The notes under the pieces: model-generated
Databases searched by the model: none
Seen by the model: the letters and a program-made list of their open reading frames with translations, nothing else
Told to the model about the DNA's origin: nothing
Program-made: the position numbers and the translations under genes
From: Bacteroidales bacterium
GTDB lineage: Bacteria > Bacteroidota > Bacteroidia > Bacteroidales > JAGOPY01
Assembly: GCA_017991835.1 (NCBI GenBank)
Contig: JAGOPY010000005.1
Location: 155,487 to 219,486 of the forward strand
Direction of reading: 5' to 3'
Length of the DNA: 64,000 bases
In this document: piece by piece, positions 1 to 64,000 of the stretch
Position numbering within the stretch: the stretch's first letter is position 1
Layout of the letters: the number at the start of each line of letters is the position of its first letter

Positions 1-697
1 CGGTGCGGTTCGATCCGTCGGTGGAGCCGGTGCGGCTTCCGCGGTGGCCGTAGTATCCGCCATCGGGAGTCGGTTCAGGATAGATCGGGTAATATCCTCC
101 ATAATAACCATCCCAGTATCCATCCCAGTAGCCGTTGTTATATCCGGCCCAGTAAGAACCGCCCCAGTAGCCGGGATAACCGTACCCCCATCCGTAATAG
201 TAAGGATTATACCATGGATCCCAGTAGCTGTAGTAGGGCCGGTAGTGGTAATACGGATAACCGTAATATCCCCAGCTCGGTCCGAAGCTCAGGGAGAAGC
301 TGGGCCCGCAGCATCCGTATCCGCTGTAGATCGAACTTCCCATGTAGTAAGGATCGTAGCTGTAATAATAATTGTCGGTGTAATAGTTGTTGTAATAGTC
401 AAATCCGGGGTTATCGCTGTGGAACCGTTTGATCCGGGAAGAATATTCGTAATCGTAATATTCATCCGAACTGAATTCCCCCTCTTCATATTCGGGAGAA
501 TAATAATCCCCCTCGTATGCGGTGGTCGATTCTACGGGTTCTGACTGAACGGTAACGTCTTTGCTGTTGCTGACCGTATTCGACGGCTTTTCAGAAGTAG
601 TATAAACTTCATCGTAAGGAGCCGACGCGTTGTAGGTCGATGAACAGGACGCCAGGAACAAGGCGGCGAGAACGGTTAATACGGCTAAATTTTTCAT
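1..697 (-). CDS. Tyr/Gly/Trp-rich low-complexity lipoprotein (partial; 3' end lies outside the window)
   Basis: The ATG is at 695-697 on the minus strand. MKNLAVLTVLAALFLASCSS is a signal peptide with a lipobox (LASC). The frame stays open to position 1, so the ORF track misses it because there is no stop in the window. The body is made of YYxxYY, GYW and WDGYW repeats. Confidence 0.6.
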   Translation of the reverse strand, partial: MKNLAVLTVLAALFLASCSSTYNASAPYDEVYTTSEKPSNTVSNSKDVTVQSEPVESTTAYEGDYYSPEYEEGEFSSDEYYDYEYSSRIKRFHSDNPGFDYYNNYYTDNYYYSYDPYYMGSSIYSGYGCCGPSFSLSFGPSWGYYGYPYYHYRPYYSYWDPWYNPYYYGWGYGYPGYWGGSYWAGYNNGYWDGYWDGYYGGYYPIYPEPTPDGGYYGHRGSRTGSTDGSNRT

Positions 698-755
698 GGT
701 TGTATCCTCCAGTATTTTAATTGCCTTGTGGCACCTGTCAAAGATCTTATTTGAT

Positions 756-763
756 TATTTTTG
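756..763 (+). promoter_or_regulatory. Bacteroidota -7 promoter box TAnnTTTG (tatttttg) upstream of proS
   Basis: Exact match to TAnnTTTG, about 45 nt upstream of the ATG at 810. Confidence 0.35.
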
Positions 764-809
764 TGCCACATTTCACCTGAAAAAAGCAAATACTATACCA
801 AAATAAGAA

Positions 810-2282
810 ATGGCTAAAGATTTTTCTACAAGGGAAGATAATTACGCGCAGTGGTACAACGACCTGGTGATCAAAGCCGACCTGGCCGAAAACTCCGCCG
901 TAAGGGGCTGTATGATCATCAAACCCTATGGATACGCGATCTGGGAGATGATGCAATCATCGCTTGACAAGATGTTCAAGGATACGGGGCATGTGAATGC
1001 CTATTTCCCGCTGTTCATCCCGAAATCTTTCTTCAGCAAGGAGGCCTCGCATGTGGAAGGTTTTGCGAAGGAGTGCGCCGTGGTGACCCATTACCGGCTG
1101 AAAAACTCCCCCGATGGCAAAGGTGTCGTGGTGGATCCCGAGGCGAAGCTGGAAGAGGAGCTGATCATCCGTCCCACCTCCGAAACGATCATCTGGGACA
1201 CCTACCGCAACTGGATCCAGTCGTACCGCGACCTGCCCATCCTGGTCAACCAGTGGGCGAACGTGGTCAGGTGGGAGATGCGCACCCGGTTGTTCCTGCG
1301 TACCGCCGAGTTCCTCTGGCAGGAAGGGCACACCGCGCACGCCACCGAGGCCGAAGCCGTCGAGGAAGCGCTGAAGATACTGGACGTTTACACCCGTTTC
1401 GCCGAAGAATTCCTGGCCATGCCGGTACTGCGCGGGGTGAAATCGCCGAATGAGCGGTTTGCAGGAGCCGTAGAGACCTACTGTATCGAAGGATTGATGC
1501 AGGACGGCAAAGCGTTGCAGGCCGGAACGAGCCATTTCCTGGGGCAGAACTTTGCCCGGGCATTCGACGTGAAGTTTTTAAGCAAAGAGAATAAGCTAGA
1601 ACATGTGTGGGCAACCTCGTGGGGCGTTTCAACCCGCCTGATCGGAGCTTTGATCATGACCCACAGCGACGATCACGGGCTGGTGCTTCCGCCGAAACTG
1701 GCACCGCACCAGGTGGTGATCGTGCCTATCTATAAGACTGCAGAGCAGCTTGCCATGATCACCGAAAAGGCGAACAGCATCAAAAAAGACCTGGAATCCA
1801 AAGGGATACGGGTGAAATACGACGGGCGCGACACGCAGAAACCGGGCTGGAAATTCAACGAATACGAGTTCAAAGGCGTTCCGGTGCGCATCGCCATTGG
1901 CCCGAGAGACCTGGAGAACAACACGGTGGAGGTGGCCCGGCGCGACACGCTCGAAAAAGATACGCTGCAAGCCGACCATCTCGGCACCAAGATTGAGCAC
2001 CTGCTCCAGCAGATCCAGAAGAACCTCTACCAGAAAGCGCTGAATTACAGGGAGAACAATACATTCAAGGTCGATTCATGGGCTGAGTTCAGGGAAAAGA
2101 TCGAAGAAGGCGGGTTCTTGCTGGCCCACTGGGATGGGACGACAGAGAGCGAAGAGAAGATCAAGGATGAGACCAAGGCCACGATCCGTACCATTCCGCT
2201 CGACGGGCCGAAAGAGAGCGGCAAATGTGTCTATTCGGGACGGCCTTCGGCACAGCGGGTGGTGTTTGCCCGGGCGTATTGA
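810..2282 (+). CDS. proS: Prolyl-tRNA synthetase (archaeal/eukaryote-like class II type, 490 aa)
   Basis: The translation [25 protein letters not shown]...HFLGQNFA...[14 protein letters not shown] is typical of Bacteroidota ProRS in both sequence and length. Confidence 0.95.
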
Positions 2283-2286
2283 GGGG

Positions 2287-2395
2287 TCATAAGCTCACTG
2301 CGTTCGCGTCATTGGCTCACTTTGTTCGCGTCAAAAGCTCGCTGCGCGAGCGTCATAAAGTAGTCATAAAGTAGTCATTTTGTAGTAATAAGGTT
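2287..2395. repeat. REP-like repeat, locus 1: three tandem ~23-nt units (GCTCACTKCGTTCGCGTCA-like), then agtagtcataa x3
   Basis: The units are gctcactgcgttcgcgtca, gctcactttgttcgcgtca and gctcgctgcgcgagcgtca. The same family occurs at 20643-20694 (inverted) and 39849-39948. Confidence 0.8.
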
Positions 2396-2550
2396 GTTAT
2401 TTGGAATCTGGAACCTTCACCGCAGGTGATCCGATATTGAAACAGATTATATTTCAAACCGCTTGCTTTTCCCTCCGGAATAACATATCTTTAATGCGTT
2501 AATTTATCCCCCCGCATTATTAACCTTTAATCCATTGATTATGAAAACAT

Positions 2551-5500
2551 TTGCCCCCCCCCTACGGAATTCTGACATTAATGCTTCTGGCGCTTAGTTG
2601 TATGTTTTGCATGACTGTAAAAGCGCAATCCGTTCAAATCGACAGCACTTTTACGACTGATGGCGAGATCTTCCCGTTCGAACCGGGTGATACCATTTAT
2701 GGTTTGTCAATCTCCGGTACGGTTCAATTATTCAGCGACACCAGCCTGGTTCGCGTTATCCTGTCCGATATTTACGGCAATGAATGGATGGTGTATGAAG
2801 CGTACCCGATGATCGTAGAGGATACAGTATTTGAAATTGAAGAGGAATGTGATGAGACGTGCTATTTAGGATTATTTATCCCCTCTTCACTAAAAATTGA
2901 TTTAATAAATTCGAATTTTGATCTTGACCGATGTATAATTGCGAATACAATGCTTCAAAGTTGCGATTCTCTTAATAGAATTTCAAAGCTTAATAAAGAA
3001 GTTGAAAAGACAGAATATATAAATCGATATATTAATCATTATGATTGGCAATGGATTGCAGACATTTCTTATGAAGATATGGCTCAGTTGAATTATGCCT
3101 CAAAAATAAAACAATATGGCTTAAAGTACAATATGTTGGGATTAGATTATTATCATTCAGGTATATATAAAAATATTCAATCAAATGAAATAACAATAGA
3201 CAATACATCATTAACGAAATCTTTCGATTGGAGATCGAAACATGATGCCAACATCCCTGGTTCTATGTATTATGATAATGACCCTGATGATCCTCAAGTT
3301 GGTAATGGTTGGATGACAAAAGTTAAAAATCAAACCCCATGTGGCGCATGTACTGCTTTTGGCAGCATAGCTGCTTTGGAAGCGGTCACTAATCTTTATT
3401 ATAACTATCATGTCGATTATGAAGAAGATTTATTATTATCGGAAAGAGATGCATTTACTTGTTCTCGTTACGATAATTCTGGTTCAAATGTAGGTTGTAT
3501 ATGTTCGCGTACTTGGGGTAAACCCTTAACACTTGTGATCGACTATATTGTAAGTACAGGTGTTGTAAATGATGAATGTTTTCCATGGATTAATAACTCA
3601 ACCTGCTGTAGTGGTGAAATACCTAATTGTTCTCCGGTTTATTCCGGAAAATGCGATGAAGAAGACATTCGGGTTATTGTCAAACCCGACAATTGTTTCC
3701 ACGAAAACAAGTACCCTCTAGAAACACTTATAGAAAGGCTTAAAACACATCTAATCAATGACGGTCCAATAATATGTACTTTTAATTATAATGAAAACAC
3801 TCAACATGTCATGGCATTAGTTGGATTCTCTACAGATCCTGTTTCAGGAGATTTATTTTGGATTTTGAAAGACAGCCAAGGCACTTTGAATCCACTGACA
3901 GGATATCATTATTGGGCCCATTCCTATTTCGAAGATGTACTTTACGGTGCATTTTATTTTTATTCTAATTCATTGATTACGGATCCTATAAACTACCTAT
4001 CTAGAAGATGGTTTGATAAAGATCAGGATGGATATTACAATTGGGGAATAGGAGAAAGACCACAAAATTTCCTTTGTTCTAATGAGGAAGACTGGAATGA
4101 TAATGACAACCGGACAGGTCCCTGTGATGACAATTTTATCGGGCAACCTGTTAAGCCTGAGATGGAAGTTAAGATCGGTACTTCAAATCCACATACCATT
4201 ACAAATCATGGATTCTATTTTTATCCTGATTTAAATACAACAATACTGTCTTTTAGAATTATTAACCCCGGTAATGCTAATCTCAATTTAGCAGAAATTA
4301 ATCCTGTTACAAAAAGTGGTCCGGATTATGAAAAATTCCTTGTTTCTCAACCTTATTCCGATATTTGTATGGGTGGAGGAGAATCAAGTTTCACGATAGA
4401 ACTCCTGGAACCAAATCCCAATAATATATACCAATGCCTAATACATATTGCCTTGCAGAATATTGATAAAGATGTCCTGGAAGACTTTGAATTTGCGCTG
4501 ATATATAATGGATGCGAAATGGAAGGGGAAGATCAATACATTGATGAATATACAGTTGTTTCGGATTATGAGATCGTCCCTAATGATATTTATATCGAAA
4601 GAAACGGGATACTGGAAGTGACAGGCAGCCTGGCCATGTACCCGGGGTCTGACATTTATGTGGAACCGGGCGGGCTCTTAAAAATCAACGGCGGACTGGT
4701 TACCGGAAGTTGCGGCCAGTTTTGGAATGGTATTGACATTCTGGGAGATCCGGATTTGCCTCAGGTGGCTACTTACCAGGGAAAGGTGGAAATGATTAAT
4801 GGAGGATGCATTGAATACGCTGAGACGGCAATAGAAACCGCTTATCATCCCGAGCCGAGAAGATGGTATCCTTCCGGAGGTATTGTCTATTGCAACAGTG
4901 GGCAATTTAAAGATAATATGACCGACGTCCGCTTTTATCCCTTTACTAACAGGCACCCAATCTCCGGACAGGTTATGCCGAATTTCAGCAGCTTTAATCT
5001 CACCACTTTTGAGACCACGAATGATTATTACCTGTTATGCAATGATGATGCCGGCTCTCATTTATTTTTTGATGACGTTGAAGGAATCAGTATCAGGGGA
5101 TGTGTTTTCGGGAATTACTCGAATGAGGATCAACTGAACCGAGGTAAAGGAATCGAGAGTTATACGGCTGGTTTTGAGATAAAAAGAGCATGCCAGCATT
5201 TTCAATATCCATGTACGGTTCCCTGCCGGTTTGAAAATCTCGATTACGGCATCAGGGCATTTAATTCCAATGGATTCTTCAATATTATCGTGGACAGTGC
5301 ACTATTTAATTATAACAAGCGGGGCATTCATTTTCGCCTGGTGTCAAATCCAACTGTGATCCGGAGTGAATTCAATATTTCTGACCCAAAGGAATATTGG
5401 ACAGGGGATACCTTAGCCGGCTTGTACCTTGATGCCTATACAAAAGGGTTTGTTGTTGAAGAAAATACATTTTCAGGATCTTCCAGATTTGAGTTGGCCG

Positions 5501-6885
5501 CCGGCATCCAAACACTGAATACAGGAGTTGAGCAAAATGAAATCTATAATAACGCATTTAACGATCTCAAGATCGGGATATCTTGCGCCGGTGAGAACAG
5601 GGATGGAAACAACGGTCCGGGATTATGCCTGAAATGCAATGATTTTGAAGATTGCAGTGTCGATATTTATGTAACTTACACTGTAGATGAGAATGAAATT
5701 CCGATCATTACGGGAAATACGGGAATAGCACAAAAACAAGGTGAATCAAATCTTGAAGAACCCTATTATAATGACCTTGCCGCAGGTAATACGTTTTCAG
5801 ACGTGACAAGCTATAATTATATCAATTCTCAGGGTTGTGGATATATTCATTATATCTATCATGGTAACAATCAGACTAATGAAATTCTTGATCCAAATTA
5901 TTTAGGGAGTGATTTTATCTCTGAACCAGATCCGTACGCAACTTATACAAAAGATGGGGCGTGTCTATCTCATCTTGGAGGCAGTATCACCCTTTCTATG
6001 GAGAAAAATCTTCTGACGACTGAGACGGCTTTGATCTCAGATTATAATGATACTTTGCTATTGACGATTGATGGCGGAAACACGGAAGGGCTTAATTACG
6101 AAGTTATTACAAGCTTTCCCGAAGAAGCTCTGGTAATACGGCAAAACCTGATCAACGAGTCTCCCTATTTATCCGATACCGTGATGGTCAGCGCTATCGA
6201 AAAAGAGGAGGTTTTGCCCGGTGCTATGATCAGAGATATTCTGGTTCAGAACCCACAAGCGCCGAAATCCAAAAAGATTCTGGAAGCCCTTGAAAACAGG
6301 CAGGATACCATTCCGGGATATATGATGGAAGAGATCATGCAGGGGTTGAATACATACGGCGCCATGGAGATCCTTGAACAAAAGCTTGGAGAACATATCG
6401 CCAAACGAGACATGGCATGGAAAAATATTAATCTCTATTTCAAGAATGACACGGTCAATTTCGGGTCATCTATCGATAGTTTGATATCCATTTACCTTAA
6501 CGAAAACAGGCTTTCAACCCGATATGAACTGGCATTTATGTATCTTGATCAGGATGATTCGGCAAATGTTAATGACATTTTAAATAGTATCCCTGCTGAA
6601 TTTGATCTTTCGGCCCAGGAATTATCTTTTCATAATCAATACCGGGATATTTTCGATATTCTTATGAATGTGAAAAACGACACCACAGGATTGGATAGTC
6701 TTCAGATTCAGGCGTTAAACGAAATATTCCAGGAGGATAAAGACATTCCAGGCTGCTATGCCTCCAACTTGTTGATAAAAGAAAGATCAATATTTTATCA
6801 TGAGCCGGTTTATATATACAATGAGTTGAAATCTGACCCGCCCTGGAGAGTAAACCTGAGGACAAATCTAAGAAAGAATTCTTAA
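2551..6885 (+). CDS. Large secreted multidomain protein with a papain-like (C1) cysteine peptidase domain, a beta-helix-like middle and a helical C-terminal region; the start codon is uncertain
   Basis: Signal-like N-terminus (LTLMLLALSCMFCMTVKAQS). NQTPCGACTAFGS matches the papain QGSCGSCWAF Cys motif (Cys codon 3349-3351). QHVMALVGF matches the His motif (3805-3807). WILKDSQG resembles the NSWG motif. Possible in-frame starts are TTG 2551 or ATG 2581. Confidence 0.8.
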   Translation: MPPPYGILTLMLLALSCMFCMTVKAQSVQIDSTFTTDGEIFPFEPGDTIYGLSISGTVQLFSDTSLVRVILSDIYGNEWMVYEAYPMIVEDTVFEIEEECDETCYLGLFIPSSLKIDLINSNFDLDRCIIANTMLQSCDSLNRISKLNKEVEKTEYINRYINHYDWQWIADISYEDMAQLNYASKIKQYGLKYNMLGLDYYHSGIYKNIQSNEITIDNTSLTKSFDWRSKHDANIPGSMYYDNDPDDPQVGNGWMTKVKNQTPCGACTAFGSIAALEAVTNLYYNYHVDYEEDLLLSERDAFTCSRYDNSGSNVGCICSRTWGKPLTLVIDYIVSTGVVNDECFPWINNSTCCSGEIPNCSPVYSGKCDEEDIRVIVKPDNCFHENKYPLETLIERLKTHLINDGPIICTFNYNENTQHVMALVGFSTDPVSGDLFWILKDSQGTLNPLTGYHYWAHSYFEDVLYGAFYFYSNSLITDPINYLSRRWFDKDQDGYYNWGIGERPQNFLCSNEEDWNDNDNRTGPCDDNFIGQPVKPEMEVKIGTSNPHTITNHGFYFYPDLNTTILSFRIINPGNANLNLAEINPVTKSGPDYEKFLVSQPYSDICMGGGESSFTIELLEPNPNNIYQCLIHIALQNIDKDVLEDFEFALIYNGCEMEGEDQYIDEYTVVSDYEIVPNDIYIERNGILEVTGSLAMYPGSDIYVEPGGLLKINGGLVTGSCGQFWNGIDILGDPDLPQVATYQGKVEMINGGCIEYAETAIETAYHPEPRRWYPSGGIVYCNSGQFKDNMTDVRFYPFTNRHPISGQVMPNFSSFNLTTFETTNDYYLLCNDDAGSHLFFDDVEGISIRGCVFGNYSNEDQLNRGKGIESYTAGFEIKRACQHFQYPCTVPCRFENLDYGIRAFNSNGFFNIIVDSALFNYNKRGIHFRLVSNPTVIRSEFNISDPKEYWTGDTLAGLYLDAYTKGFVVEENTFSGSSRFELAAGIQTLNTGVEQNEIYNNAFNDLKIGISCAGENRDGNNGPGLCLKCNDFEDCSVDIYVTYTVDENEIPIITGNTGIAQKQGESNLEEPYYNDLAAGNTFSDVTSYNYINSQGCGYIHYIYHGNNQTNEILDPNYLGSDFISEPDPYATYTKDGACLSHLGGSITLSMEKNLLTTETALISDYNDTLLLTIDGGNTEGLNYEVITSFPEEALVIRQNLINESPYLSDTVMVSAIEKEEVLPGAMIRDILVQNPQAPKSKKILEALENRQDTIPGYMMEEIMQGLNTYGAMEILEQKLGEHIAKRDMAWKNINLYFKNDTVNFGSSIDSLISIYLNENRLSTRYELAFMYLDQDDSANVNDILNSIPAEFDLSAQELSFHNQYRDIFDILMNVKNDTTGLDSLQIQALNEIFQEDKDIPGCYASNLLIKERSIFYHEPVYIYNELKSDPPWRVNLRTNLRKNS
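2554..2562 (+). repeat. Poly-C tract (C9) between an upstream ATG (2541) and the body of the 1444-aa ORF
   Basis: Nine C residues counted at 2554-2562. The ATG at 2541 is out of frame with the ORF at C9 and in frame at C8 or C11. Confidence 0.9.
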
Positions 6886-7127
6886 TGTTGTTTCCCAATC
6901 CGGCAGGTAATTATTTCATAGCACAATATGACCTTGTGGGTCAAACTTCTTCGGGAATTTTGAAGATTTGTGATCTTAATGGTAAAGAATTAAGAGCCAT
7001 TCGGTTAAAGGATAAGAAAAACCAGGTAGTAATACCAACCCATGAGTATTCCAATGGCGTTTATTTAATCAGGTTATCTGTTGGAAACTATTTAATGGAT
7101 TCTCAAAAATTAACAATTGTCCGGTAA
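6885..7127 (+). CDS. Stand-alone T9SS type-A C-terminal sorting domain (Por_Secre_tail-like), probably the detached tail of the preceding gene
   Basis: MLFPNPAGNYFIAQYDL...NGVYLIRLSVGNYLMDSQKLTIVR carries the (F/Y)PNPA start and GxY...K end pattern of type-A CTDs. It overlaps the upstream stop in TAATG, and its frame is open back to 6837. Confidence 0.7.
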   Translation: MLFPNPAGNYFIAQYDLVGQTSSGILKICDLNGKELRAIRLKDKKNQVVIPTHEYSNGVYLIRLSVGNYLMDSQKLTIVR

Positions 7128-7131
7128 AAAC

Positions 7132-8739
7132 ATGAAAGGGTTTAAATTTCTATTGTTAGTATTAACAATATTGATCTTGGATAGTTCATTTATCTTCAGC
7201 CAATCCCGTTGGGTAAAAGTATATCACGATGAAATTGATGCCGTTGGCGATATGATAATCGAATCATACGATTATGGCTATTTACTATTGGGACGTCATG
7301 GTCATAATTATTCGAAATTATTATGGCTAATTAAAACAAATATTAATGGTGAAATTTTGTGGGAAAAAACAATTGGGGATGGAATGAAAACGATTACGTT
7401 TTTTGATATGCATCAAGATGTTTTGGGGAATACTTTTTTAGGCGGTGGGAGTTTTTTCTATGATTCCAGCGGAGATCCTATTGTGATGAAAATTAATTCC
7501 TGCGGCGAGCAACAATGGTGCAAGGTCTTTTATACAGATAATAATATGGATTACTCCAGTTGCATGGCTCTTACACAAGAAGGGGAACCGGTTGTTGTTC
7601 TGAACGTGACTAATCCCGATCATACAAAAGATAGGATATGTCTTTCAAAGTTATCCGCGGATGGTGAGCAAATATGGAATCAATGTTATAATTCAAGTGA
7701 TACCAGCCAGCGTAATGAAATTACTTCTGATATTATCTGCACGCCAGACCAGGGGTTTCTTATCACAGGCTTGTGTTATTATGAAGATCCTACAGTTCCA
7801 AATCACTGGATTCCACACCCGTATTTATTAAAGGTTGATTCAACGGGCCTTTTTGAATGGGAGACGGTGATTTTTAAGGAGGCAAATCTTGATGGGGGAC
7901 ATGCATGGAGTAGTATTATAAACCCGAATGAAAATTTTTATTATTCATCCATAAGCCATTATTCTTATCATGATAGTACCGTGAAGTCAAGTCCTGCAAT
8001 AGCAAAATTGGATCTAGATGGCAACGTCATCTCTGTCAATAACATAGTAAACGGCACTAAATATGGAAAGTTATCCTATGCACAATTTCTGAATGATTCC
8101 ACGCTTGCCGCCAGTGCCGGATGGGGAAATTCCGATTCCGACCTCTGGTCCAGGGCCGTTATCATCGACACACTTGGAAACCTGCTGATTTCGACTGTTT
8201 TAATGCAGGATATCTATACCAGTATCTTGCAGGTAACCTATGACGGCAAACTGGTCTATGCGTCAAATACTTATCAGAACGACCAGTTTGACTTTTATCT
8301 GACCAAACTGAACCAAAATCTCGAAGACGACTCCCTCTACACATTCCCTTTCACTTACGACAGCCTATGCCCTTACCAGATCGATTCGGATACGATTGTG
8401 CAGGATGATTGCGAATTGATTGTCGGCGTGGAGGAGGAAGAGGAGATAAGGAGACAAGGGGACAAGGAGACAAGGGGAGAATTGGATATCTGGCCGAACC
8501 CGGCGTCAGGGATTGTCGATTGCCGATTGCCGATTGTCGATTTACGAGGGGATTGGACATTGATGATTTACGATATTTTCGGGCGGCCAGCCCCCATCCC
8601 CGGCCCTTCCCCCACACGGGGGAAGGGAGAAGTGTGGTGGTCTTTGGACGTTTCAAACCTGCCGCCTGGCGTTTACTTTATTTCAATTTTGCAGGACGGG
8701 TGGCGGGTAAAAGGAGGAAAGTTCGTGGTAAGCAGGTGA
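7132..8739 (+). CDS. Secreted T9SS cargo protein of unknown function, with a type-A C-terminal sorting domain
   Basis: ATG at 7132 gives MKGFKFLLLVLTILILDSSFIFSQ (signal peptide). The C-terminus IWPNPASG...PPGVYFISILQDGWRVKGGKFVVSR is a CTD. The ORF-track start at 7117 is a TTG. Confidence 0.8.
   Translation: MKGFKFLLLVLTILILDSSFIFSQSRWVKVYHDEIDAVGDMIIESYDYGYLLLGRHGHNYSKLLWLIKTNINGEILWEKTIGDGMKTITFFDMHQDVLGNTFLGGGSFFYDSSGDPIVMKINSCGEQQWCKVFYTDNNMDYSSCMALTQEGEPVVVLNVTNPDHTKDRICLSKLSADGEQIWNQCYNSSDTSQRNEITSDIICTPDQGFLITGLCYYEDPTVPNHWIPHPYLLKVDSTGLFEWETVIFKEANLDGGHAWSSIINPNENFYYSSISHYSYHDSTVKSSPAIAKLDLDGNVISVNNIVNGTKYGKLSYAQFLNDSTLAASAGWGNSDSDLWSRAVIIDTLGNLLISTVLMQDIYTSILQVTYDGKLVYASNTYQNDQFDFYLTKLNQNLEDDSLYTFPFTYDSLCPYQIDSDTIVQDDCELIVGVEEEEEIRRQGDKETRGELDIWPNPASGIVDCRLPIVDLRGDWTLMIYDIFGRPAPIPGPSPTRGKGEVWWSLDVSNLPPGVYFISILQDGWRVKGGKFVVSR
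8443..8482 (+). repeat. Octamer tandem array (gagataag gagacaag gggacaag gagacaag gggagaat) inside the CDS
   Basis: Five phased 8-nt units read directly from the sequence. They encode EIRRQGDKETRGE just upstream of the CTD. Confidence 0.85.
8511..8543 (+). repeat. Heptamer tandem array (gattgtc gattgcc gattgcc gattgtc gattt) inside the T9SS sorting domain
   Basis: About 4.7 phased 7-nt units encoding GIVDCRLPIVDLR. The unit GAYTGYC resembles the array in the RluA-family gene. Confidence 0.85.
8604..8627. repeat. Perfect 10-bp hairpin (cccttccccc-acac-gggggaaggg) inside the CDS
   Basis: Stem 8604-8613 pairs with 8618-8627 around a 4-nt loop. It encodes PSPTRGKG within the sorting domain. Confidence 0.8.
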
Positions 8740-8768
8740 TTATACGATTCGTAGTCAACACCTCACCA

Positions 8769-8817
8769 ATCCTTAAACCCTTAAAACCCATAAATCCTTA
8801 AATCCTTAAAACCTACA
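8769..8817. repeat. Tandem array with a ~8-nt unit (atccttaa-like, 6 units) between convergent stop codons
   Basis: Units are atccttaa, acccttaa, aacccataa, atccttaa, atccttaa, aacctaca. The array lies between the stops at 8739 and 8821. Confidence 0.8.
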
Positions 8818-8820
8818 ACT

Positions 8821-11364
8821 CTAATTCCCGACACTCAAGCTCCCCATCGGGAAAACGAGCGATATCTTCAGTGCGATATTATCCTTAAACAAAGGATAAC
8901 TGTAGGGTCCCCAGCGGTAACTGGCGCCAATACCGAGTGAATAGACCTGCAGGTTCAGCAGGTTGTTCACCAGGAATCCGCTTTCGTAATAACCTCTCTC
9001 CATCGTCTTATAATTGATCCCCAGATGGTTATCATTATGCTTCAGCCAGCCGAACGCCGCATTGGTGGTGATGACAAATTCGGGCTGGAACTTTTCCCAG
9101 CGCTTCAGCAGTTTTCCGAAATTATGGGTAAAATACAATGCGGCATAACGATCCGACAGGAACTCGTTCATCCGCATCGTCCCGAAACTGTTGTCGGCGA
9201 AAATGGTCAGGAACCGGTAGCTGCCGTTACCGTTGAAAAGATCGGTAGCCGGAATGCCACGGTCGATGTACCCCGCCCTTAGCAGCAGCGAGGTCTTTCC
9301 TATATATTTTGTATAGAACGATTTCTCGATCTTCGCGTCGAGCCGGTTGTATGCAAACTCGCCGTCGAGCAGCCCGTTGATCCCGCGGGTGTACTCCAGC
9401 CACAGTACCGGGTACTTTGTTCCGAGCGACATCCGCGCCCGCTTGGTCACGATGAACTGCTCCCGGAAAGCGAACCGGAACCCTGCCGTCACCTGCGTAA
9501 ACCGGAATTCATCGAGCGAAACGGTTGTCCCCTCTCCCTCGGCAATCCGGTAGCGGTACCCGTCGGATGCCTCCTTCGTGATCATCCTGAAACCCAGGCC
9601 GAATTTGAAGTCTCTCAATAATCTGAATCCCAGCGTCGTTCCCAGGTTTCTGACCGGGTTCTCGCGGTTGACAAGGAAGTTCCGCCAGTTTTCTCCCGTC
9701 AGGAAATTGTCGGTATCATCAAAAAACCTCACTCCCCCGCTCTCTGCAAGGTCATAGGTATATTGCGCCCCCCAGGTGACCTCATGCCGGCGGTTCAGCA
9801 CCACGCTCACATCGCCTCCGTATTTGGCCGATTTATCTTTGAAACCGTAGCCCCAATACCCTCCGATCTTAAAATAGCGGCTCACTTTATCGTTGGTGTG
9901 CGCACCCAGCCCCAGGTAAATCCCCTGGTAATCGTTGTATTTGATGATCCGGTCGAGGTCGATGTCGATGATCTTCCAGGGAATGCGTCCGCTCATCAGC
10001 GTTTCGAAACTCTGCGCAATCCGGTCGAAATTGGCTTCCTTTCCGATGCTGTCGAGGAATTCATAGGTCCGCCGGTCACGGTCAGTCAGCGTATCGATCC
10101 GGTATGCATTCCAGAAATCGTCCGGTTTTTCGTGGGAATCGGGGTCGACATCGACGCCCAGCGTGGCAAACTGCCGCCTGACCAGCTCGGGATTGATCAC
10201 AATGTCGCGGATGTAGCTCTTGCCGATACCCACCAACAGTGCCCGTGCTTCGCCGGCCGCAACCTGCATCCGGGCAAAGATCACATCGGTGTTCAACTGC
10301 ACCGGGAACCATTGCGTATCGTCGATCAGGTCGTACTTCTGCTGGATCTTGATACTGAAGCCCTCCTGCCTCGCCGGTCGTGCAATAGCGTTCTGTATGG
10401 CCCACTTGTAAGAATTGATGTACAGCACCCCTTCCATCCCGTCGAAATTCGTATTGGGTTTAGGACGATAAGAAATGATGAAGACCGTATCCGATCTTTC
10501 GGTATAAAGTGTATCTTCAATAATGAAGATGTATTTGTTCTTACTGCCCTCACTGATCGGATTTATATAGCTCTTATTCAGTATATTAAAGAATTCTTTG
10601 TAGAATGATGTCGACTGTATCTGGGATACCAGGAAGACGAAGATCGGGTCCTGGAAACCGGAAACCCGGTTCGCCTTAACATTCTCATAGTTGCGGTCGG
10701 GTGCCAAGAATTTGCGTTCTACCACCGATTCCATGATGGCAATATCCTGTTTGTCGAAAAACTCCTTCATCTCGGCCAGCGCCGTGTCAGAAAGAGTCGT
10801 GTCGGTCATCATCACTGCCGTGTCGGGCTCCATGATCAGCGTATCGGAGTACCAGTTGCCGGTGCTGTCTTTGCCCACCCGCATCATCGTATCCAGTTTT
10901 GCTGTCAGGATGGTTTTTTCATAAGATGTGTAAGAAAAGGAGGCCAGTTTCTCGGGATCGTTCCGGTAACGGTTGGCAAGCACGCTGTCGATGATCCGGT
11001 GCGCCGGATTAGCCGTGGGCAGAATAACGACTTCATTGAGATCGAAAGTCTTACGCTGCAATTTAATCAAAATCTTATCCACTTCCCCGTAGGGGATGGA
11101 ATACTGTAGCGGGAAATAACCGACATACGTCAGCCATATCGCATCGATCGGGCGGTCGGATTTCAGGGTAAATTTGCCGTCGATATCGGTGGAAATACCG
11201 GTTTTGGTTCCGGTCTGGATGATGTTGACAAAAGCCAGCGGTTCGCGGGTTTCGGCGTCAATCACCCGGCCGGATACGGAGTAAGGATGCTGTGACATGG
11301 CATCCGGCTGGAATGCCAGCAAAAAAGAGATAAGCAGCAGTGATTTCAGTAAAATATTGCGCAT
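8821..11364 (-). CDS. Outer-membrane protein with an N-terminal carboxypeptidase-regulatory-like domain (DUF5686-like from memory)
   Basis: Signal peptide MRNILLKSLLLISFLLAFQPDAMSQ. SGRVIDAETREPLAFVNIIQTGTKTGISTDIDGKFTL is a CarboxypepD_reg-type motif. The long C-terminal part has alternating beta-strand character. The family name is recalled, not searched. Confidence 0.7.
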   Translation of the reverse strand: MRNILLKSLLLISFLLAFQPDAMSQHPYSVSGRVIDAETREPLAFVNIIQTGTKTGISTDIDGKFTLKSDRPIDAIWLTYVGYFPLQYSIPYGEVDKILIKLQRKTFDLNEVVILPTANPAHRIIDSVLANRYRNDPEKLASFSYTSYEKTILTAKLDTMMRVGKDSTGNWYSDTLIMEPDTAVMMTDTTLSDTALAEMKEFFDKQDIAIMESVVERKFLAPDRNYENVKANRVSGFQDPIFVFLVSQIQSTSFYKEFFNILNKSYINPISEGSKNKYIFIIEDTLYTERSDTVFIISYRPKPNTNFDGMEGVLYINSYKWAIQNAIARPARQEGFSIKIQQKYDLIDDTQWFPVQLNTDVIFARMQVAAGEARALLVGIGKSYIRDIVINPELVRRQFATLGVDVDPDSHEKPDDFWNAYRIDTLTDRDRRTYEFLDSIGKEANFDRIAQSFETLMSGRIPWKIIDIDLDRIIKYNDYQGIYLGLGAHTNDKVSRYFKIGGYWGYGFKDKSAKYGGDVSVVLNRRHEVTWGAQYTYDLAESGGVRFFDDTDNFLTGENWRNFLVNRENPVRNLGTTLGFRLLRDFKFGLGFRMITKEASDGYRYRIAEGEGTTVSLDEFRFTQVTAGFRFAFREQFIVTKRARMSLGTKYPVLWLEYTRGINGLLDGEFAYNRLDAKIEKSFYTKYIGKTSLLLRAGYIDRGIPATDLFNGNGSYRFLTIFADNSFGTMRMNEFLSDRYAALYFTHNFGKLLKRWEKFQPEFVITTNAAFGWLKHNDNHLGINYKTMERGYYESGFLVNNLLNLQVYSLGIGASYRWGPYSYPLFKDNIALKISLVFPMGSLSVGN

Positions 11365-11385
11365 GCTGCAAAAATAGGCAATTCC

Positions 11386-12081
11386 TCAGACCGAGAAATA
11401 ATTCCGAAGCTCTTTAAGGGTGTTCTCTTCGGTCTGCAGGTCTTTCACGATGATCCCCTTTTCCAGGATGGCGATCCGGCTGCAGACCTCGGTCACGTGG
11501 TTGAGATCATGGCTGGAGATGAGCAGTGTTGTCCTTTTGTTTTCTTTCAACCTGTTCAGCATATTGATCAGTCTTATCTGTGATGAAGGGTCGAGGCCGT
11601 TGAAAGGTTCATCGAGGATGATGACTTCCGGATCGGCCATAAACGCTGCGGCCACGCCGATCTTTTGCTGGTTTCCTTTGGAAAGGTCGCGGATGAATTT
11701 CTTTTTCCCTAGGATCTCGTCATTAAAAAACTCCGTCATCGAATCCAGGAAAACATGCAGATCTTCCGGCGACATCCCGTGGATACGGGCATTGAAATCA
11801 AAATACTCTTCCGGCGTCAGGAAATCGATCAGGAAATTCCGGTCGAGGTAAGAACCGGTGTAAAGTTTCCAGTTCTCCGACCGCGATACATCCTGTTCTT
11901 TGGAAGTGACAAAACCGGTCTGAGGCCGGATAAGGTCGAGGATCAGGCGGAAAAGGGTTGTTTTACCCGCACCATTATTCCCGACAAGGCCGAAACTCTC
12001 ACCGGCTTTGATCTCCAGAGAGTCGATATTCAGGACGGTGACGCCAGAGTAGATTTTTGACAGATTACTTACTGAAATCAT
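11386..12081 (-). CDS. ABC transporter ATP-binding protein
   Basis: Walker A GNNGAGKTT, signature LSKGNQQK, Walker B IILDEPFNGLD. Confidence 0.9.
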   Translation of the reverse strand: MISVSNLSKIYSGVTVLNIDSLEIKAGESFGLVGNNGAGKTTLFRLILDLIRPQTGFVTSKEQDVSRSENWKLYTGSYLDRNFLIDFLTPEEYFDFNARIHGMSPEDLHVFLDSMTEFFNDEILGKKKFIRDLSKGNQQKIGVAAAFMADPEVIILDEPFNGLDPSSQIRLINMLNRLKENKRTTLLISSHDLNHVTEVCSRIAILEKGIIVKDLQTEENTLKELRNYFSV

Positions 12082-12093
12082 TGTTATACTGAT

Positions 12094-12148
12094 AAAGTGT
12101 TAAAGTGTTAAAGTGTTAAACTGGAATTGTCTTACAGTCCTACCGTCC
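12094..12148. repeat. Octamer array aaagtgtt x3 (+1 degenerate), followed by gtcctaccgtcc, whose accgtcct core is the reverse complement of the 14895 array unit
   Basis: Read directly at 12094-12125 and 12137-12148. It lies between the stop of the upstream permease (12166) and the ABC start (12081). Confidence 0.8.
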
Positions 12149-12165
12149 TAAATTCTCCCTGTTCC

Positions 12166-13644
12166 TCACTCCCTGAATCCCTCAGCCATTGTATATTTTC
12201 TTGCATAAAATCCCTTTTCAATCATCTTTACCCAGAATCTCCTGGAAATCAAACCCAGAATGCCCAGCAAACCGATGGCGGCAAGGCCCGTGTACCTGTT
12301 CCCGGTAAGGTTGAACGGGGCGAAGATGATCAACGGAAGTACAAATGCCGGAATCAGAACCAGCCAGTTCATCAGGCCGACGCCCTGGTAGTTAAAGCTC
12401 GATCCCTTCGCCAGGTCCATCCTCTTCTTATTGAAAGTTGCCATATATAATAAAAGGTATGATAAGAAACCCATGTTAAACAGGAATGCCACGAAGTTGA
12501 TAAGCAGGATATCCATCGAAAACAGAAAGTACGGAATGGTGATGATGAAACAAAAGGTAGTGATCAGCATCCCGATCGTGAGCTTGGCCCGGATGTAAAG
12601 ATCCATGTTAACGCGGCTGGTCAGAAGCCCGTCGAAATGATTGCTCTCGTAGCCGAAAGCGTAATTCAGGTAATTCATCGTCATCCCTCCCGTCATAAAG
12701 GTCCCGACAAAGATCAGCCAGGAGAAATCATTCCTGTAAATCGGGTTCGGATAAAAAAACAACCCGTACAGGACGAAAATGGGAAACATATACAGCATCG
12801 TCTTAGTCCGCTTATGCCTCCACCACAATTTGATGTCGAGCATGATCAGGTCGCCTGTCAATCCCATCGAATTCAGATACTTGATACGCGGAATATCCTG
12901 TACCTGGATGGTTTTATGCCGGATCACCTCATCGGGATAGACTTTCGACTTCAGGTAGAAATAATTCAGCGCATACATTAGAAAGGCCAGAATTACCGGG
13001 AGAATGGCCAGGAAGGGATTCTTCAGGACGGCGCCCATGGCGGAAGCTGAAATATCCGATAACCGGATCAGACCGTATATATCCATCGCCGCAAGGCCAA
13101 TCATTACTATCCCGGCGAGCAAAGTGATTACCGGGCGGGAGACGAGGATCCGCTTCAGGTAAGTTGCCAGAAAGTTATTGCTGATGACGAGGAAAAGGAT
13201 GGAAACGATCCATGCCACAGATGCAGCTCCGCCGTGGGATGGGAGGATGGTCCTGGCTGCAAACGGGATAAATACCAGCAGCGGCAGAAAATTAAGCAGG
13301 TGGAACAGCGATTTGGAAATAACGAAATGCACCATCGAGCTTTTCCTGACCGGGAGATGGAGGTACGATTCGATGGCAAACGTTGGAAGCGCCTGCATCA
13401 GGTAGCGGATCAGCAGGTCGAAACCCAGGAAATACAGGATGATTCCGTTTATTATGGCGACAGGATCGCTGTCGGGCATTATTTCAGAAAGCAAAGGTCC
13501 GAGGAAAAAACCGATCATCAGCAGGTAGACGATCATGAGGAAGGAGAAGAACCCGACGAAGATGTTCGCCACCATGTTCCGTTGCCAGACAGGCGACCGC
13601 CGGTATTCTTTCCACTGGTGATCCAGGAATATTCTGAACAGCAT
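12166..13644 (-). CDS. Polytopic membrane protein, putative permease partner of the adjacent ABC ATPase (DUF5687-like from memory)
   Basis: About 10-12 hydrophobic segments. The likely start is MLFRIFLDHQWKEYRRSP (13644); the ORF track extends to 13668. Confidence 0.7.
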   Translation of the reverse strand: MLFRIFLDHQWKEYRRSPVWQRNMVANIFVGFFSFLMIVYLLMIGFFLGPLLSEIMPDSDPVAIINGIILYFLGFDLLIRYLMQALPTFAIESYLHLPVRKSSMVHFVISKSLFHLLNFLPLLVFIPFAARTILPSHGGAASVAWIVSILFLVISNNFLATYLKRILVSRPVITLLAGIVMIGLAAMDIYGLIRLSDISASAMGAVLKNPFLAILPVILAFLMYALNYFYLKSKVYPDEVIRHKTIQVQDIPRIKYLNSMGLTGDLIMLDIKLWWRHKRTKTMLYMFPIFVLYGLFFYPNPIYRNDFSWLIFVGTFMTGGMTMNYLNYAFGYESNHFDGLLTSRVNMDLYIRAKLTIGMLITTFCFIITIPYFLFSMDILLINFVAFLFNMGFLSYLLLYMATFNKKRMDLAKGSSFNYQGVGLMNWLVLIPAFVLPLIIFAPFNLTGNRYTGLAAIGLLGILGLISRRFWVKMIEKGFYARKYTMAEGFRE

Positions 13645-13689
13645 AGCAGGAAAGTTTTCTTCCTGCAAAGTAAAAAAATATTTTTACAC

Positions 13690-13697
13690 TAACTTTG
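13690..13697 (+). promoter_or_regulatory. -7 promoter box TAnnTTTG (taactttg)
   Basis: Exact match 44 nt upstream of the ATG at 13741. Confidence 0.3.
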
Positions 13698-13740
13698 GAA
13701 CCCGCGGATTTACCCGTCGGACTACCAAACCCGATCCGGC

Positions 13741-14904
13741 ATGGAAGAACAACGCATAAAAATGATTGCCAAGACCTTTGAAGGTTTTGAGGAGATACTG
13801 GCGAGGGAGCTGAGGGACCTTGGCGCGGAAGATATTGACCTGATCAAACGGGGCATTCATTTCAGCGGTGATAAGAAGTTGCTGTACATGGCCAACTACA
13901 ACTGCCGGACGGCGCTCCGCATCCTGGTACCTCTTTCAAGCTTCAGGGCATCCACTGATGCCATGCTTTACGACGGCGTCAGGGCCATCCCGTGGGAAAA
14001 GTTCCTCGATTTCCGGGGGAAATTCGCCATCGACAGCGTGATCAGCTACTCCACATTCACACATTCGGGCTATGTGTCGCTGAAAGCGAAAGATGCGATT
14101 GCCGACCGGTTCCGCGACAAATTCGGCAAACGTCCCGACGTCGATAACAACGATCCCGATCTGCGGGTCAATGTGCATATTTTCCGTGAAGAATGCACCG
14201 TATCCATCGACTCCTCAGGCGCTTCGCTCCATCTGAGGGGTTATCGCCGGGCCCAGACCGAGGCGCCGATAAACGAGGTGCTGGCCGCCGGCCTGATCCT
14301 GATGAGCGGATGGGACGGCAAAACGCCCTTTCTTGATCCCATGTGCGGTTCAGGGACGATCCTGATCGAAGCGGCGCTGATAGCCGGCAGGGTACCTCCC
14401 GGTTATTACCGGCCGCTGTTTGGCTTTGAACGATGGAAGGATTTCGACCGGAGGCTATGGGACCGGGTGAAGCGCGAATGCGAAGAGGCGATTTCGGAGC
14501 CCACTGCACCTATCATCGGCTACGACCGTGATGAAAAAGCCATCCTTGCCAGCCAGGCCAACATCGATGAAGCCGGCGTAGAGCAATTCGTCAAGGTTGA
14601 GCAGGCCGATTTCACCACTGCTTCCCCGCCCTGGCGCAGCGGATTCCTCCTCACCAATCCACCTTACGGCGAGCGGATCAAGGTGGAAGACCTGAAACAG
14701 TTTTACAAAGACATCGGCGACGTGCTGAAACAGAAATATGCCGGCTATACCGCGTGGCTGCTGGGTTCCAACGAAGAAGCCATGAAATTCATCGGCCTCC
14801 GCCCTTCCCGCCGGATCAGGGTGATGAACGGCCCGCTCGAATGCCGGCTGGCGAAGTTTGAGCTGTACGAAGGGAGAAAGGGAGATAAGACTTTAGGACG
14901 GTAG
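13741..14904 (+). CDS. THUMP-domain class I SAM-dependent RNA methyltransferase (RlmL/YpsC-like)
   Basis: N-terminal THUMP-like region (AKTFEGFEEILARELRDLGA), the SAM-binding motif DPMCGSGTILIEA, and the catalytic NPPYGERI motif. Confidence 0.85.
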   Translation: MEEQRIKMIAKTFEGFEEILARELRDLGAEDIDLIKRGIHFSGDKKLLYMANYNCRTALRILVPLSSFRASTDAMLYDGVRAIPWEKFLDFRGKFAIDSVISYSTFTHSGYVSLKAKDAIADRFRDKFGKRPDVDNNDPDLRVNVHIFREECTVSIDSSGASLHLRGYRRAQTEAPINEVLAAGLILMSGWDGKTPFLDPMCGSGTILIEAALIAGRVPPGYYRPLFGFERWKDFDRRLWDRVKRECEEAISEPTAPIIGYDRDEKAILASQANIDEAGVEQFVKVEQADFTTASPPWRSGFLLTNPPYGERIKVEDLKQFYKDIGDVLKQKYAGYTAWLLGSNEEAMKFIGLRPSRRIRVMNGPLECRLAKFELYEGRKGDKTLGR

Positions 14905-14918
14905 GACGGTAGGACTGC
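14895..14918. repeat. Octamer array aggacggt aggacggt aggactgc that contains the gene's TAG stop
   Basis: Read directly. The CDS ends ...ACT TTA GGA CGG TAG inside the array. Confidence 0.85.
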
Positions 14919-14981
14919 AGAAAGGCAGGATAAAGTATTAATAAAAGCGTGTTTCAAAAGGTAAGATTTCTTTCAAAATAG

Positions 14982-15067
14982 CTTCGTGTACCTTCGTGCC
15001 TTCTTCGTGGATCTCTGTGCAACAATCATTTATAAATTACACGAAGTTCCACGAAGGTTTCACGAAG
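14982..15067. repeat. Inverted heptamer arrays: CTTCGTG x3, a 30-nt spacer, then CACGAAG x3 (segmented long hairpin)
   Basis: CTTCGTG at 14982, 14992 and 15003; CACGAAG at 15040, 15050 and 15061. The arms are reverse complements with 3-4-nt spacers. Confidence 0.85.
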
Positions 15068-15116
15068 CTCCACAAAGGACTTTTTAAACATCTTCATTCT
15101 TGTTGCCTTTTAGCAG

Positions 15117-15124
15117 TACCTTTG
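15117..15124 (+). promoter_or_regulatory. -7 promoter box TAnnTTTG (tacctttg) upstream of pfkA
   Basis: Exact match 26 nt upstream of the ATG at 15150. Confidence 0.4.
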
Positions 15125-15149
15125 CACCGAAAATCAGATCAACGAAAAA

Positions 15150-16130
15150 ATGCCATCAATTAAAAGAATAGGCGTACTGACCTCGGGGGGCGATGCACCG
15201 GGGATGAATGCCGCCATCCGCGCCGTGGTGCGCACCGGAATCTATCACGGCCTCGAAGTTTACGGAATCTATAAAGGCTATAGCGGGCTCATCCAGGGAT
15301 TGATCGAACCCTTGCACAGCCGGTCGGTCTCCAATATCATCCAGCGTGGCGGAACCATTCTGAAGACGGCCCGCAGCGAGGAGTTCAGAACCCAGGAAGG
15401 CCGCAAAAAAGCCCACGAGAACCTTATCAAACACAATATCGACGCGTTGGTCGTTATCGGTGGCGACGGCACCTTTACCGGGGCGAAAATCTTCCAGGAA
15501 GAATTCAACTATCCGATCGTCGGTCTGCCCGGAACGATCGACAACGACCTCTACGGCACCGACTACACTATCGGTTACGATACGGCCGTCAACACAGTGG
15601 TGGATGCAGTAGATAAGATCCGTGATACGGCTGACTCACACGACAGGCTGTTCATCATCGAGGTGATGGGGCGCGATGCGGGATTCATCGCATTAAGAAG
15701 CGGTATCGCTACCGGCGCCGAGAAGATCCTCATCCCGGAAAGTGTCACCTACACCGATGAGCTGATCGAAAAATTACGGACAGACTATGCCAACAACAAG
15801 ACCTCGGGGATCATCATCGTAGCCGAAGGCGACGACCTGGGCGGCGGATTCGATGTGGCCAGGGTGATAAAGGAACATTTTCCGCAATACGACACCCGGG
15901 TCACGATCCTGGGCCATGTCCAGCGCGGCGGTTCGCCCTCAGCTTTCGACCGCACCATGGCCAGCGCGATGGGATACCAGGCGGTGCTGGCCCTGAAAGA
16001 CGGGGTGCGCGGCGTGATGGTCGGCTCGATAAACCGGAAAGTCAGCTATACGCCGTTTGAGAAAGCAATCAAGCTGCACCAGAGTATCAACGAGGAATTG
16101 TTGGAAATTGCCGAGGTCCTTTCGCATTAA
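15150..16130 (+). CDS. pfkA: ATP-dependent 6-phosphofructokinase
   Basis: IGVLTSGGDAPGMNAAIRAVVR, GGDGTFTGA and PGTIDND motifs; 326 aa. Confidence 0.95.
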   Translation: MPSIKRIGVLTSGGDAPGMNAAIRAVVRTGIYHGLEVYGIYKGYSGLIQGLIEPLHSRSVSNIIQRGGTILKTARSEEFRTQEGRKKAHENLIKHNIDALVVIGGDGTFTGAKIFQEEFNYPIVGLPGTIDNDLYGTDYTIGYDTAVNTVVDAVDKIRDTADSHDRLFIIEVMGRDAGFIALRSGIATGAEKILIPESVTYTDELIEKLRTDYANNKTSGIIIVAEGDDLGGGFDVARVIKEHFPQYDTRVTILGHVQRGGSPSAFDRTMASAMGYQAVLALKDGVRGVMVGSINRKVSYTPFEKAIKLHQSINEELLEIAEVLSH

Positions 16131-16181
16131 CCTGACCGGTTATTTCGTACCTTTCAGCCTTTAAATCAAGCGCTGAATCCG

Positions 16182-18668
16182 TTGGAAACCAAATTCGCAA
16201 ATGTCCTTCTGCCCCTGCCTTTGCCGGGCTATTTCACCTACCATGTCCCGGGTGATTTCCGGGAAATGATTGCGCCGGGCAAGCGGGTCGTGGTGCCATT
16301 CGGTAAAAAAAAGATCTATACGGCGCTGGTCCATGAAGTCCTGGAAGAAAACCCCTCCTCTTTTGAACCGAAAAGCATCCTGTCGGTCATCGACGACAGG
16401 CCTGTTGTTTTCCCGGTACAGTTCCGGTTCTGGGAATGGATGGCATCGTACTACATGTGTACCCCCGGCGAAGTGATGAACGCTGCCCTCCCTTCCGGGT
16501 TCAAGCTGGCAAGCGAATCGATGGTCTGCCTCAATCCCGAGGCCGACCTCGAAACCGCCGATCTCAACGAGAAAGAGATCATGATCGTGGAAGCGCTCCT
16601 CTCCCAGAAAAAACTTCCTGTAAATGCCATTGCCGACCTGCTTGACCAGCGAAAGATCATCCCGATCATCCATACATTAATTGATAAAGGGATCGTCGTC
16701 GCCGAGGAAAAGCTCGAAGAGAAGTACAAGCCGCTCAGGCAGACCTTCATCCGGCTGGGAAAAGAATATGAAGATGAAGATAAGCTCAAAGCCATATTTG
16801 ACGAACTCAGCAAGCGGGCATTCAAGCAATTGCAGGCACTGATGGTTTTCCTGTCGCTGACCCGGGAAGCTTCCGTTAAAGCGATGGATGTTAGAAAAAG
16901 CGACCTCCTGAAAAACAAGGATGTGACGCAGCAGGCGCTTACCGCATTGATTAACAAGGGAATACTGGAATATTTCGAGATCGAGGCGAGCCGTCTGGCC
17001 GCTTCAACCGCGTTGAACGATCCGGGCGATATTGCGCTGAGCCTTCATCAGAAAAGGGCTTTTAGCGATATCGGGCGCATTTTTGCAGAGAAAGAGGTGA
17101 TCCTTCTTCATGGGATCACATCAAGCGGAAAGACGGAGTTGTATATCAAACTGATCGACCAGGCGTTGAATGAGAGAAAACAGGTGCTGTACCTGCTGCC
17201 CGAGATCGCGCTGACATCGCAGATCATCAATCGGCTGCAGCGATATTTCGGCGACAATGTAGGCGTTTATCATTCAAAATATAACGACAATGAACGGGTA
17301 GAAATCTGGAACCACTGCCTTCACCATGAAAAGGATTTTGAGAAAGGACGGTTCCAGGTGATCCTGGGCGCCCGCTCCGCCCTGTTCCTGCCCTATCACA
17401 ACCTGGGCCTAATCATTGTTGATGAAGAACACGATTCATCGTACAAGCAATATGATCCGGCGCCGAGGTACCATGCCCGGGATGCGGCGATCATGCTGGC
17501 CAGGCTCCACGGCGCAAAAACATTGCTGGGCTCTGCTACTCCGGCAATTGAAAGCTACTTTAATGCTTCGAATGGAAAATACGGGCTGGTGGAGATGACG
17601 GAACGGTTCGGCGGGGTCAGCCTGCCGGAGATTGTGCTGGCCAACGTGAGGGAGGAGACGAGGAATAAAACGATGCAGTCGCACTTCACCTCGGTCCTTA
17701 TCAATCGTACCAGGGATGCGCTGGCGCTGAAAGAGCAGGTGATCCTTTTCCAGAACCGGCGCGGATTCTCGCTGCACCTGACCTGCGATTCGTGCGACTG
17801 GGTCCCGATGTGCAAGAACTGCGACATCTCCCTCACCTACCATAAGCGGGAGAACAAGATCAAATGCCACTATTGCGGTTATTCGGAGGCGCTGCCGCAG
17901 GAGTGCCCGCAGTGCAAAAGCACGCGTATCCTGATGAAAGGGTTCGGAACGGAGAAAGTGGAAGAAGAACTTGGCGCGATATTCCCGGAAGCCACCATCC
18001 GCCGTATGGACCTCGATTCCACGCGGACGAAATACGCCCACCAGCGGCTGATCTCCGATTTTGAAGAGCGGCGGACCGATATCCTGGTCGGGACGCAGAT
18101 GGTGACCAAAGGGCTGGATTTCGACAACGTCAGCCTCGTCGGTATCCTGAACGCCGATAACATGCTTAATTTTCCAGACTTCCGGTCGCACGAACGGAGT
18201 TTTCAGCTCATGGAGCAGGTCAGCGGGCGGGCCGGGAGGAAAGCGAAGCAAGGCCAGGTCATTATCCAGAGCTATAACCCGCAGCATGCGATCATCCAGC
18301 ATGTTGTCCATCACGATTATCACGCTTTCTACCGCTCCCAGCTCACCGACCGGTACAAATTCCAGTACCCGCCTTTCAACCGGCTGATCATCCTGAAGAT
18401 CAAGCACCGCGATTACAATGTACTGAACAAGGCGGCCCGCGACCTGGCCCACGATCTGCGTGTGGACCTGGGAAAAAGGATTCTCGGCCCCGAATACCCG
18501 CTGGTCTCAAAAATCCAGAACTGGTATATCAAGCATATCATGGTCAAGATTGAGCGGGGGAACAATATCGCTGAGATGAAGAAAATTATTCTAAACAGGA
18601 TTGAAAATACCGGCAGGATCCCGGCTTACAGGCAGGTACGGGTGGTTATTGATGTTGACCCGGTTTGA
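16182..18668 (+). CDS. priA: Primosomal protein N' (replication restart helicase)
   Basis: Walker A GITSSGKTE, DEEHD box and a Cys-rich zinc region (CDSCDWVPMCKNCDISLTYH...CHYCG...CPQCKS). It appears to start at a TTG. Confidence 0.93.
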   Translation: METKFANVLLPLPLPGYFTYHVPGDFREMIAPGKRVVVPFGKKKIYTALVHEVLEENPSSFEPKSILSVIDDRPVVFPVQFRFWEWMASYYMCTPGEVMNAALPSGFKLASESMVCLNPEADLETADLNEKEIMIVEALLSQKKLPVNAIADLLDQRKIIPIIHTLIDKGIVVAEEKLEEKYKPLRQTFIRLGKEYEDEDKLKAIFDELSKRAFKQLQALMVFLSLTREASVKAMDVRKSDLLKNKDVTQQALTALINKGILEYFEIEASRLAASTALNDPGDIALSLHQKRAFSDIGRIFAEKEVILLHGITSSGKTELYIKLIDQALNERKQVLYLLPEIALTSQIINRLQRYFGDNVGVYHSKYNDNERVEIWNHCLHHEKDFEKGRFQVILGARSALFLPYHNLGLIIVDEEHDSSYKQYDPAPRYHARDAAIMLARLHGAKTLLGSATPAIESYFNASNGKYGLVEMTERFGGVSLPEIVLANVREETRNKTMQSHFTSVLINRTRDALALKEQVILFQNRRGFSLHLTCDSCDWVPMCKNCDISLTYHKRENKIKCHYCGYSEALPQECPQCKSTRILMKGFGTEKVEEELGAIFPEATIRRMDLDSTRTKYAHQRLISDFEERRTDILVGTQMVTKGLDFDNVSLVGILNADNMLNFPDFRSHERSFQLMEQVSGRAGRKAKQGQVIIQSYNPQHAIIQHVVHHDYHAFYRSQLTDRYKFQYPPFNRLIILKIKHRDYNVLNKAARDLAHDLRVDLGKRILGPEYPLVSKIQNWYIKHIMVKIERGNNIAEMKKIILNRIENTGRIPAYRQVRVVIDVDPV

Positions 18669-18671
18669 TCT

Positions 18672-18968
18672 TCACTCTCTCGTAACCAGGTAGATATCCT
18701 CGCTGTCGCGTTTCATCAGGTATTTCTCCCGGCCGAATTTTTCAATGGCTTCGGGATTATTAATCAGCTCCTCGATCAAGGTGTTGTTCCTGGCAATTTC
18801 CGACGCATAAAACGCTTTCATCTCCCTGATTTCGGTAATGCGCTGGTTCAATGTGTGTTGCCGCTTCAGGCTGTTCGTATCGAAGAAGATCATCCATACG
18901 GCGAATGCTACCAGTGTGATGAAATAGCGGTTGAGGAATATTTTTTTCAGGATGCGGAGCATGATCAT
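18672..18968 (-). CDS. FtsB/DivIC-like septum formation initiator family protein
   Basis: 98 aa with one N-terminal TM segment (YFITLVAFAVWMIFF) followed by a coiled-coil-like segment. Confidence 0.6.
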   Translation of the reverse strand: MIMLRILKKIFLNRYFITLVAFAVWMIFFDTNSLKRQHTLNQRITEIREMKAFYASEIARNNTLIEELINNPEAIEKFGREKYLMKRDSEDIYLVTRE

Positions 18969-19135
18969 TTAATCAGGATTTAAAGATAAGGTTGATAATG
19001 CAGATGATTCCTTAAAATAGCAGGAATTTTTAACTTGATTTTGTTGATAACCGATATGCCACATAAACATTATAATCCGTTGAAGCGCCATTGCCCGCGT
19101 TTTACTTCCGATGACTGAAAATGTCAGGTGATAAA

Positions 19136-20062
19136 TTAGTGACTATCAATGCCATGTAGCATAAAAACTGAATGCCTCAGGGTTTTTGAGATTTCAGCCA
19201 TATATTCATTGACCGCTTTAACACTACCCGGGAGGGCATAGATCAGGGTGGAACCGGCCACCCCGGCCACGCTCCGGCTCAGCAATGCATTCGGTTTTTC
19301 CATACCATATTTGATGCGGATCAGTTCCATAATGCCCGGAATCTCTTTATCAATCACCGAACGCACCGCCTCCGGTGTGATATCCCTCGGCCCGATCCCC
19401 GTGCCACCGGTGGTAATAACGATGTCGGTCTTGTCGCTTTTTGCTTTTTGCAGTAATGATTTCAGTTCATTCTCATCATCGGGGATGATATGATGAGTGA
19501 TTTCGCTTTTCCAGTTTTGTTGTGTAAAAAAATCATTCAGGATGGCGATGGTGCGCGGCCCGCTTTTATCTTCATAAATGCCCTGGCTGGCCCTGTCGCT
19601 GAGGGTGATCACTATTGCCTTATAAATTTTTTCTATAAAGATGATCGGGTCTCCCGGACGAACGATTCCCGGGCGGATCACGCGGCAGAAAATACCTTCT
19701 TTCGGCATCACGCAATTGCCAACCTCGCGGAAGATGGCGCAACTATCGCCATGGCATTCTTTGCCGATCTGGGTCACTTCCAGTTCGGTTTCGCCAATGA
19801 TGAACCTGTCGAGGGGATGGGTTTCATGCAGGATGATCCCGTCGGTCGTGATATTTTCGGCAAATTCGCCGAACCGGATCTCCCGTCCGGCGGCTTTTGA
19901 GAATTTGTCAACGCTCTCTTTTGCCAGCAGGCTCACCTGGCGGTTCCACGGACCGGCATGCGCATCGTTCTTCACCCCCCATTCATCCAGGCAGATAGAA
20001 TCTACCGGCTGCTTCACCGTCCCCTTTTTTTCCGAAATATTAACCGACAATACCCTAATCAT
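19136..20062 (-). CDS. Fusion of a MOSC domain with a MogA/MoaB-type molybdopterin adenylyltransferase domain
   Basis: The N-terminal half (VLSVNISEKKGTVKQPVD...VTQIGKECH) is MOSC-like. The C-terminal half (ITLSDRAS...DIVITTGGTGIGPRDITPEA) is MogA/MoaB-like. Confidence 0.8.
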   Translation of the reverse strand: MIRVLSVNISEKKGTVKQPVDSICLDEWGVKNDAHAGPWNRQVSLLAKESVDKFSKAAGREIRFGEFAENITTDGIILHETHPLDRFIIGETELEVTQIGKECHGDSCAIFREVGNCVMPKEGIFCRVIRPGIVRPGDPIIFIEKIYKAIVITLSDRASQGIYEDKSGPRTIAILNDFFTQQNWKSEITHHIIPDDENELKSLLQKAKSDKTDIVITTGGTGIGPRDITPEAVRSVIDKEIPGIMELIRIKYGMEKPNALLSRSVAGVAGSTLIYALPGSVKAVNEYMAEISKTLRHSVFMLHGIDSH

Positions 20063-20113
20063 ACCAATTTCCTATTTCTGATTCAAAATGCACCATTTCT
20101 TTTTCCTTTTTCC

Positions 20114-20155
20114 CTCTTCACTCTTCACTCTTCACCCTTCACTCTTCACTCTTCC
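20114..20155. repeat. Heptamer array ctcttca x6 overlapping the moaC stop codon
   Basis: Six phased units. The moaC TGA (20146-20148) and the last residues EKRKEE are encoded within or next to the array. Confidence 0.85.
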
Positions 20156-20598
20156 TTCCTCTTCTCCACCAGCCTGATCTCCCCGATAACCATCTCTTTA
20201 TCAACCGCTTTGCACATGTCGTAAATTGTAAGGAGGGCAACGGATGCAGCGGTCAGCGCTTCCATTTCCACGCCGGTCTGTCCGACACACTTTGCCGTAG
20301 CAGTAACTGTAACACCCGAATCACCGATAGCCGTCACGACATCGATCTTTGTGATCTGAAGCGGGTGGCATAGCGGGATCAGATCAGCGGTCTTTTTTCC
20401 TGCCTGGATACCGGCGATCTGCGCTACCGTCAGCACATCGCCTTTTTTTATTTCGTTTTCCCGTATCAGCCGGATGGTCTCCGGGTTCAGGCGGATATAG
20501 CCCGTTGCTGTAGCTATCCTTAACTGTTCCGGCTTGTGGCCCACATCAACCATCCTTGCCCGGCCCGATTCATCGGTATGCGAAAAGCTGCTCCCCAT
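20146..20598 (-). CDS. moaC: Cyclic pyranopterin monophosphate synthase accessory protein
   Basis: MVDVGHKP...LIPLCHPL...GVEMEALTAASVALLTIYDMCKA is the canonical MoaC sequence. Confidence 0.93.
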   Translation of the reverse strand: MGSSFSHTDESGRARMVDVGHKPEQLRIATATGYIRLNPETIRLIRENEIKKGDVLTVAQIAGIQAGKKTADLIPLCHPLQITKIDVVTAIGDSGVTVTATAKCVGQTGVEMEALTAASVALLTIYDMCKAVDKEMVIGEIRLVEKRKEE

Positions 20599-20600
20599 AT

Positions 20601-20628
20601 TTCAAAGTTCAAAGTTCAAAGTTCAAAG
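20601..20628. repeat. Heptamer array ttcaaag x4, starting 2 nt upstream of the moaC start codon
   Basis: Read directly; it begins 2 nt from the moaC ATG (20596-20598). Confidence 0.85.
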
Positions 20629-20642
20629 ATAATTCGATATTT

Positions 20643-20694
20643 CCAATGACGCTTGCGCAGCAAGCCAATGACGCGAACGAAGTGAGCTAATGAC
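20643..20694. repeat. REP-like repeat, locus 2 (two units, opposite orientation to locus 1)
   Basis: The reverse complement reads gtcattagctcacttcgttcgcgtcattgg cttgctgcgcaagcgtcattgg. Confidence 0.8.
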
Positions 20695-20706
20695 TATAGT
20701 CTTATC

Positions 20707-21507
20707 TCATCCTCCGATCCACGAAAACTCCTCTTCAGAATTGGCTGTCCCGCAGCGGGGTTTGTTGCTGACGGCCTGCAAAATAGCTTCCCTTGCTCCA
20801 AGTTCCCTCACATTGTAGCCGATGGCGTTGAACAGGCACGGCTTGACGATCCCGTTTGAGGTCAGCCGGAGACGGTTGCAGCGGTTGCAGTTTCCTCCGT
20901 CGCCTCCGTCTACCACATAAAATTCACCCGAAGCCAGGTCCATCTGCCGGATAAACCGGACCTGGAATCCGTTTGCTTCGCTGAATTCTTTCACCCGGGC
21001 TGCATCCTCCGGATCCATTTCATAACCTGTGACGCAGTTGATCTTGACCGGGGTTAACCCGACCTCCCTGGCTTTCATAATTCCCTTCTTCACCTCTTCA
21101 ATATCGCCTCCCCGGGTGATTTTTCTGAACCTTTCCGCATCCAGCGTATCGAGGCTGATATTCACCCGCTGAAGACCGGCATCTTTCAGCTCTTGCGCAA
21201 ATCTTTCAAGTAGGATGCCATTGGTGGTCATCGACAGATCGACGATCCCGGGGATCGAGGCCAGCATCTTTACCAGGTTGGTTATTCCTTTGCGCACCAG
21301 TGGTTCTCCGCCGGTCAGCCTGATCTTGCTGACACCCATTTCCGCAGCTATTTGCGCTACTTCAACAATTTCATCGTACGACAGGATATCTTCGTGCCGA
21401 AGCAGCGTGATCCCATCGGCAGGCATGCAATAAGTGCAGCGCAGGTTGCACCGGTCGGTGACCGAGATGCGCAGGTAATTGATCTGGCGGTCAAACCGGT
21501 CGAACAT
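20707..21507 (-). CDS. moaA: GTP 3',8-cyclase (radical SAM), short form
   Basis: CNLRCTYCMP radical-SAM cluster motif plus MoaA-like downstream sequence; 266 aa. Confidence 0.88.
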   Translation of the reverse strand: MFDRFDRQINYLRISVTDRCNLRCTYCMPADGITLLRHEDILSYDEIVEVAQIAAEMGVSKIRLTGGEPLVRKGITNLVKMLASIPGIVDLSMTTNGILLERFAQELKDAGLQRVNISLDTLDAERFRKITRGGDIEEVKKGIMKAREVGLTPVKINCVTGYEMDPEDAARVKEFSEANGFQVRFIRQMDLASGEFYVVDGGDGGNCNRCNRLRLTSNGIVKPCLFNAIGYNVRELGAREAILQAVSNKPRCGTANSEEEFSWIGG

Positions 21508-22666
21508 CGATCAGATCTCCTTCATTGAGTTCAGTGATTCCGAGAGGTATGGCGGCGATGGCATCGGCGTCGGCCAGTGCAAATATGTGTGCCGATCCGT
21601 GATATTCCAGCGGATAAACCTTTCCAGCTTTAATCTTTACCGGGAGCCATTGCATCCGGTCGCCCCGCTTTCGTTGATAATGCCCTCCAAAAGGCAGTAT
21701 CATATTTCTGACGGGATCCTTAATTCCCATCATTTTCCATAACATCGGCTTCACCAGGATTTCAAAAATAGTAAACGAAGAGACCGGATTTCCGGGCAAT
21801 CCAAAAATGCGCTTATCTCGTTTTACGCCGAAAACGGTCGGTTTACCGGGTTGAACCGAGATAGTCCTGAAAAGGATTTCAATGCCTGCTTTTTCGAGAA
21901 TTTTGGGGACGAAATCAAATGTGCCCATCGAAACGCCGCCGGTAAGGAGGATCACATCGGCCTGATCCAGGGCGTTATCGAGTATCCTGAATGTATCTTC
22001 TTCCGTATCGGGGGCAATACCCATATAGTTTGCTTCAGCGCCAGATCTTATGGCCTGGGCAGTGAGCTGATAACCATTGCTGTTGCGGATCTGGGAGATA
22101 CCCGGCTTAAGGTGCGGTTCGACGATTTCGTCGCCGGTTGCGATGACTGCAACTCGCGGTTTTTTGGAAACTACGGGCCGAACACATCCTACAGCAGCCA
22201 TGATGGCGATGTGCTGCGGAGCGATCATCGTGCCGGCTTTTAAAACGCCATCGCCTTCTTTAACATCTTCTGCAAACGGTGAAATATTTGTCTTTGTGTG
22301 TGCTCCTGTGAATATGATCCATCCCTCTCCGGTCTCTTTCGTCTCCTCGACCATGATCACGCAGTCGGCGCCCGATGGGACCGGAGCGCCGGTCATAATT
22401 CGTGTACACTGCCCCTGGCCGATCACTTTTTGCGGAAACAGGCCGGCGCGGACCGTTTCGATCACCTCCAGCGGTTGTCCGAGGTCTGCTCTGCGACAGG
22501 CAAATCCATCCACGGCCGACCGGTTGAACGGGGGCATATTGATATCTGAGAATACATCATCTGCCAGTGTTCTTCCAATCGCCTCTTGAATTTGAACTGT
22601 TTCTTTATCAGATAGATAAGTATTTCTTAAAACGATCTCCAGTGCCTCTTCGTATGTGATCATCAT
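21491..22666 (-). CDS. moeA: Molybdopterin molybdenumtransferase
   Basis: MoeA-like over its full length (SAVDGFA..., TGGVSMGTFDFV, GLPGNPVSS); 391 aa. Confidence 0.9.
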   Translation of the reverse strand: MMITYEEALEIVLRNTYLSDKETVQIQEAIGRTLADDVFSDINMPPFNRSAVDGFACRRADLGQPLEVIETVRAGLFPQKVIGQGQCTRIMTGAPVPSGADCVIMVEETKETGEGWIIFTGAHTKTNISPFAEDVKEGDGVLKAGTMIAPQHIAIMAAVGCVRPVVSKKPRVAVIATGDEIVEPHLKPGISQIRNSNGYQLTAQAIRSGAEANYMGIAPDTEEDTFRILDNALDQADVILLTGGVSMGTFDFVPKILEKAGIEILFRTISVQPGKPTVFGVKRDKRIFGLPGNPVSSFTIFEILVKPMLWKMMGIKDPVRNMILPFGGHYQRKRGDRMQWLPVKIKAGKVYPLEYHGSAHIFALADADAIAAIPLGITELNEGDLIDVRPV

Positions 22667-22752
22667 AAAAAAAATGAGCCTGTAAAAGTAGGAATATTAA
22701 GCCAAATAAACTTACGGCTAAGTTTGACGACAGAAACGGAACATGAAATAAA

Positions 22753-22792
22753 CCTAAAAAGAGGCTGCTCTAATTTCTGAAGCAGCCTCTTT
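22753..22792 (-). terminator. Rho-independent terminator downstream of the disrupted adhesin gene
   Basis: The minus strand reads AAAGAGGCTGCT-tcagaaattag-AGCAGCCTCTTT followed by TTAGG. The stem is 12 bp (22758-22769 with 22781-22792) and is followed by a T-run. Confidence 0.7.
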
Positions 22793-22822
22793 AACTAAAA
22801 CTACGGTAAGATTGGCGGAAGG

Positions 22823-25057
22823 TTATGGATTTCTCACATTAAGAATTCCTCCGGGTTGTACATTGACCGCCGCTCCTTCCTCGATGTAGAGATCTCCGCA
22901 ATTCACCGACTGTGAACTTAGGATATCCGGGAACACGCCTCCTGAAGGAGCTGCCGGTATCAAAACATTACTGTGCATATCCGGGGCAGCATTCCGGTCC
23001 CAGTTACTGGGATTGGTCCAGTCGGTACTTACCGATCCTGTCCAGATATATAATGCCCTAATCGATATATTATCGACGGCCAGGAGATACATATCGGCAT
23101 CGCTGTACCCGTGCCAGCCAACATAATAATCGCCTGCGGAAGTAACGACAATATCGGCTTTAGCCTCTTCATAGGCCGGGTTAGTAATGTTGGAATTATC
23201 GAATACCGGACCATTTGTCATACCGGCTTCCGTTGGTGCGGATCCCCATTTCACTTCCATTTTTTCAGGGAAAGTTGCGCCGGATCCTCGGTACCAGAAG
23301 CACAGGTTATACGTTCCGGGAGATAATGAAATCGGTGGCGTAAAGAACCAGTCGTCCATGGCCAGAGCACTGTTCCACCGGATATACATTCCATTGGGTG
23401 CGCTTCTGGCGTAGGAAGTGTTGGTCACCCACGTATATAAATCCGAATTATCATCGATAACAGTCATACAATTCGGTATTTCAGGAGCAATTTTTGAGTC
23501 GAAGTTCTGTTCATATGGCACCGAAAAAACTCCACAGAGGGTTGTAAATGAAATAGGTCCAGCCCACTGGCTTGTAGGTCCGCTGTTTTTCGGCAGGCAT
23601 TCATGAACGATAATGCCACCTGGCATAAGAGGGTTCCAATAGCTCCTTAAAAGCGAGGTAACAGGCGGTTCATCCGGCGTATCCAGTATTTGAATATTGA
23701 ATCCCCAGATGTCTACTGAAACCCATTCCGGGTTGTAATCCGGGATGATATAATAGAGCTCGATCCATTGGCGTCCGGCCGGACCAGGCATTATAGCCAG
23801 GGGTCCGTTGACCGGAGATCTTTCAATATAATCTTCCTCGTCCGGCATCGGGAATCCTGGCACAGGAGGATCCCAGTCAGGCGTACTCCAGTTGACTACA
23901 TAGAACAATTGACCATCAACAGGTTCATAAGTTTGAATCCAGAATCCCATTCTTATCTTCTTCATCCTGTTTGGATCGACGGTATCGTTATAGAACCAGA
24001 TATTATACCAGCTCATTCCATCACCCTGGTCATACAAATACCATGTCAGATTTTCCCCGGGATCTAATTCCTCGGTTGCACCTCCACTGAGAGCTGGCAC
24101 CAAAGCGCTCGACGGATCGATGGCCAGGTGGAAATTATCAATCCTGGTTTCCGCTGTTTCTGTGAATCCGCAGTCGCCTCGCAGCCAGGCATCATAATCG
24201 GTAGAATGGTCAAGGCCATCAACAGGATATGGATTCTGGTTTACTTCCCTGACACGGACGCTTGGATCGAGTCCGCTGCCCGGAACATATCCGGCTGGTC
24301 CCAGTTCGAGCTCCACCAGTTCAAAGAATGGATCATAGTTAATGTCAGCTCCCGTCTGTGAGATGTTGGTTGCGGGTTGCGGCACCGGAGGCGGGCACTG
24401 GGGTAGCGTGTTAAATCCTATCGGGCCTGTCCAGTCGCTGGTATTACCTACCGGCTTGGGCAGGCATTCATGCACCATGATCCCTCCGGGCAAGGGGCTT
24501 TGTTCCCACCAGAAGAATAAGGATGATGTTATCGGGGGTGCTATGGGTTGGGGCAGAATGGTGATATTGTCTCCCCAAATATCCACCGATACCCATTCAG
24601 GATTGAAATCAGGGATAGTATAAGATATCTCGATCCACTGGCCGTAAGGGTTGATCAGATCGGCCGCAATAACAGGGATAGGGCCATTGGTCGGCGACCG
24701 GTCGACATATACCTCTTCAGCGGGCATCGGGAATCCTGGGACAGGAGGATCCCAGTCTTCTGTGCTCCAGTTAACGACATAATAGATATTTGCAGTCGCT
24801 GCAGGATCAAGGCGCTGAACCCAGAATCCCAATTTAATGATCTTCATACGGGTCGTATCGACCGTATCATTGTAGAACCAGATATTATACCAGGATTCTC
24901 CCCCTTCTGAAGTGTACTGGTACCAGGTCATATCCTCTCCCGGCTCTTCTGTCTCGGAAACCCCGCCGCTGTTCAACGGGTTAATCTGTTGCAATTCATT
25001 TATTTCCAGCCAGAAATGGTCAATTTTCGGGACATCGAATCCACAGACACTTCTCAT
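22823..25057 (-). CDS. Adhesin fragment 4 (two W-rich ~200-aa repeats, a MAM-like domain and a 74-aa terminal module)
   Basis: Same frame as fragment 3. The sequence after the TAA reads NTAYNWYMRSVCG, completing a GL..T.Y....C domain end. Confidence 0.65.
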   Translation of the reverse strand: MRSVCGFDVPKIDHFWLEINELQQINPLNSGGVSETEEPGEDMTWYQYTSEGGESWYNIWFYNDTVDTTRMKIIKLGFWVQRLDPAATANIYYVVNWSTEDWDPPVPGFPMPAEEVYVDRSPTNGPIPVIAADLINPYGQWIEISYTIPDFNPEWVSVDIWGDNITILPQPIAPPITSSLFFWWEQSPLPGGIMVHECLPKPVGNTSDWTGPIGFNTLPQCPPPVPQPATNISQTGADINYDPFFELVELELGPAGYVPGSGLDPSVRVREVNQNPYPVDGLDHSTDYDAWLRGDCGFTETAETRIDNFHLAIDPSSALVPALSGGATEELDPGENLTWYLYDQGDGMSWYNIWFYNDTVDPNRMKKIRMGFWIQTYEPVDGQLFYVVNWSTPDWDPPVPGFPMPDEEDYIERSPVNGPLAIMPGPAGRQWIELYYIIPDYNPEWVSVDIWGFNIQILDTPDEPPVTSLLRSYWNPLMPGGIIVHECLPKNSGPTSQWAGPISFTTLCGVFSVPYEQNFDSKIAPEIPNCMTVIDDNSDLYTWVTNTSYARSAPNGMYIRWNSALAMDDWFFTPPISLSPGTYNLCFWYRGSGATFPEKMEVKWGSAPTEAGMTNGPVFDNSNITNPAYEEAKADIVVTSAGDYYVGWHGYSDADMYLLAVDNISIRALYIWTGSVSTDWTNPSNWDRNAAPDMHSNVLIPAAPSGGVFPDILSSQSVNCGDLYIEEGAAVNVQPGGILNVRNP

Positions 25058-25078
25058 GTACCAGTTATACGCCGTATT

Positions 25079-27364
25079 TTAATCCAGTCCTCCGATCTCA
25101 ACCGGTGAAGTTGTAACATTTGAGATGGTGGTACCGGGGTCTCCGGGCTCATTTCCCTCTATTGCATAGAAAATATCGAAAAAAGAATCGATTTGCCAGT
25201 CACCGCCGGGTAAGTCGAAATTCAAACTGGCAGATTCAAACGTGATATTATCGGTATATAGGTTTTCTGGCGGAGGGCAGGTAGGAGGTGTACAATCGGA
25301 AGTGAATGTGTGGAAGATAGTAGTTTCATCGAATGCCGTTCCGGGTTCCCATGTGAAAATTTCCTCATTGAATGGGTCAAAAACGGAAAATCCGACTTCT
25401 GTAGTGTATGAACCCAGCACCACGACAACAATCTCGGTAGTCATGGCATCACAAAGACCGGCATCTTCGGGGCCAAAGCTGAATCCATCAACAAAGCCTT
25501 CTCCGAAAGTAGCCACTATCACTCCGTTCTGCCTGAATCCCAGCACCGTGCCATTCCATCCGTCTCCATAAGAATCTTCTTCTAAAACAGTATAGGTACA
25601 TTGGTCGGCAATCTCGCACAACAGGGTTTGGAAAGGTATTCCGGGAGTCCATGTGCTGACATCGGTATTATCCTGGCCGCAGTCCTGTCGCACCCACCAT
25701 TCGTATTCTGTACCCGGCAAACCGCCATTCCAGGGAAATGGATTAACCTGAGTGTCATCGATAACAGGAACAGTGGTTTCATCGGGTGGAGGTCCGCCGG
25801 CTACCTCGAGGAAAATATCAAAAAATGAATCGGGCATTCCCGTCCATCCCAAAGAGGCGCCGGTTGAAGAGATGCCTGTAACTGTTGGCAGAGTTGGTGC
25901 CGGGCATTCCGGAATCTCACCCGCGATCTCTACCGAGCGCATGATCCAGGCATATTCAACAGCACTTAGAACAAGGGGAGTCCAACTGGTGGTTGAAGGT
26001 ATATAATAGAAACTGTGGCCGGGAATGATAGGTTCAACGTCGTCTGTCTGGGCGGCACCCGGGTATAAAACTCCAAGAGGACATTCGATGGTAATCCAGT
26101 AATCCGAACCGGGGGCAAATGTGGGCACCAGCATTTCATCGAAGGCAAAATGCAAATAATCGCCTCCCTCGGAGAAAAATACGGGATCCGTATATGTAGC
26201 TGTATAAAGGACCGCCCCGGGAGCCTGGTTATCCGTGCCTGCGCCCCTGACTTCGATATTATAAGTCCCGGTGGTGACCGTCTCTGTCCGGCAGATAAAA
26301 TCGACCCCGGCCGGTTTGATATAATCGGCTGCGGCATAACGCACCCCTGCTCTCATGGGAGTAGAAGGATCGTTCCATCCCACATAGGTATCCACATTAT
26401 TATCCCCCCGGTCATAAATCGTCCGGGTGTAATTATCAGGATAAACCCTGAGCCGGAATGAGTTATTGTTATTGCCGGGATTTCCATCGTCAGGTAAGGT
26501 AATTGAACCATTGGCAAAAAATGTACCCCTTTCCGGCGGAGAAGGATAGGTAAGGCTAACAACTTCCGTGAACCCGGGGTTGACGGGCCCGCCTGCATAA
26601 CCTGTCTGGTCGATGCCGGCAACATCCCATTCCAGAGTATAAGATGCCGGATCGGTCCCGATGTTCTCAATTTCTGCGGTTACAGCAATATCGGCCAATG
26701 TCACTTCAGTGACCGAACGATTTGAACCGGTCACGATTTTGGAGTGATTTTCCTGTGTTTCAGGAATACCGGGAAGACCGCCCGGTAATTCCTGGTAAAG
26801 GTCGCGGCGTTGGTTATACATGCCTTCTCTTTTTACCTTGCTTATGCCTCCTGAGGTTGCTCCGGCATTCATCGGTACCGGCAGCCCGCTGCTCTGGTAA
26901 AACTGGCTGAAACGCAGGTCAATCGAGGGTGGTTCACCAATGAAAATATTATCCAGGAAAAGGTTATTTCCATAAGCGCTGATAGCCTGGAACTTGACCT
27001 TGTTGGTTCCTGCCGGAAGGGCATACGACTTGGATGCCCATTGGGCAGATGTCGGGACAAACGGGTCTTCTGTTGCACCACCTGTGTTAAGTGGCCCGGT
27101 AAGACCTCCGGCTAAGGTAACCAGTGAATTGTAATTCTGTCCGCCATCTATGGAATAGAGAATGATTAACTGGTCGACCTCATCAACATAGGTTGCATAG
27201 GCATGATCAAAACTGACAACGGCTCCTGCAGCGTTGAATTCGGGACTGATCAGTTCGAAGGGGGTCGTTCCCGAAATACTGTAAAACGGGGCCAGGGCTG
27301 AAGCTGTACCTGATCCGTACCCGCTGGCGGAGGTTGTCCTCGCCCAGCTACCGCTTCCTGTCAC
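25079..27364 (-). CDS. Adhesin fragment 3, ending at an in-frame TAA
   Basis: It continues 2 codons after the TGA in the same frame (SIVTGSGSWARTT...). It ends ...PVEIGGLD-TAA. Confidence 0.65.
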   Translation of the reverse strand: MTGSGSWARTTSASGYGSGTASALAPFYSISGTTPFELISPEFNAAGAVVSFDHAYATYVDEVDQLIILYSIDGGQNYNSLVTLAGGLTGPLNTGGATEDPFVPTSAQWASKSYALPAGTNKVKFQAISAYGNNLFLDNIFIGEPPSIDLRFSQFYQSSGLPVPMNAGATSGGISKVKREGMYNQRRDLYQELPGGLPGIPETQENHSKIVTGSNRSVTEVTLADIAVTAEIENIGTDPASYTLEWDVAGIDQTGYAGGPVNPGFTEVVSLTYPSPPERGTFFANGSITLPDDGNPGNNNNSFRLRVYPDNYTRTIYDRGDNNVDTYVGWNDPSTPMRAGVRYAAADYIKPAGVDFICRTETVTTGTYNIEVRGAGTDNQAPGAVLYTATYTDPVFFSEGGDYLHFAFDEMLVPTFAPGSDYWITIECPLGVLYPGAAQTDDVEPIIPGHSFYYIPSTTSWTPLVLSAVEYAWIMRSVEIAGEIPECPAPTLPTVTGISSTGASLGWTGMPDSFFDIFLEVAGGPPPDETTVPVIDDTQVNPFPWNGGLPGTEYEWWVRQDCGQDNTDVSTWTPGIPFQTLLCEIADQCTYTVLEEDSYGDGWNGTVLGFRQNGVIVATFGEGFVDGFSFGPEDAGLCDAMTTEIVVVVLGSYTTEVGFSVFDPFNEEIFTWEPGTAFDETTIFHTFTSDCTPPTCPPPENLYTDNITFESASLNFDLPGGDWQIDSFFDIFYAIEGNEPGDPGTTISNVTTSPVEIGGLD

Positions 27365-27370
27365 AATGCT

Positions 27371-27658
27371 TCAGCAGGCGGGTGGAAATAAGGTCAATTC
27401 AAAATTTTCATTAACCTGGGCAGCCACTTCACAGGATGTGGTAGCACTCGCCGTTACACCTGACGAATAAGCCACTGATCCGTCCACCGAGAATGCTTTA
27501 TAATAATAGGGCGTATTGGGGGATAGTGGTGTATGGCTGAAAGCGGTATTCGTGTTGTTTTGAAGGACCGTTCCGCCACCCGGGATGGTTTGACCAACCA
27601 GGTAGGGTGTTCCGTCGGCAGGAACTCCGAAAGTATTGGAACTGTTCCAGACCAGCAT
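27371..27658 (-). CDS. Adhesin fragment 2 (FN3-like), ending at an in-frame TGA
   Basis: The frame is open upstream to ...LNGNGNAVMLVWNSS and ends ...FELTLFPPAC-TGA. Confidence 0.65.
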   Translation of the reverse strand: MLVWNSSNTFGVPADGTPYLVGQTIPGGGTVLQNNTNTAFSHTPLSPNTPYYYKAFSVDGSVAYSSGVTASATTSCEVAAQVNENFELTLFPPAC

Positions 27659-27678
27659 GACAGCGTTACCGTTTCCGT

Positions 27679-28368
27679 TCAGTGTCCGCCCAGGTTGATC
27701 TGATATGGGCCGGCGGTGGTAGCCGTGAAGTTGCCCGGGTTCAATGGCCCGCTTGAGACGGTATAATCAAAGCGGATGTTCGGCCTGTTAGTCGTATTAG
27801 TATTTGTAGCGGTGCCACAGTTACTGGAGCCATCGGTGCGGATATATCTTTCCGATCCACTGGTGGCGGCAGTGTATCGTAAACCGCCATAAGGGGTAGT
27901 GAACGGGTTAGAACCGGTACACGTATTCACAACGATGTTGGATGTTCCGTCCCAGGTGAAATTTGAGGTAAATGCGATCATGTCAAAATTGCCGGCCGTC
28001 TGCACCACCGGGGTATAAGTGAACGCACTCCTTACATTTGTAAGTCCGGTTGAGATATACGGATCTGCCAGGGCCTGGGATGTATGGCCCATATCAATGG
28101 TATAATTTGCCAAAGAAACGGCCGATTCGGAAACGGAAAATCCCAGGGCATAAATGGAAGCATTGGCCGGCATTCCGGCGGCAGTCAATTCGGCTGCGGT
28201 ATAAACAATCTGAAAATGTTCATAATTGTAATAACGTTCAATCGGATCGGCCGTTGATCCATTTGTTGTGGATGTGCCTGTACCGATGATCGCCGACTGG
28301 CTGAATATATTCCCTGACAGTAATACCAGGAAAATTAAAGAAGTAAAGCCTTTTTTCATAGGGATCAA
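27679..28368 (-). CDS. Adhesin fragment 1 (signal peptide plus a domain also found twice in the 3022-aa neighbour)
   Basis: MIPMKKGFTSLIFLVLLSGNIFSQ is a signal peptide. The domain ...ELTAAGMPANASIYALGFSV...FTWDGTSNIVV... parallels ...ELIAAGFGAGDFNSIALDV...FTWDGASNVVV... in the 3022-aa protein. Confidence 0.7.
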   Translation of the reverse strand: MIPMKKGFTSLIFLVLLSGNIFSQSAIIGTGTSTTNGSTADPIERYYNYEHFQIVYTAAELTAAGMPANASIYALGFSVSESAVSLANYTIDMGHTSQALADPYISTGLTNVRSAFTYTPVVQTAGNFDMIAFTSNFTWDGTSNIVVNTCTGSNPFTTPYGGLRYTAATSGSERYIRTDGSSNCGTATNTNTTNRPNIRFDYTVSSGPLNPGNFTATTAGPYQINLGGH

Positions 28369-28606
28369 ATATTTAGTTATGTATAATATATCATTATAAC
28401 ATCATGATTTCACCCTGTTTCATAACACAATATAATGAAAAAAACCAGGCAGATTATTAGTAGGGGTAAGAATTATCCTTGGTTGATTATTGTATTGGCC
28501 TTTTTCACGAAACTCAAATATAGGGAATATTATCTTTTTTTCAAGGTTTTAAGTTGTATTTTAGATGAATTTAGATTAATTCCAAATAATAATCAGGAGA
28601 TAAAAA

Positions 28607-28632
28607 AGCCCCGCCGGGAGAGTGGCGGGGCT
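28607..28632 (-). terminator. Rho-independent terminator of the 3022-aa gene
   Basis: The stem AGCCCCGCC (28607-28615) pairs with GGCGGGGCT (28624-28632). The A-run at 28602-28607 becomes a T-run on the minus strand. It lies 30 nt downstream of the TAG at 28662-28664. Confidence 0.75.
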
Positions 28633-28661
28633 GGTAAAAATCGCAAAGCCTGATAGGATTT

Positions 28662-31600
28662 CTATGGGTGCAAGACATTGAGGGTTCCACCGTCTTCTAC
28701 ATCGATCGTTGCACCAGACTGTAATACCAGGTTATAACACGTTGCCGAAACACCATTACCAATGACCGGGAACCGGCTGCTTACAGGATTGGAAGGTATG
28801 ACAATCCTGTCGTTGGTACCCGGAACAAGTCCAGAATCCCAGTTGGCGGGATCACCCCATGAAGCGCTGGCAGCGCCGGTCCACACATTCGTATAACTGG
28901 CTATTTTCACATCATCAATGCAAATACCTTTATCGGTTCCACCGGCACCGGTACCGCCCACGAAACTGATTTCAATCGTCTGACCTGTATAAGTGGATAG
29001 ATCTACCTCAACCATTTCATAACTGGTGTTATTCGCGTTAGATACCTGGTAAATCATATTAGAGCCAACCTTTACATCCAGATTCTGTGGGTTATCACCA
29101 TCTTCGGCCATAAACCAGAATACCAGCCTTGAATTCGTGGCTAGGTTTAGCTCAGGAGTGACCAAAGAGGCATTTTCCAGATTACAAAATGCCCATCCTG
29201 TGCCTGAATGTGCAGCGCCGCTGGTACTTGGATCCCAACCATAACTTGCGACGGTTTCATCGGACCAGCAGATTGGGGGCCAGGCTGATTCAAATCCCTG
29301 GTTATACGGGAAAGATGTAACCTCCTGACAGGTCACCGTGACGGTGACATTGTTGCTGTTGCTGCAGCCCAGTGTTGAGGTAGCAGTCGCCGCATAATTC
29401 GTTGTCTCATCCGGCGATGCATAGACAGTTGAAAGATCCTGCCCCGTGTAGGGCAAGGTCGCATTAGCATCAGTATATAATCCGTCTTGTGGTGACCAAG
29501 AGAAGGTGGCCGTTCCCGTGCCGTTGATCAATACATTATCGATATTCCAGTAGTAACCCCAGTTAACATCATATTTAAACCTAATATATACAACAGCCTG
29601 GCCAAGGAATGGACCTGTGAGAGGTACCGAAGCGCTGTTAAATGTTGAGAAGCCACCCACATCGGCACTATTATAAGTTTGTAATGTCGTCCAGTTAGTA
29701 CCATCAACAGAGGCCTGCACAAGGGCTGTACTTCCGCCGCTGCTATAGTGCCTGTAGAAATGATAGAAATTCACTGATACGGCTGAGAAACCGGATGTAC
29801 TGAATGCCGGTGACTGAAGTATGGTTGCAGTTGTGCTGCCGGAGCCCTGGTCATCACTATTCGATTGATAGAATTGTGAGTTATCGTTGCTATGGAATGT
29901 CCCATGCGTGGAGTAGGTATATCCATCCGGCCGCAAGGTCCAGGCTGCATCAGCCGGTGTCCCGCCGGTTGAATTGTTAACAGTAGTCCAGTTGTTCGTT
30001 GTTCCGTTGAAATTCTCTGACAAGATCACAACTCCTGTAAGGCTGCCACCGCTTGCAACAAGCTGTTGAACTTCGCCGGGCTGTATTTGTGCCGACGGAG
30101 GTGTAATGGTAACAGGTGAAGGGGTCGGGTTAATCACGACTGAGCAACTGGCTGTGGATGAAGTACATCCGTCCTTGGTCGCAGTGAAATAATAGGTACC
30201 GCTGGCAGCGGTTGTCACTGACGGGATAGAAGGATTCTGTGAACCGGAGGCAAACCCGTTAGGACCCGTCCATGAGAAAATGTTCCCGATATCGCTCGTG
30301 CCTGTTAAATTCAGGGTTTGGCCCGCGCAAACCGGCGTATTGCTGGATGCACCGGCAGTAGGTATCGGTTTGACGGTGACTGTCACCGATGCGGTAGCTG
30401 TATTGGCACAGTTATCGGTCACTTTAAGATCAAAAACAGTTGTTGTCGACAGGGTGGTATCAAACGATTGAATTGTTTTAACGACATTTTCGCCGACTTT
30501 CCACTCATAAGTATATGGAGTTCCGCCACCAACCGGGTTCGCTGTGAGTGTAACCTCGGTGCCGGAGCATACCGGCGTAGCCGGATCGGCAGAAGCTGTT
30601 GCCGATAGAGCCGCACCGATCACCAGGTCGCAACTGGCACGGGGAGAGGCACAGGTACCATTAAGAATTTCCGCGTACCAGGTGTAGGTTCCCGGCGTAT
30701 TGCTGTTTAACGGATATATTCCAACAGGATTGAATGGAGAACCGCTACCTTGTGCCGTACCGCCCGTTGGGGTAGTGTACCATTGGATGGAAACCGGGTC
30801 AGGATAACTATAGTTGATAACCAAAGATGCTACAGAAGTTCCTGTCGGGAAAGTGGCTTCAGCGCCCGTGTTATCGCTTACATCATCCCAGTAAAGGAGG
30901 TTGATAGTACCACCGGCCAATGTCGCGGTTATGCCAGAGGAAGCTGTTCTTGTGAAGTTAAATATTCCGGAGGAATTGGCAGAGCCTGTGCCCGATGCTG
31001 CTGCATTAACCAATGCGCCGCTCAGACCCAGTTTAACATCTGATTGCCATGAAGACCCAAGGGCTTCAATATTAATATAAGTGAGTACGATGGAAGTGAC
31101 AGTTGCATTGGATGGAATGGCGGCCATTGTAGTGCTGGAAACAATATTTCCCGGCGCTGAATTGGTCTCAACGGGTTGTGCAGCAACATCAAAGAAGATG
31201 GTCTGACTTCCCGTAAGCAGCGAACCGCCGGCAGAAGTGCTTTGGAGCCCTTCTCCCGATGGGATGGTGCCTCCGAGACACATATTATAATCCGTTGTGG
31301 TCGGGGCTACCGGAGTAGCATTGGCAGTCACTGTCGTATTGGATTGGGTGACACATCCATTTACCGTTTCAGTACCGGTACAGGTATAGATAATAGCTCC
31401 TGCAACTGATGGTTTTACAAACACTGTATCAGTATTTGTACCATAAACGTAGGGGACGAGGCATGCTCCATCCGAGTACAGGTCGGTAACCGGGCTCCAG
31501 GTATATGTCTCGTAATTACTCAGAACAGAGGTGACCATGAGTGTATCGGAATAACCCGAACAAGCAGTAAAGCTGGGTGTGACCGTCAATGTTGGCGGGG

Positions 31601-34600
31601 TGTTTACGGTTGCGAGCACTGAGGTACGTGTGGAGGCACATCCGACACTTACATTCAAGCTATAGAACCAGTAATAGGAGGTTGAAGTTGATCCATTCCA
31701 CCCGTTGGTAACACTTATTGCTCCAGATGGTGAAGGATATGGGAAAGAATTTGTAGACTCTCTGATTAAATCCGTAATTCCGGTATATGCTTTCAATACC
31801 AAACGGTAACCACTTCCGGTCGGCACTGAAAATCCAAGATTAACGACGACCGGGGTGGTGTAACCGCTTCCGGTAACAGGTATTGCGGATGTTACTGCTA
31901 GCTCAGTACCACTGGAATTTTGCAATGCAATAGTCACCGTGCCTGTCCCAGCAGGATAAATTGTAGTGGAATTTAATGTAAGTGCCTGGTTAACACTAAA
32001 AACAACTCCCCAATTTGTGGTTAAAAATCCTGATGTTGAAACTACATTAGTTCTTCCTCCTATTTCATTAACACTTCCAAGGGATTCAGCACCAACATAA
32101 AAAGTAGTTGAGGTGCTGATTTCCGGCGTTGTAAAAGGAGATCCGGTGCCGAGCGCGGTTCCACCGGTTTCAGCGGCATACCACTTTAATATGGCTCCTT
32201 CAGAAGCAGCCGCCTCTAGTTCTACTGTTCCGATTCCGCACCTTGAGCCTGGAGAGGTACCTGTCACTTCCGGATCATTGATCAGAACCGTGTCTGCAAC
32301 TGAGGTGTAGCAAACACTTTCTTCGATTTTTACCTGCATCCTGTAATACATAGTGCTGGTGATCGTAGGTGTCGTATAAGAAATGGCGTTTGCGCCTGAT
32401 ATATCGGAAAAGGTTCCATTATCTGGTGAATCCTGCCACTGGAAAGTAGCCGTGCCATAACCGGTTGCCGGGACTGCCGTAAGGATTGATGAGCCGCTCT
32501 GGCAATGTTTGGCCGGAGTTGCGGTGACAGTTACAGTAGTAGGCAGGTTGGTAATATCGCTGGAAACTATGTTTGCACATCCTGAAACCGAATTGGTTGC
32601 GGTACAGGTAATTGTATAGGTTCCTCCCGTTGCGGATTTAAAGTATACGGTATTTGCGGTCCCGCCTGAATACGCATTTTGGCAATCAACATCTGTGAAT
32701 AGGTTGGTTTGCGGGCTCCAGATATAGGAATCGTAATCTGCAATTGTAGAAGTGACTGCAATGGTTGCAACCGAATTATTGCATATACTCTGATTAGCTG
32801 TCAGTGTCAGTGCAGGAGGAGGCGTTACCGTTGCAAGGACACTGCTGCGGGCGCTGGAACAAACCGTCTGGCCGCCAAAAGTAAACTGGGGCCGGACCGT
32901 ATAGGTTACAAGGTTGGTCGTAACGTCAGCACAAACTGTTGAAGCAGCTGTTGCAGCACCAACATGCGCCTTGATGGTGGAGTTATAGGCGGTATTATCA
33001 GCCTTCACGGTCCGGCTCATGGTTGAGCTTGATGATGCATTTCCATGACAAAATTCCAGGACGATGTTGGATGTTCCGTCCCATGTGAACGGAGCGCTGA
33101 AGGTTAATACATTAAGCCCCGTGGTCGGAAGATAAGATGCATTAGTATAAACTGTTGCGAACGAAGGCGAAAGAAAAGCGGTGAGGCCTGAAGCTGTTGT
33201 ATGGGCTATCTTCACTGACAGATCGATCATCGGCAAAGATCCCGCGCTGGTCACATCCAGTGCGACAGAGGTCAGATCACCAGCACTCAGGCCGGCATTG
33301 TACAACTCCTCAGCTAAAATCAGGTGTTGGGTGTGATTATTGCTATTGGCGGAGTAGAACGGGTTGGAATAAGTTGCAGATGTTGTCGCACCTGAGCCAA
33401 CTGCACGTGTTCCCGGAGAATAGGCTTCTGCCCCTGCATAGAATGTAGTGGTGGTATTGATCACAGGGGTCACGAAAGGCGATCCGCTTCCCAGCGGTGA
33501 TCCGCCTGTGCTGGCAGCATACCATTTCAACGATCCTCCGGTAGCAGTTGCCTCAAGTGATACTGTTCCGATACCACAACGTGAATTGGGGGTGGTACCC
33601 GTTACCTGCGGGTTGCTAACTGCGACGGTTGCCACATTGGATTCGTAGCAGGTATTTGTCCCTAACTTGACCAATAGTTTATAATAAGTAGTGCTGGTTA
33701 TTGTCGGCGTCGTGTACGAAATGGAATTTGCGCCGGAAATATCACTGAATGTGCTGTTATCGGGCGAATCCTGCCACTGGAATGTAGCCGATCCATATCC
33801 GGATGCCGGAACAGACGTCAGGGTCGATGTGCCGCTGACACAAATATAAGCAGGTGATGCCGAGATCATGGTGGTCTCAGGCAGATTGGTGATATCGCAG
33901 GTTTCCACTGCCGCACATTCGGCTGCATTAGTTGCGTTACAATCATAGGAATACGTTCCCCCGGTAGAAGATTTGAAGTAAACAGTTGTTGCACTCGTTC
34001 CCGTATAACCCGTTATACATTGGTCATCTGTAAAGAGATTTGTTACCGGACTCCAGATATAGCTGTCATAATTAGAAACATTGGATGTAACCGACATGGA
34101 TGTGACAGTATTATTGCAAATAGTATGGTTGGAAGTAACAGAGAAAGCCGGAGCGGGAGTTACGGTTGCAGTAACGCTTTCACGCGGACTCGAGCATATT
34201 AAAACTCCATTTATCGTAAATTGTGGTTTCACCGTATATGTCAACAGGTTTGTGGTTGTATTGGCACAAACTGTTGAGGCACCAGTTGCAGCACCGATAT
34301 AAACTCTAATCGAAGAATTATAACTGGTATTATCCGCTTTAACTGTCCGGCTCATGGTAGAGGATGAAGAAGCATTGCCATGGCAGAATTCAACCACAAC
34401 ATTTGAAGCGCCGTCCCATGTAAAAACAGGGCTGAATGCTAACACGTTCAGGCCGGTTGTGGGCATGTAGGATGCATTGGTATAAACGGTCGTAAATGAT
34501 GGAGCCAAGAATGCGGTTAGGGTTGTTGCAGAAGTATGAGCGATTTTCACCGAAAGGTCTATCATAGGTAATGTGCCGGCATTGGTTACATCAAGCGCAA

Positions 34601-37600
34601 TAGAATTAAAGTCGCCTGCACCGAATCCTGCTGCGATTAATTCTGATGCAAGGATCAGGTGTTGCGTATGAATATTGCTCCAAAGAGAATAGAAGGGATT
34701 TGAATAGGTAGATGATGTTGTTGCTCCAGGACTCAATGCAGTGCTTCCGGTAGTAGAACCTTCTGCAGCAGCATAGTATGAGGTTGTTGTGCTGATTACC
34801 GGCGTGGTCCAGGGTGATCCTGAGCCTAATGCAGCGCCTCCGGACTGGTTTTCATACCACCTGATTGTCGATCCGCCTGTACCCGTTGCTTCAAGATCCA
34901 CCGTCCCCGTACCGCAGCGGCTGCCGGGTGTGGTGGTTAGGATATCATTCTGGAAAGTGATCTGGAGCGGTGTTGAAGCGACATTTGTTGAATTGCCCTG
35001 GCAGGTTACATTGCATTGGTAATATTGGGAAGTTGTTGGAGTTGCATTATATGTTGGTGAAGTTGCACCGTCAATATTTGTGTAGGTAACGTTGTCGGGT
35101 GAACTTTGCCACTGGTAGGTATTCCCGGTCCCTGACATCGTATTTTCCAATGACAACGTTATACTCTGTCCATAGCAGATCGGGTTAGCTGTTGCCTGGG
35201 TATTCCCCGGTACTGGTGTTGTACAGGTGTAATTGGGCTGGCCTTCAAATTCGTCGGCGCCAATGTCGGGGGCCGATCCGGTTCCGGAATAGCCTCCGTT
35301 ACCCTGCCTGATGTCGCCATCATAGTCATCAGCGTATGAAGAGATATTGTTCGCACCGCTCTCTATCCCGGTATTCGTCGTGGTATTGATATGAAGGAAG
35401 TTTGAATTAGAACCGGTTGTACTGAGAAAGTTCGGACTCTCCCCTATCGAAGCCTGGTCCCTGTTGACCATGAAAGCGATCAAATTAGCCACAGTATTAC
35501 ACGGATTGGTAATAGTCGATGTTCCTTCAACATACGACATGTGGTTATTGGTCCCAGCCGTCGGGTTGCACCAGAAGTCGTTGTTATTGGATGTCGTGGC
35601 ATAATTTGCCGGCACGGTTCCTCCGGTGCCACCGCTTCTTCTCAAACAAGCAGCGATTCCGTTTGCTGCCAGGTTTGCCCCTTCTTGCGCCGGGGTGGAA
35701 AGGTTGACCAGGATATTGTTCCTGTGATTGAATGAGGTCACCGAACTGCTCCACGTTATGCAGGAATTGCCGAAAGTAGTGGCCGAACTGCTGGTGGCCG
35801 CCAGGTATATCGTATTGTAATAGACATTATACGTTGAGGATGCACTGGCATTGATACCATTTATACAGTTAAGGCCAGTCGCGGCAGTCGCGCGCAGATC
35901 GCCGATCAGGTTGTTGGAAATATTGAGTGTCGTACCTGCAGTAACATTAATTCCATTAACGAGAGTCCCGGTTTGATTACCTGAAAGATCGTAAATTTTG
36001 TTTTTAAAAATGTTAGTAGTAGGGGTTGCTGAAGCGATTCCGCTTATCGTTGCGCTGGCGCCGGTCGAGCTAAGACTAGAAATAATATTTGAATTAATGG
36101 TCGAAGTTGTGGCAGATGAACCAACACTAATACCTGTTATAGATCCGGCACCTGTAAGGTTTGAAATTGTATTTCCACTGATTACATTTCCATTGCCTCC
36201 GGCTCCGCCTCCCCAATTAATATTCATTGCGGTTATTGAACTCGTTCCTCCTGTCCAGTTACTGAATGTATTATTGGTATAATTTTTATTGGCAGTGCCG
36301 CCGTCTGAACTAATCCAGCCGGCAATAGTTGTTGCCCCGGTCACGGTTATATTTGAAAAGTTATTATCTGTATGGTTGATCGTAGCTCCTGATGTTGAAG
36401 ATGATGAAGATGTAGCCAGGGTTATCGTACCACCTGCACCTGTTTTGGCAAAAGCGGTAACAATGGAATTATTGCTGATAGTCTGGGTGCCTGTTGCAGA
36501 AACCGTATAGCTGTGAGAAATAAAAGTTACGCTACCCGTGGTATTAACGCTCAGGTTTGTAAAAGTATTATTGCTGATGGTCAGATTCAAATGCGTGCTT
36601 GCGCTCAAAATAAAAATAATCGCTCCGCTTGCAGTAACAGTATGTCCGCAATCCTGGAAGTTATTATACGTGATATTCATTGTCGATGCCGTGCTCGCAG
36701 AACCACTGGGATGGTTGATTCCATTGATTGCGCCAGCCGCAACCCCACTCTTAAGCGAAATCGTATTGTTAGTGATCGAGTTGGTAATAGTCCCTGTAGG
36801 TGCACTTGAATAAGCAGGAATATGGATACCATTGAGAGTTCCTGCAGTAGTTCCCCCATTGGAACTTGTAACTGTATTGTAAGATACCGTAAAGTTTCTG
36901 GTATTGCGGACCAATATCCCGTTTACCGTGCCGGAAACGTTGGCATAACCAGAAAATGTTCCTGTGGTCCCGAAATTTGTAATATTGTTAGCATTCGGGC
37001 TGCTCCCGCCTATAGTAAGTCCTTCGTTATGATCAGCCGCAGCGGTGGGTCCGACAACCACAATACCGTTATTAACATCGGTCACGGTATTGCCCGTGAT
37101 GACTAATCCGCTGTTACCACCGGCGGTTCCTGTAGCAGTGGCAGATGTTGTAATGTTGGTTGCTGAGTGAGTTGAATTGCTGTAAATTCCGAAAGTATTC
37201 TGGTAAGTCCTATTCAGGTCAATGGTACATCCACTGACTGTATTATTCTGCGCACCATCCGTTGTAGTAACATACAATAATGCCACACCCCATTCTGTCA
37301 TATTATTTGTCGCTGCGGCCGTCGTAGTATTAGCAGCATTTTCTTGCATGGTAAATCCCTGGATTGTAATCCAGTCTGCGCCGATTATTTTGAAAATACC
37401 ATCATTTAAAGCTCCCGCTGTCAATGCGGCGGAGGCAGTAATGGTATTGCTGTTTCCCTGGATGATGACCGGGTTCGAAGAACTTGACGTGGTCAATACC
37501 GCCGATCCTGTGCCGCCGATAACATACCCGCCGGCAGGCGCTGTTTGCGGATTGGAGGCCACCAGGTTCAAAGTTACCCCGCCAGCTCCCACTCCCTGTG

Positions 37601-37730
37601 TGTTTAGATCAGTAATTGCAGTTGCCAGATCCGCATAATCGCCCGGGATATTCTTAGTGCCTGTTAATGGCTGCCCGAAACCGATCTGGGCCAGGATCAT
37701 AAAACTGAGAAGCGTAATCAGTCGTTTCAT
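28662..37730 (-). CDS. Giant (3022 aa) cell-surface adhesin-like protein: signal peptide, beta-helix repeats, Ig-like/SprB-like super-repeats, a MAM-like domain and a 74-aa terminal module
   Basis: MKRLITLLSFMILAQIGFGQ is a signal peptide. NNT(I/F)SN-type beta-helix repeats follow. The units YQWQ.SPDN...Y and RCG.GTV.LEA...WY...GG..LG.GSPF.TP recur. There is no canonical PNPA-type CTD. Confidence 0.9.
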   Translation of the reverse strand: MKRLITLLSFMILAQIGFGQPLTGTKNIPGDYADLATAITDLNTQGVGAGGVTLNLVASNPQTAPAGGYVIGGTGSAVLTTSSSSNPVIIQGNSNTITASAALTAGALNDGIFKIIGADWITIQGFTMQENAANTTTAAATNNMTEWGVALLYVTTTDGAQNNTVSGCTIDLNRTYQNTFGIYSNSTHSATNITTSATATGTAGGNSGLVITGNTVTDVNNGIVVVGPTAAADHNEGLTIGGSSPNANNITNFGTTGTFSGYANVSGTVNGILVRNTRNFTVSYNTVTSSNGGTTAGTLNGIHIPAYSSAPTGTITNSITNNTISLKSGVAAGAINGINHPSGSASTASTMNITYNNFQDCGHTVTASGAIIFILSASTHLNLTISNNTFTNLSVNTTGSVTFISHSYTVSATGTQTISNNSIVTAFAKTGAGGTITLATSSSSSTSGATINHTDNNFSNITVTGATTIAGWISSDGGTANKNYTNNTFSNWTGGTSSITAMNINWGGGAGGNGNVISGNTISNLTGAGSITGISVGSSATTSTINSNIISSLSSTGASATISGIASATPTTNIFKNKIYDLSGNQTGTLVNGINVTAGTTLNISNNLIGDLRATAATGLNCINGINASASSTYNVYYNTIYLAATSSSATTFGNSCITWSSSVTSFNHRNNILVNLSTPAQEGANLAANGIAACLRRSGGTGGTVPANYATTSNNNDFWCNPTAGTNNHMSYVEGTSTITNPCNTVANLIAFMVNRDQASIGESPNFLSTTGSNSNFLHINTTTNTGIESGANNISSYADDYDGDIRQGNGGYSGTGSAPDIGADEFEGQPNYTCTTPVPGNTQATANPICYGQSITLSLENTMSGTGNTYQWQSSPDNVTYTNIDGATSPTYNATPTTSQYYQCNVTCQGNSTNVASTPLQITFQNDILTTTPGSRCGTGTVDLEATGTGGSTIRWYENQSGGAALGSGSPWTTPVISTTTSYYAAAEGSTTGSTALSPGATTSSTYSNPFYSLWSNIHTQHLILASELIAAGFGAGDFNSIALDVTNAGTLPMIDLSVKIAHTSATTLTAFLAPSFTTVYTNASYMPTTGLNVLAFSPVFTWDGASNVVVEFCHGNASSSSTMSRTVKADNTSYNSSIRVYIGAATGASTVCANTTTNLLTYTVKPQFTINGVLICSSPRESVTATVTPAPAFSVTSNHTICNNTVTSMSVTSNVSNYDSYIWSPVTNLFTDDQCITGYTGTSATTVYFKSSTGGTYSYDCNATNAAECAAVETCDITNLPETTMISASPAYICVSGTSTLTSVPASGYGSATFQWQDSPDNSTFSDISGANSISYTTPTITSTTYYKLLVKLGTNTCYESNVATVAVSNPQVTGTTPNSRCGIGTVSLEATATGGSLKWYAASTGGSPLGSGSPFVTPVINTTTTFYAGAEAYSPGTRAVGSGATTSATYSNPFYSANSNNHTQHLILAEELYNAGLSAGDLTSVALDVTSAGSLPMIDLSVKIAHTTASGLTAFLSPSFATVYTNASYLPTTGLNVLTFSAPFTWDGTSNIVLEFCHGNASSSSTMSRTVKADNTAYNSTIKAHVGAATAASTVCADVTTNLVTYTVRPQFTFGGQTVCSSARSSVLATVTPPPALTLTANQSICNNSVATIAVTSTIADYDSYIWSPQTNLFTDVDCQNAYSGGTANTVYFKSATGGTYTITCTATNSVSGCANIVSSDITNLPTTVTVTATPAKHCQSGSSILTAVPATGYGTATFQWQDSPDNGTFSDISGANAISYTTPTITSTMYYRMQVKIEESVCYTSVADTVLINDPEVTGTSPGSRCGIGTVELEAAASEGAILKWYAAETGGTALGTGSPFTTPEISTSTTFYVGAESLGSVNEIGGRTNVVSTSGFLTTNWGVVFSVNQALTLNSTTIYPAGTGTVTIALQNSSGTELAVTSAIPVTGSGYTTPVVVNLGFSVPTGSGYRLVLKAYTGITDLIRESTNSFPYPSPSGAISVTNGWNGSTSTSYYWFYSLNVSVGCASTRTSVLATVNTPPTLTVTPSFTACSGYSDTLMVTSVLSNYETYTWSPVTDLYSDGACLVPYVYGTNTDTVFVKPSVAGAIIYTCTGTETVNGCVTQSNTTVTANATPVAPTTTDYNMCLGGTIPSGEGLQSTSAGGSLLTGSQTIFFDVAAQPVETNSAPGNIVSSTTMAAIPSNATVTSIVLTYINIEALGSSWQSDVKLGLSGALVNAAASGTGSANSSGIFNFTRTASSGITATLAGGTINLLYWDDVSDNTGAEATFPTGTSVASLVINYSYPDPVSIQWYTTPTGGTAQGSGSPFNPVGIYPLNSNTPGTYTWYAEILNGTCASPRASCDLVIGAALSATASADPATPVCSGTEVTLTANPVGGGTPYTYEWKVGENVVKTIQSFDTTLSTTTVFDLKVTDNCANTATASVTVTVKPIPTAGASSNTPVCAGQTLNLTGTSDIGNIFSWTGPNGFASGSQNPSIPSVTTAASGTYYFTATKDGCTSSTASCSVVINPTPSPVTITPPSAQIQPGEVQQLVASGGSLTGVVILSENFNGTTNNWTTVNNSTGGTPADAAWTLRPDGYTYSTHGTFHSNDNSQFYQSNSDDQGSGSTTATILQSPAFSTSGFSAVSVNFYHFYRHYSSGGSTALVQASVDGTNWTTLQTYNSADVGGFSTFNSASVPLTGPFLGQAVVYIRFKYDVNWGYYWNIDNVLINGTGTATFSWSPQDGLYTDANATLPYTGQDLSTVYASPDETTNYAATATSTLGCSNSNNVTVTVTCQEVTSFPYNQGFESAWPPICWSDETVASYGWDPSTSGAAHSGTGWAFCNLENASLVTPELNLATNSRLVFWFMAEDGDNPQNLDVKVGSNMIYQVSNANNTSYEMVEVDLSTYTGQTIEISFVGGTGAGGTDKGICIDDVKIASYTNVWTGAASASWGDPANWDSGLVPGTNDRIVIPSNPVSSRFPVIGNGVSATCYNLVLQSGATIDVEDGGTLNVLHP
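32085..35233 (-). repeat. Intragenic super-repeat with period 1335/1338 nt (about 445 aa): two full copies plus a partial third
   Basis: The CCACTGG anchors (the QWQ motif) lie at 35109, 33774 and 32436. Boundaries are approximate. Confidence 0.8.
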
Positions 37731-37793
37731 AATTAAGGTTTTAAGTAGGTTATTTTTTTATTGTTGTTGGCATGAAATGGTTTATACATTGGC

Positions 37794-37815
37794 AAAAAAG
37801 CCCTTGGTTAAGGGC
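37794..37815 (-). terminator. Small terminator-like hairpin (GCCCTT-aacc-AAGGGC + T6) between the AI-2E transporter gene and the giant gene
   Basis: Stem 37800-37805 pairs with 37810-37815. The A-run at 37794-37799 is a T-run on the minus strand. It could be the AI-2E terminator or a leader attenuator of the giant gene. Confidence 0.35.
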
Positions 37816-37880
37816 AACAGAAAAAGAAATCATAAAAACATGACCCGGCTTTCATAAACCGTGCTTTTTCCACTATTTAT

Positions 37881-37888
37881 CAAAAATA
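37881..37888 (-). promoter_or_regulatory. -7 promoter box (caaaaata on plus = TAnnTTTG on minus) upstream of the giant gene
   Basis: Exact match about 150 nt upstream of the ATG at 37730. Confidence 0.25.
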
Positions 37889-37980
37889 TAATTTATTCCG
37901 GTTAAATACGACATATCGCACAGCCAATTATCTAATTTAGAATGATTCAAAATTAATTTTCATCACCCCGCCATCATTAT

Positions 37981-38092
37981 ATCAAAATATTAAAACCTCA
38001 AAATATCACAAATTCATAAAATCACAAAATCATAAGTTCAAAAAATCATAAGTTCAAAAAATCACAAAATCAAAATATCAAAATATCAATTC
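37981..38092. repeat. Phase-locked array of 14 octamers (WTCAnAAn), ending 1 nt before the AI-2E stop codon
   Basis: Parsed by hand as atcaaaat, attaaaac, ctcaaaat, atcacaaa, ttcataaa, atcacaaa, atcataag, ttcaaaaa, atcataag, ttcaaaaa, atcacaaa, atcaaaat, atcaaaat, atcaattc. Confidence 0.9.
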
Positions 38093-38093
38093 C

Positions 38094-39071
38094 TTACCCC
38101 TCTTTCTGACCTTCATAGATCTTCATCACCACCATCGTCAAGGGTACCCCAAGCACCGCTCCCGGTATCCCCAGGATCCATCCCCAGATCAGTAACGACA
38201 GAAAAGTGGTCAGCAATGAGATGTTCAGGCTCTCTTTCATGAAAATGGGCCGTATCACGTTCTCCACAATGGCATTGATCAGCCAGAAACCGATAAAAAC
38301 CACCAGCGCCTGCCACCAGCCAAGCATGATCAGTGCGATCAGGGCCGGCGGTATGAACGAGATGATAAACCCGATGTTCGGGATGAAATTCATCAGAAAG
38401 GATAGAAACGCCCACAGAAAAGCGAAATCTACCCCCAGGATCAGGAGGAAGAAAAAATTCAGGACTCCGGTAATGACACCCGTCAAGGTAGTGATATTTA
38501 CATACTTGCGAAGATCACCCCCCAGCCCCGTCAGCCACTTGATAAATACCGACTCTTCTCTTTTTCCTTTCTTCAGATCGGTTGAATAATTGATCAGCTC
38601 GATGATCATGAATGCCACCAGCATGGCGATGATAAAGGAAGAGCTGAAGAAGTTCGTCAGTCCTGTTATTACTTTTCCGGTAAATCCGATGATCTTATCG
38701 GGATTTATATTGATCTTTTTGACCAGGTCGGAGAAATCAATGTTCTGTGATGCCGCAAATTCCTGCAGGTTTTCATACAGGACCGACAGTTTCTCCTGGT
38801 ACTCCGGAATTGCCTCCACCAGGTTGCTGACCGAACTGGCCAGCAGTGCCGAAACCAGGAATCCTCCCCCGAGGATGACCAGCAGCGAGATTAAAATCGC
38901 GAGGCTTTTCCTGACGCCTTTTTTAATGAGCCACTCAGGCAAAGGAGTAATGACCATCGCCAGCAAAAAAGCGATCAGGATCTGGTTGATCGGGCCGGCG
39001 CCGAACTTTAAACCGGCAATGATGATAACAACGGCTGCTGCCCCGACAAGATACTGTATGAATGGTTTCAT
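38094..39071 (-). CDS. AI-2E family (PerM/YhhT-like) transporter
   Basis: 325 aa with about 8 TM segments. The C-terminal ...IWGWILGIPGAVLGVPLTMVV... is typical of the family. Confidence 0.8.
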   Translation of the reverse strand: MKPFIQYLVGAAAVVIIIAGLKFGAGPINQILIAFLLAMVITPLPEWLIKKGVRKSLAILISLLVILGGGFLVSALLASSVSNLVEAIPEYQEKLSVLYENLQEFAASQNIDFSDLVKKININPDKIIGFTGKVITGLTNFFSSSFIIAMLVAFMIIELINYSTDLKKGKREESVFIKWLTGLGGDLRKYVNITTLTGVITGVLNFFFLLILGVDFAFLWAFLSFLMNFIPNIGFIISFIPPALIALIMLGWWQALVVFIGFWLINAIVENVIRPIFMKESLNISLLTTFLSLLIWGWILGIPGAVLGVPLTMVVMKIYEGQKEG

Positions 39072-39133
39072 GGGGTAAAGAATTAATTACAAACGAATTT
39101 ATTCATTTATTTCATAGAAAACGGAACATGAAA

Positions 39134-39847
39134 TCAAACAATATCCCTTGCCAACTTCTTCCAGATTCCCTCCTCCGGCAAAGGTGCCGTGATACTGACC
39201 GGTGCTTTGCTCACCGGGTGCACAAATTCAACCATCCGGGAGTGAAGGCTGATCGATCCGTCGGGATTGGAACGGGGAGCGCCGTATTTCAGATCGCCTT
39301 TGATCGGGCGGCCGATGGCAGCCAGCTGTGCCCTGATCTGGTGATGCCGGCCCGTCAGCAGTTCCACTTCGAGCAAATCGTAACGGTCGCCCTGTGCAAT
39401 CACACGGTATAAAAGCTCTGCCCTCTGCCTCCCTTCTCCCGGCAGATCGTATGCATAGGACTTGTTTTGTTTTTCATTACGACTTAAGAAATGAGTGATC
39501 AAAATCGACTGCAGACTGCAGACTGCCGGCTGCTTACTGCCGACTGCCGACTGCCGACCGCAGACAGCCCAATACACTTTCTTCACTTCCCGTTTCCGGA
39601 GCATGGCATTCATCCGGGCCAGCGCCTTACTGGTCCGGGCAAAAACCACCGCTCCGCTGACCGGCCGGTCGAGACGGTGAACAACGCCCAGGAACACCTC
39701 TCCCGGCTTATGATATTTTTCTTTCAGATAGGATTTTAACGTCTCAACCAGCGGCTCATCCCCGGTTTTATCACCCTGCACAATATCACCCGGCTGCTTG
39801 TTGACGATCAGCAGATGATTGTCTTCGTATAAAATTTGGTTTGTCAT
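39134..39847 (-). CDS. RluA-family pseudouridine synthase carrying an in-frame heptamer array
   Basis: HRLDRPVSG catalytic motif, plus KKVYWAV...RNEKQNKS...TGRHHQIRAQL. Confidence 0.88.
   Translation of the reverse strand: MTNQILYEDNHLLIVNKQPGDIVQGDKTGDEPLVETLKSYLKEKYHKPGEVFLGVVHRLDRPVSGAVVFARTSKALARMNAMLRKREVKKVYWAVCGRQSAVGSKQPAVCSLQSILITHFLSRNEKQNKSYAYDLPGEGRQRAELLYRVIAQGDRYDLLEVELLTGRHHQIRAQLAAIGRPIKGDLKYGAPRSNPDGSISLHSRMVEFVHPVSKAPVSITAPLPEEGIWKKLARDIV
39507..39569. repeat. Heptamer array gactgcM x9 (63 nt = 21 codons) inside the RluA-family CDS
   Basis: Units are gactgca, gactgca, gactgcc, ggctgct, tactgcc, gactgcc, gactgcc, gaccgca, gacagcc. They encode AVCGRQSAVGSKQPAVCSLQS on the minus strand. 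Confidence 0.9.
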
Positions 39848-39848
39848 T

Positions 39849-39948
39849 TACTCACTTCGTTCGTGTCATTGGTCATTAGCTCGCTGCGCTCGCGTTATAT
39901 TAATGACTAATGACGTGAGGCACGTAGTGCCGAACTAATGACCATTGG
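39849..39948. repeat. REP-like repeat, locus 3, filling the whole panB-rluA spacer
   Basis: It contains actcacttcgttcgtgtcattgg and tcattagctcgctgcgctcgcg, plus an inverted related unit (gtgaggcacgtagtgccgaac ... ccattgg). Confidence 0.75.
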
Positions 39949-39949
39949 C

Positions 39950-40768
39950 TCAATACTGCTCCCTCTCATTCGGGAAATCTCTTGATTTCACATCATCGAT
40001 ATAGGTATTGACCGACGCTTTGATCTCATCGCTGAGATTGTGATACCGGCGGAGGAAGCGGGGGGAAAACTTCATATTGATCCCAAGCATATCGTGCAAA
40101 ACGAGCACCTGACCATCGACCGACGGGCCCGCGCCGATACCGATCGTCGGAATTTTGACCTGGTCGGTCACCTCGGATGCCAGCTTTGAGGGGATCTTTT
40201 CCAGCACGATGGCAAAACATCCCGCTTTCTCAAGCAGGAGAGCGTCTTCCTTCAACTTGGTCGCTTCCGAATCATCGGTGGCCCTGACCACGTAAGTCCC
40301 GAATTTATTGATCGATTGAGGTGTCAGTCCCAGGTGCCCCATCACGGGAATTCCGGCCGACAGGATCCGGTCGATCGACTCGAGCACCTCTTTTCCCCCT
40401 TCCATCTTGACGGCATTTGCGCCCGATTCTTTCATGATCCGGATGGCGGAATGAAGGGCCTCCTTCGAGTTGCCCTGGTAGGTGCCAAACGGAAGGTCGA
40501 CCACCACCAGCGCGCGTTTCACAGCCCGCATCACCGAAGAGGCGTGATATATCATCTGGTCGAGGGTGATCGGCAACGTTGTACTGTGTCCGGCCATAAC
40601 ATTGGAGGCCGAGTCGCCCACCAGGATCACATCGATCCCCGCTTCGTCGAGCAAAATGGCAAAAGAATAATCGTAGGCCGTCAGCATCGCAATCTTCTCC
40701 CCTTTCAGCTTCATCTCCTGCAATACATGCGTGGTGATCTTGGCATATTTTCTTGAATCAGTTATCAT
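39950..40768 (-). CDS. panB: 3-methyl-2-oxobutanoate hydroxymethyltransferase
   Basis: [13 protein letters not shown]...ILVGDS...[11 protein letters not shown]...AVKMEGG is canonical PanB. Confidence 0.93.
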
Positions 40769-40794
40769 AATCAGATGTTTTCAACGTTAACTTG

Positions 40795-40802
40795 CAAAGG
40801 TA
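40795..40802 (-). promoter_or_regulatory. -7 promoter box (caaaggta on plus) for panB
   Basis: Exact TAnnTTTG on the minus strand, 27 nt upstream of the ATG at 40768. Confidence 0.4.
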
Positions 40803-40847
40803 AAAACAAATATTTCGATTAGCCGGCTAAATTATTGGTTAATAAGC

Positions 40848-40855
40848 TAATTTTG
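40848..40855 (+). promoter_or_regulatory. -7 promoter box TAnnTTTG (taattttg)
   Basis: Exact match 43 nt upstream of the ATG at 40898. Confidence 0.35.
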
Positions 40856-40897
40856 CATCCTGTTTTCGAGCGGACATCCATCCGTAAAACTAATTAT

Positions 40898-41929
40898 ATG
40901 AAAAAGCTTGCCACACTCCGTTACTTCACTATTGCATTCAGCAAAACAAAACTTTTCTTTGTTCTTTTAGTTTCGGTCCTGATGATTTCCTGTGAAGAGG
41001 ATTTTGAGATCAATGCCCCTTACCAGGATATCACCATTGCATATGGACTGATCGACCCTTCCGATGATACGATCTTCGTTAAGATCAACAAAGCCTTCCT
41101 GGGCGACGGCGATATCCTGGAAATGGCCCGAATTGAAGATTCGAGCAATTACATCAACAACCTTACGGCAGTAATCGAGGAATGGGACGGCGGAAACCTT
41201 GTCAGGACTTATCAATTAGATACCATCACTATAAAAAACAAAGAGGAAGGGACATTCTACAATCCCTACCAGGTTGTTTATTTTACACCTTACGAACCGG
41301 TCACCTCCAGGCTTTACCGGTTGAAAATCAATGTGAACGATAAAGAAGTTACAGCAACAACTTCCCTGATTAATGATTTTACCGTGAGTAAACCCAGCGC
41401 CGGTTCCAAATTCATCCAGTTCAGGAAAGGCACCGACAGCGACGTGGAATGGGTTTCGGCTAAATACGGCAAGCGTTATGAAGTGCTGATAAGGTTTAAA
41501 TATAAAGAAGTTCTATTCAGCAGTCCTGATACCGTTTACAAGCAAGTCGACTGGTTCCTGGCCACCAAGAAGGCGCTGGATGACCGGGGCGGAGATGATA
41601 TGGGTGTCGCTTACAGAAATGATGGTTTTTATACCCTTATCGGGGATAAGATCCCTTACCAGGATGCGGCAAAAGAATCAGACGTAAAAGCCCGCTATAC
41701 GAATGATGTCGATTTCATGATCGCGGTGGCCGCCACCGAATACAACACTTACATGGAGGTCAATGAACCGACGAACAGCATTGTGCAGGACAGGCCGGAT
41801 TATACCAACATCTCCAACGGACTGGGGATTTTCTCAAGCCGTTATCGCATCGTCCGCACCAAAAAAGTCCATGCTGAGACCATTGAAGTGATCCAGACAG
41901 ACCTTCCGCAACTTAAGTTTGTTTACTGA
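40898..41929 (+). CDS. Hypothetical lipoprotein
   Basis: MKKLATLRYFTIAFSKTKLFFVLLVSVLMISCEE is a signal peptide with a lipobox Cys. I did not recognise any catalytic motif. Confidence 0.7.
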   Translation: MKKLATLRYFTIAFSKTKLFFVLLVSVLMISCEEDFEINAPYQDITIAYGLIDPSDDTIFVKINKAFLGDGDILEMARIEDSSNYINNLTAVIEEWDGGNLVRTYQLDTITIKNKEEGTFYNPYQVVYFTPYEPVTSRLYRLKINVNDKEVTATTSLINDFTVSKPSAGSKFIQFRKGTDSDVEWVSAKYGKRYEVLIRFKYKEVLFSSPDTVYKQVDWFLATKKALDDRGGDDMGVAYRNDGFYTLIGDKIPYQDAAKESDVKARYTNDVDFMIAVAATEYNTYMEVNEPTNSIVQDRPDYTNISNGLGIFSSRYRIVRTKKVHAETIEVIQTDLPQLKFVY

Positions 41930-42031
41930 TTTAAAATGACTTTTTGTCACTTTCTGGCAGAAGGTCAATCATGGCATAATCATTGACAAACCAAAGGAAA
42001 TTTTTGAATTTCTTAACAATACTATAATTTT

Positions 42032-43945
42032 ATGGGTAAGATAATTGGAATTGACCTTGGGACGACCAATTCGTGCGTCTCGGTCATGGAAGGCAATGAG
42101 CCGGTAGTAATTCCCAACAGCGAAGGAAGAAGGACAACGCCTTCCATCGTTGCTTTTACAGATAACAACGAACGGAAAGTGGGTGATCCGGCAAAGCGCC
42201 AGGCGATCACCAATCCGAAACGTACCGTTTATTCGATCAAGCGTTTCATGGGCGAAACCTTTGACCAGGTGTCGACCGAAACCGGTCGGGTGACTTACGA
42301 AGTGGTCAGGGGAGATAACAACACCCCGCGCGTTAAAATAGACGACCGTTTTTATTCGCCGCAGGAAATTTCGGCCATGGTGCTGCAGAAAATGAAAAAG
42401 ACGGCAGAAGACTACCTTGGACAATCGGTGTCGGAGGCTGTTATTACGGTTCCGGCCTATTTCAGCGATTCACAGCGGCAGGCGACCAAAGAAGCCGGTG
42501 AGATTGCCGGATTAAAGGTCCGTCGTATCATCAATGAACCGACGGCAGCTGCCCTGGCTTACGGTCTCGATAAAAAGAACAAAGACATCAAAGTCGCGGT
42601 GTTTGACCTCGGCGGCGGGACATTCGATATTTCGATCCTGGAGCTGGGGGATGGCGTTTTTGAAGTAAAATCGACCAATGGTAATACGCACCTGGGCGGT
42701 GATGATTTCGACCAGACGGTGATCGACTGGCTGGCGGAAGAATTCAAAGCCGATGAAGGCCTTGACCTGCGGAAGGATGCTATGGCGCTCCAGAGGCTGA
42801 AAGAAGCAGCCGAAAAAGCTAAAATCGAGCTTTCCAGTTCCACCGAAACGGAGATCAACCTGCCCTATATCATGCCGGTCGACGGTGTGCCGAAGCACCT
42901 GGTTCGCAAACTCTCCCGGGCAAAATTCGAACAACTGATCGACAAGTATGTACAGATGACGATCGATCCGTGCCGGCAGGCGCTGAAAGACGCCGGGCTG
43001 AACGCTTCACAGATCGATGAGGTCATCCTCGTGGGCGGATCCACTCGCGTACCGGTCATCCAGAAGATCGTCAGGGAATTCTTCGGTAAAGAGCCCTCCA
43101 AAGGGGTCAACCCGGATGAGGTCGTGGCTATTGGCGCCGCTATCCAGGGCGGTGTTCTGACCGGTGAAGTGAAGGATGTTCTGTTGCTCGACGTGACGCC
43201 GCTTTCTCTTGGGATCGAAACACTCGGTGGCGTATTTACCAAGCTCATCGAATCGAATACCACCATCCCGACGAAAAAATCGGAGGTGTTCTCCACCGCA
43301 GCCGACAGCCAGACATCGGTCGAGATCCATGTACTTCAGGGCGAACGCCCGATGGCCATGCAGAATAAGAGCATCGGCAGGTTCCATCTCGATGGTATCC
43401 CGCCGGCACCGCGCGGCATCCCGCAGATCGAAGTGACCTTTGATATCGATGCCAACGGCATCCTGCACGTGGCAGCCAAAGACAAAGCCACCGGCCGTTC
43501 GCAGCAGATCCGTATCGAAGCTTCCTCAGGGCTGAGCCAGGACGAGATCAACAAGATGAAACAGGAAGCCCAGGAAAACGCCGATTCCGACAAAAAGGCC
43601 CGCGAAACGGTTGACAAGCTTAATGCGGCTGATGCTCTGATCTTCCAGACCGAAAAACAACTGAAAGAATACGGCGATAAGATCCCCCCCGCTTTGAAAG
43701 GCGACCTGGAATCGGCCCTGGAAAAACTGAAAGAGGCTCACAAATCGAAAGACCTGGCGGCTATCGACAGCGCTATGGCCAACCTGAACGAAAAATGGCA
43801 GAAAGCCAGCACCGAGATGTACCAGAATACCCAGGCCGGACAACAGCAAACCGGCCCACAGGACGGACCGGGAGCCGGCGGGCAGAAAGGTAACCAGGGT
43901 AACGACGGGGAAGTGACCGACGTCGACTTCGAAGAGGTTAAATAA
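42032..43945 (+). CDS. dnaK: Molecular chaperone DnaK (Hsp70)
   Basis: [28 protein letters not shown] and the C-terminal EEVK. Confidence 0.97.
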
Positions 43946-43977
43946 CTTCTTCTACGCAGGTAAAACCTGTATAATAT

Positions 43978-43985
43978 TACCTTTG
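43978..43985 (+). promoter_or_regulatory. -7 promoter box TAnnTTTG (tacctttg)
   Basis: Exact match 21 nt upstream of the ATG at 44006. Confidence 0.4.
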
Positions 43986-44005
43986 TACCCTGCGTTTTAC
44001 TTTCG

Positions 44006-45535
44006 ATGAATAAGATCCTGCTTACCGCTTTAGTCATCCTTAACCTATCGGCACTTAGCCAGACCGGTGTTGTCAGGCTTGAATTCGAAGCGGCAATCAA
44101 CAGCGATATTTACCAGCTTGTACCCCTGGACCGCCAGGGGTTTCTGGTTTTTTACGAAACCAGCGGGATGGCGGGCGAGGGAGCCAAGAACTGGTTTTTT
44201 AGCTGCTTTGGCCCCGACTTTAAGGAAAAATGGAAAACCAATATTCCGGTTATCCTGAATGCAGAATACCAGCATTATATTTTCCACGATTCACTGGTTT
44301 ATCTCACCTTTTACAACCCCGGGAAAGTCCGATCAGGATCGGAAAACTTCCAGGTCACTACCTTCGACCTGGTCAACGGTGTGTCGTATGAAACAAAAAC
44401 TACTCTTCCCCCTGATGGAAAACCGGTCGAATTCATTGTTGCGGGGGATAAAGCAATTGTCGGGATGAACCTGAAAAATGACCAGGCCGGCGTCTTCTCC
44501 ATCATCCTGAAAACAGGTTATCTAAATGAATTTACTTTCACCTGGCCGGACCAGAATTTCATCGAAGACCTGGCATACGACCTCCGGAATGATCTTATCG
44601 TCTGCCTGGTAAACAACTATTTGTCGCGGAGGCAAAACAAGCTCTATTTTGCTGCCCTGTCAACTGAATGTGCCTTTCGCCATGACCTTGAAATAGCCCC
44701 GGTAATGGCGGGAAAGTACCTGAATACGGGACGTATCGTAATACAAGACAGTTCACGTTTCCTGATCCTGGGCACCTATGGAAATGTCTCCACGAAAATC
44801 CCGTCACAAGCTGAATATTTCGGCCTGGAATCGGCCGGGGTTTATTCCACCCGGGTTTCCGGCAATTCTCAGGAATTCATGAATTATTACAATTTCGCAG
44901 AGTTTAATAACCTCAGGGCGGGGGTTAGCGCTCGTGATTTTTACCGGCTGCAGAAGAAAAAAGAGCGGGAATCTCCGGAATACTCTATGAATTACGAATT
45001 GCTTGTGCACGACGCCTTTATCCGGGATTCATCCGTCATTATGTTCATGGAAGCCTTCTACCCGGAATTCCGGACCGTCAGCGACATCTCCTACGATCAC
45101 TGGGGAAGGCCGGTCACGCAAAGTTATACTGTTTTTGAAGGGTACCGGTTTTTCAATGCCTTACTGAGCGCATATGATGCCGACGGCCAACTGATCTGGG
45201 ATAACAGTCTTGAAATCAATTCATCCCCGACACGGAGCCTGGAGAAAAAGGCCGGTTACTATTTCGACGGCAGGCCGGCACTGATCTTCAACAACGACGG
45301 AGCCCGCATTTCCTACCGGATCTGCCTTGAGAACACAGAACTGGAACCCTTCTCAAAGCTAGACCTGGAAACAGCGGAATTCGGCGACAAGATAACGGCT
45401 GCCGGTAAGAACCGGATGATCCACTGGTTCGGTTACAATTTCCTGGCCTATGGTTATCAAACCATACAGAATAATTTGCTTCAGGATAAAAACGAGCGAA
45501 CCGTATTCTATATCAACAAGATATCACTTGAATAA
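44006..45535 (+). CDS. Hypothetical secreted protein (509 aa)
   Basis: MNKILLTALVILNLSALSQ is a signal peptide. No family recognised. Confidence 0.7.
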   Translation: MNKILLTALVILNLSALSQTGVVRLEFEAAINSDIYQLVPLDRQGFLVFYETSGMAGEGAKNWFFSCFGPDFKEKWKTNIPVILNAEYQHYIFHDSLVYLTFYNPGKVRSGSENFQVTTFDLVNGVSYETKTTLPPDGKPVEFIVAGDKAIVGMNLKNDQAGVFSIILKTGYLNEFTFTWPDQNFIEDLAYDLRNDLIVCLVNNYLSRRQNKLYFAALSTECAFRHDLEIAPVMAGKYLNTGRIVIQDSSRFLILGTYGNVSTKIPSQAEYFGLESAGVYSTRVSGNSQEFMNYYNFAEFNNLRAGVSARDFYRLQKKKERESPEYSMNYELLVHDAFIRDSSVIMFMEAFYPEFRTVSDISYDHWGRPVTQSYTVFEGYRFFNALLSAYDADGQLIWDNSLEINSSPTRSLEKKAGYYFDGRPALIFNNDGARISYRICLENTELEPFSKLDLETAEFGDKITAAGKNRMIHWFGYNFLAYGYQTIQNNLLQDKNERTVFYINKISLE

Positions 45536-46343
45536 CAGCTCCAACCCGGGTTTATGGCAAACGGGGAGATTCCTTGAGTTCCTGTTCCGGTCAGGCACAC
45601 GCTACCGGGTCCACTCCCCTTTCCTGTACGGATTAATCACTGAAGTGATCCGTAAAAACTCAAATATACCGGATGAGAGGCCTATCCTGGACCTGAAAAA
45701 ACAACTTTGGAGCAGCAGTGAAACAATTCTCAAGACCGATTACGGTTCCGGTTCCGGCAAGGATGGCGAAGAACCGGGCATCTACCCGGTAAGCCTTCGG
45801 AAGCTGGTATCCGGTTCTGTTTCATCTTCCCGTAAAGCGCGTCGATTTTACCGCCTGATCAGGTACAACAACTTCAGTAGCATCCTGGAGATCGGCACTT
45901 CTGTTGGATTGACGACGGCATATTTTTCCAAAGCCAATCCTTCAGCCAGGATCATCACGCTCGAAGGATGCCCCGAACTCAGTCGCATAGCAGTAGAGAA
46001 CTGGAAGAAGCTTGGACTTGGTAATATCAGCATTTCGGTGGGCCGTTTCGAAGATACCCTGGCTCAGGCGCTGGAATCGCTTGGGAAAGCCGATTTCATC
46101 CTTGTGGATGGCAATCACCGGAAAGAAGCGACCATAAGATATTTTGAAATTTGCCTTCCTTTTATGAACAATGATTCGGTCATGGTGTTGGATGATATAC
46201 ATGCTTCCCGCGGAATGGAAGAAGCCTGGGAGCATATAGTCACCCTGCCGGAGGTAAAGGTCAGCATGGACCTGTTCTACAGCGGCTGGCTCTTTTTCAG
46301 AAAGGAATCGTCGAAGGAACATTTCAAACTGAGATATTTCTAA
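45528..46343 (+). CDS. Class I SAM-dependent methyltransferase (O-methyltransferase family 3-like)
   Basis: [15 protein letters not shown] (SAM motif I) and [14 protein letters not shown]. There is no in-frame ATG after the upstream stop, so the TTG at 45528 is my guess. The ORF track starts at 45450. Confidence 0.7.
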
Positions 46344-46351
46344 CTATTTTA

Positions 46352-46359
46352 TACATTTG
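46352..46359 (+). promoter_or_regulatory. -7 promoter box TAnnTTTG (tacatttg)
   Basis: Exact match 20 nt upstream of the ATG at 46379. Confidence 0.4.
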
Positions 46360-46378
46360 TTTGAAAGAAAAGGCTGTG

Positions 46379-47086
46379 ATGAATAATGAAGTGATCAGGC
46401 TGGTGGACATCACCCGCCATTTTAAAGTCGGACTGGAGGTAGTCCAGGCGTTACGGGGTGTTTCTACCGTCATTAAGAAAAATGAATTTGTGGCGCTGAT
46501 GGGTGCTTCCGGATCGGGGAAATCAACGCTGATGAATCTTGTCGGATGCCTTGATACGCCTACCTCAGGCCAGTACTTCCTGAACGGAAATGATGTCAGT
46601 AAATTGGACGACAACGAGTTGGCCGAGATCAGGAACAAAGAGATCGGCTTTATTTTCCAGACTTTCAACCTGCTGCCCCGTTCCACTGCGCTTGATAATG
46701 TGATGCTGCCGTTGATCTATGCCGGAATTGGAAAAAATGACCGGATGGAGAGGGCCGTCAAAGCATTGGAAGCGGTCGGCCTGTCAGACCGTATGAATCA
46801 CAAACCCAATGAGTTGTCGGGCGGGCAAAGGCAGCGTGTCGCCACAGCCCGTGCGCTGGTCAACAATCCATCGCTGATCCTGGCCGATGAGCCAACCGGA
46901 AACCTCGACTCCAGGACTTCCGACGAAATCATGGCTTTGCTGGTGGATATCCACAAAGCCGGTAATACGATCATCCTGGTCACCCATGAGGAATCCATTG
47001 CCCGGTACGCCCATCGCATCATCAGGCTTATGGACGGAACGATTCTATCGGACGAGTTAAACAAGGATGTGTATGTCAAGGTTTAA
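46379..47086 (+). CDS. ABC transporter ATP-binding protein (MacB/LolD-type)
   Basis: [24 protein letters not shown] and [11 protein letters not shown]. The probable start is MNNEVIRL; the ORF-track start at 46361 is a TTG. Confidence 0.9.
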
Positions 47087-47633
47087 GATCTATACCCGAA
47101 CCGGTGATAAAGGACAGACTTCCCTGATCGGCGGGACGAGGGTTCCAAAGTTTCATCCCCGGATCGAGGCATATGGGACGATCGACGAACTTAACTCCTT
47201 CATCGGACTGATCCGTGACCATGACATCGATCCCGTTTACAAATCGGTGCTGGTTGAGATACAGGACAGGTTATTCACGGCTGAGTCGATCATTGCGATG
47301 GACCCGGATGCCGAATCTCAGGTAAGGATACCGAGCCTGTCGGATAAAGACATCGAATTCCTGGAAAGTGAGATTGACCGGATGAATGAGGCACTTCCCG
47401 AGTTACGGTCGTTTATTCTTCCGGGGGGGCATCCGGTGGTTTCGTATTGTCATGTGGCCCGCTGTGTCTGCAGGCGGGCCGAGCGGCATGTTATCCGCCT
47501 GGCGCAGGCCCAACCCGTTGATGAAACCGTGATGATGTACCTGAACCGGCTGTCGGATTACCTGTTTGTGCTGGCCAGGCGCCTGGCAAAAGATTTTAAT
47601 GCCCCCGAAACCAATTGGTTACCAAGGCTTTAA
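47073..47633 (+). CDS. PduO-type ATP:cob(I)alamin adenosyltransferase
   Basis: [13 protein letters not shown] and the helical-bundle remainder ([13 protein letters not shown]). Confidence 0.88.
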
Positions 47634-47683
47634 ACATATTATACCAACTTTTTAAATCCCCTTGACTTTTATTTAAAAAAATA

Positions 47684-47691
47684 TATTTTTG
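47684..47691 (+). promoter_or_regulatory. -7 promoter box TAnnTTTG (tatttttg)
   Basis: Exact match 29 nt upstream of the ATG at 47720. Confidence 0.4.
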
Positions 47692-47719
47692 CAGGATAAT
47701 TAATCCTAATCGAATTGTT

Positions 47720-47941
47720 ATGTACTGGACGCTGGAATTAGCTTCAAAGCTGGAAGATGCTCCCTGGCCGTGCACCAAGGAAGAGCTGATCGACTGGTGT
47801 ATCCGTTCAGGCGCCCCTGCCGAAGTGGTTGAGAACCTCAAGGAGTTGGAAGATGAGGGAGATATCTATGAAAGCATAGAGGATATCTGGCCGGATTATC
47901 CTACAAAGGAAGATTTTTTCTTCCATGAAGATGAGTACTGA
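47720..47941 (+). CDS. Small acidic DUF2795-like protein (73 aa)
   Basis: ...PWPCTKEELIDWCIRSGAPAEVVENLKELE... matches my memory of the DUF2795 pattern. Confidence 0.6.
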   Translation: MYWTLELASKLEDAPWPCTKEELIDWCIRSGAPAEVVENLKELEDEGDIYESIEDIWPDYPTKEDFFFHEDEY

Positions 47942-47964
47942 TCAAGAAATTTTTATTGGATAAA

Positions 47965-47996
47965 GGGGGCTGCCTTGCGATATGGCAGCCTTTTTT
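47965..47996 (+). terminator. Rho-independent terminator after the DUF2795-like gene
   Basis: GGCTGCC (47968-47974) pairs with GGCAGCC (47984-47990), followed by TTTTTT. It overlaps the convergent rsmD stop. Confidence 0.65.
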
Positions 47997-48528
47997 ATTT
48001 CCTGAAGAAGCTGAAGTTCACTTTCCCGTAATTGCGTTTCCGGTCAAATCCCGGCATTTGTGAAAAATCCTTTTCCGCCGGATGTTCAACGATAAGCCAG
48101 CCATTATCGGCTAGCAAATCTTTTTCGAAGATCAGCCGGATGACCTCTTCGATTCCTTCGAGATCATAGGGAGGATCGGCGAAGATCAGGTCAAAGCGGG
48201 CATTCGTATAGTTCAGGAACCCGATGGAAGAAGACCGGACAGCCTTAAGGGTGTCGAAGCCCAGCATGGTGGCTGTACTGGAAATAAACCTGACACAAGC
48301 CGGATTAATATCGATGGCAACCACCTTTTTACTTCCGCGGCTGGCAAACTCGTAGCTTATGCTGCCGGTACCGGCATAAAGGTCAAGCACAGCGATATCT
48401 TCAAAATAAATATGATTCTCCAGGATGTTGAAAAGGCTTTCTTTGGCCAGGTCGGTCGTCGGTCTGACCGGCAGGTTCGACGGCGCGACGATCTTTCGTC
48501 CCCGGTGGGTGCCTCGTATTATCCTCAT
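47995..48528 (-). CDS. rsmD: 16S rRNA (guanine966-N2)-methyltransferase
   Basis: MRIIRGTHRGRKI..PSNLPVRPTTD, LDLYAGTGS and FADPPY. Confidence 0.9.
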   Translation of the reverse strand: MRIIRGTHRGRKIVAPSNLPVRPTTDLAKESLFNILENHIYFEDIAVLDLYAGTGSISYEFASRGSKKVVAIDINPACVRFISSTATMLGFDTLKAVRSSSIGFLNYTNARFDLIFADPPYDLEGIEEVIRLIFEKDLLADNGWLIVEHPAEKDFSQMPGFDRKRNYGKVNFSFFRK

Positions 48529-49388
48529 AAAGCGAGCGAAAAAAGGTCTATGAAGCGGTGAGGAGCCATTTGCTTCAGAATCCCATGATAATCAAATAAC
48601 TGAATCGGATCTGCCACTTTCAGTTTTCCGACATACCTGTTCAGAAGCCGGGCTGTTTCGGAATCGGGTTGAAAATGGCCGGAAACTATAATGTCCAGGT
48701 CGCCGGGCCGCAACTTAAGCTGTTCGCAGGCATTGAGGATGAAATAGAGGATGTCCTCTTTTCCTGAATATGGATAAGCATTGCAAAGCACTGGCTGATT
48801 ATCCCGGAAAAATACCAGGTCGATGAAATTCTCCCTGATATTCATCGTGAACATCCCGGGCTCATCCGACTGCCGGTGTAGAGCAGAACCGGCTCTCAAC
48901 AAACCAGACATCCTGTTCATAATCAGCGAATCTTTAAATCTTTCCCGAATGAAACTGAATATCACATTGTCTATTTCAAAGACCAGATAAGCTGAAATTT
49001 CCGCAATCTTATCCGTCAGGACAATAGAATTTTCCTGTAGCCTGAAGTTAAAGGATAGAATTTCGCGGGCCCGGATGTCGTCGAATAAAGGGAAAGGAAC
49101 CAGTGTGAAGCGTTCCGAATCAATGCCGATAGTTACTGATGGGTATTTCCGGGCCAGGAAGTCGTCTTCTGAAAAAAGTCTCTCCAGGCCGGCCCTGAGC
49201 TCAGTGGATGATTTCGGCGCCGGACTGAAGGTATAGGAAGCAAGACCAACAAATGTATTCTTTTCCGTATCCAGGATAGTATATCTGACCGACGCATGAC
49301 CGACCAGCATATACAGCTGACTGAAGTAAGACGAAATATGACCGCTTTCCGGAGCAAAATACCTGTCGGAGAGAATAAATGCACTCAT
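48525..49388 (-). CDS. Hypothetical protein (DUF3822-like from memory), translationally coupled to rsmD
   Basis: 4-nt overlap with rsmD. The family name is recalled from Bacteroidota gene neighbourhoods and was not verified. Confidence 0.6.
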   Translation of the reverse strand: MSAFILSDRYFAPESGHISSYFSQLYMLVGHASVRYTILDTEKNTFVGLASYTFSPAPKSSTELRAGLERLFSEDDFLARKYPSVTIGIDSERFTLVPFPLFDDIRAREILSFNFRLQENSIVLTDKIAEISAYLVFEIDNVIFSFIRERFKDSLIMNRMSGLLRAGSALHRQSDEPGMFTMNIRENFIDLVFFRDNQPVLCNAYPYSGKEDILYFILNACEQLKLRPGDLDIIVSGHFQPDSETARLLNRYVGKLKVADPIQLFDYHGILKQMAPHRFIDLFSLAL

Positions 49389-49446
49389 AGCAGTAACGAA
49401 AGATCCCGGTATGATTTAATTTTCCGGGATCAACTCCATCCCGGGA

Positions 49447-50046
49447 CTATTCCCAGTTACCATCGGTGGAAGGTTCTTCCATCGACCCGATCTTCAGACC
49501 GGGATACTTTTCGATATCTTCCTTTGATTTGATTAGATTTATAACAAGCTGACGATCAAGACCTTTGAGGAAGGTTGAATAATGAGCTTTTATCTCATAA
49601 ACTCCCACTTTAATCCCGGACCTGTCGATTTCGCTGGCAGCGATCTCAAACAATTCTCCTCCAGAGAAAGGGATATAGCGAAGGGAATCCAGGTTGTAGC
49701 CCGGCCTGGCGCGGAACAGCGAGTCGGCTACTTTAACATAACCGAGCGTATCGTTGATGGTTTTGGTAAATGTGGTATCATTCGGATCGGGGATCATTTT
49801 TACCACGGGGATTTCACCGTTTCTTAGAAAACTGATAAGGGTATCGAAGCTGGCGGTGTATTTATTATGTTGCCTTTTATAAAACTGCTGGCTGGTCCTG
49901 AGATCAGAAAGTGTGGCGATTACCTTGGCTTCGCGAGCGCTGGTAGCTTTGTTAAACCTGACGGGTCTCAATATGCTTTCATAGATAAGATAAGCCAGAA
50001 CCACGATGATAACTGAAAGGACAACCTTGATAATCGTGTATTTCAT
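49447..50046 (-). CDS. Hypothetical membrane-anchored protein (199 aa)
   Basis: Single N-terminal TM segment (IIKVVLSVIIVVLAYLIY). Confidence 0.65.
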   Translation of the reverse strand: MKYTIIKVVLSVIIVVLAYLIYESILRPVRFNKATSAREAKVIATLSDLRTSQQFYKRQHNKYTASFDTLISFLRNGEIPVVKMIPDPNDTTFTKTINDTLGYVKVADSLFRARPGYNLDSLRYIPFSGGELFEIAASEIDRSGIKVGVYEIKAHYSTFLKGLDRQLVINLIKSKEDIEKYPGLKIGSMEEPSTDGNWE

Positions 50047-50171
50047 ATCAAAAAAGTTTGGTTTTATTGAAAAGCAAATGTATAAATTATTTTCTATCTC
50101 AAACGGATATTTATTGATTAAAAATAGGCGTTTTCTTCCTTTTCATTCCTTTACCCGGATTGCTTTAAATT

Positions 50172-50621
50172 TTACAGAAACTGGAATTCAGGAAGATCAT
50201 CCAGAAGTTTCAGGGAACCCGGATCATTGCCAACCTGGCAATAAACATGCTGAATCCCGTTCGACAAGACCAGGTATTTGACTTTCAGTGCCAGGTTATA
50301 CCGCACCGCCTGGTCGAGCACGGATTGCGTAACGGCAACTGCAGGCGACTTGAATTCGGCCAGCAGCAGGGCATTGCCGTTACGGTCGCTGACAACCAGG
50401 TCGAAACGCTTTTTAGTCCTGAACAACTTGATAACAGCTTCGATGCGGATAAGTGAGACAGGTACGTTCTTATAACCGTTAAGGTACCGGATGGCATGTT
50501 GCCTGACCCATTCCTCCGGTGTCAGAGCCACAAACCGCCTTCTGACGGGATCAAAGATCAACTCTTTTCCATCACGGATTTCGCGTTTGAATTCAAATTC
50601 GGGGAAATTCAGTTTTATCAT
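50172..50621 (-). CDS. Stand-alone type I restriction enzyme HsdR N-terminal domain protein
   Basis: MIKLNFPEFEFK...FVALTPEEWVRQ...LLAEFKSP...YLVLSNG matches the HSDR_N-type pattern. The ORF track extends to 50708. Confidence 0.7.
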   Translation of the reverse strand: MIKLNFPEFEFKREIRDGKELIFDPVRRRFVALTPEEWVRQHAIRYLNGYKNVPVSLIRIEAVIKLFRTKKRFDLVVSDRNGNALLLAEFKSPAVAVTQSVLDQAVRYNLALKVKYLVLSNGIQHVYCQVGNDPGSLKLLDDLPEFQFL

Positions 50622-50657
50622 TATTTTCGGGGAGTTCTCCAGCACGGAATTCCATCT

Positions 50658-50665
50658 CAAAATTA
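50658..50665 (-). promoter_or_regulatory. -7 promoter box (caaaatta on plus) for the HsdR_N-domain gene
   Basis: Exact TAnnTTTG on the minus strand, 37 nt upstream of the ATG at 50621. Confidence 0.35.
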
Positions 50666-50675
50666 ACAAAAATCC

Positions 50676-50683
50676 TACCTTTG
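50676..50683 (+). promoter_or_regulatory. -7 promoter box TAnnTTTG (tacctttg) for the AMP nucleosidase gene
   Basis: Exact match 15 nt upstream of the ATG at 50698. Confidence 0.4.
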
Positions 50684-50697
50684 CAAAAACGGAACGG

Positions 50698-51468
50698 ATG
50701 AAGACCAAAGAGGAGATTGTGAAAAACTGGCTGCCGCGTTATACAGGCCGGTCGTTGGAAGATTTCGGAAAGTACATCCTGCTAACCAACTTCGATCATT
50801 ACGTTGAGTTGTTTGCAAACCTCCACAACGTTGAGATCACGGGACTTGACCGCCCCATGCCCAATGCGACAGCCGGCGGAATAACGATCATCAATTTTGG
50901 TATGGGGAGCGCGAATGCCGCAACGATCATGGATTTGTTGTCGGCCATCGAACCCAAAGCAATGCTGTTTATTGGCAAATGCGGCGGACTGAAGAAAAAG
51001 AACGAGATAGGCGATCTGATCCTTCCTATAGCGGCCATTCGCGGCGAAGGGACCTCCAACGATTATTTTCCTCCCGAGGTGCCGGCATTGCCCGCATTCA
51101 ACCTGCAGAAAGCCGTTTCGACCACCATCCGCGAATATAACCACGACTATTGGACAGGCACGGTTTACACTACTAACCGGCGGGTATGGGAATATGACGA
51201 GGAGTTCAAGGAGCGGCTCCGCAGAATGAGATGTATGGCGATCGATATGGAGACCGCTACCCTCTTCATCGCCGGCTTTGCCAACAGCATTCCGTCGGGC
51301 GCCCTGCTGCTGGTCAGCGACCAGCCCATGATCCCTGAAGGGATTAAAACCGAGGAAACCGACAGGCAGGTCATCCGTGACCATGTGGAAACTCACCTTC
51401 GGATCGGTATCGATTCACTGCAGTTGTTGATTAACGACGGGCTCACTGTCAAGCACTTACGCTTCTGA
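50698..51468 (+). CDS. amn: AMP nucleosidase (short PNP_UDP_1-family form)
   Basis: MKTKEEIVKNWLPRYTG...ILLTNFDHYV...INFGMGSANAATIMDLL...MAIDMETAT. The ORF-track start at 50491 is upstream read-through. Confidence 0.8.
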   Translation: MKTKEEIVKNWLPRYTGRSLEDFGKYILLTNFDHYVELFANLHNVEITGLDRPMPNATAGGITIINFGMGSANAATIMDLLSAIEPKAMLFIGKCGGLKKKNEIGDLILPIAAIRGEGTSNDYFPPEVPALPAFNLQKAVSTTIREYNHDYWTGTVYTTNRRVWEYDEEFKERLRRMRCMAIDMETATLFIAGFANSIPSGALLLVSDQPMIPEGIKTEETDRQVIRDHVETHLRIGIDSLQLLINDGLTVKHLRF

Positions 51469-51473
51469 TCACT

Positions 51474-52472
51474 ATGACTTACGACCAGATCACAGGTGAC
51501 CTCCGGCGAAAGATCTACCGTCCCGTTTACCTTCTTCATGGAGAAGAGCCCTATTTTATCGATGCCATCACCGCGATGATCGAGGAGAGCGTGCTGACCG
51601 AATCCGAAAGAGAGTTCAACCAGACCATTGTATATGGACGTGATACCGATCCGGGTAAGATCATCGACATAGCCCGGCGCTTTCCTATGATGGCCAATTA
51701 CCAGGTAGTGATCGTAAAAGAAGCGCAGGATATCGATAAAATCGAAAACCTGAAGCCCTATGTCGAGAAACCGGTTCCGACCACCATCCTGGTACTTGCG
51801 CATAAACACAAGAAACTCGACCAGCGGAAAGGCTTGACCAAAATCGTTGAAAAAACGGGAGTATTATTCGAGTCGAAGAAATTATACGATGATAAGATTC
51901 CGGCGTGGATCAATGGGCAGGTCCAGGCCAAAGGCTACACGATCAAACCGGATGCCTGCCAGTTGCTGGCCGAATACCTGGGCGCCGACCTGGGCCGGAT
52001 CATCAATGAGCTGGAAAAGCTGGTCATCAGCCTTCCAGGCGGCACCGCCATCGATGCGGCCCTGATCGAGAGGAACATCGGCATCAGCAAAGATTACAAT
52101 TTCATCGAGCTTCAGAATGCTATCGGTAACCGCGATATTCACAAAGCTAACCGCATTGTGAACCATTTTACGGCCAACCTGAAGCAGAATCCGACCATCG
52201 CGCTCGTTGCCATTTTATATGGTTTCTTCATAAAACTGATGATTTACCATCAATTGAAAGATAAATCCCCAAAAAACGCTGCATCTGACATGGGGATCCA
52301 CCCCTTCTTTTATAAAGATTATGAAAAAGCGGCAAAGAATTACAGCTTTCGCCGGATAAGACCCATCATCGCTGTGTTACGCGAATATGACCTGCGGCTT
52401 AAGGGGGTGAACAACGGTTCTACGGAGGAGGCAGGGCTGCTCAGGGAATTGGTTTACAAGATCATGCACTGA
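51474..52472 (+). CDS. holA: DNA polymerase III subunit delta
   Basis: PVYLLHGEEPYFID...QVVIVKEAQ... and a length of 332 aa. Confidence 0.88.
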   Translation: MTYDQITGDLRRKIYRPVYLLHGEEPYFIDAITAMIEESVLTESEREFNQTIVYGRDTDPGKIIDIARRFPMMANYQVVIVKEAQDIDKIENLKPYVEKPVPTTILVLAHKHKKLDQRKGLTKIVEKTGVLFESKKLYDDKIPAWINGQVQAKGYTIKPDACQLLAEYLGADLGRIINELEKLVISLPGGTAIDAALIERNIGISKDYNFIELQNAIGNRDIHKANRIVNHFTANLKQNPTIALVAILYGFFIKLMIYHQLKDKSPKNAASDMGIHPFFYKDYEKAAKNYSFRRIRPIIAVLREYDLRLKGVNNGSTEEAGLLRELVYKIMH

Positions 52473-52475
52473 GAT

Positions 52476-54239
52476 CTAGCGGAAAAGCCTGCTGACTTCT
52501 TCCTTATATTTATCGAGGATATATGACCGCTTAAGCTTGAGGTTTGCCGTCAGCTCCCCTGTTTCAAGGCTCCATTCATGGTCGATCAGTTCGAAGCTTT
52601 GAATCTGCTCTGTGCTGCCGAAGAATTTGTTGAAATGATCGATCTCTTTCTTGAACCGTTTAACCACCAGCGGATTTTTAATCATCTCTTTATCAGTTGT
52701 ATAAGGCATATTCTTATGTTCACACCACGATTTGAGGTGGTTAAAATCGGGAACGACCAGCGCTGCTGCGTACTTCTGATTTTCGCCCAGGATAAGGATG
52801 CCATCGATAAAGGCTGATTCTTTGAATTTATTTTCGAGCAACTGGGGGCTGATATATTTCCCCAGCGATGTTTTAAAGATTTCTTTTTTCCTTCCGGTGA
52901 TCCGCAGGTGTCCTTCGGGTTCGAGGATTCCCACATCTCCGGTATGGAACCAGCCGTCGGCATCGATCGCTTCAGCGGTCATACCCGGTTCTTTGAAATA
53001 CCCCTGCATGATATTGGCTCCCCGGGCCAGGATCTCCCCATCCGGTCCAATTTTCACCTCTGTGTTTTTCAGGGGTTTACCAACCGTTCCGAACATTCGG
53101 CCACCCTCTTCCAGCGTGTTCACGGCCAGCACAGGGGAAGTTTCCGTCAGGCCATACCCTTCGAGAACAGGGATGCCGGCAGCGGTGTAAACGCGGGCAA
53201 GACGGGGCTGAAGGGCGGCGCCGCCCGAAACGATCACACGGACATTCCCGCCAAGGGCCTCTCTCCACTTAACGAACACCAGTTTATTGGCCAGACGGAG
53301 CTGTGCATGATAGAGCCAGCCTTTCCCTTCGAGTTCATAACGGTTGGCCAGGCTCACAGCCCAGAAAAATATCGCCTTCTTAAATCCCTTTAGCTGGCTG
53401 CCTTTAGCAATGATCTTATCATAGACCTTTTCGAGCAGCCGGGGAACGGTCGTAAATATCTCGGGCCTGATCTCGCGGATGTTATCGGCGATAGTGCCCA
53501 TATTCTCAGCGTAATAAATCGAAAGCCCAAGATAGTGATAGGTATAAATGTCCATCCGCTCATAGACGTGGCAAAGCGGCAGATAACTGAGGCCTTTGCA
53601 GTTCTCATCCACCGGAAAGATGTGTTTGACGCCCATGACATTGCTCAACAGGTTCCGGTGCGAAAGCATGACTCCTTTCGGAAATCCCGTGGTGCCGGAA
53701 GTATATATCAGGGTAGCCAGATCGTCAGGGTTTACCGCTTCTTTTAATTTTTCCAGTTTTTCCGGTTGGCGATTGGTTTGGCCAAGGGCTATCAACTCGT
53801 CAAGGTGTTTGATCCCCTCAATGGCTTTAAAAGTATAAACATCCTGAACAGTATCAATTTCCGGAAGAATGTGCTCGATTTTCCGAAGAATATCCCTTCC
53901 GGAGATAAATACAAAACTGACTTCGGAGTGTTTGAGAATGTATTTGTAATCCGACTCGCTTATCGTCGGATAGATCGGAACGTGAACGGCCCCGATCTGT
54001 AAAATTGCCATGTCAACGAAATTCCATTCCGGGCGGTTGTTGGAGATCGTAGCGATCTTATCTCCGGGCCGCACCCCGAGTTTCAGCAACCCATGGCTGA
54101 TATTGTTCACATTCTCAATATACTGGTCGATCGAATACTTAATCCATTTACCACCATCTTTACCTGCCAGTACATCATCTTTTGGTTTAAAAGAAGTCTT
54201 GTAAAAAGGAAGAAGATCAAAGAGTCTGGTTACTTCCAT
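52476..54239 (-). CDS. Long-chain fatty acid-CoA ligase (AMP-dependent synthetase)
   Basis: IYTSGTTGFPKGVMLSHRN, GYGLTET, and TGD...GRKKEIFK. Confidence 0.9.
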   Translation of the reverse strand: MEVTRLFDLLPFYKTSFKPKDDVLAGKDGGKWIKYSIDQYIENVNNISHGLLKLGVRPGDKIATISNNRPEWNFVDMAILQIGAVHVPIYPTISESDYKYILKHSEVSFVFISGRDILRKIEHILPEIDTVQDVYTFKAIEGIKHLDELIALGQTNRQPEKLEKLKEAVNPDDLATLIYTSGTTGFPKGVMLSHRNLLSNVMGVKHIFPVDENCKGLSYLPLCHVYERMDIYTYHYLGLSIYYAENMGTIADNIREIRPEIFTTVPRLLEKVYDKIIAKGSQLKGFKKAIFFWAVSLANRYELEGKGWLYHAQLRLANKLVFVKWREALGGNVRVIVSGGAALQPRLARVYTAAGIPVLEGYGLTETSPVLAVNTLEEGGRMFGTVGKPLKNTEVKIGPDGEILARGANIMQGYFKEPGMTAEAIDADGWFHTGDVGILEPEGHLRITGRKKEIFKTSLGKYISPQLLENKFKESAFIDGILILGENQKYAAALVVPDFNHLKSWCEHKNMPYTTDKEMIKNPLVVKRFKKEIDHFNKFFGSTEQIQSFELIDHEWSLETGELTANLKLKRSYILDKYKEEVSRLFR

Positions 54240-54268
54240 GTGGTTTGATTTGGGATCTAAAAAGCGCG

Positions 54269-54276
54269 CAAAGATA
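54269..54276 (-). promoter_or_regulatory. -7 promoter box (caaagata on plus) for the acyl-CoA ligase gene
   Basis: Exact TAnnTTTG on the minus strand, 30 nt upstream of the ATG at 54239. Confidence 0.4.
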
Positions 54277-54368
54277 TAAAAATATTTCCTATATAGTATT
54301 TTATATATGAGCTACTTAAAAAGAGGCCTAAAAGTAATAAATCTTGAAATGAAAAAATCAAGAATAAA

Positions 54369-55127
54369 TCACATTTTATTAAAAGTTGTTGCATTCGCCT
54401 GCGCCTGTGGCATTACAAGGATATCATTGATGTTGACCCTCGGCGGAAGCGAGGAGATAAAATGTATGACCGCAGCAATATCTTCTGCCACCAGCGGTTC
54501 ATAGCCTTTATAAACCATCCCGGCCCGGTCGTGATCGCCTTTGAAACGCACCAGGGAGAATTCCGTTTCCACGGCGCCGGGGCTGACCTGGGTCACTTTA
54601 ATGCCATGGGGGAGCAAATCGATCCGCATCCCTTTGGTGAGGGCATCCACGGCATGCTTGGTGGCGCAATAGACGCTACCTTTCGGGTACACTTCTTTTC
54701 CGGCGATGGATCCAATGTTGAAAATATGCCCCTTGCCCCTTTCGATCATCCAGGGGATCACTTTATGGGAAATGTACAGCAAACCCTTCACATTGGTATC
54801 GATCATGGTATCCCAGTCGTCGGTCGAAGCCGTGTTCACCGGATCCAGCCCGGCAGCCAGGCCGGCATTATTGACCAGGATATCGATCGCTTTCCATTCT
54901 TCGGGGAGGCTATCGAGACTCTTCTCCATAGCTGATCTATCGCGGATATCAAATGCCAGGCAAACAGTTTCGGTGTTGTATTTTTCCTTGAGCCCGGATG
55001 CAATATCCTGCAGGATTTTTATTCTCCGGCCTGTGATGATCAGGCGATGGCCCTCCTGGGCAAACCGGAATGCAGTTGCTTTTCCTATCCCAGCCGTTGC
55101 GCCGGTAATGAGTATGGTTTTTATCAT
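54369..55127 (-). CDS. SDR-family NAD(P)-dependent oxidoreductase
   Basis: TGATAGIGKA, NNAG and YCATKHAV (YxxxK). Confidence 0.9.
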   Translation of the reverse strand: MIKTILITGATAGIGKATAFRFAQEGHRLIITGRRIKILQDIASGLKEKYNTETVCLAFDIRDRSAMEKSLDSLPEEWKAIDILVNNAGLAAGLDPVNTASTDDWDTMIDTNVKGLLYISHKVIPWMIERGKGHIFNIGSIAGKEVYPKGSVYCATKHAVDALTKGMRIDLLPHGIKVTQVSPGAVETEFSLVRFKGDHDRAGMVYKGYEPLVAEDIAAVIHFISSLPPRVNINDILVMPQAQANATTFNKM

Positions 55128-55132
55128 GAGGT

Positions 55133-55999
55133 TTATTTATATGGATCTACGAGATATTTCCGGAACCAGCCGATGGTTTCCCTGGTGCTTTCTTCATAAT
55201 ATTTTCCTTTGGCGCCGTAGCTGTTGCCGTGTCCCATGCCTTCATAGACGATCAGTTGCGAAACCACGCTATTTTCCTCCAGCGCAGCGATCATCCGTTC
55301 CGATTGCCTGGGCGCAACGACAAAATCTTTATCACCGTGTATCAGCAATGTCGGAGGGTCATCAGGGCTGGCGAAAAGCACGGGGGATATTCCGGCTGCC
55401 AGGGTGGTATCAAAGTCGAATGCGGGGAACATGGTTTTCATGAAGTCGGGGATATTCCTCAGGTCGACCGGCGGGAAGAAAGCGACAATAGCGCTGACCG
55501 GGTGCCTGTCGCCCGAAAGGCCGGCCATAAGTGAAAGATGGCCGCCGGAGCTGCCTCCGAAAATGCCCAGCCTCAGTGAATCGACGCCAAAACGGTGCGC
55601 ATTCCTGCGGATTTGCCATGATCCCAGGATGACGTCGTCGACGGTCTCAGGGAGCTTGAAAGTCGGGCTGCTGCCATGGCGCAAGGCAAAAACGGCAAAT
55701 CCCGAGTCGAGGTAAGGCTTGTAATCTTCAATGACTGAGTCGGGCGGGTTATAGCGGGAATTCCATCCCCCGCTGACCAGGTGGATGAGGCCTGCTCCGT
55801 TGGCCGGTCCGGCTGGCTGGAAGACATCGTAGGTTAACGCCATTCCCGCCTTATGGCCATAAACCACATCGGGTGTAATACGGTATCCACCCTGGGTAAA
55901 GGCCAGAAGCGGGCTAATAATCATGGCAAGAAGTAACTTCTTACGGGTCAGGGAGCTGAGCTTTTCCTTCCGACGGGTTAATATATATTCAGTTTTCAT
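55133..55999 (-). CDS. Secreted alpha/beta hydrolase (esterase/lipase-like)
   Basis: Signal-like N-terminus, the GGSSGGH nucleophile elbow, and HGDKD...GMGH. Confidence 0.8.
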   Translation of the reverse strand: MKTEYILTRRKEKLSSLTRKKLLLAMIISPLLAFTQGGYRITPDVVYGHKAGMALTYDVFQPAGPANGAGLIHLVSGGWNSRYNPPDSVIEDYKPYLDSGFAVFALRHGSSPTFKLPETVDDVILGSWQIRRNAHRFGVDSLRLGIFGGSSGGHLSLMAGLSGDRHPVSAIVAFFPPVDLRNIPDFMKTMFPAFDFDTTLAAGISPVLFASPDDPPTLLIHGDKDFVVAPRQSERMIAALEENSVVSQLIVYEGMGHGNSYGAKGKYYEESTRETIGWFRKYLVDPYK

Positions 56000-56037
56000 G
56001 GCGGTATAACAAACAGAAATGGATGTTTGTTAAAGGA

Positions 56038-56949
56038 TTATCTGAAAAATTTCAATGGCAGCAGCATCGGTGTGTTCTTCCGGTATTCCGTGTATCCTTC
56101 CCTGCGCTGAAGGTTGCGTTTTTCAATCATAGGGATGCTGGCGAAAATGAACATCAGGGTTATGGCGACCGGGCCGGCCAGTGTCCACCAGAAATGGCAG
56201 CCTGCGGCAATGGCAAATAAAGCCAGCCCCCACCAGGTACTGATCTCTCCCAGGTAATTGGGATGGCGGCTTAAGCGCCACAGGCCGGACATGATCGTTT
56301 TTCCCTTGTTTGAGCTGTCTTTTCTGAAGTTCCTGAGCTGTTCATCCGCAACAAATACATAAACCACGCTTCCAAAAAGGATCAGGGCGGCCGGGATATC
56401 CCAGATATTCAGTGCCCTTCCTTCACCGGAAAATACGGCAAACATAGCCATGCACCCAAGGTAGACCATAATGGTCGGGAACAGGTGGATTGCCAGGAAA
56501 CTCACCACCCAGTATGCTTTTCCGCTGGATTTCCTGAAATTTACATAGCGCCAGTCTTCATGATGGAACCCGGGCCAGTCGCGGTAAAAATTCGAAGTAA
56601 GACGAAGGGCATACAGAAAAATGCCGGCAAGAACCAGCAACTGCCTGATGGTCAGGTTATCAAGATGAAATATAAAAACATAAGCTGCCGCGATCACGAT
56701 AGGTTTTACACTCCAATAGGGATCATAAGCGGAGGAATTGTTCAGGATGACCGAAAACAGAAAGACGACCACGGTGGCTGCCAGGTCTCCTGCCCCAATC
56801 ATGACCAAGGGATGATGACCGGTGAATAACCTTGCAATAAGCGCTGCGGTTATGCCGGCGATAATGTAGATCAACAGGCTGAGCACAATGCTCTGAAACC
56901 TGCTTAGTGAAGTGCTTTTCTGTTTCATTTTTAATTCATTTGCCATCAA
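56038..56949 (-). CDS. DUF1295 / steroid 5-alpha-reductase-like membrane protein
   Basis: Polytopic, with the RHPNYLGEISTWWG motif. Confidence 0.8.
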   Translation of the reverse strand: MMANELKMKQKSTSLSRFQSIVLSLLIYIIAGITAALIARLFTGHHPLVMIGAGDLAATVVVFLFSVILNNSSAYDPYWSVKPIVIAAAYVFIFHLDNLTIRQLLVLAGIFLYALRLTSNFYRDWPGFHHEDWRYVNFRKSSGKAYWVVSFLAIHLFPTIMVYLGCMAMFAVFSGEGRALNIWDIPAALILFGSVVYVFVADEQLRNFRKDSSNKGKTIMSGLWRLSRHPNYLGEISTWWGLALFAIAAGCHFWWTLAGPVAITLMFIFASIPMIEKRNLQRREGYTEYRKNTPMLLPLKFFR

Positions 56950-57061
56950 GCTACCACATCATTATAATTCACCAAAATTAATAATTCAATGACAGTTCCT
57001 GATAACATATAAATTCAATAGGATTTTTGACATGACATAGTTTGTCGAATGAAACTAACTC

Positions 57062-57103
57062 ATTAATAATTAAGCATTAAGAATTAAGAATTAAGCATTA
57101 AAA
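57062..57103. repeat. Heptamer array attaagM x6, ending 1 nt before the msrB/A stop codon
   Basis: Units are attaata, attaagc, attaaga, attaaga, attaagc, attaaaa. Confidence 0.85.
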
Positions 57104-57104
57104 A

Positions 57105-58046
57105 CTAGAATCTCTTCGTATATCCATGGCAATAGGGCAAGGTGCCTTTATTGTCGTAATAATCCTGGTGGTAATTTTCTGCCGGCCAGAAGGTTGTCGC
57201 TTTTGTGACTTTCGTGGCCACTTTGAAGCCTTTGTTTTTGAGGATTCCGATAAGGTTTTCAGTGATTATCTTCTGATTTTCATCCAGGTAAAAAATTTCG
57301 GAACGGTACTGTGCGCCGACATCGGGACCCTGGCGGTTGACCTGGGTCGGGTCGTGGATTTCGAAGAAGAGGCGGGCCAGTTCTTCGTAAGACACTTTAG
57401 AAGGATCGAAGGTAATCTCTACTGCTTCGGCATGGCCGGTGGTTCCCTTGCAGACCTCCTGGTAGGTAGGATTATCTTTATGTCCGCCGATATAACCCGA
57501 AACGACCGAGATCACACCCGGTTTCTTCTGCATATAGTATTCGACGCCCCAAAAGCATCCTCCGGCGAATATTGCCCGGTTTACGGCCTGATTGGCCGCT
57601 TCTGAATCAGGAATAAAATTCATAGAGATGGAATTTACGCAATGACGTGTGTTTTTATCTGTAAAGCCTTCATCCAGGAAGACGTGCCCCAGGTGTCCGC
57701 CGCAACTGGCGCAGATGATCTCTGTCCGCATACCATCGGGATCGGGAATCCTTTTGACTGCCCCTTTGATCTCATCGTCGAAGCTGGGCCATCCGCAGTG
57801 GGAGTCGAACTTATCTTCCGACCTGTAAAGCGGGGCGTCACACCGGCGGCAGGTATAAGTACCTGTTTCTTTATTGTTCAGGTATTTTCCAGTCCACGGG
57901 CGCTCAGTCCCTTTTTGGATGATGATATATTCTTCCTCCGGGGTTAACTTATTGTATTTCATATTGTTTTGCGAAAATATAATGGTTGGGATGATGGAGA
58001 CTAAAACGATTACAGCTTGCCGGATCATTATCATCAATTTTAACAC
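57105..58046 (-). CDS. Exported bifunctional methionine sulfoxide reductase MsrB-MsrA
   Basis: N-terminal signal/TM segment, MsrB motifs (CRRCDAPLY, HCGWPSF, RHCVNS), then MsrA GGCFWGVE. Confidence 0.9.
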   Translation of the reverse strand: MLKLMIMIRQAVIVLVSIIPTIIFSQNNMKYNKLTPEEEYIIIQKGTERPWTGKYLNNKETGTYTCRRCDAPLYRSEDKFDSHCGWPSFDDEIKGAVKRIPDPDGMRTEIICASCGGHLGHVFLDEGFTDKNTRHCVNSISMNFIPDSEAANQAVNRAIFAGGCFWGVEYYMQKKPGVISVVSGYIGGHKDNPTYQEVCKGTTGHAEAVEITFDPSKVSYEELARLFFEIHDPTQVNRQGPDVGAQYRSEIFYLDENQKIITENLIGILKNKGFKVATKVTKATTFWPAENYHQDYYDNKGTLPYCHGYTKRF

Positions 58047-58081
58047 CTAACCGTTTTGTGCCAATTTTGTTTAAAAATTTG

Positions 58082-58159
58082 TTGATCCCCTACGGGGAAA
58101 AATTACAATACGCTCATTTTTCTATAAGAATTGATCCCCTAAGGGGAATATAATACATC
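58082..58159. repeat. Two direct ~29-nt repeats, each with a TCCCC-TAM-GGGGA hairpin
   Basis: ttgatcccctacggggaaaaattacaatac (58082-58111) and ttgatcccctaaggggaatataatacatc (58131-58159). Confidence 0.8.
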
Positions 58160-58164
58160 GATGA

Positions 58165-58204
58165 TCGCCCGTTCGCCTGTTCGCCCGTTTACCCGTACGC
58201 TTGT
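58165..58204. repeat. Octamer array tcgcccgt x5 running into the purL stop codon
   Basis: Units are tcgcccgt, tcgcctgt, tcgcccgt, ttacccgt, acgcttgt. The purL TAA is at 58204-58206. Confidence 0.8.
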
Positions 58205-61200
58205 TAATCCCCGCATCTCGTTTCGATCCATTTTTTTGCGTTGACGAATGCTTCGATCCAGGGTGAGACCTCGTCGGAAGGGCGGCTGGCGGGATAGCTG
58301 GCCCAGTTCCAGGGATGGATGGCCCGCTCCAGGTGGGGCATCATGACCAGGTGGCGGCCATCGTGCGAACAAAGCGCAGCTGCACAGTAATCGCTTCCGT
58401 TAGGATTGCCGGGATAGCCGGTATAACTGTATTTCATCGCGATCTCATATTTGCCTTCCTCATACGGCAGGGAGAACTGCCCTTCTCCATGCGCAACCCA
58501 GATGCCCAGCCGGCTGCCGGCAAGGCTTTTCAACATAATGCTTTTGGTCTCATGAACATCCACATTAAGAAAAGCCGATTCGAACTTACCCGAAGCATTG
58601 TGCAGCATCTTCGGCATACGGGCATGCTCAGGATAGACCAGTCCCAGTTCGACCATTACCTGGCATCCGTTACAGACGCCAAGGCTAAGGGTATCATGAC
58701 GAGCGTAGAACTTATCAAGCGCTTCCCTGGCTTTAGGATTGTAAAGGAAGGCACCGGCCCAGCCCTTCGCCGAGCCCAAAACATCGCTGTTTGAAAATCC
58801 TCCGACAAACACAATGAGATTCACATCTTCCAGGTTCTCGCGGCCGGCGATAAGGTCGGTCATATGAACGTCTTTTACATCGAACCCGGCCAGGTGCATG
58901 CTCCAGGCCATCTCCCGGTCGCCGTTCACCCCTTTCTCGCGGATAATCGCGGCTTTGATGCCCGACTTTACAACCCTTGCCTGCTCAATCCCATATTGAG
59001 CAAATCTGCCGCTGAAAGAATCAGGAAACCGGAACGACAACTCCTGCTTTTTGTAATTTTCGTATCTTCTGGCAGCCAGTTCCGGTCCACACTGCTTACG
59101 ATCAAGCAGATAGGATGTTTTGTACCATGTATCCCTGAGTTCCTCAATATCAAACAAATAGGATTGTCCATCATGGCCGATTTCAATCGTACGGTTGCCG
59201 GTAACCTGACCGAGACGATAAAATCTGATCTGCTCTTTTTCAAGTAACCGAGATGCTTCGTCCGGGTCTTTCACCTGGATGATCACACCGGGTTTTTCGC
59301 TGAAAAGGATGCGGTAGATGTCCTTCTCGCCGAAAGCATCCATGTTTAGATTCATCCCGGCATCATTCCGGCCGAAAGTCATCTCCAGGAAAGTGGTAAT
59401 CATGCCGCCGGCGCTGATATCATGCCCAGCCAGGATCATCTCTTCACGTATCATATTCTGCACGGTTTCGAATGCCCGCGCAAAATATCCGGTATCAGGC
59501 ACGCCCGGAACTGCGGTGCCGATGGCGTTAACCGATTGGGCGAAACTGCTGCCCCCCAGGTGGAATCCGTCGCCCGAAAAATCGATATAAATGATGCAAC
59601 CGGCCGCCGGTTGCAACACCGGTTCCACGATCTGCCGGACATTTGCGACCTCCCCTACGGCGGAAATAATGACGGTACCCGGGGCAAAAACCTTTTGTCC
59701 GTCAGGGTATTTCTGTGTCATCGACAACGAATCTTTGCCGGTGGGTATATTGATCCCGAGGCCGATGGCAAATTCGCTGACCTTTTTAACGGCAGCAAAA
59801 AGCCTGGCGTCTTCGCCCGGATTTTTTGCCGGCCACATCCAGTTAGCGCTGAGGGATACGCCTTTCAGGCCATCTTCCAGCGGCGCCCAGACAATATTCG
59901 TTAGTGCTTCTGCAACGGCCAGCACAGATCCTTTCTCCGGATCGATCAGTCCGGCGACTGGTGCATGGCCTATTGCCGTAGCGATTCCCCTTTTTCCAAG
60001 GTAATCCATCGTCGCTACCCCCAGGTTGTTCAAAGGCAGTTGCACCGTTCCGGCACATTGCTGTTTGGCTATCCTGCCCGTCACCGACCGGTCGACCTTG
60101 TTGGTCAGCCAGTCTTTGCAGGCGACGGCTTCCAGTTGCAGGACCTGGTGCAGGGCTATCGGGAGAGACGCAGCATGCTGCGTCTTTACAGTAGCATGCG
60201 ATAGAGACGCAGCATGCTGTAGTGGAGACGCAGCATGCTGCGTCTTTACAACAGTATAGGCAGGATCCGCAAACGATGCCGGCAGGGTTGTATCGTTGAG
60301 CACCGTCCTCGGTGGTTTTCCGAGGAGGTTGGCCAGTTCGAGGTGCATAGGCTTTTCGCCTTGTGCATTGACGAAGGATAAGATATGGTCGCCGGTAGTC
60401 CTGCCGACGACGTACAGGGGAGCGCGTTCTCTTTCTGCGATCCTTTTCAGCAGCGGTAGGTCTTTTTCGCTGATGATCAGCCCCATCCGTTCCTGTGATT
60501 CATTGCCGATGATCTCTTTATCGGACAGAGTAGGATCGCCGACGGGGAGCTTTGTCATATCGATGGTTCCCCCTGTTGCCTCCACCAGTTCCGACAGGCA
60601 GTTCAGGTGGCCTCCCGCGCCATGGTCGTGGATGGAGATGACCGGGTTGGCGCCCGATTCAGCCATTGCCCGGATCGCGTTGTAGACCCGTTTCTGCATC
60701 TCGGGATTGGCGCGCTGAACGGCATTCAGTTCGATAGCGTTGCCGTATTCACCGGTAGCCACTGACGAAACCGCGCCGCCTCCCATACCGATCCGGTAGT
60801 TATCACCGCCCATGACGACGATCAGGTCGCCGGTGCCCGGAATGTCTTTAATACTGTCTTCGCGGATTCCCGTGCCGATGCCGCCGGCGAGCATGATCAC
60901 CTTGTCGTAGCCGTAAGATTTGCCGTCTTCTTCGTGCTCAAAGGTGAGCACACTTCCGCAGATCAGCGGTTGTCCGAATTTGTTGCCGAAATCGCTGGCG
61001 CCGTTGGATGCTTTGATCAGGATCTCTTCGGGGGTCTGGTAGAGCCACTTCCTGGGTTTAAGGCGCTCCTCCCAGGGTCTGCCGGGCGCCATCCTGGGAT
61101 ACGAAGTCATATAAACGGCGGTGCCGGCCAGCGGGATACTGGCTTTGCCACCGGCCATCCGGTCGCGGATCTCTCCGCCGGTACCGGTGGAAGCGCCGTT

Positions 61201-61971
61201 AAACGGCTCGACGGTCGTCGGGAAATTATGCGTTTCGGCTTTCAGGGAAATCACTGTGCTGACCGGCCTGATGCGGAAAAAATCGGCCTTGTCCTGCGTC
61301 TCCGGGGCAAATTCCTGTGCTGCCGGTCCGCTGATGAAGGCAACATTGTCTTTGTAAGCCGAGACCAGGCGGTTGGGATTCGCCTTCGAGGTTTTCTTTA
61401 TCATCGAAAAAAGGGAATCCTCCTTTACATCGCCATCAATAATAAAACTCCCGTTAAAGATCTTATGCCTGCAATGCTCCGAATTAACCTGCGCAAAGCC
61501 GTATACTTCGCTGTCGGTCAGTTTCCTGCCCAATTTTTCTGCCAGCCCTTCCAGGTAAATGACCTCTTCTTCGCTCAGGGCAAGCCCTTCCTTCAGATTA
61601 TAAGCCCTGATATCGTCGATATATAGTATCGGTTCGGGCTTATGCTCGATCGTAAAAATCTTCTGATCCAAACCTTTGTAAAGATGCTGAAGCATGGGGT
61701 CGAAAGAGTCGCCCTCCTTAAAATAGCGGAACTCCTCGATCCTTTCAATGCCTTCGATACCCATATTCTGCGTTATTTCAACCGCATTGGTGCTCCAGGG
61801 AGTGATCATCTCTTTCCGGGGTCCGATAAACTGTCCTTCGACCTGCTCCCACATGACCAACGAGGCATCCCCCAGCAACCAGGCCAGCTTTTCAAGGTCC
61901 TTCTTCGGTTGGTGAATTTTGCTGCCGATGGCATAAATGACAGAGTGGTTATTCTGATAAAAAAGGATCAT
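58204..61971 (-). CDS. purL: Phosphoribosylformylglycinamidine synthase (large single-chain FGAM synthase)
   Basis: Full-length PurL-like with a C-terminal glutaminase (GVCNGCQ...HGEG). The likely start is MILFYQNNH at 61971, 1 nt after the CDF stop; the ORF track runs to 62061. Confidence 0.93.
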   Translation of the reverse strand: MILFYQNNHSVIYAIGSKIHQPKKDLEKLAWLLGDASLVMWEQVEGQFIGPRKEMITPWSTNAVEITQNMGIEGIERIEEFRYFKEGDSFDPMLQHLYKGLDQKIFTIEHKPEPILYIDDIRAYNLKEGLALSEEEVIYLEGLAEKLGRKLTDSEVYGFAQVNSEHCRHKIFNGSFIIDGDVKEDSLFSMIKKTSKANPNRLVSAYKDNVAFISGPAAQEFAPETQDKADFFRIRPVSTVISLKAETHNFPTTVEPFNGASTGTGGEIRDRMAGGKASIPLAGTAVYMTSYPRMAPGRPWEERLKPRKWLYQTPEEILIKASNGASDFGNKFGQPLICGSVLTFEHEEDGKSYGYDKVIMLAGGIGTGIREDSIKDIPGTGDLIVVMGGDNYRIGMGGGAVSSVATGEYGNAIELNAVQRANPEMQKRVYNAIRAMAESGANPVISIHDHGAGGHLNCLSELVEATGGTIDMTKLPVGDPTLSDKEIIGNESQERMGLIISEKDLPLLKRIAERERAPLYVVGRTTGDHILSFVNAQGEKPMHLELANLLGKPPRTVLNDTTLPASFADPAYTVVKTQHAASPLQHAASLSHATVKTQHAASLPIALHQVLQLEAVACKDWLTNKVDRSVTGRIAKQQCAGTVQLPLNNLGVATMDYLGKRGIATAIGHAPVAGLIDPEKGSVLAVAEALTNIVWAPLEDGLKGVSLSANWMWPAKNPGEDARLFAAVKKVSEFAIGLGINIPTGKDSLSMTQKYPDGQKVFAPGTVIISAVGEVANVRQIVEPVLQPAAGCIIYIDFSGDGFHLGGSSFAQSVNAIGTAVPGVPDTGYFARAFETVQNMIREEMILAGHDISAGGMITTFLEMTFGRNDAGMNLNMDAFGEKDIYRILFSEKPGVIIQVKDPDEASRLLEKEQIRFYRLGQVTGNRTIEIGHDGQSYLFDIEELRDTWYKTSYLLDRKQCGPELAARRYENYKKQELSFRFPDSFSGRFAQYGIEQARVVKSGIKAAIIREKGVNGDREMAWSMHLAGFDVKDVHMTDLIAGRENLEDVNLIVFVGGFSNSDVLGSAKGWAGAFLYNPKAREALDKFYARHDTLSLGVCNGCQVMVELGLVYPEHARMPKMLHNASGKFESAFLNVDVHETKSIMLKSLAGSRLGIWVAHGEGQFSLPYEEGKYEIAMKYSYTGYPGNPNGSDYCAAALCSHDGRHLVMMPHLERAIHPWNWASYPASRPSDEVSPWIEAFVNAKKWIETRCGD
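60164..60250. repeat. 87-nt in-frame block built from a 20-nt perfect palindrome (agacgcagcatgctgcgtct, 2 full copies + 1 partial) inside purL
   Basis: gagacgcagcatgctgcgtctttaca occurs at 60164-60190 and 60224-60250, with a partial copy at 60203-60220. It encodes ...VVKTQHAASPLQHAASLSHATVKTQHAASL... Confidence 0.9.
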
Positions 61972-61972
61972 C

Positions 61973-62932
61973 TCAGGTATTTTTGGATTTTGACCTACGG
62001 GTCTTTTTAAGTTTTTGAAAATTATCTTCGGAAATCCCGAATTTTTCTTCTGCCGGATCATCGCCCACCGGTTCGGTGTGCACCATCACATCATAAACAT
62101 CGGTAAGCTCGAGTTTTATCTGCTTTTCCACCTGGTGAGCCAGCTGATGGGCCGTTTTGAGCGGCATATCGCCATCGACTTCAATATCGACGGCAACCAT
62201 ATACTGGTGCCCTATTTTACGGATCCTGGTACGATGTGGATTAGAAGCCCCTTCTACCTTCGATATCGCTTTGAATACCCTGTCGTAAACGCTCTCATCA
62301 TCCACACCATCCATTAGCTGCAGCGAAGATTCCCGGAAAATTCTGAATGCCAGGTAAATGATCCAGCCACTCACGACAAGAGCTGTAATCTTGTCGAAAA
62401 CAGGCATTTTCATCACGAAAGTAAAAACCAGTCCTATTAAAACTGCCAGGGATATGACCACATCTCCCATCATGTTTTTTCCATTGGCCTGAAGCATAAG
62501 GCTGCCGGTTTTTTTACCGATGGTGTACTGGTACCAGGCGAGCAAAACTTTTCCCATGATGGAGAACACAGTCACATAAACAGCCAGCATCGACGGCATG
62601 ACCGACTTTTCGCCTTCAATGAGGTGGTTGATCGTCGTGATGGCAAGCTGTGCCCCGGCAAAGAAGATGATAAAAGAGAGCACTTTGGAGGCAATCGTGT
62701 CGGCCCGTTCATAACCATAGACATACTTCAGGTTCGGCGGGCGGGAAATGACCCGGGCTGTGACCAGGGTGATAGCTGATGCGATGATATCGCCGGCCGA
62801 ATCGATCCCATCCGCCAAAACGGCCATGGATCCGGAAATCAACCCTATAAAGATTTTAAGCACCGACAGGAGAGCGTTTCCGGCGATGCTGACCCAGGAG
62901 GCACGGACGATCTGCTTCTCCCGGTTCTCCAT
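61973..62932 (-). CDS. Cation diffusion facilitator family transporter
   Basis: MENREKQIVRASWVSIAGNALLSVLK..., SMAVLADGIDSAGD, six TM segments and a cytoplasmic C-terminal domain. The ORF track extends to 62968. Confidence 0.88.
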   Translation of the reverse strand: MENREKQIVRASWVSIAGNALLSVLKIFIGLISGSMAVLADGIDSAGDIIASAITLVTARVISRPPNLKYVYGYERADTIASKVLSFIIFFAGAQLAITTINHLIEGEKSVMPSMLAVYVTVFSIMGKVLLAWYQYTIGKKTGSLMLQANGKNMMGDVVISLAVLIGLVFTFVMKMPVFDKITALVVSGWIIYLAFRIFRESSLQLMDGVDDESVYDRVFKAISKVEGASNPHRTRIRKIGHQYMVAVDIEVDGDMPLKTAHQLAHQVEKQIKLELTDVYDVMVHTEPVGDDPAEEKFGISEDNFQKLKKTRRSKSKNT

Positions 62933-62933
62933 C

Positions 62934-63875
62934 TTATTCCTGTGCTGCGAGGAACCTTTCGGCCTCAAGGGCAGCCATACAGCCGCTCCCTGCCGCCGTC
63001 ACCGCCTGGCGGAATTTCCAGTCCTGGACATCGCCGCAGGCAAAAACACCCGGAACATTCGTTTCGGTTGAATCGGGTTTGGTAATGAGATAACCCACCT
63101 CATTCATATCCAATACCCCTTTAAACAGGTCGGAATTCGGTTTGTGGCCGATAGCGGAAAAATAACCATCGACCGGTAGCAGTTCCTGCTCACCTGTTTT
63201 GATATTTTCAATACGGACGCCGGTCACCGCTTTGTTAAAACCCTCTTCGGTGCCGACAATTTCTTTCACTACACAATTCCAGTGAAGGACGATATTCGGC
63301 GTGGTGGTCACTCGCTTCTGCATGGCTTTCGAAGCACGCAACTCTTCACGGCGGTGGATCAGGTGCACCGTGCGGCAGAGTTTGGCCAGGTAGGAGGCCT
63401 CTTCCGCTGCCGTATCGCCGCCGCCGACAATTGCCACATCTTTTCCGCGGTAGAAGAACCCGTCGCAGGTAGCACAGGCCGAAACGCCCGCCCCCATGAA
63501 CCGCTCTTCCGATTCCAGGCCGAGGTATTTGGCCGTGGCTCCGGTGGCAATGATCAGTGTATCGGCCAGCATCGTCTTGCCGTCATCGGCTTTCACTGTA
63601 AATGGCCGTTTCGACAGGTCAACCTCAGTGACGATGCCAAAACGGATATCGGTGCCGAAACGGGCGGCCTGCTTTTTCATGTCTTCCATCATCTGCGGAC
63701 CCATGATCCCATCCGGATAACCGGGGAAGTTTTCCACTTCCGTGGTTGTTGTCAATTGTCCACCCGGCTGAATTCCTTCATAAATGACGGGATGAAGATC
63801 TGCCCTGGCGGCATAAATAGCTGCGGTATATCCGGCAGGCCCGGACCCAATGATCAGGCAATGAATATGTTCCAT
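62934..63875 (-). CDS. trxB: Thioredoxin-disulfide reductase
   Basis: IIGSGPAGYTAA, the redox centre CATCDGFF, and GGGDTAAEEA. The likely start is MEHIHCLIIG; the ORF track runs to 63917. Confidence 0.93.
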   Translation of the reverse strand: MEHIHCLIIGSGPAGYTAAIYAARADLHPVIYEGIQPGGQLTTTTEVENFPGYPDGIMGPQMMEDMKKQAARFGTDIRFGIVTEVDLSKRPFTVKADDGKTMLADTLIIATGATAKYLGLESEERFMGAGVSACATCDGFFYRGKDVAIVGGGDTAAEEASYLAKLCRTVHLIHRREELRASKAMQKRVTTTPNIVLHWNCVVKEIVGTEEGFNKAVTGVRIENIKTGEQELLPVDGYFSAIGHKPNSDLFKGVLDMNEVGYLITKPDSTETNVPGVFACGDVQDWKFRQAVTAAGSGCMAALEAERFLAAQE

Positions 63876-63914
63876 GTTTTCGTTAATGTTATTTGGTTTT
63901 GAAAGTTGAGGATG

Positions 63915-63922
63915 CAAAGGTA
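63915..63922 (-). promoter_or_regulatory. -7 promoter box (caaaggta on plus) for trxB
   Basis: Exact TAnnTTTG on the minus strand, 40 nt upstream of the ATG at 63875. Confidence 0.4.
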
Positions 63923-63932
63923 GTAAAAAGTA

Positions 63933-63940
63933 TATCTTTG
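63933..63940 (+). promoter_or_regulatory. -7 promoter box TAnnTTTG (tatctttg) only 4 nt before an ATG
   Basis: Exact match; the ATG is at 63945. Confidence 0.35.
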
Positions 63941-63944
63941 TAAG

Positions 63945-64000
63945 ATGAAAGTACTGATCCGACTCTTAGTTTACACATGCGCCGTATTGCTGACCGCCTG
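63945..64000 (+). CDS. Start of a small membrane protein (possibly phage-holin-family-4-like); partial
   Basis: MKVLIRLLVYTCAVLLTA... runs open to the window edge. The family guess rests on N-terminal similarity recalled from memory. Confidence 0.35.
   Translation, partial: MKVLIRLLVYTCAVLLTA

Follow-up and report, generated by a model that had tools for sequence, protein, structure and literature searches.

Unusually dense tandem arrays of 7- and 8-nt units beside coding sequences in a clade of uncultured Bacteroidales

Introduction

Long simple-sequence repeats with units of 5-11 nt (LSSR5-11), which run far longer than chance, have been described by Mrazek, Guo & Shah (2007). As that survey is summarised in PMC4679880 and PMC4692102, heptamers form the most frequent class in many bacterial genomes and are intergenic, polymerase slippage with a ruler of ~7 nt is the proposed cause, and the emphasis was on large high-GC genomes. 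Among individual heptamer systems, short tandemly repeated repetitive (STRR) sequences occur in Calothrix, Nostoc and Anabaena, and GGGGA(T/C)T or GGGAATC heptamers in Nostoc and Xanthomonas (PMC4692102). TAACTGA direct repeats are found in marine Beggiatoaceae, cyanobacteria and five Bacteroidetes (MacGregor 2015, PMC4679880); the forward repeats contain stops in all three frames and hence necessarily end ORFs, and in Gramella and Aequorivita other heptamer repeats share spacers with them (PMC4679880). In the 5' region of Haemophilus influenzae hmw1A, the number of copies of a 7-bp ATCTTTC repeat sets expression (PMC8262952).

The window analysed here is a 64-kb stretch of DNA from a clade of uncultured Bacteroidales, delimited by at least 67% amino-acid identity in the flanking genes. 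A preliminary description of its tandem arrays considered that no described class fits them; however, long simple-sequence repeats with 5-11 nt units had already been described, as far as the summaries of Mrazek et al. (2007) go, and the arrays are an unusually dense case of this familiar type and do not form a new element class.

Results

The arrays in the window were called with Tandem Repeats Finder, which recovered, positions included, each of the eight arrays previously listed; their period is 7 or 8, with copy numbers of 2.8-13.9 and 73-100% matching (Table 1). Twelve arrays of period 7 or 8 are present in the window, compared with a mean of 0.27 and a maximum of 1 in 30 dinucleotide-preserving shuffles. 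In the window and seven related loci taken together (204 kb) there are 39 such arrays where 1.4 are expected, 21 of period 7 (0.6 expected) and 18 of period 8 (0.8 expected), while periods 5, 6, 9 and 10 account for 1, 2, 3 and 4 arrays, respectively. Exact runs in 17.8 kb of clade intergenic DNA number 31 for k=7 (1.1 expected) and 20 for k=8 (0.6 expected), and are at chance level for k=4-6 and 9-14. The restriction of the phase-locked arrays to 7- or 8-nt units is thus borne out, periods 4-6 and 9-14 being at chance. Array density drops with phylogenetic distance, from 2.2-13 per 10 kb at ≥71% identity (loci of at least 2.7 kb) to 0-3.6 per 10 kb at ≤55% identity; the sample, ~200 kb overall, comprises the window and related loci and not whole genomes.

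Table 1. Tandem arrays and other repeats in the window (TRF, Tandem Repeats Finder).
Feature	Position	Strand	Call	Setting
8-nt array CCTTAAAC (+) / GTTTAAGG (-), x5.4	8771-8814	.	TRF	between convergent stops 8739 (T9SS-tail protein) and 8821 (DUF5686); 6 nt from 8821
One phase-locked 8-nt array	12082-12150	-	TRF 12082-12120 (x4.9) and 12129-12150 (x2.8)	fills 84-nt spacer from DUF5687 stop (12166) to ABC ATPase ATG (12081); 12082 end touches the ATG
AAGGGAGA x2, then TAGGACGG x2.8	14870-14915	+	TRF 14894-14915, 8 nt	AAGGGAGA x2 within 3' end of THUMP methyltransferase CDS
7-nt array GAGTGAA x6.4 (gene strand), flanked by related GAAAAAG units	20099-20164	-	TRF 20110-20154	holds moaC TGA (20146-20148); most of 83-nt spacer before MOSC/MoCF gene
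7-nt array CTTTGAA x4 (gene strand)	20601-20628	-	TRF x4.0	2 nt upstream of moaC ATG, 78 nt from moaA stop
8-nt array TTTGATAT-like x13.9, 40-nt higher-order period	37979-38092	-	TRF 37979-38089	begins 1-4 nt after AI-2E transporter gene TAA (38094); further 248 nt to start of 3022-aa gene
7-nt array TCTTAAT/GCTTAAT x5.7 (gene strand)	57062-57103	-	TRF 57062-57101	1-3 nt past msrAB stop (57105)
8-nt array ACGGGCGA-like x4.5-5 (gene strand)	58165-58203	-	TRF 58165-58200, x4.5	begins directly past purL TAA (58204-58206)
Two in-CDS arrays: AGGAGACA x4.4 (8441-8478), GATTGCC x4.6 (8511-8542)	8441-8542	+		CDS 7117-8739; GATTGCC array within T9SS C-terminal sorting domain
7-nt array GCAGTCG x9.1, ~63 nt / 21 codons	39506-39569	-		within RluA-family pseudouridine synthase CDS
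Other-period repeats: 22-nt units x3.3, then 11-nt GTCATAAAGTA x2.5	2286-2402	+	TRF	begin 4 nt past proS stop (2282)

The unit does differ between most loci, as had been claimed, but TAGGACGGTAGGAC is common to two of them, being found downstream of the stop of DUF5687 (12137-12150, minus strand) and of that of THUMP (14894-14915); the orientation of TAGGACGG is opposite at 12137 and 14894. On the gene strand, the array at 12082-12150 reads TAGGACGG TAGGACTG TAAGACAA TTCCAGTT TAACACTT x3 TATCAGTA TAACA-ATG. The THUMP stop TAG (14902-14904) arises at the junction of array units 1 and 2. Within coding DNA, the GCAGTCG segment aligns to a stretch conserved in RluC, with only ~5 extra residues, and no length variant was found for the potential frame-shifters, the in-CDS arrays of the T9SS-secreted protein (8441-8542) and of the pseudouridine synthase (39506-39569).

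Of the 39 intergenic arrays in 12 related genomes, 26 are no farther than 6 nt from a CDS boundary (9.3 expected), a total that none of 200,000 simulations reached; the excess is seen at stops (17 vs 6.3 expected) as well as starts (9 vs 3.0). The stop is the closer end for 13 of 26 arrays in co-directional spacers, and arrays are also found in divergent promoter spacers. Coding DNA is avoided: only 17 of 61 arrays fall in called ORFs, some of them spurious, although coding sequence makes up 88.5% of the DNA, and the other 44 lie outside ORFs, in a non-coding share of only 11.5%. The proposed anchoring at stop codons therefore holds in that arrays adjoin CDS ends beyond chance, but it is not exclusive, as starts are adjoined too (two window arrays abut start codons); nor do most gene 3' ends carry an array, which was found no more than 31 nt from the stop in only 8 of the 44 called genes.

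Copy number differs between strains by whole units. Independent assemblies from ENA (SPAdes and MEGAHIT contigs), NCBI MAGs, JGI and Logan contain CTTTGAA x4 (the window and four sister loci) or x5 (six sister loci), GAGTGAA x6 or x2 among sister strains, and TAGGACGG x3 (the window) or x2 (six sister strains). Over ~12 kb in ~10 sister strains with 96-99% nucleotide identity, all indels of at least 4 nt fall in 7/8-nt arrays and consist of whole units. The suggestion of slipped-strand tracts is supported by these alleles. The last two codons of the THUMP gene, and its stop codon, come from the first repeat unit. MoaC is unchanged across x6 and x2, and the protein products are unaltered by the alleles at both genes. 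The array at 8771-8814 has an equal copy number in strain L025, with four substitutions. The 12082-12150 allele is identical in L022-L024, but the spacer at 12067-12162 differs wholesale between near-identical strains: in the sister strains L008-L011 and L049 a spacer made of hairpin repeats (CCGACG...CGTCGG), 176-212 nt long, takes its place.

Comparison with more distant genomes shows that clade spacers are inflated. The DUF5687-to-ABC spacer is 9-33 nt long in 7 of 10 distant relatives and 53-160 nt in the other three, compared with 73-303 nt in all clade members, and THUMP and pfk, with ~0 nt between them in distant relatives, are 50-245 nt apart in the clade. Of the 51 clade spacers that measure 61-250 nt, 22 (43%) contain an array, as against none of 37 spacers of ≤20 nt; when arrays are subtracted, frequently 10-25 nt are left. 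Clade spacers are often filled with arrays of differing units, and in 7 of 9 clade genomes the DUF5686 stop is followed, at the same position, by unrelated arrays. Arrays are nevertheless retained at the same orthologous spacers among genomes ~25-30% apart in protein sequence, sometimes with a conserved unit, as at the THUMP stop, where L026 (x14.4) and L027 have orthologous (A/G)GACGGTA arrays. Decayed in-register units edge the arrays on both sides (identity 0.31-0.39 vs 0.26 in controls), and no polarity of unit decay was found around the arrays.

Stop-adjacent arrays have more G than C on the sense strand (19 vs 4, skew +0.48, compared with -0.08 in array-free post-stop DNA; Fisher P 0.0017, or 0.0098 with orthologues collapsed), an orientation that tracks the gene and not the chromosome strand. 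Start-adjacent arrays have 32% GC and no skew. The predicted RNA folding energy is near 0 for most arrays and does not differ from that of shuffles (P=0.63); the lack of structure is no stronger than in permuted units (P=0.046, marginal). No GC-rich stem followed by a T-run is seen at or beside the arrays, and the terminator-like sites in 2000-21000 (22 vs 19.1 in shuffles) include none in array-bearing spacers. The arrays do not exceed the complementarity to the 16S 3' end expected from their composition (P=0.53), and in the clade units with stop triplets are at chance level (12 observed vs 10.9 expected).

Discussion

The arrays are probably long simple-sequence repeats, that is micro- or minisatellites with 7- or 8-nt units, which have inflated once-minimal spacers by slippage. 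Spacers originally of 0-33 nt would have been swollen by arrays in one clade of uncultured Bacteroidales, with slipped-strand mispairing during replication both creating the arrays and keeping them homogeneous. The arrays would lie flush with stops and starts because a 7- or 8-nt step changes the reading frame, so that arrays may grow only outside a CDS or at its very edge, and because the ancestral spacers offered almost no other free DNA. Tandem copying of a stop-spanning segment would spare the protein, so an array may begin a few nt before the gene ends. Copy number, spacer length and eventually unit sequence would drift over time, and adjacent blocks within one array may diverge and homogenise separately. 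We infer that the arrays are neutral, without sequence-specific function, and that their composition would be filtered by context: AT-rich by starts, like Bacteroidota leaders generally, and with a G-rich, C-poor mRNA strand by stops. The G>C skew beside stops is not predicted by plain neutral slippage, slippage alone cannot produce the wholesale difference at 12067-12162, and the slippage reading does not explain the 7-8-nt ruler or why this clade is prone to arrays. The persistence of arrays at orthologous spacers could reflect selection rather than concerted evolution.

A less likely explanation is that the arrays are selected, sequence-independent spacers or regulatory mRNA modules whose copy number would tune expression: after stops, a G-rich, C-poor untranslated stretch would avoid Rho loading or hold ribosomes, and before starts an AT-rich unstructured leader would suit Shine-Dalgarno-less Bacteroidota translation. 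The confinement of the skew to stop-adjacent arrays, the low GC of the start-adjacent ones, the near-zero folding energies and the presence of arrays in the same operon-internal spacers of all clade genomes are consistent with such modules, and the Haemophilus heptamer is a precedent for repeat number setting expression (PMC8262952). However, spacer length is conserved neither between species (73-303 nt) nor between strains (2 vs 6 units), shuffled arrays are equally unstructured, 16S complementarity and stop triplets are unremarkable, and the genes concerned are housekeeping genes (moaC, purL, msrAB). Termination, whether hairpin-independent or intrinsic, or stabilisation of the 3' UTR is a very improbable role, even though eight window arrays follow stops by 31 nt or less. 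Intrinsic terminators consist of a GC-rich stem-loop and a trailing T-run past the end of a gene; no folding is predicted for the arrays, their spacers in 2000-21000 lack such sites, and several are operon-internal, directly ahead of the next start codon, all of which tells against the terminator role first envisaged.

It also seems improbable that the arrays are actively produced by a mechanism with a fixed ruler or trigger, such as the fill-in of 7-8-nt staggered cuts, resembling target-site duplication, or an R-loop-driven expansion that would begin where translation ends and the RNA is bare. The very sharp 7/8 ruler, the many arrays that begin exactly at a stop codon and the occurrence of one 18-mer at two loci in inverted orientation would fit, and a G-rich sense strand would favour R-loops. 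Yet lone two-copy duplications outside arrays show no clear enrichment at 7/8 nt (k=7: 5 vs 1.3; k=8: 0 vs 0.4), and therefore the ruler acts on expansion, not on seeding; together with the decayed flanks on both sides and their lack of polarity, this argues against the templated insertion that had been suggested. The window contains no transposase, reverse transcriptase or nuclease gene, arrays also abut starts and occupy divergent promoter spacers, and heptamers predominate widely in bacteria. REP and MITE elements possess a family consensus and are marked by palindromes or inverted termini. A mobile family of this type, inserting downstream of genes, is hardly to be expected here: a REP-like, palindrome-bearing 22-nt family (at the proS and moaA stops) shares the spacers, hairpin repeats stand in for the 12082-12150 array in sister strains and the TAGGACGG unit is present at two loci, but the 7/8-nt arrays have neither palindromes nor inverted termini, do not fold, share no common sequence at most loci and vary by single units, and no Rfam match was found in the window. 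As for assembly artefacts, whose probability is negligible, short-read contigs tend to break by repeats (Logan contigs stop 48 nt after the proS stop) and runs of N lie within the repeat-filled spacers of L002 and L010; on the other hand, arrays with discrete whole-unit alleles recur in more than 15 contigs from differing samples, assemblers and databases. Artefact is therefore ruled out by these alleles in independent assemblies, and slipped-strand mispairing is indicated.

The slippage reading is in keeping with LSSR5-11, in so far as the cited summaries characterise that class. Common to both are head-to-tail units within 5-11 nt in excess of what composition predicts, a mostly intergenic location of units that are not multiples of 3, copy-number changes by whole units, heptamers as a leading class and a scattered phylogenetic distribution. 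The arrays described here differ from LSSR5-11, as summarised, in that 8-nt units are as common as 7-nt ones, the density in longer spacers is very high, the arrays are flush with stops and starts and G-rich on the sense strand beside stops, and the host clade has a moderate GC content. In contingency-locus SSRs, a change of one unit, within an in-frame CDS or in promoter spacing, switches a gene on or off, typically a surface or host-interaction gene. The phase-variable hmw1A locus resembles the present arrays in its slippage-driven whole-unit heptamer changes and in the location of an array in the 5' leader, but phase-variable loci concern surface or virulence genes with a shown phenotype (PMC8262952), whereas here housekeeping genes are flanked, mostly downstream of stops. 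STRR and Nostoc-Xanthomonas heptamers are likewise 7-nt intergenic tandem arrays with no established function; in those genomes few unit families occupy many loci, some forming G-quadruplexes (PMC4692102), whereas here nearly each locus has its own unit, 8-nt units are common and only TAGGACGG recurs, at 2 loci (64 kb and related loci). TAACTGA repeats are similar in lying a few nt from starts or across the stop of the preceding gene, and differ in that one specific unit makes up the system (PMC4679880). With up to 2 mismatches allowed, no match to TAACTGATAACTGA was found in the window.

Assignment to a CRISPR array, in which repeats of ~24-48 nt stand between unique spacers of similar length, was rejected because the units are 7-8 nt long and contiguous, with no spacers. 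REP/BIME and MITE elements occupy the same niche as the arrays, the short post-gene spacers of compact genomes, and REP-like hairpin families co-occur with the 7/8-nt arrays in the window; the 22-nt repeat family of the proS stop also follows the moaA stop (20640-20700, minus strand).

Arrays of 7- and 8-nt units in the window

The window is ordinary chromosomal DNA (GC 48.5%) of an uncultured Bacteroidales-type bacterium. It carries proS, a T9SS-tail protein gene, the DUF5686/ABC/DUF5687 genes, a THUMP methyltransferase gene, pfkA, priA and moaA/moaC/moeA, together with genes for a 3022-aa surface protein, an AI-2E transporter and an RluA-family synthase, panB, dnaK, holA, msrAB and purL. Transposase and reverse transcriptase genes are absent from the window genes, and tRNA and Rfam scans of the window returned no tRNA and no Rfam family. 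Within the species-representative collection, the closest genomes are MAGs titled 'uncultured Bacteroidales', with 69–71% identity in DUF5687; near-identical strains turn up in many metagenome assemblies, including one with the label activated sludge.

Each of the tandem arrays listed in the preliminary description was recovered in its place by Tandem Repeats Finder and direct reading of the sequence. The window contains 12 period-7/8 arrays with at least 2.8 copies, compared with a mean of 0.27 and a maximum of 1 in 30 dinucleotide-preserving shuffles. The unit length is indeed fixed at 7 or 8 nt. In 204 kb, comprising the window and seven related loci, there are 21 arrays of period 7 (0.6 expected) and 18 of period 8 (0.8 expected), with only one to four occurrences each of periods 5, 6, 9 and 10. 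Exact tandem runs in 17.8 kb of intergenic DNA from the clade (uncultured Bacteroidales with at least 67% amino-acid identity to the window in flanking genes) are likewise in excess at k=7 (31 vs 1.1 expected) and k=8 (20 vs 0.6), and at chance level at k=4, 5, 6 and 9–14. The feature is real and statistically robust, and its outline had been drawn correctly.

The arrays fall within a class already described, contrary to what had been thought: they show every one of the four features that define long simple-sequence repeats with 5–11-nt units (Mrazek 2007, via PMC4679880, PMC4692102). The nearest named cases are the cyanobacterial STRR, the GGGAATC and GGGGAYT heptamers of Xanthomonas and Nostoc, and the TAACTGA repeats (PMC4679880, PMC4692102), the last of which occur in five Bacteroidetes, either beside a start codon or running over an upstream stop, in spacers that other heptamer repeats also occupy (PMC4679880). 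The window arrays are not members of these families, as their unit varies by locus, and no TAACTGA repeat is found in the window. New details are how densely the arrays occur, an 8-nt period that is co-dominant, and G-richness that follows gene orientation.

Positions of repeats and related features (window coordinates unless a related locus is named)
Feature	Position	Location or content
Low-GC stretch	2000-8000	1444-aa papain-like protease gene and front of T9SS-tail gene; GC 0.38-0.40, ~0.49 elsewhere
22-nt repeat family GTCATnnGCTCnCTnnGTTCGC	2286-2358; 20640-20700 (minus strand)	begins 4-6 nt past proS and moaA stops, sense orientation at both
Segment replaced in L025	2509-8481	unrelated sequence in L025
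Two arrays	8441-8542	within T9SS-secreted protein gene
DUF5687-ABC spacer	12067-12162	two unrelated alleles among strains
Array	12082-12150	one end touches ABC ATPase ATG, other within 15 nt of DUF5687 stop
Divergent THUMP-DUF5687 spacer	13669-13740	insertion in L009 and L010
Inverted pair of 10-nt-phased repeats	14971-15088	THUMP-pfkA gap; CTTCGTG x3, 14 nt, CACGAAG x4
Array	20601-20628	2 nt upstream of moaC ATG
7-nt x9.1 array	39506-39569	RluA-family gene; codes for AVCGRQSAVGSKQPAVCSLQS
Two hairpin copies, GATCCCCTACGGGGAA and GATCCCCTAAGGGGAA	58086-58147	~45 nt apart, between purL-side array and msrAB start
N run	L002, ~8461-8670	within CTTGGAGA array after THUMP stop
N run	L010, ~11815-11910	within hairpin-repeat spacer

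Anchoring to coding-sequence boundaries

The preliminary description assigned an array to most gene 3′ ends in the window, which is wrong because only 8 of the 44 have an array within 31 nt of the stop. Position statistics were drawn from a pool of 12 distinct clade genomes (~200 kb, 88.5% coding), which holds 61 period-7/8 arrays, 17 of them inside called ORFs. Among the 39 intergenic arrays with both neighbour genes known, 26 are no more than 6 nt away from a CDS boundary; uniform placement of each array within its own spacer gives an expectation of 9.3, and the observed count was reached in none of 200,000 simulations. The reported attachment to stops is borne out by an excess (17 vs 6.3 expected), but it is not confined to them, starts being enriched as well (9 vs 3.0; P=0.001). 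A preference for the stop over the start is absent from co-directional spacers, where the stop is the closer boundary for 13 of 26 arrays, and the association of 8-nt arrays with stops and 7-nt arrays with starts is a weak trend only. The true regularity is anchoring to coding-sequence boundaries in general, often because one to three arrays occupy the whole spacer. Arrays are found in 22 of 51 spacers of 61–250 nt and in none of 37 spacers no longer than 20 nt, and many spacers reduce to 10–25 nt once the arrays are taken out. The 84-nt DUF5687-ABC spacer keeps a single 8-nt register throughout, reading on the gene strand TAGGACGG TAGGACTG TAAGACAA TTCCAGTT TAACACTT TAACACTT TAACACTT TATCAGTA TAACA-ATG.

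Inflation of spacers within one clade

In distant relatives (39–55% identity in DUF5687), the DUF5687-to-ABC spacer measures 9–33 nt in seven of ten cases and 53–160 nt in the other three; in all clade members it measures 73–303 nt. In most clade members this spacer consists of arrays, the units of which differ or form a relatedness chain (AGGACGGT, AACGGTGA, AAAAGTGA, CTGGGTGA, CTAGGTGA, GGAGTGGT), with hairpin repeats taking their place in the related locus L028 and in the sister strains L008–L011 and L049. The adjacent ABC-to-DUF5686 spacer is constant at ~21 nt (18–21) across the clade. An array, mostly of unrelated unit, begins 0–13 nt past the DUF5686 stop in seven of nine clade genomes, and the THUMP and pfk genes, which overlap or abut in distant relatives, are 50–245 nt apart in the clade. 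Array density is 2.2–13 per 10 kb at 71% identity to the window or more (loci of at least 2.7 kb) and 0–3.6 at 55% or less, and period-8 arrays are nearly restricted to the close clade.

Copy-number variation and unit sequence

An exact-protein look-up with MoaC retrieved ten contigs from ENA, NCBI, JGI and Logan, derived from different assemblers and samples, which carry the arrays of the window in discrete alleles. CTTTGAA is present in four copies in the window and four sister loci and in five copies in six sister loci, GAGTGAA in six or two copies among sister strains, and TAGGACGG in three copies in the window and two elsewhere. Across ~12 kb compared between roughly ten sister strains of 96–99% identity, all indels of at least 4 nt fall inside 7/8-nt arrays and are of whole units. 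The recurrence of whole-unit alleles across independent assemblies rules out an assembly artefact, a concern raised at the outset, and supports the suggestion that these are slipped-strand tracts. Look-ups with AI-2E and panB gave identical alleles only, and those with msrAB, DUF1295 and the last window gene returned nothing; the polymorphism seen thus concerns arrays other than those at 37979, 39506, 57062 and 58165. Remnants of the unit persist in register on both array flanks (identity 0.31–0.39 vs 0.26 in controls; P=3e-5 and 8e-4) and show no polarity towards the gene, and polar growth from one array end was rejected; such remnants are the signature of slipped-strand mispairing with edge decay. 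Of the mechanisms considered, slippage that inflated once-minimal spacers in a single Bacteroidales clade has the best support.

Runs of N, marking scaffold gaps, fall inside repeat-filled spacers of two related loci, so that some arrays must be longer than reads could span. The arrays break short-read assemblies, and they can mislead gene callers, as starts, stops, signal peptides and C-terminal tails are sometimes repeat-encoded. They also constitute ready-made VNTR strain-typing markers for uncultured Bacteroidales of activated-sludge and other environmental metagenomes.

The units vary between loci, as had been claimed, but the sequence is not wholly free: allowing rotation or reverse complement and at most one mismatch, 61 unit pairs match, compared with 15.3 for permuted units, and most of this matching can be put down to orthology. 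At the THUMP stop the array has the unit (A/G)GACGGTA in the window (x2.8) and in the related loci L026 (x14.4) and L027. In all three the protein ends ...GR*, encoded by GGA CGG TA|G or TA|A; the first unit, together with the point where it joins the second, supplies the two final codons and the stop. The unit could be conserved without any array function, because the coding first copy would keep re-seeding the array. An 18-mer of this array, TTTAGGACGGTAGGACTG, recurs inverted past the DUF5687 stop, 2.7 kb away, which suggests ectopic conversion between arrays.

Functional alternatives and sense-strand composition

The terminator role proposed earlier is unsupported: of the 22 terminator-like sites in window 2000-21000 (19.1 in shuffles), none lies in an array spacer, ruling out hairpin terminators there. 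Predicted folding energy is ~0 for most arrays as sense RNA; selection for unstructured RNA was nevertheless rejected, with P=0.63 against shuffles and a marginal P=0.046 against permuted units. In the window, eight of nine units contain TAA, TAG or TGA (4.7 expected, P=0.008), and a period not divisible by 3 would offer stops in all frames; this idea was dropped as a general rule because the clade count for stop-nearest arrays is at chance (12 of 24 vs 10.9 expected). Bacteroidota are without Shine-Dalgarno sequences, and pairing with the 16S 3′ end is no better than for permuted units (P=0.53). Footprints of templated insertion, also suggested initially, are not supported, since isolated two-copy duplications, as expected of target-site duplications or staggered cuts, are not clearly enriched (k=7, 5 vs 1.3; k=8, 0 vs 0.4). 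Array length varies between strains and between species. Start-adjacent arrays might have a role in expression tuning, by analogy with the 7-bp repeat upstream of Haemophilus hmw1A, where heptamer number in the leader can set expression (PMC8262952).

Stop-nearest arrays are G-rich and C-poor on the sense strand of the gene (G>C in 19, G<C in 4; skew +0.48), compared with a skew of -0.08 (31 vs 38) in array-free DNA past stops (Fisher P 0.0017; 0.0098 with orthologous arrays collapsed), and the orientation tracks the gene, not the chromosome strand. Start-nearest arrays have 32% GC without skew, resembling Bacteroidota leaders in general. The most economical explanation of the skew would be a filter against C-rich, Rho-attracting untranslated RNA. 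For the ~7-nt ruler, Mrazek et al. are reported to have proposed the length of DNA gripped by polymerase (PMC4679880, PMC4692102). In a reading that we regard as distinctly unlikely, the sharpness of the 7/8-nt ruler, the many arrays that begin right at the stop and the gene-oriented, G-rich and C-poor composition would together come from a directed process, not from passive slippage. Expansion might be triggered where ribosomes leave the transcript, through R-loops on bare G-rich RNA, or might stem from a replisome or repair defect peculiar to the clade, with a 7–8-nt footprint; the arrays would later have been co-opted as sequence-free spacers uncoupling adjacent genes in the Shine-Dalgarno-less Bacteroidota. 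The origin of the ~7-nt ruler in 5–11-nt repeats, and why only some lineages accumulate them, are questions in the field. The clade provides a clean contrast of array-rich and related array-poor genomes with the same gene order and visible ancestral spacers, so both questions could be approached by comparing replisome and repair genes between them.

Other repeats and arrays within genes

The low-GC stretch is probably a strain-variable island, because the same segment is swapped out in strain L025. There the T9SS sorting domain and its array are kept, and the replacement junction is at the AGGAGACA array; GATTGCC x4.6 codes for part of the C-terminal sorting domain (IVDCRLPIVD). The peptide encoded by the RluA-family array can be aligned to a conserved part of E. 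coli RluC and is only ~5 residues longer, so the repeat appears to have replaced native coding sequence instead of being a simple insertion. A GCTTGCA array in the first 40–130 nt of the DUF5686 orthologue codes for the last part of the signal peptide (L-A-A-C-S-L-Q-L-A-A-Q) in L001–L003, L028, L030, L031 and L051, with three to four copies in most and 12.9 (90 nt) in L002; it is missing from the orthologues in the window, L026, L027 and L029.

The two DUF5687-ABC alleles occur in strains with 98–99% identical flanks: the 84-nt array (window, L022–L024), and a spacer of 176–212 nt (L008–L011, L049) with REP-like hairpin units TGCTCCGACGACTAAAGCCGTCGGTTG, in two or three copies of 36-nt period, together with a 26-nt duplication. 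L028, which has 70% identity in DUF5687 and 82% in DUF5686, carries a similar hairpin allele. The insertion in the sister strains L009 and L010 (~210–235 nt) has a 21-nt direct copy of the hairpin GTAGTCCGACGGGTAAATCCG on either side and contains more CCGACG...CGTCGG hairpins in both orientations. The 22-nt family has embedded palindromes, e.g. GCTCGCTGCGCGAGC, and three pattern matches compared with 0.16 expected; Logan contigs of sister strains stop 48 nt past the proS stop. The arms of the inverted pair in the THUMP-pfkA gap are 52 nt long and 71% complementary, and may form either a long hairpin with an interruption or a binding site for a protein in phase with the repeats; L001 shows the same architecture there with another unit (AAATCTGCGA / TCGCAGAT).

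What the first reader, a model, noticed from the sequence alone, without database searches (positions are those of the whole stretch)
60164..60250. 87-nt palindrome cassette inserted in frame into purL
The 20-nt perfect palindrome agacgcagcatgctgcgtct occurs twice, each time followed by ttaca, with a truncated copy between them. Together they form 29 in-frame codons (VVKTQHAASPLQHAASLSHATVKTQHAASL). The cassette lies just upstream of the conserved ...LQLEAVACKDWLTNKVDRSVTG segment. From my memory of the E. coli enzyme, that places it in the flexible linker ahead of the second FGAM synthetase subdomain. An essential single-copy gene tolerating a structured repeat is notable. The mRNA would carry two strong hairpins with 10-bp GC-rich stems, and the DNA could extrude cruciforms.
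Basis: partly seen in the sequence, partly recalled or inferred. Interest (0 to 1): 0.65.

Follow-up and report, generated by a model that had tools for sequence, protein, structure and literature searches.

The report
Palindromic REP repeats inside purL
A cluster of small hairpin-forming repeats (GTAG-type REP elements, known from many bacteria) sits in frame in a disordered linker of the purine enzyme PurL of a wastewater Bacteroidales bacterium; it is real and varies between strains, but repeats of this kind inside genes, purL included, have been described before.

Summary
The 20-nt perfect palindrome AGACGCAGCATGCTGCGTCT occurs at 60166-60185 and 60226-60245, with a truncated copy between. 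All lie in frame in purL (minus strand) and double a linker from 26 to 52 aa. Two other public runs assembled the same sequence without a difference.

The units are decayed members of a repeat family whose consensus is GTAGAGACGCAGCATGCTGCGTCTCTAC, a GTAG-tagged REP. The 18-nt core is multi-copy in genomes from many phyla. In 2 of 120 sampled loci it lies in or beside a REP-associated tyrosine transposase (RAYT)-like gene.

Among 121 close PurL sequences, every insertion of 5 aa or more but one is REP-encoded. They fall at two junctions between subdomains: this one, and a second at about aa 816-822, which is empty in the window. Strains with 97% or higher PurL identity carry at least five cassette alleles: a 33-nt flip, unit deletions and duplications, and presence or absence of the second-site insert.

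No REP-type hairpin was found in about 183 kb of DNA flanking purL, and no RAYT gene in the loci searched (all but L127 and L128).

Most likely this is a tolerated, selfish or relic insertion reshaped by palindrome instability. REPs inside genes are already described (Di Nocera 2013), including two dimers in Opitutus terrae purL. It is a new member of a known kind, of moderate interest.

The parts
58204..61971 (-). purL (phosphoribosylformylglycinamidine synthase), 1255 aa from the start MILFYQ. The mechanical ORF runs on to 62061.
   Evidence: ORF. PDB PurL hits at E 1e-202 to 1e-214. Pfam FGAR-AT_N, linker, AIRS_C, PurM_N-like and GATase_5. The identical 1255-aa database protein P0122 starts at MILFYQ.
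60162..60249 (-). REP cassette: three to four decayed GTAG-type REP units in frame, encoding about VVKTQHAASPLQHAASLSHATVKTQHAASL.
60222..60249 (-). Unit 1 in coding order: GTAAAGACGCAGCATGCTGCGTCTCCAC. It differs from the family consensus GTAGAGACGCAGCATGCTGCGTCTCTAC at 2 of 28 positions, and its tag is GTAA, not GTAG.
   Evidence: Sequence; consensus from 120 loci.
60201..60219 (-). Half unit: CAGCATGCTGCGTCTCTAT, the 3' arm of a REP.
60190..60200 (-). Remnant CGCATGCTACT: the loop GCATGC plus CTAC, with the stem lost.
   Evidence: Read from the sequence. The reading as a remnant is inference.
60162..60189 (-). Unit 3 in coding order: GTAAAGACGCAGCATGCTGCGTCTCTCC.
   Evidence: The sister strain L121 has GTAGAGACGCAGCATACTGCGTCTCTCC here.
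60209..60241 (.). 33-nt segment that is reverse-complemented in sister strains. Its unique core is 60220-60230, TAGTGGAGACG on the + strand. It is bounded by the self-complementary CAGCATGCTG centres.
   Evidence: Alignment with L121. The flipped form also appears in contigs of runs X5, X6, X7 and X12.
59592..59618 (-). Second REP hot spot, empty in this window. It is a palindrome with a 13-bp stem (1 mismatch), TGTTGCAACCGGC G GCCGGTTGCATCA, centred at about 59605 and encoding LQPAAGCI. Relatives carry 1-3 REP units exactly at its centre.

Best explanation
The cassette is a cluster of decayed GTAG-tagged REP elements. These are short hairpin-forming repeats of the kind that REP-associated tyrosine transposases (RAYTs) act on as single-stranded DNA. 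The cluster became inserted in purL at a junction between two subdomains and has been kept as a passenger. Three steps are proposed. (1) Origin, inferred: one or more REP units entered purL in an ancestor of this Bacteroidales clade, at two loops between PurM-like subdomains. (2) Filter, partly shown: purL is presumably needed for de novo purine synthesis, so only stop-free versions that are a multiple of three survive. The palindrome has one frame with a stop (G-TAG or G-TAA). All PurL copies use the frame V-E/K-T-x-x-x-x-S-L. The peptide lies in a predicted disordered linker, so the enzyme tolerates it. (3) Turnover, shown as outcomes with the mechanism inferred: each palindromic centre is at once a direct and an inverted repeat of the others. 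Replication slippage, template switching and bypass across a hairpin base would then give unit deletions (39 nt), duplications (21-nt units), a 33-nt flip, and loss of the whole insert at the second site. No transposase is needed for this step. The window's own units carry GTAA instead of GTAG. By analogy with tested RAYTs, they are probably no longer substrates for cleavage. No function for the host is implied.
For: My estimate of the chance expectation is about 9, from 596 Gb divided by 4^18. The core is multi-copy in single MAGs of Acidobacteriota, Roseiflexaceae, Rhodothermales, Prevotellaceae, Anaerolineae and Spirochaetota. The flanks give the consensus GTAG[A/G]-core, with GTAGA or GTAGG on 139 of 252 arms.

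RAYT link: RAYT-like ORFs lie at the REP in L016 and L057. They match NCBIfam REP_Tyr_transpos at E 1.8e-13 and 6e-20, and Pfam Y1_Tnp.

Insertion and not native sequence: 110 of 121 PurLs have the short linker. All insertions of 5 aa or more in these PurLs, apart from one duplication in P0054, are REP-encoded and lie at two sites. DNA of five relatives shows REP palindromes with other stem or loop variants at the same sites.

Tolerated location: Pfam domain limits and AF2 pLDDT below 50 with coil.

Turnover: the 33-nt flip. Alleles A, B, B', C and D occur among PurLs of 97% or higher identity where measured, in a database cluster built at 90% identity. A 66-nt insert is present or absent at site 2 between strains about 98.5% identical in DNA. 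A deleted remnant sits at site 1 in an 81%-identical orthologue.

Precedent: intragenic GTAG REPs, mostly dimers or groups encoding 20-30 aa, including two dimers in Opitutus terrae purL (PMC3733652). Role of GTAG in cleavage by RAYTs: PMC8266576.
Against: No RAYT gene was found in the 64-kb window or in loci L121-L126 (tblastn; L127 and L128 were fetched later and not searched). No REP-type hairpin lies outside purL in about 60 kb of the window plus 123 kb of relatives' flanks. This lineage is therefore not visibly REP-rich, which is unusual for a REP family. The window's units have GTAA, not GTAG. Different stem or loop variants at the same two sites in different lineages need either several independent insertions, which would imply targeting that is not shown, or change in place that keeps the palindrome. 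Transcription across the cassette and translation of the peptide were not demonstrated: RNA contigs stop at its edges.
Confidence: 0.75

Rival explanations
1. Functional structure: the hairpins are kept because they slow the ribosome, or otherwise regulate purL mRNA, at the boundaries between PurM-like subdomains. This could aid co-translational folding. Alternatively the encoded peptide could serve as a useful flexible linker.
For: Both hot spots are at subdomain junctions. The structure is very stable: -57 kcal/mol, z -9.7. REP units recur at the same two junctions in several lineages and are not seen in the flanking DNA. O. terrae purL also carries two REP dimers.
Against: About 90% of close orthologues lack any insert. 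The window itself lacks the site-2 insert that its 98.5%-identical sister has. Alleles differ by flips, unit losses and different REP types, so neither a defined peptide nor a defined fold is conserved. The peptide is predicted to be disordered. Recurrence at junctions is equally expected from selection that merely filters for harmless positions.
Confidence: 0.07
2. Local origin: the palindromes arose in place by duplication and quasi-palindrome (template-switch) mutation of native purL sequence. No mobile element was involved.
For: The site-2 outer arms (TTGCAACCGGC / GCCGGTTGCA) resemble a perfected version of the native sequence, CAACCTGCCGGTGG in L128. All later changes between alleles can be explained by palindrome instability.
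Against: The units match, at 26 of 28 positions, a consensus that is multi-copy in unrelated phyla. That consensus lies beside or within RAYT-like genes in two loci. Independent local origin of the same 28-mer is not credible.
Confidence: 0.03
3. Import by recombination: the REP-bearing purL segments move between related strains or species by homologous recombination (allele exchange). New transposition is not needed, and this would explain why REPs are seen only in purL.
For: Run X5 holds a roughly 92-94% identical lineage carrying a different REP type (GCAAAATTTTGC) at site 2, beside a near-identical lineage. P0124 and P0128 combine site-1 allele C with a three-unit ETQNFAS site-2 allele and several nearby substitutions. 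No RAYT or extragenic REP was seen locally.
Against: This explains spread, not origin, since the first insertion still needs a source. No recombination breakpoints were mapped. It is compatible with the main explanation as an added process.
Confidence: 0.12
4. Assembly artefact: the palindromic block is a chimera created by the assembler.
For: Short-read graph assemblies often break at palindromes. Contigs of runs X5, X7, X8 and X10 do end at the cassette and at 59605.
Against: Contigs from runs X1 and X3 span it with 0 differences. X6 and X12 span the flipped allele. L121, L198 and L220 carry intact in-frame sister alleles. The inverted repeats that bound the flip are only about 15 nt, shorter than the k-mers used, so orientation is resolved. 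All alleles keep the reading frame.
Confidence: 0.02

Closest known systems
GTAG-tagged REPs located inside genes (Di Nocera, De Gregorio and Rocco 2013, BMC Genomics 14:522; PMC3733652)
   Same: A short perfect palindrome with a 5' GTAG tag. The repeats are grouped or dimeric and encode 20-30 aa in frame in proteins of known function. Their Additional file 3 lists Opitutus terrae purL (Oter_3711) with two GTAG-17 dimers.
   Different: The sequence family differs: no paper in the library holds GACGCAGCATGCTGCGTC or the peptides. The host is a Bacteroidales MAG that shows no extragenic copies in the DNA sampled. The window's tags are mutated to GTAA. Strain-level flip and indel alleles and two recurrent hot spots in one gene are documented here.
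REP/REPIN-RAYT systems (E. coli TnpA-REP, Pseudomonas REPINs; PMC8266576, PMC2817692, PMC3116915)
   Same: A GTAG tag followed by a hairpin. The repeat is multi-copy within genomes. RAYT-like Y1 transposase genes lie at REP copies in two sampled loci.
   Different: Classical REPs are extragenic, number in the hundreds per genome, and are usually specific to a lineage. Here the same 28-mer is found across phyla. In this host it is seen only in purL, and no RAYT was found nearby.
Rickettsia palindromic elements (RPE)
   Same: Palindromic repeats inserted in frame in genes for functional proteins and tolerated at surface positions (cited in PMC3733652).
   Different: Most RPEs are longer elements (per PMC3733652, RPE-1 inserts are longer palindromes, while RPE-4 and RPE-6 correspond to its CGTC REPs). 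They are unrelated in sequence, are not GTAG-tagged, and are known from Rickettsia.
Palindrome and quasi-palindrome instability (hairpin-mediated slippage and template switching; general knowledge)
   Same: It accounts for the observed deletions between palindrome centres, the tandem 21-nt units, the 33-nt inversion, and the perfected outer arms at site 2.
   Different: It is a process, not an element family. It does not explain where the REP units came from.

Membership tests
GTAG-tagged REP superfamily | A short (20-40 bp) palindrome able to form a stable stem-loop | tested here: met
   The window has two 20-nt perfect palindromes with 10-bp arms. The family consensus is a 28-nt palindrome. 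Fold z-scores are -9.7 for RNA and -8.3 for DNA.
GTAG-tagged REP superfamily | A conserved GTAG tetranucleotide at the 5' foot of the stem | tested here: inconclusive
   Family-wide, GTAGA or GTAGG is on 139 of 252 arms. The window's two full units read GTAA. The sister allele L121 has GTAG in unit 3 and in both site-2 units. So the feature is met by the family and by sister alleles, and mutated in the window's own copies.
GTAG-tagged REP superfamily | Many copies dispersed in the host genome | tested here: not met
   No REP-type hairpin lies outside purL in the 64-kb window. None lies in 123 kb flanking purL in eight relatives. The whole genome could not be searched. Other genomes do hold many copies.
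GTAG-tagged REP superfamily | Extragenic location, usually downstream of ORFs | tested here: not met
   The copies are in frame inside purL. Intragenic exceptions are documented for this superfamily (PMC3733652). In other phyla most copies of this core look extragenic or lie at ORF ends: 100 of 129 lack 60 or more open codons on both sides.
REP-RAYT system (REPtron) | A cognate RAYT (Y1 HUH transposase) gene flanked by the REP | tested here: inconclusive
   Two of 120 loci from other genomes qualify. L057 has a RAYT-like ORF with the REP 92 nt downstream. L016 has a RAYT-like ORF carrying the REP in frame. NCBIfam NF047646 scores are 71.6 and 50.6 bits, below the 80-bit cut-off. None was found in the window or L121-L126.
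REP-RAYT system (REPtron) | Cleavage or mobilisation of the REP by the RAYT | not testable with these tools
   This needs an in vitro cleavage and strand-transfer assay, as in PMC8266576.
MITE | Terminal inverted repeats of a degenerate IS, target-site duplication, 70-300 bp | tested here: not met
   Units are 28 nt. No direct duplication flanks the 66-nt site-2 insert in L121 compared with the empty window site. The flanks there are inverted, not direct.
CRISPR array | Regular repeats of 24-48 nt separated by unique spacers of similar length, non-coding | tested here: not met
   Spacing is 39 and 21 nt, with 2-13 nt between units. The block is in frame inside purL.
Large PurL (FGAM synthetase), host gene | Domain order N-terminal, linker, two PurM-like halves, triad glutaminase | tested here: met
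   Pfam domains in order. Full-length alignment to PDB PurL chains.

The most novel reading that the evidence does not exclude
The two subdomain junctions of purL are true preferred insertion or retention sites for GTAG-REP hairpins. This would hold in a lineage that otherwise carries none: 0 in about 183 kb of flanking DNA, against about 20 units in nine purL genes. An unrelated phylum, O. terrae, also carries REP dimers in purL. That would mean either sequence- or structure-directed targeting, or a selected role of the hairpins in purL expression or folding. For targeting, the site-2 inserts sit exactly at the centre of a hairpin-prone CAACCGGC|GCCGGTTG sequence.
Probability: 0.12. Interest if true: 0.6.

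Novelty: new member of a known kind. Interest (0 to 1): 0.4.

Why it matters
It shows that an enzyme the cell presumably needs for purine synthesis can carry, at two junctions between subdomains, a fast-changing block of selfish palindromic DNA that is translated into a disordered peptide. The natural series of alleles (none, one, two or three units, flipped, partly deleted) within one species is a ready-made test set. It can be used to ask how much insertion PurL linkers tolerate and how palindromes rearrange in living cells. For annotation, peptides such as VETQHAASL, VETLHATSL and ETQNFASL in proteins from many phyla should be read as REP-derived, not as conserved motifs. These palindromes also break short-read assemblies. 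The cross-phylum identity of the 28-mer, and its presence only in purL in this lineage, remain unexplained and could bear on how REPs spread and persist.

Tried and rejected
1. A protein-database search with the cassette peptide returned no candidates. The aim was to list other REP-decorated proteins.

2. Rfam gave only sub-threshold microRNA or snoRNA hits typical of any long hairpin, and no real family.

3. The literature search for the exact DNA or peptide strings, and for the assembly accessions, found nothing.

4. Metatranscriptome contigs cover purL on both sides but stop at the cassette edges. Transcription through it is neither shown nor excluded, and no spliced-out form was seen.

5. 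The viral-contig scan found only 2 hits, so there is no sign of phage carriage.

6. The metagenome scan for the GTAAA-tagged variant returned 101 loci. Only 3 are this species, all purL. The rest are unrelated, mostly soil organisms, so no further copies could be assigned to the host.

7. A crude HUH-motif screen of ORFs next to REPs found no RAYT, but it did find MutM carrying the REP. tblastn with published RAYT sequences then found two.

8. CRISPR, MITE, intein-like and assembly-artefact readings were considered and rejected (see membership tests and rivals).

9. None of the 120 REP loci from other phyla is a purL.
Full report
**1.

Reading window 59900-60500 shows the 20-nt perfect palindrome AGACGCAGCATGCTGCGTCT at 60166-60185 and 60226-60245. 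Each copy is followed by TTACA, and a truncated copy (AGACGCAGCATGCTG) ends at 60219. A search allowing 3 mismatches finds only these two full copies in 64 kb; 100 dinucleotide-preserving shuffles gave none. The 12-nt core search and the repeat finder agree.

The block lies inside the ORF 58204..62061 on the minus strand. That ORF is the large PurL. It aligns over its full length to human and Salmonella PurL structures (E 1e-202 to 1e-214) and has the expected Pfam domain order. The database copy of this very protein (P0122, 1255 aa) starts at MILFYQ, so the CDS is 58204..61971. On the coding strand the cassette reads TVVKTQHAASPLQHAASLSHATVKTQHAASL and stays in frame.

**2. It is an insertion in a disordered linker**

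In an alignment of the window protein with its 120 best database homologues, the stretch between GKPPKTV and VLQLEAVACKDW is 26 aa in 110 sequences. It is 52 aa in the window and in its 97%-identical relative P0001.

Pfam places AIRS_C at aa 410-560 and FGAR-AT_PurM_N-like at 649-802. The cassette (aa 604-633) is therefore in the segment between the first and second PurM-like halves. An AlphaFold2 model of aa 215-1010 (mean pLDDT 74.8, pTM 0.83) gives coil with pLDDT below 50 for the cassette residues. A helix starts immediately after them.

**3. It is not an assembly artefact**

The organism lives in wastewater, activated sludge and biofilm metagenomes. Logan contigs of 13 kb and 47 kb from two runs cover 59400-60900 with no difference. 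Contigs from two other studies span the cassette in a sister allele. MAG and metagenome contigs L121, L198 and L220 carry intact in-frame variants. In several other runs the contigs end at the palindromes, as expected for graph assemblers.

**4. What the units are**

My estimate of the chance expectation is about 9, from 596 Gb divided by 4^18.

- Many copies come from single MAGs of Acidobacteriota, Roseiflexaceae, Rhodothermales, Prevotellaceae, Anaerolineae and Spirochaetota. There are single hits in candidate-phyla-radiation (CPR) bacteria and other groups.
- The flanks give the consensus GTAG[A/G]GACGCAGCATGCTGCGTC[T/C]CTAC. GTAGA or GTAGG is present on 139 of 252 arms, often on one side only.
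- A GTAG tetranucleotide at the foot of a perfect hairpin is the hallmark of the GTAG-tagged REP superfamily (PMC3733652). It is also the recognition and guide element of REP-associated tyrosine transposases (RAYTs) (PMC8266576).
- Using RAYT sequences from that paper's supplement as tblastn queries, I found RAYT-like ORFs at the REP in two of the 120 loci. In L057 the REP lies 92 nt downstream. In L016 the REP is itself inserted in frame just after the HUH motif.
- Both ORFs match NCBIfam REP_Tyr_transpos (E 6e-20 and 1.8e-13, below the curated cut-off because inserts split the match) and Pfam Y1_Tnp.

The window's units are GTAAAGACGCAGCATGCTGCGTCTCCAC and GTAAAGACGCAGCATGCTGCGTCTCTCC. Each matches the consensus at 26 of 28 positions, with the tag mutated to GTAA. 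Between them lie a half unit and a loop remnant.

**5. Two hot spots in purL**

In the 121-sequence alignment, every insertion of 5 aa or more, apart from one internal duplication in P0054, is REP-encoded. All lie at one of two places: the cassette site, and a second site at about aa 816-822, just after the PurM_N-like domain.

DNA of relatives confirms REP palindromes with different stem or loop variants.

- Site 1: GTAAAGACGCAAGATATTGCGTCTTTAC (L123) and GTAGATACGAAGCATGCTTCGTCCCTAC (L125).
- Site 2: GTAGAGACGTTGCATGCAACGTCTCTAC (L121 twice, L123, L125), GTAGAGACGCAAAATTTTGCGTCTGTAC (L122), and two units in L126.
- An 81%-identical orthologue keeps a deleted remnant of the window's type at site 1: CCTGCGTCTCCACAACAGCATGCTGCGTCTCAAC. 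The insertion is therefore older than that split.
- All PurL copies use the frame V-E/K-T-...-S-L. The next frame contains TAG or TAA. The third frame (RDAACCVST) is seen in long open reading frames of other phyla but not in PurL.

The window is empty at site 2. There it has the longest other palindrome of the window: TGTTGCAACCGGC-G-GCCGGTTGCATCA, 59592-59618.

- The sister strain L121 is about 98.5% identical in DNA. It has a 66-nt two-unit insert exactly at the centre of this palindrome.
- L125 has one unit between the same outer arms, with the right arm read in another frame.
- Insert-free orthologues (L127, L128) have only a weak quasi-palindrome there.
- I infer that the window allele is a secondary loss across the base of the hairpin.

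**6. Strain-level variation**

PurLs at 97% or higher identity, from a database cluster built at 90% identity and labelled 'Bacteroidales bacterium', show these site-1 alleles:

| Allele | Found in | Peptide |
|---|---|---|
| A | window, P0122 | KTQHAASPLQHAASLSHATVKTQHAASL |
| B | P0001 | KTQHAVVETQHAASLSHATVETQHTASL |
| B' | P0125 | as B, with VKTQHAASL at the end |
| C | P0121, P0124, P0128, P0129, L198, L220 | KTQHAASPLQHAASPLQHAASL (tandem 21-nt units) |
| D | P0123, P0131-P0133 | KTQHAVVETQHAASLHDTLHN |

Allele D fits contigs that join 60180 to TAGTGGAGACGCAG, which skips one 39-nt unit.

A and B differ by reverse-complementing a 33-nt segment whose ends are the self-complementary CAGCATGCTG centres. 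The flipped form occurs in at least four studies. The flanking inverted repeat is only about 15 nt, shorter than the assemblers' k-mers, so orientation is resolved.

Site 2 has three states: no insert (window and its study only), two VETLHAT units (most strains), or three ETQNFAS units (P0124, P0128).

**7. What is unusual**

Within the window (about 60 kb outside purL) and 123 kb flanking purL in eight relatives there is no REP-type hairpin. tblastn found no RAYT in the window or in L121-L126. The nine purL genes sampled hold about 20 units.

The published catalogue of intragenic REPs lists Opitutus terrae purL with two REP dimers. Whether purL junctions are merely the safest places for such DNA to survive, or are targeted, cannot be decided here.

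**8. Structure and expression**

The coding-strand RNA folds to -57.1 kcal/mol (z -9.7). The optimum is a 20-bp stem pairing unit 1 with unit 3. As DNA the value is -33.7 kcal/mol (z -8.3). Rfam has no matching family. Metatranscriptome contigs show purL is transcribed on both sides of the cassette but do not cross it.

**9. Verdict**

The cassette is best explained as a decayed cluster of GTAG-type REP elements carried in frame at a permissive junction between subdomains. It is reshaped by palindrome-driven deletion, duplication and inversion.

The kind is known. Intragenic GTAG REPs, typically dimers or groups encoding 20-30 aa, have been described, including in a purL (PMC3733652). New here are:

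- this sequence family;
- its identity across phyla;
- the two recurrent hot spots;
- the allelic series, including a flip;
- the apparent confinement to purL in this lineage.

Noticed in passing
window 59592-59618: A palindrome with a 13-bp stem lies inside purL and encodes LQPAAGCI. It marks the empty second REP hot spot. Sister strains carry a 66-nt two-unit insert, or a three-unit insert, exactly at its centre.
   Followed up: yes
window 2286-2402, 8771-8814, 12082-12150, 14870-14915, 20099-20164, 20601-20628, 37979-38089, 57062-57101, 58165-58200: Many short tandem arrays with 7-8 nt units, 3-14 copies each, for example ATATCAAA x14, TTCACTC x6 and TTCAAAG x4. Nearly all lie outside long open frames. 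One array (TCGCCCGT x4.5) lies directly after the purL stop codon. Their nature is unknown.
   Followed up: partly
window 56947-57095: An AT-rich intergenic stretch of about 150 nt, containing the ATTAAGA array, does not align with the 98.5%-identical strain L121. L121 has only about 20 nt there. This is a second strain-variable spot.
   Followed up: no
L016 4082-5134 (minus strand): A RAYT-like Y1 transposase gene in a Rhodothermales MAG carries the same REP (VETQHAASL) in frame just after its HUH motif.
   Followed up: partly
L017 3953-4816; L059 near 3489; L010 near 1705; L048 near 2346: The same REP core lies in frame in other real genes of other phyla: Fpg/MutM (Acidobacteria), a sensor histidine kinase (Mariniphaga), a membrane protein (Anaerolineaceae), and a Bacteroidales protein with three REP-like peptides. 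These proteins were identified by eye and not confirmed with Pfam.
   Followed up: partly
L127 about 11750-11800 (purL site 1 of P0010): A normal-length linker reads ...YNTASLQDYL, with DNA ACGGCGTCTTTGCAG. This resembles the 3' arm of a REP and may be the scar of an old, almost precise excision. P0019 and P0052 share ASLQ.
   Followed up: partly
window 61972-62061: The mechanical purL ORF extends 30 codons upstream (MIRQKK...) of the start used in database entries (MILFYQ). One JGI call (P0128) uses the long form.
   Followed up: no
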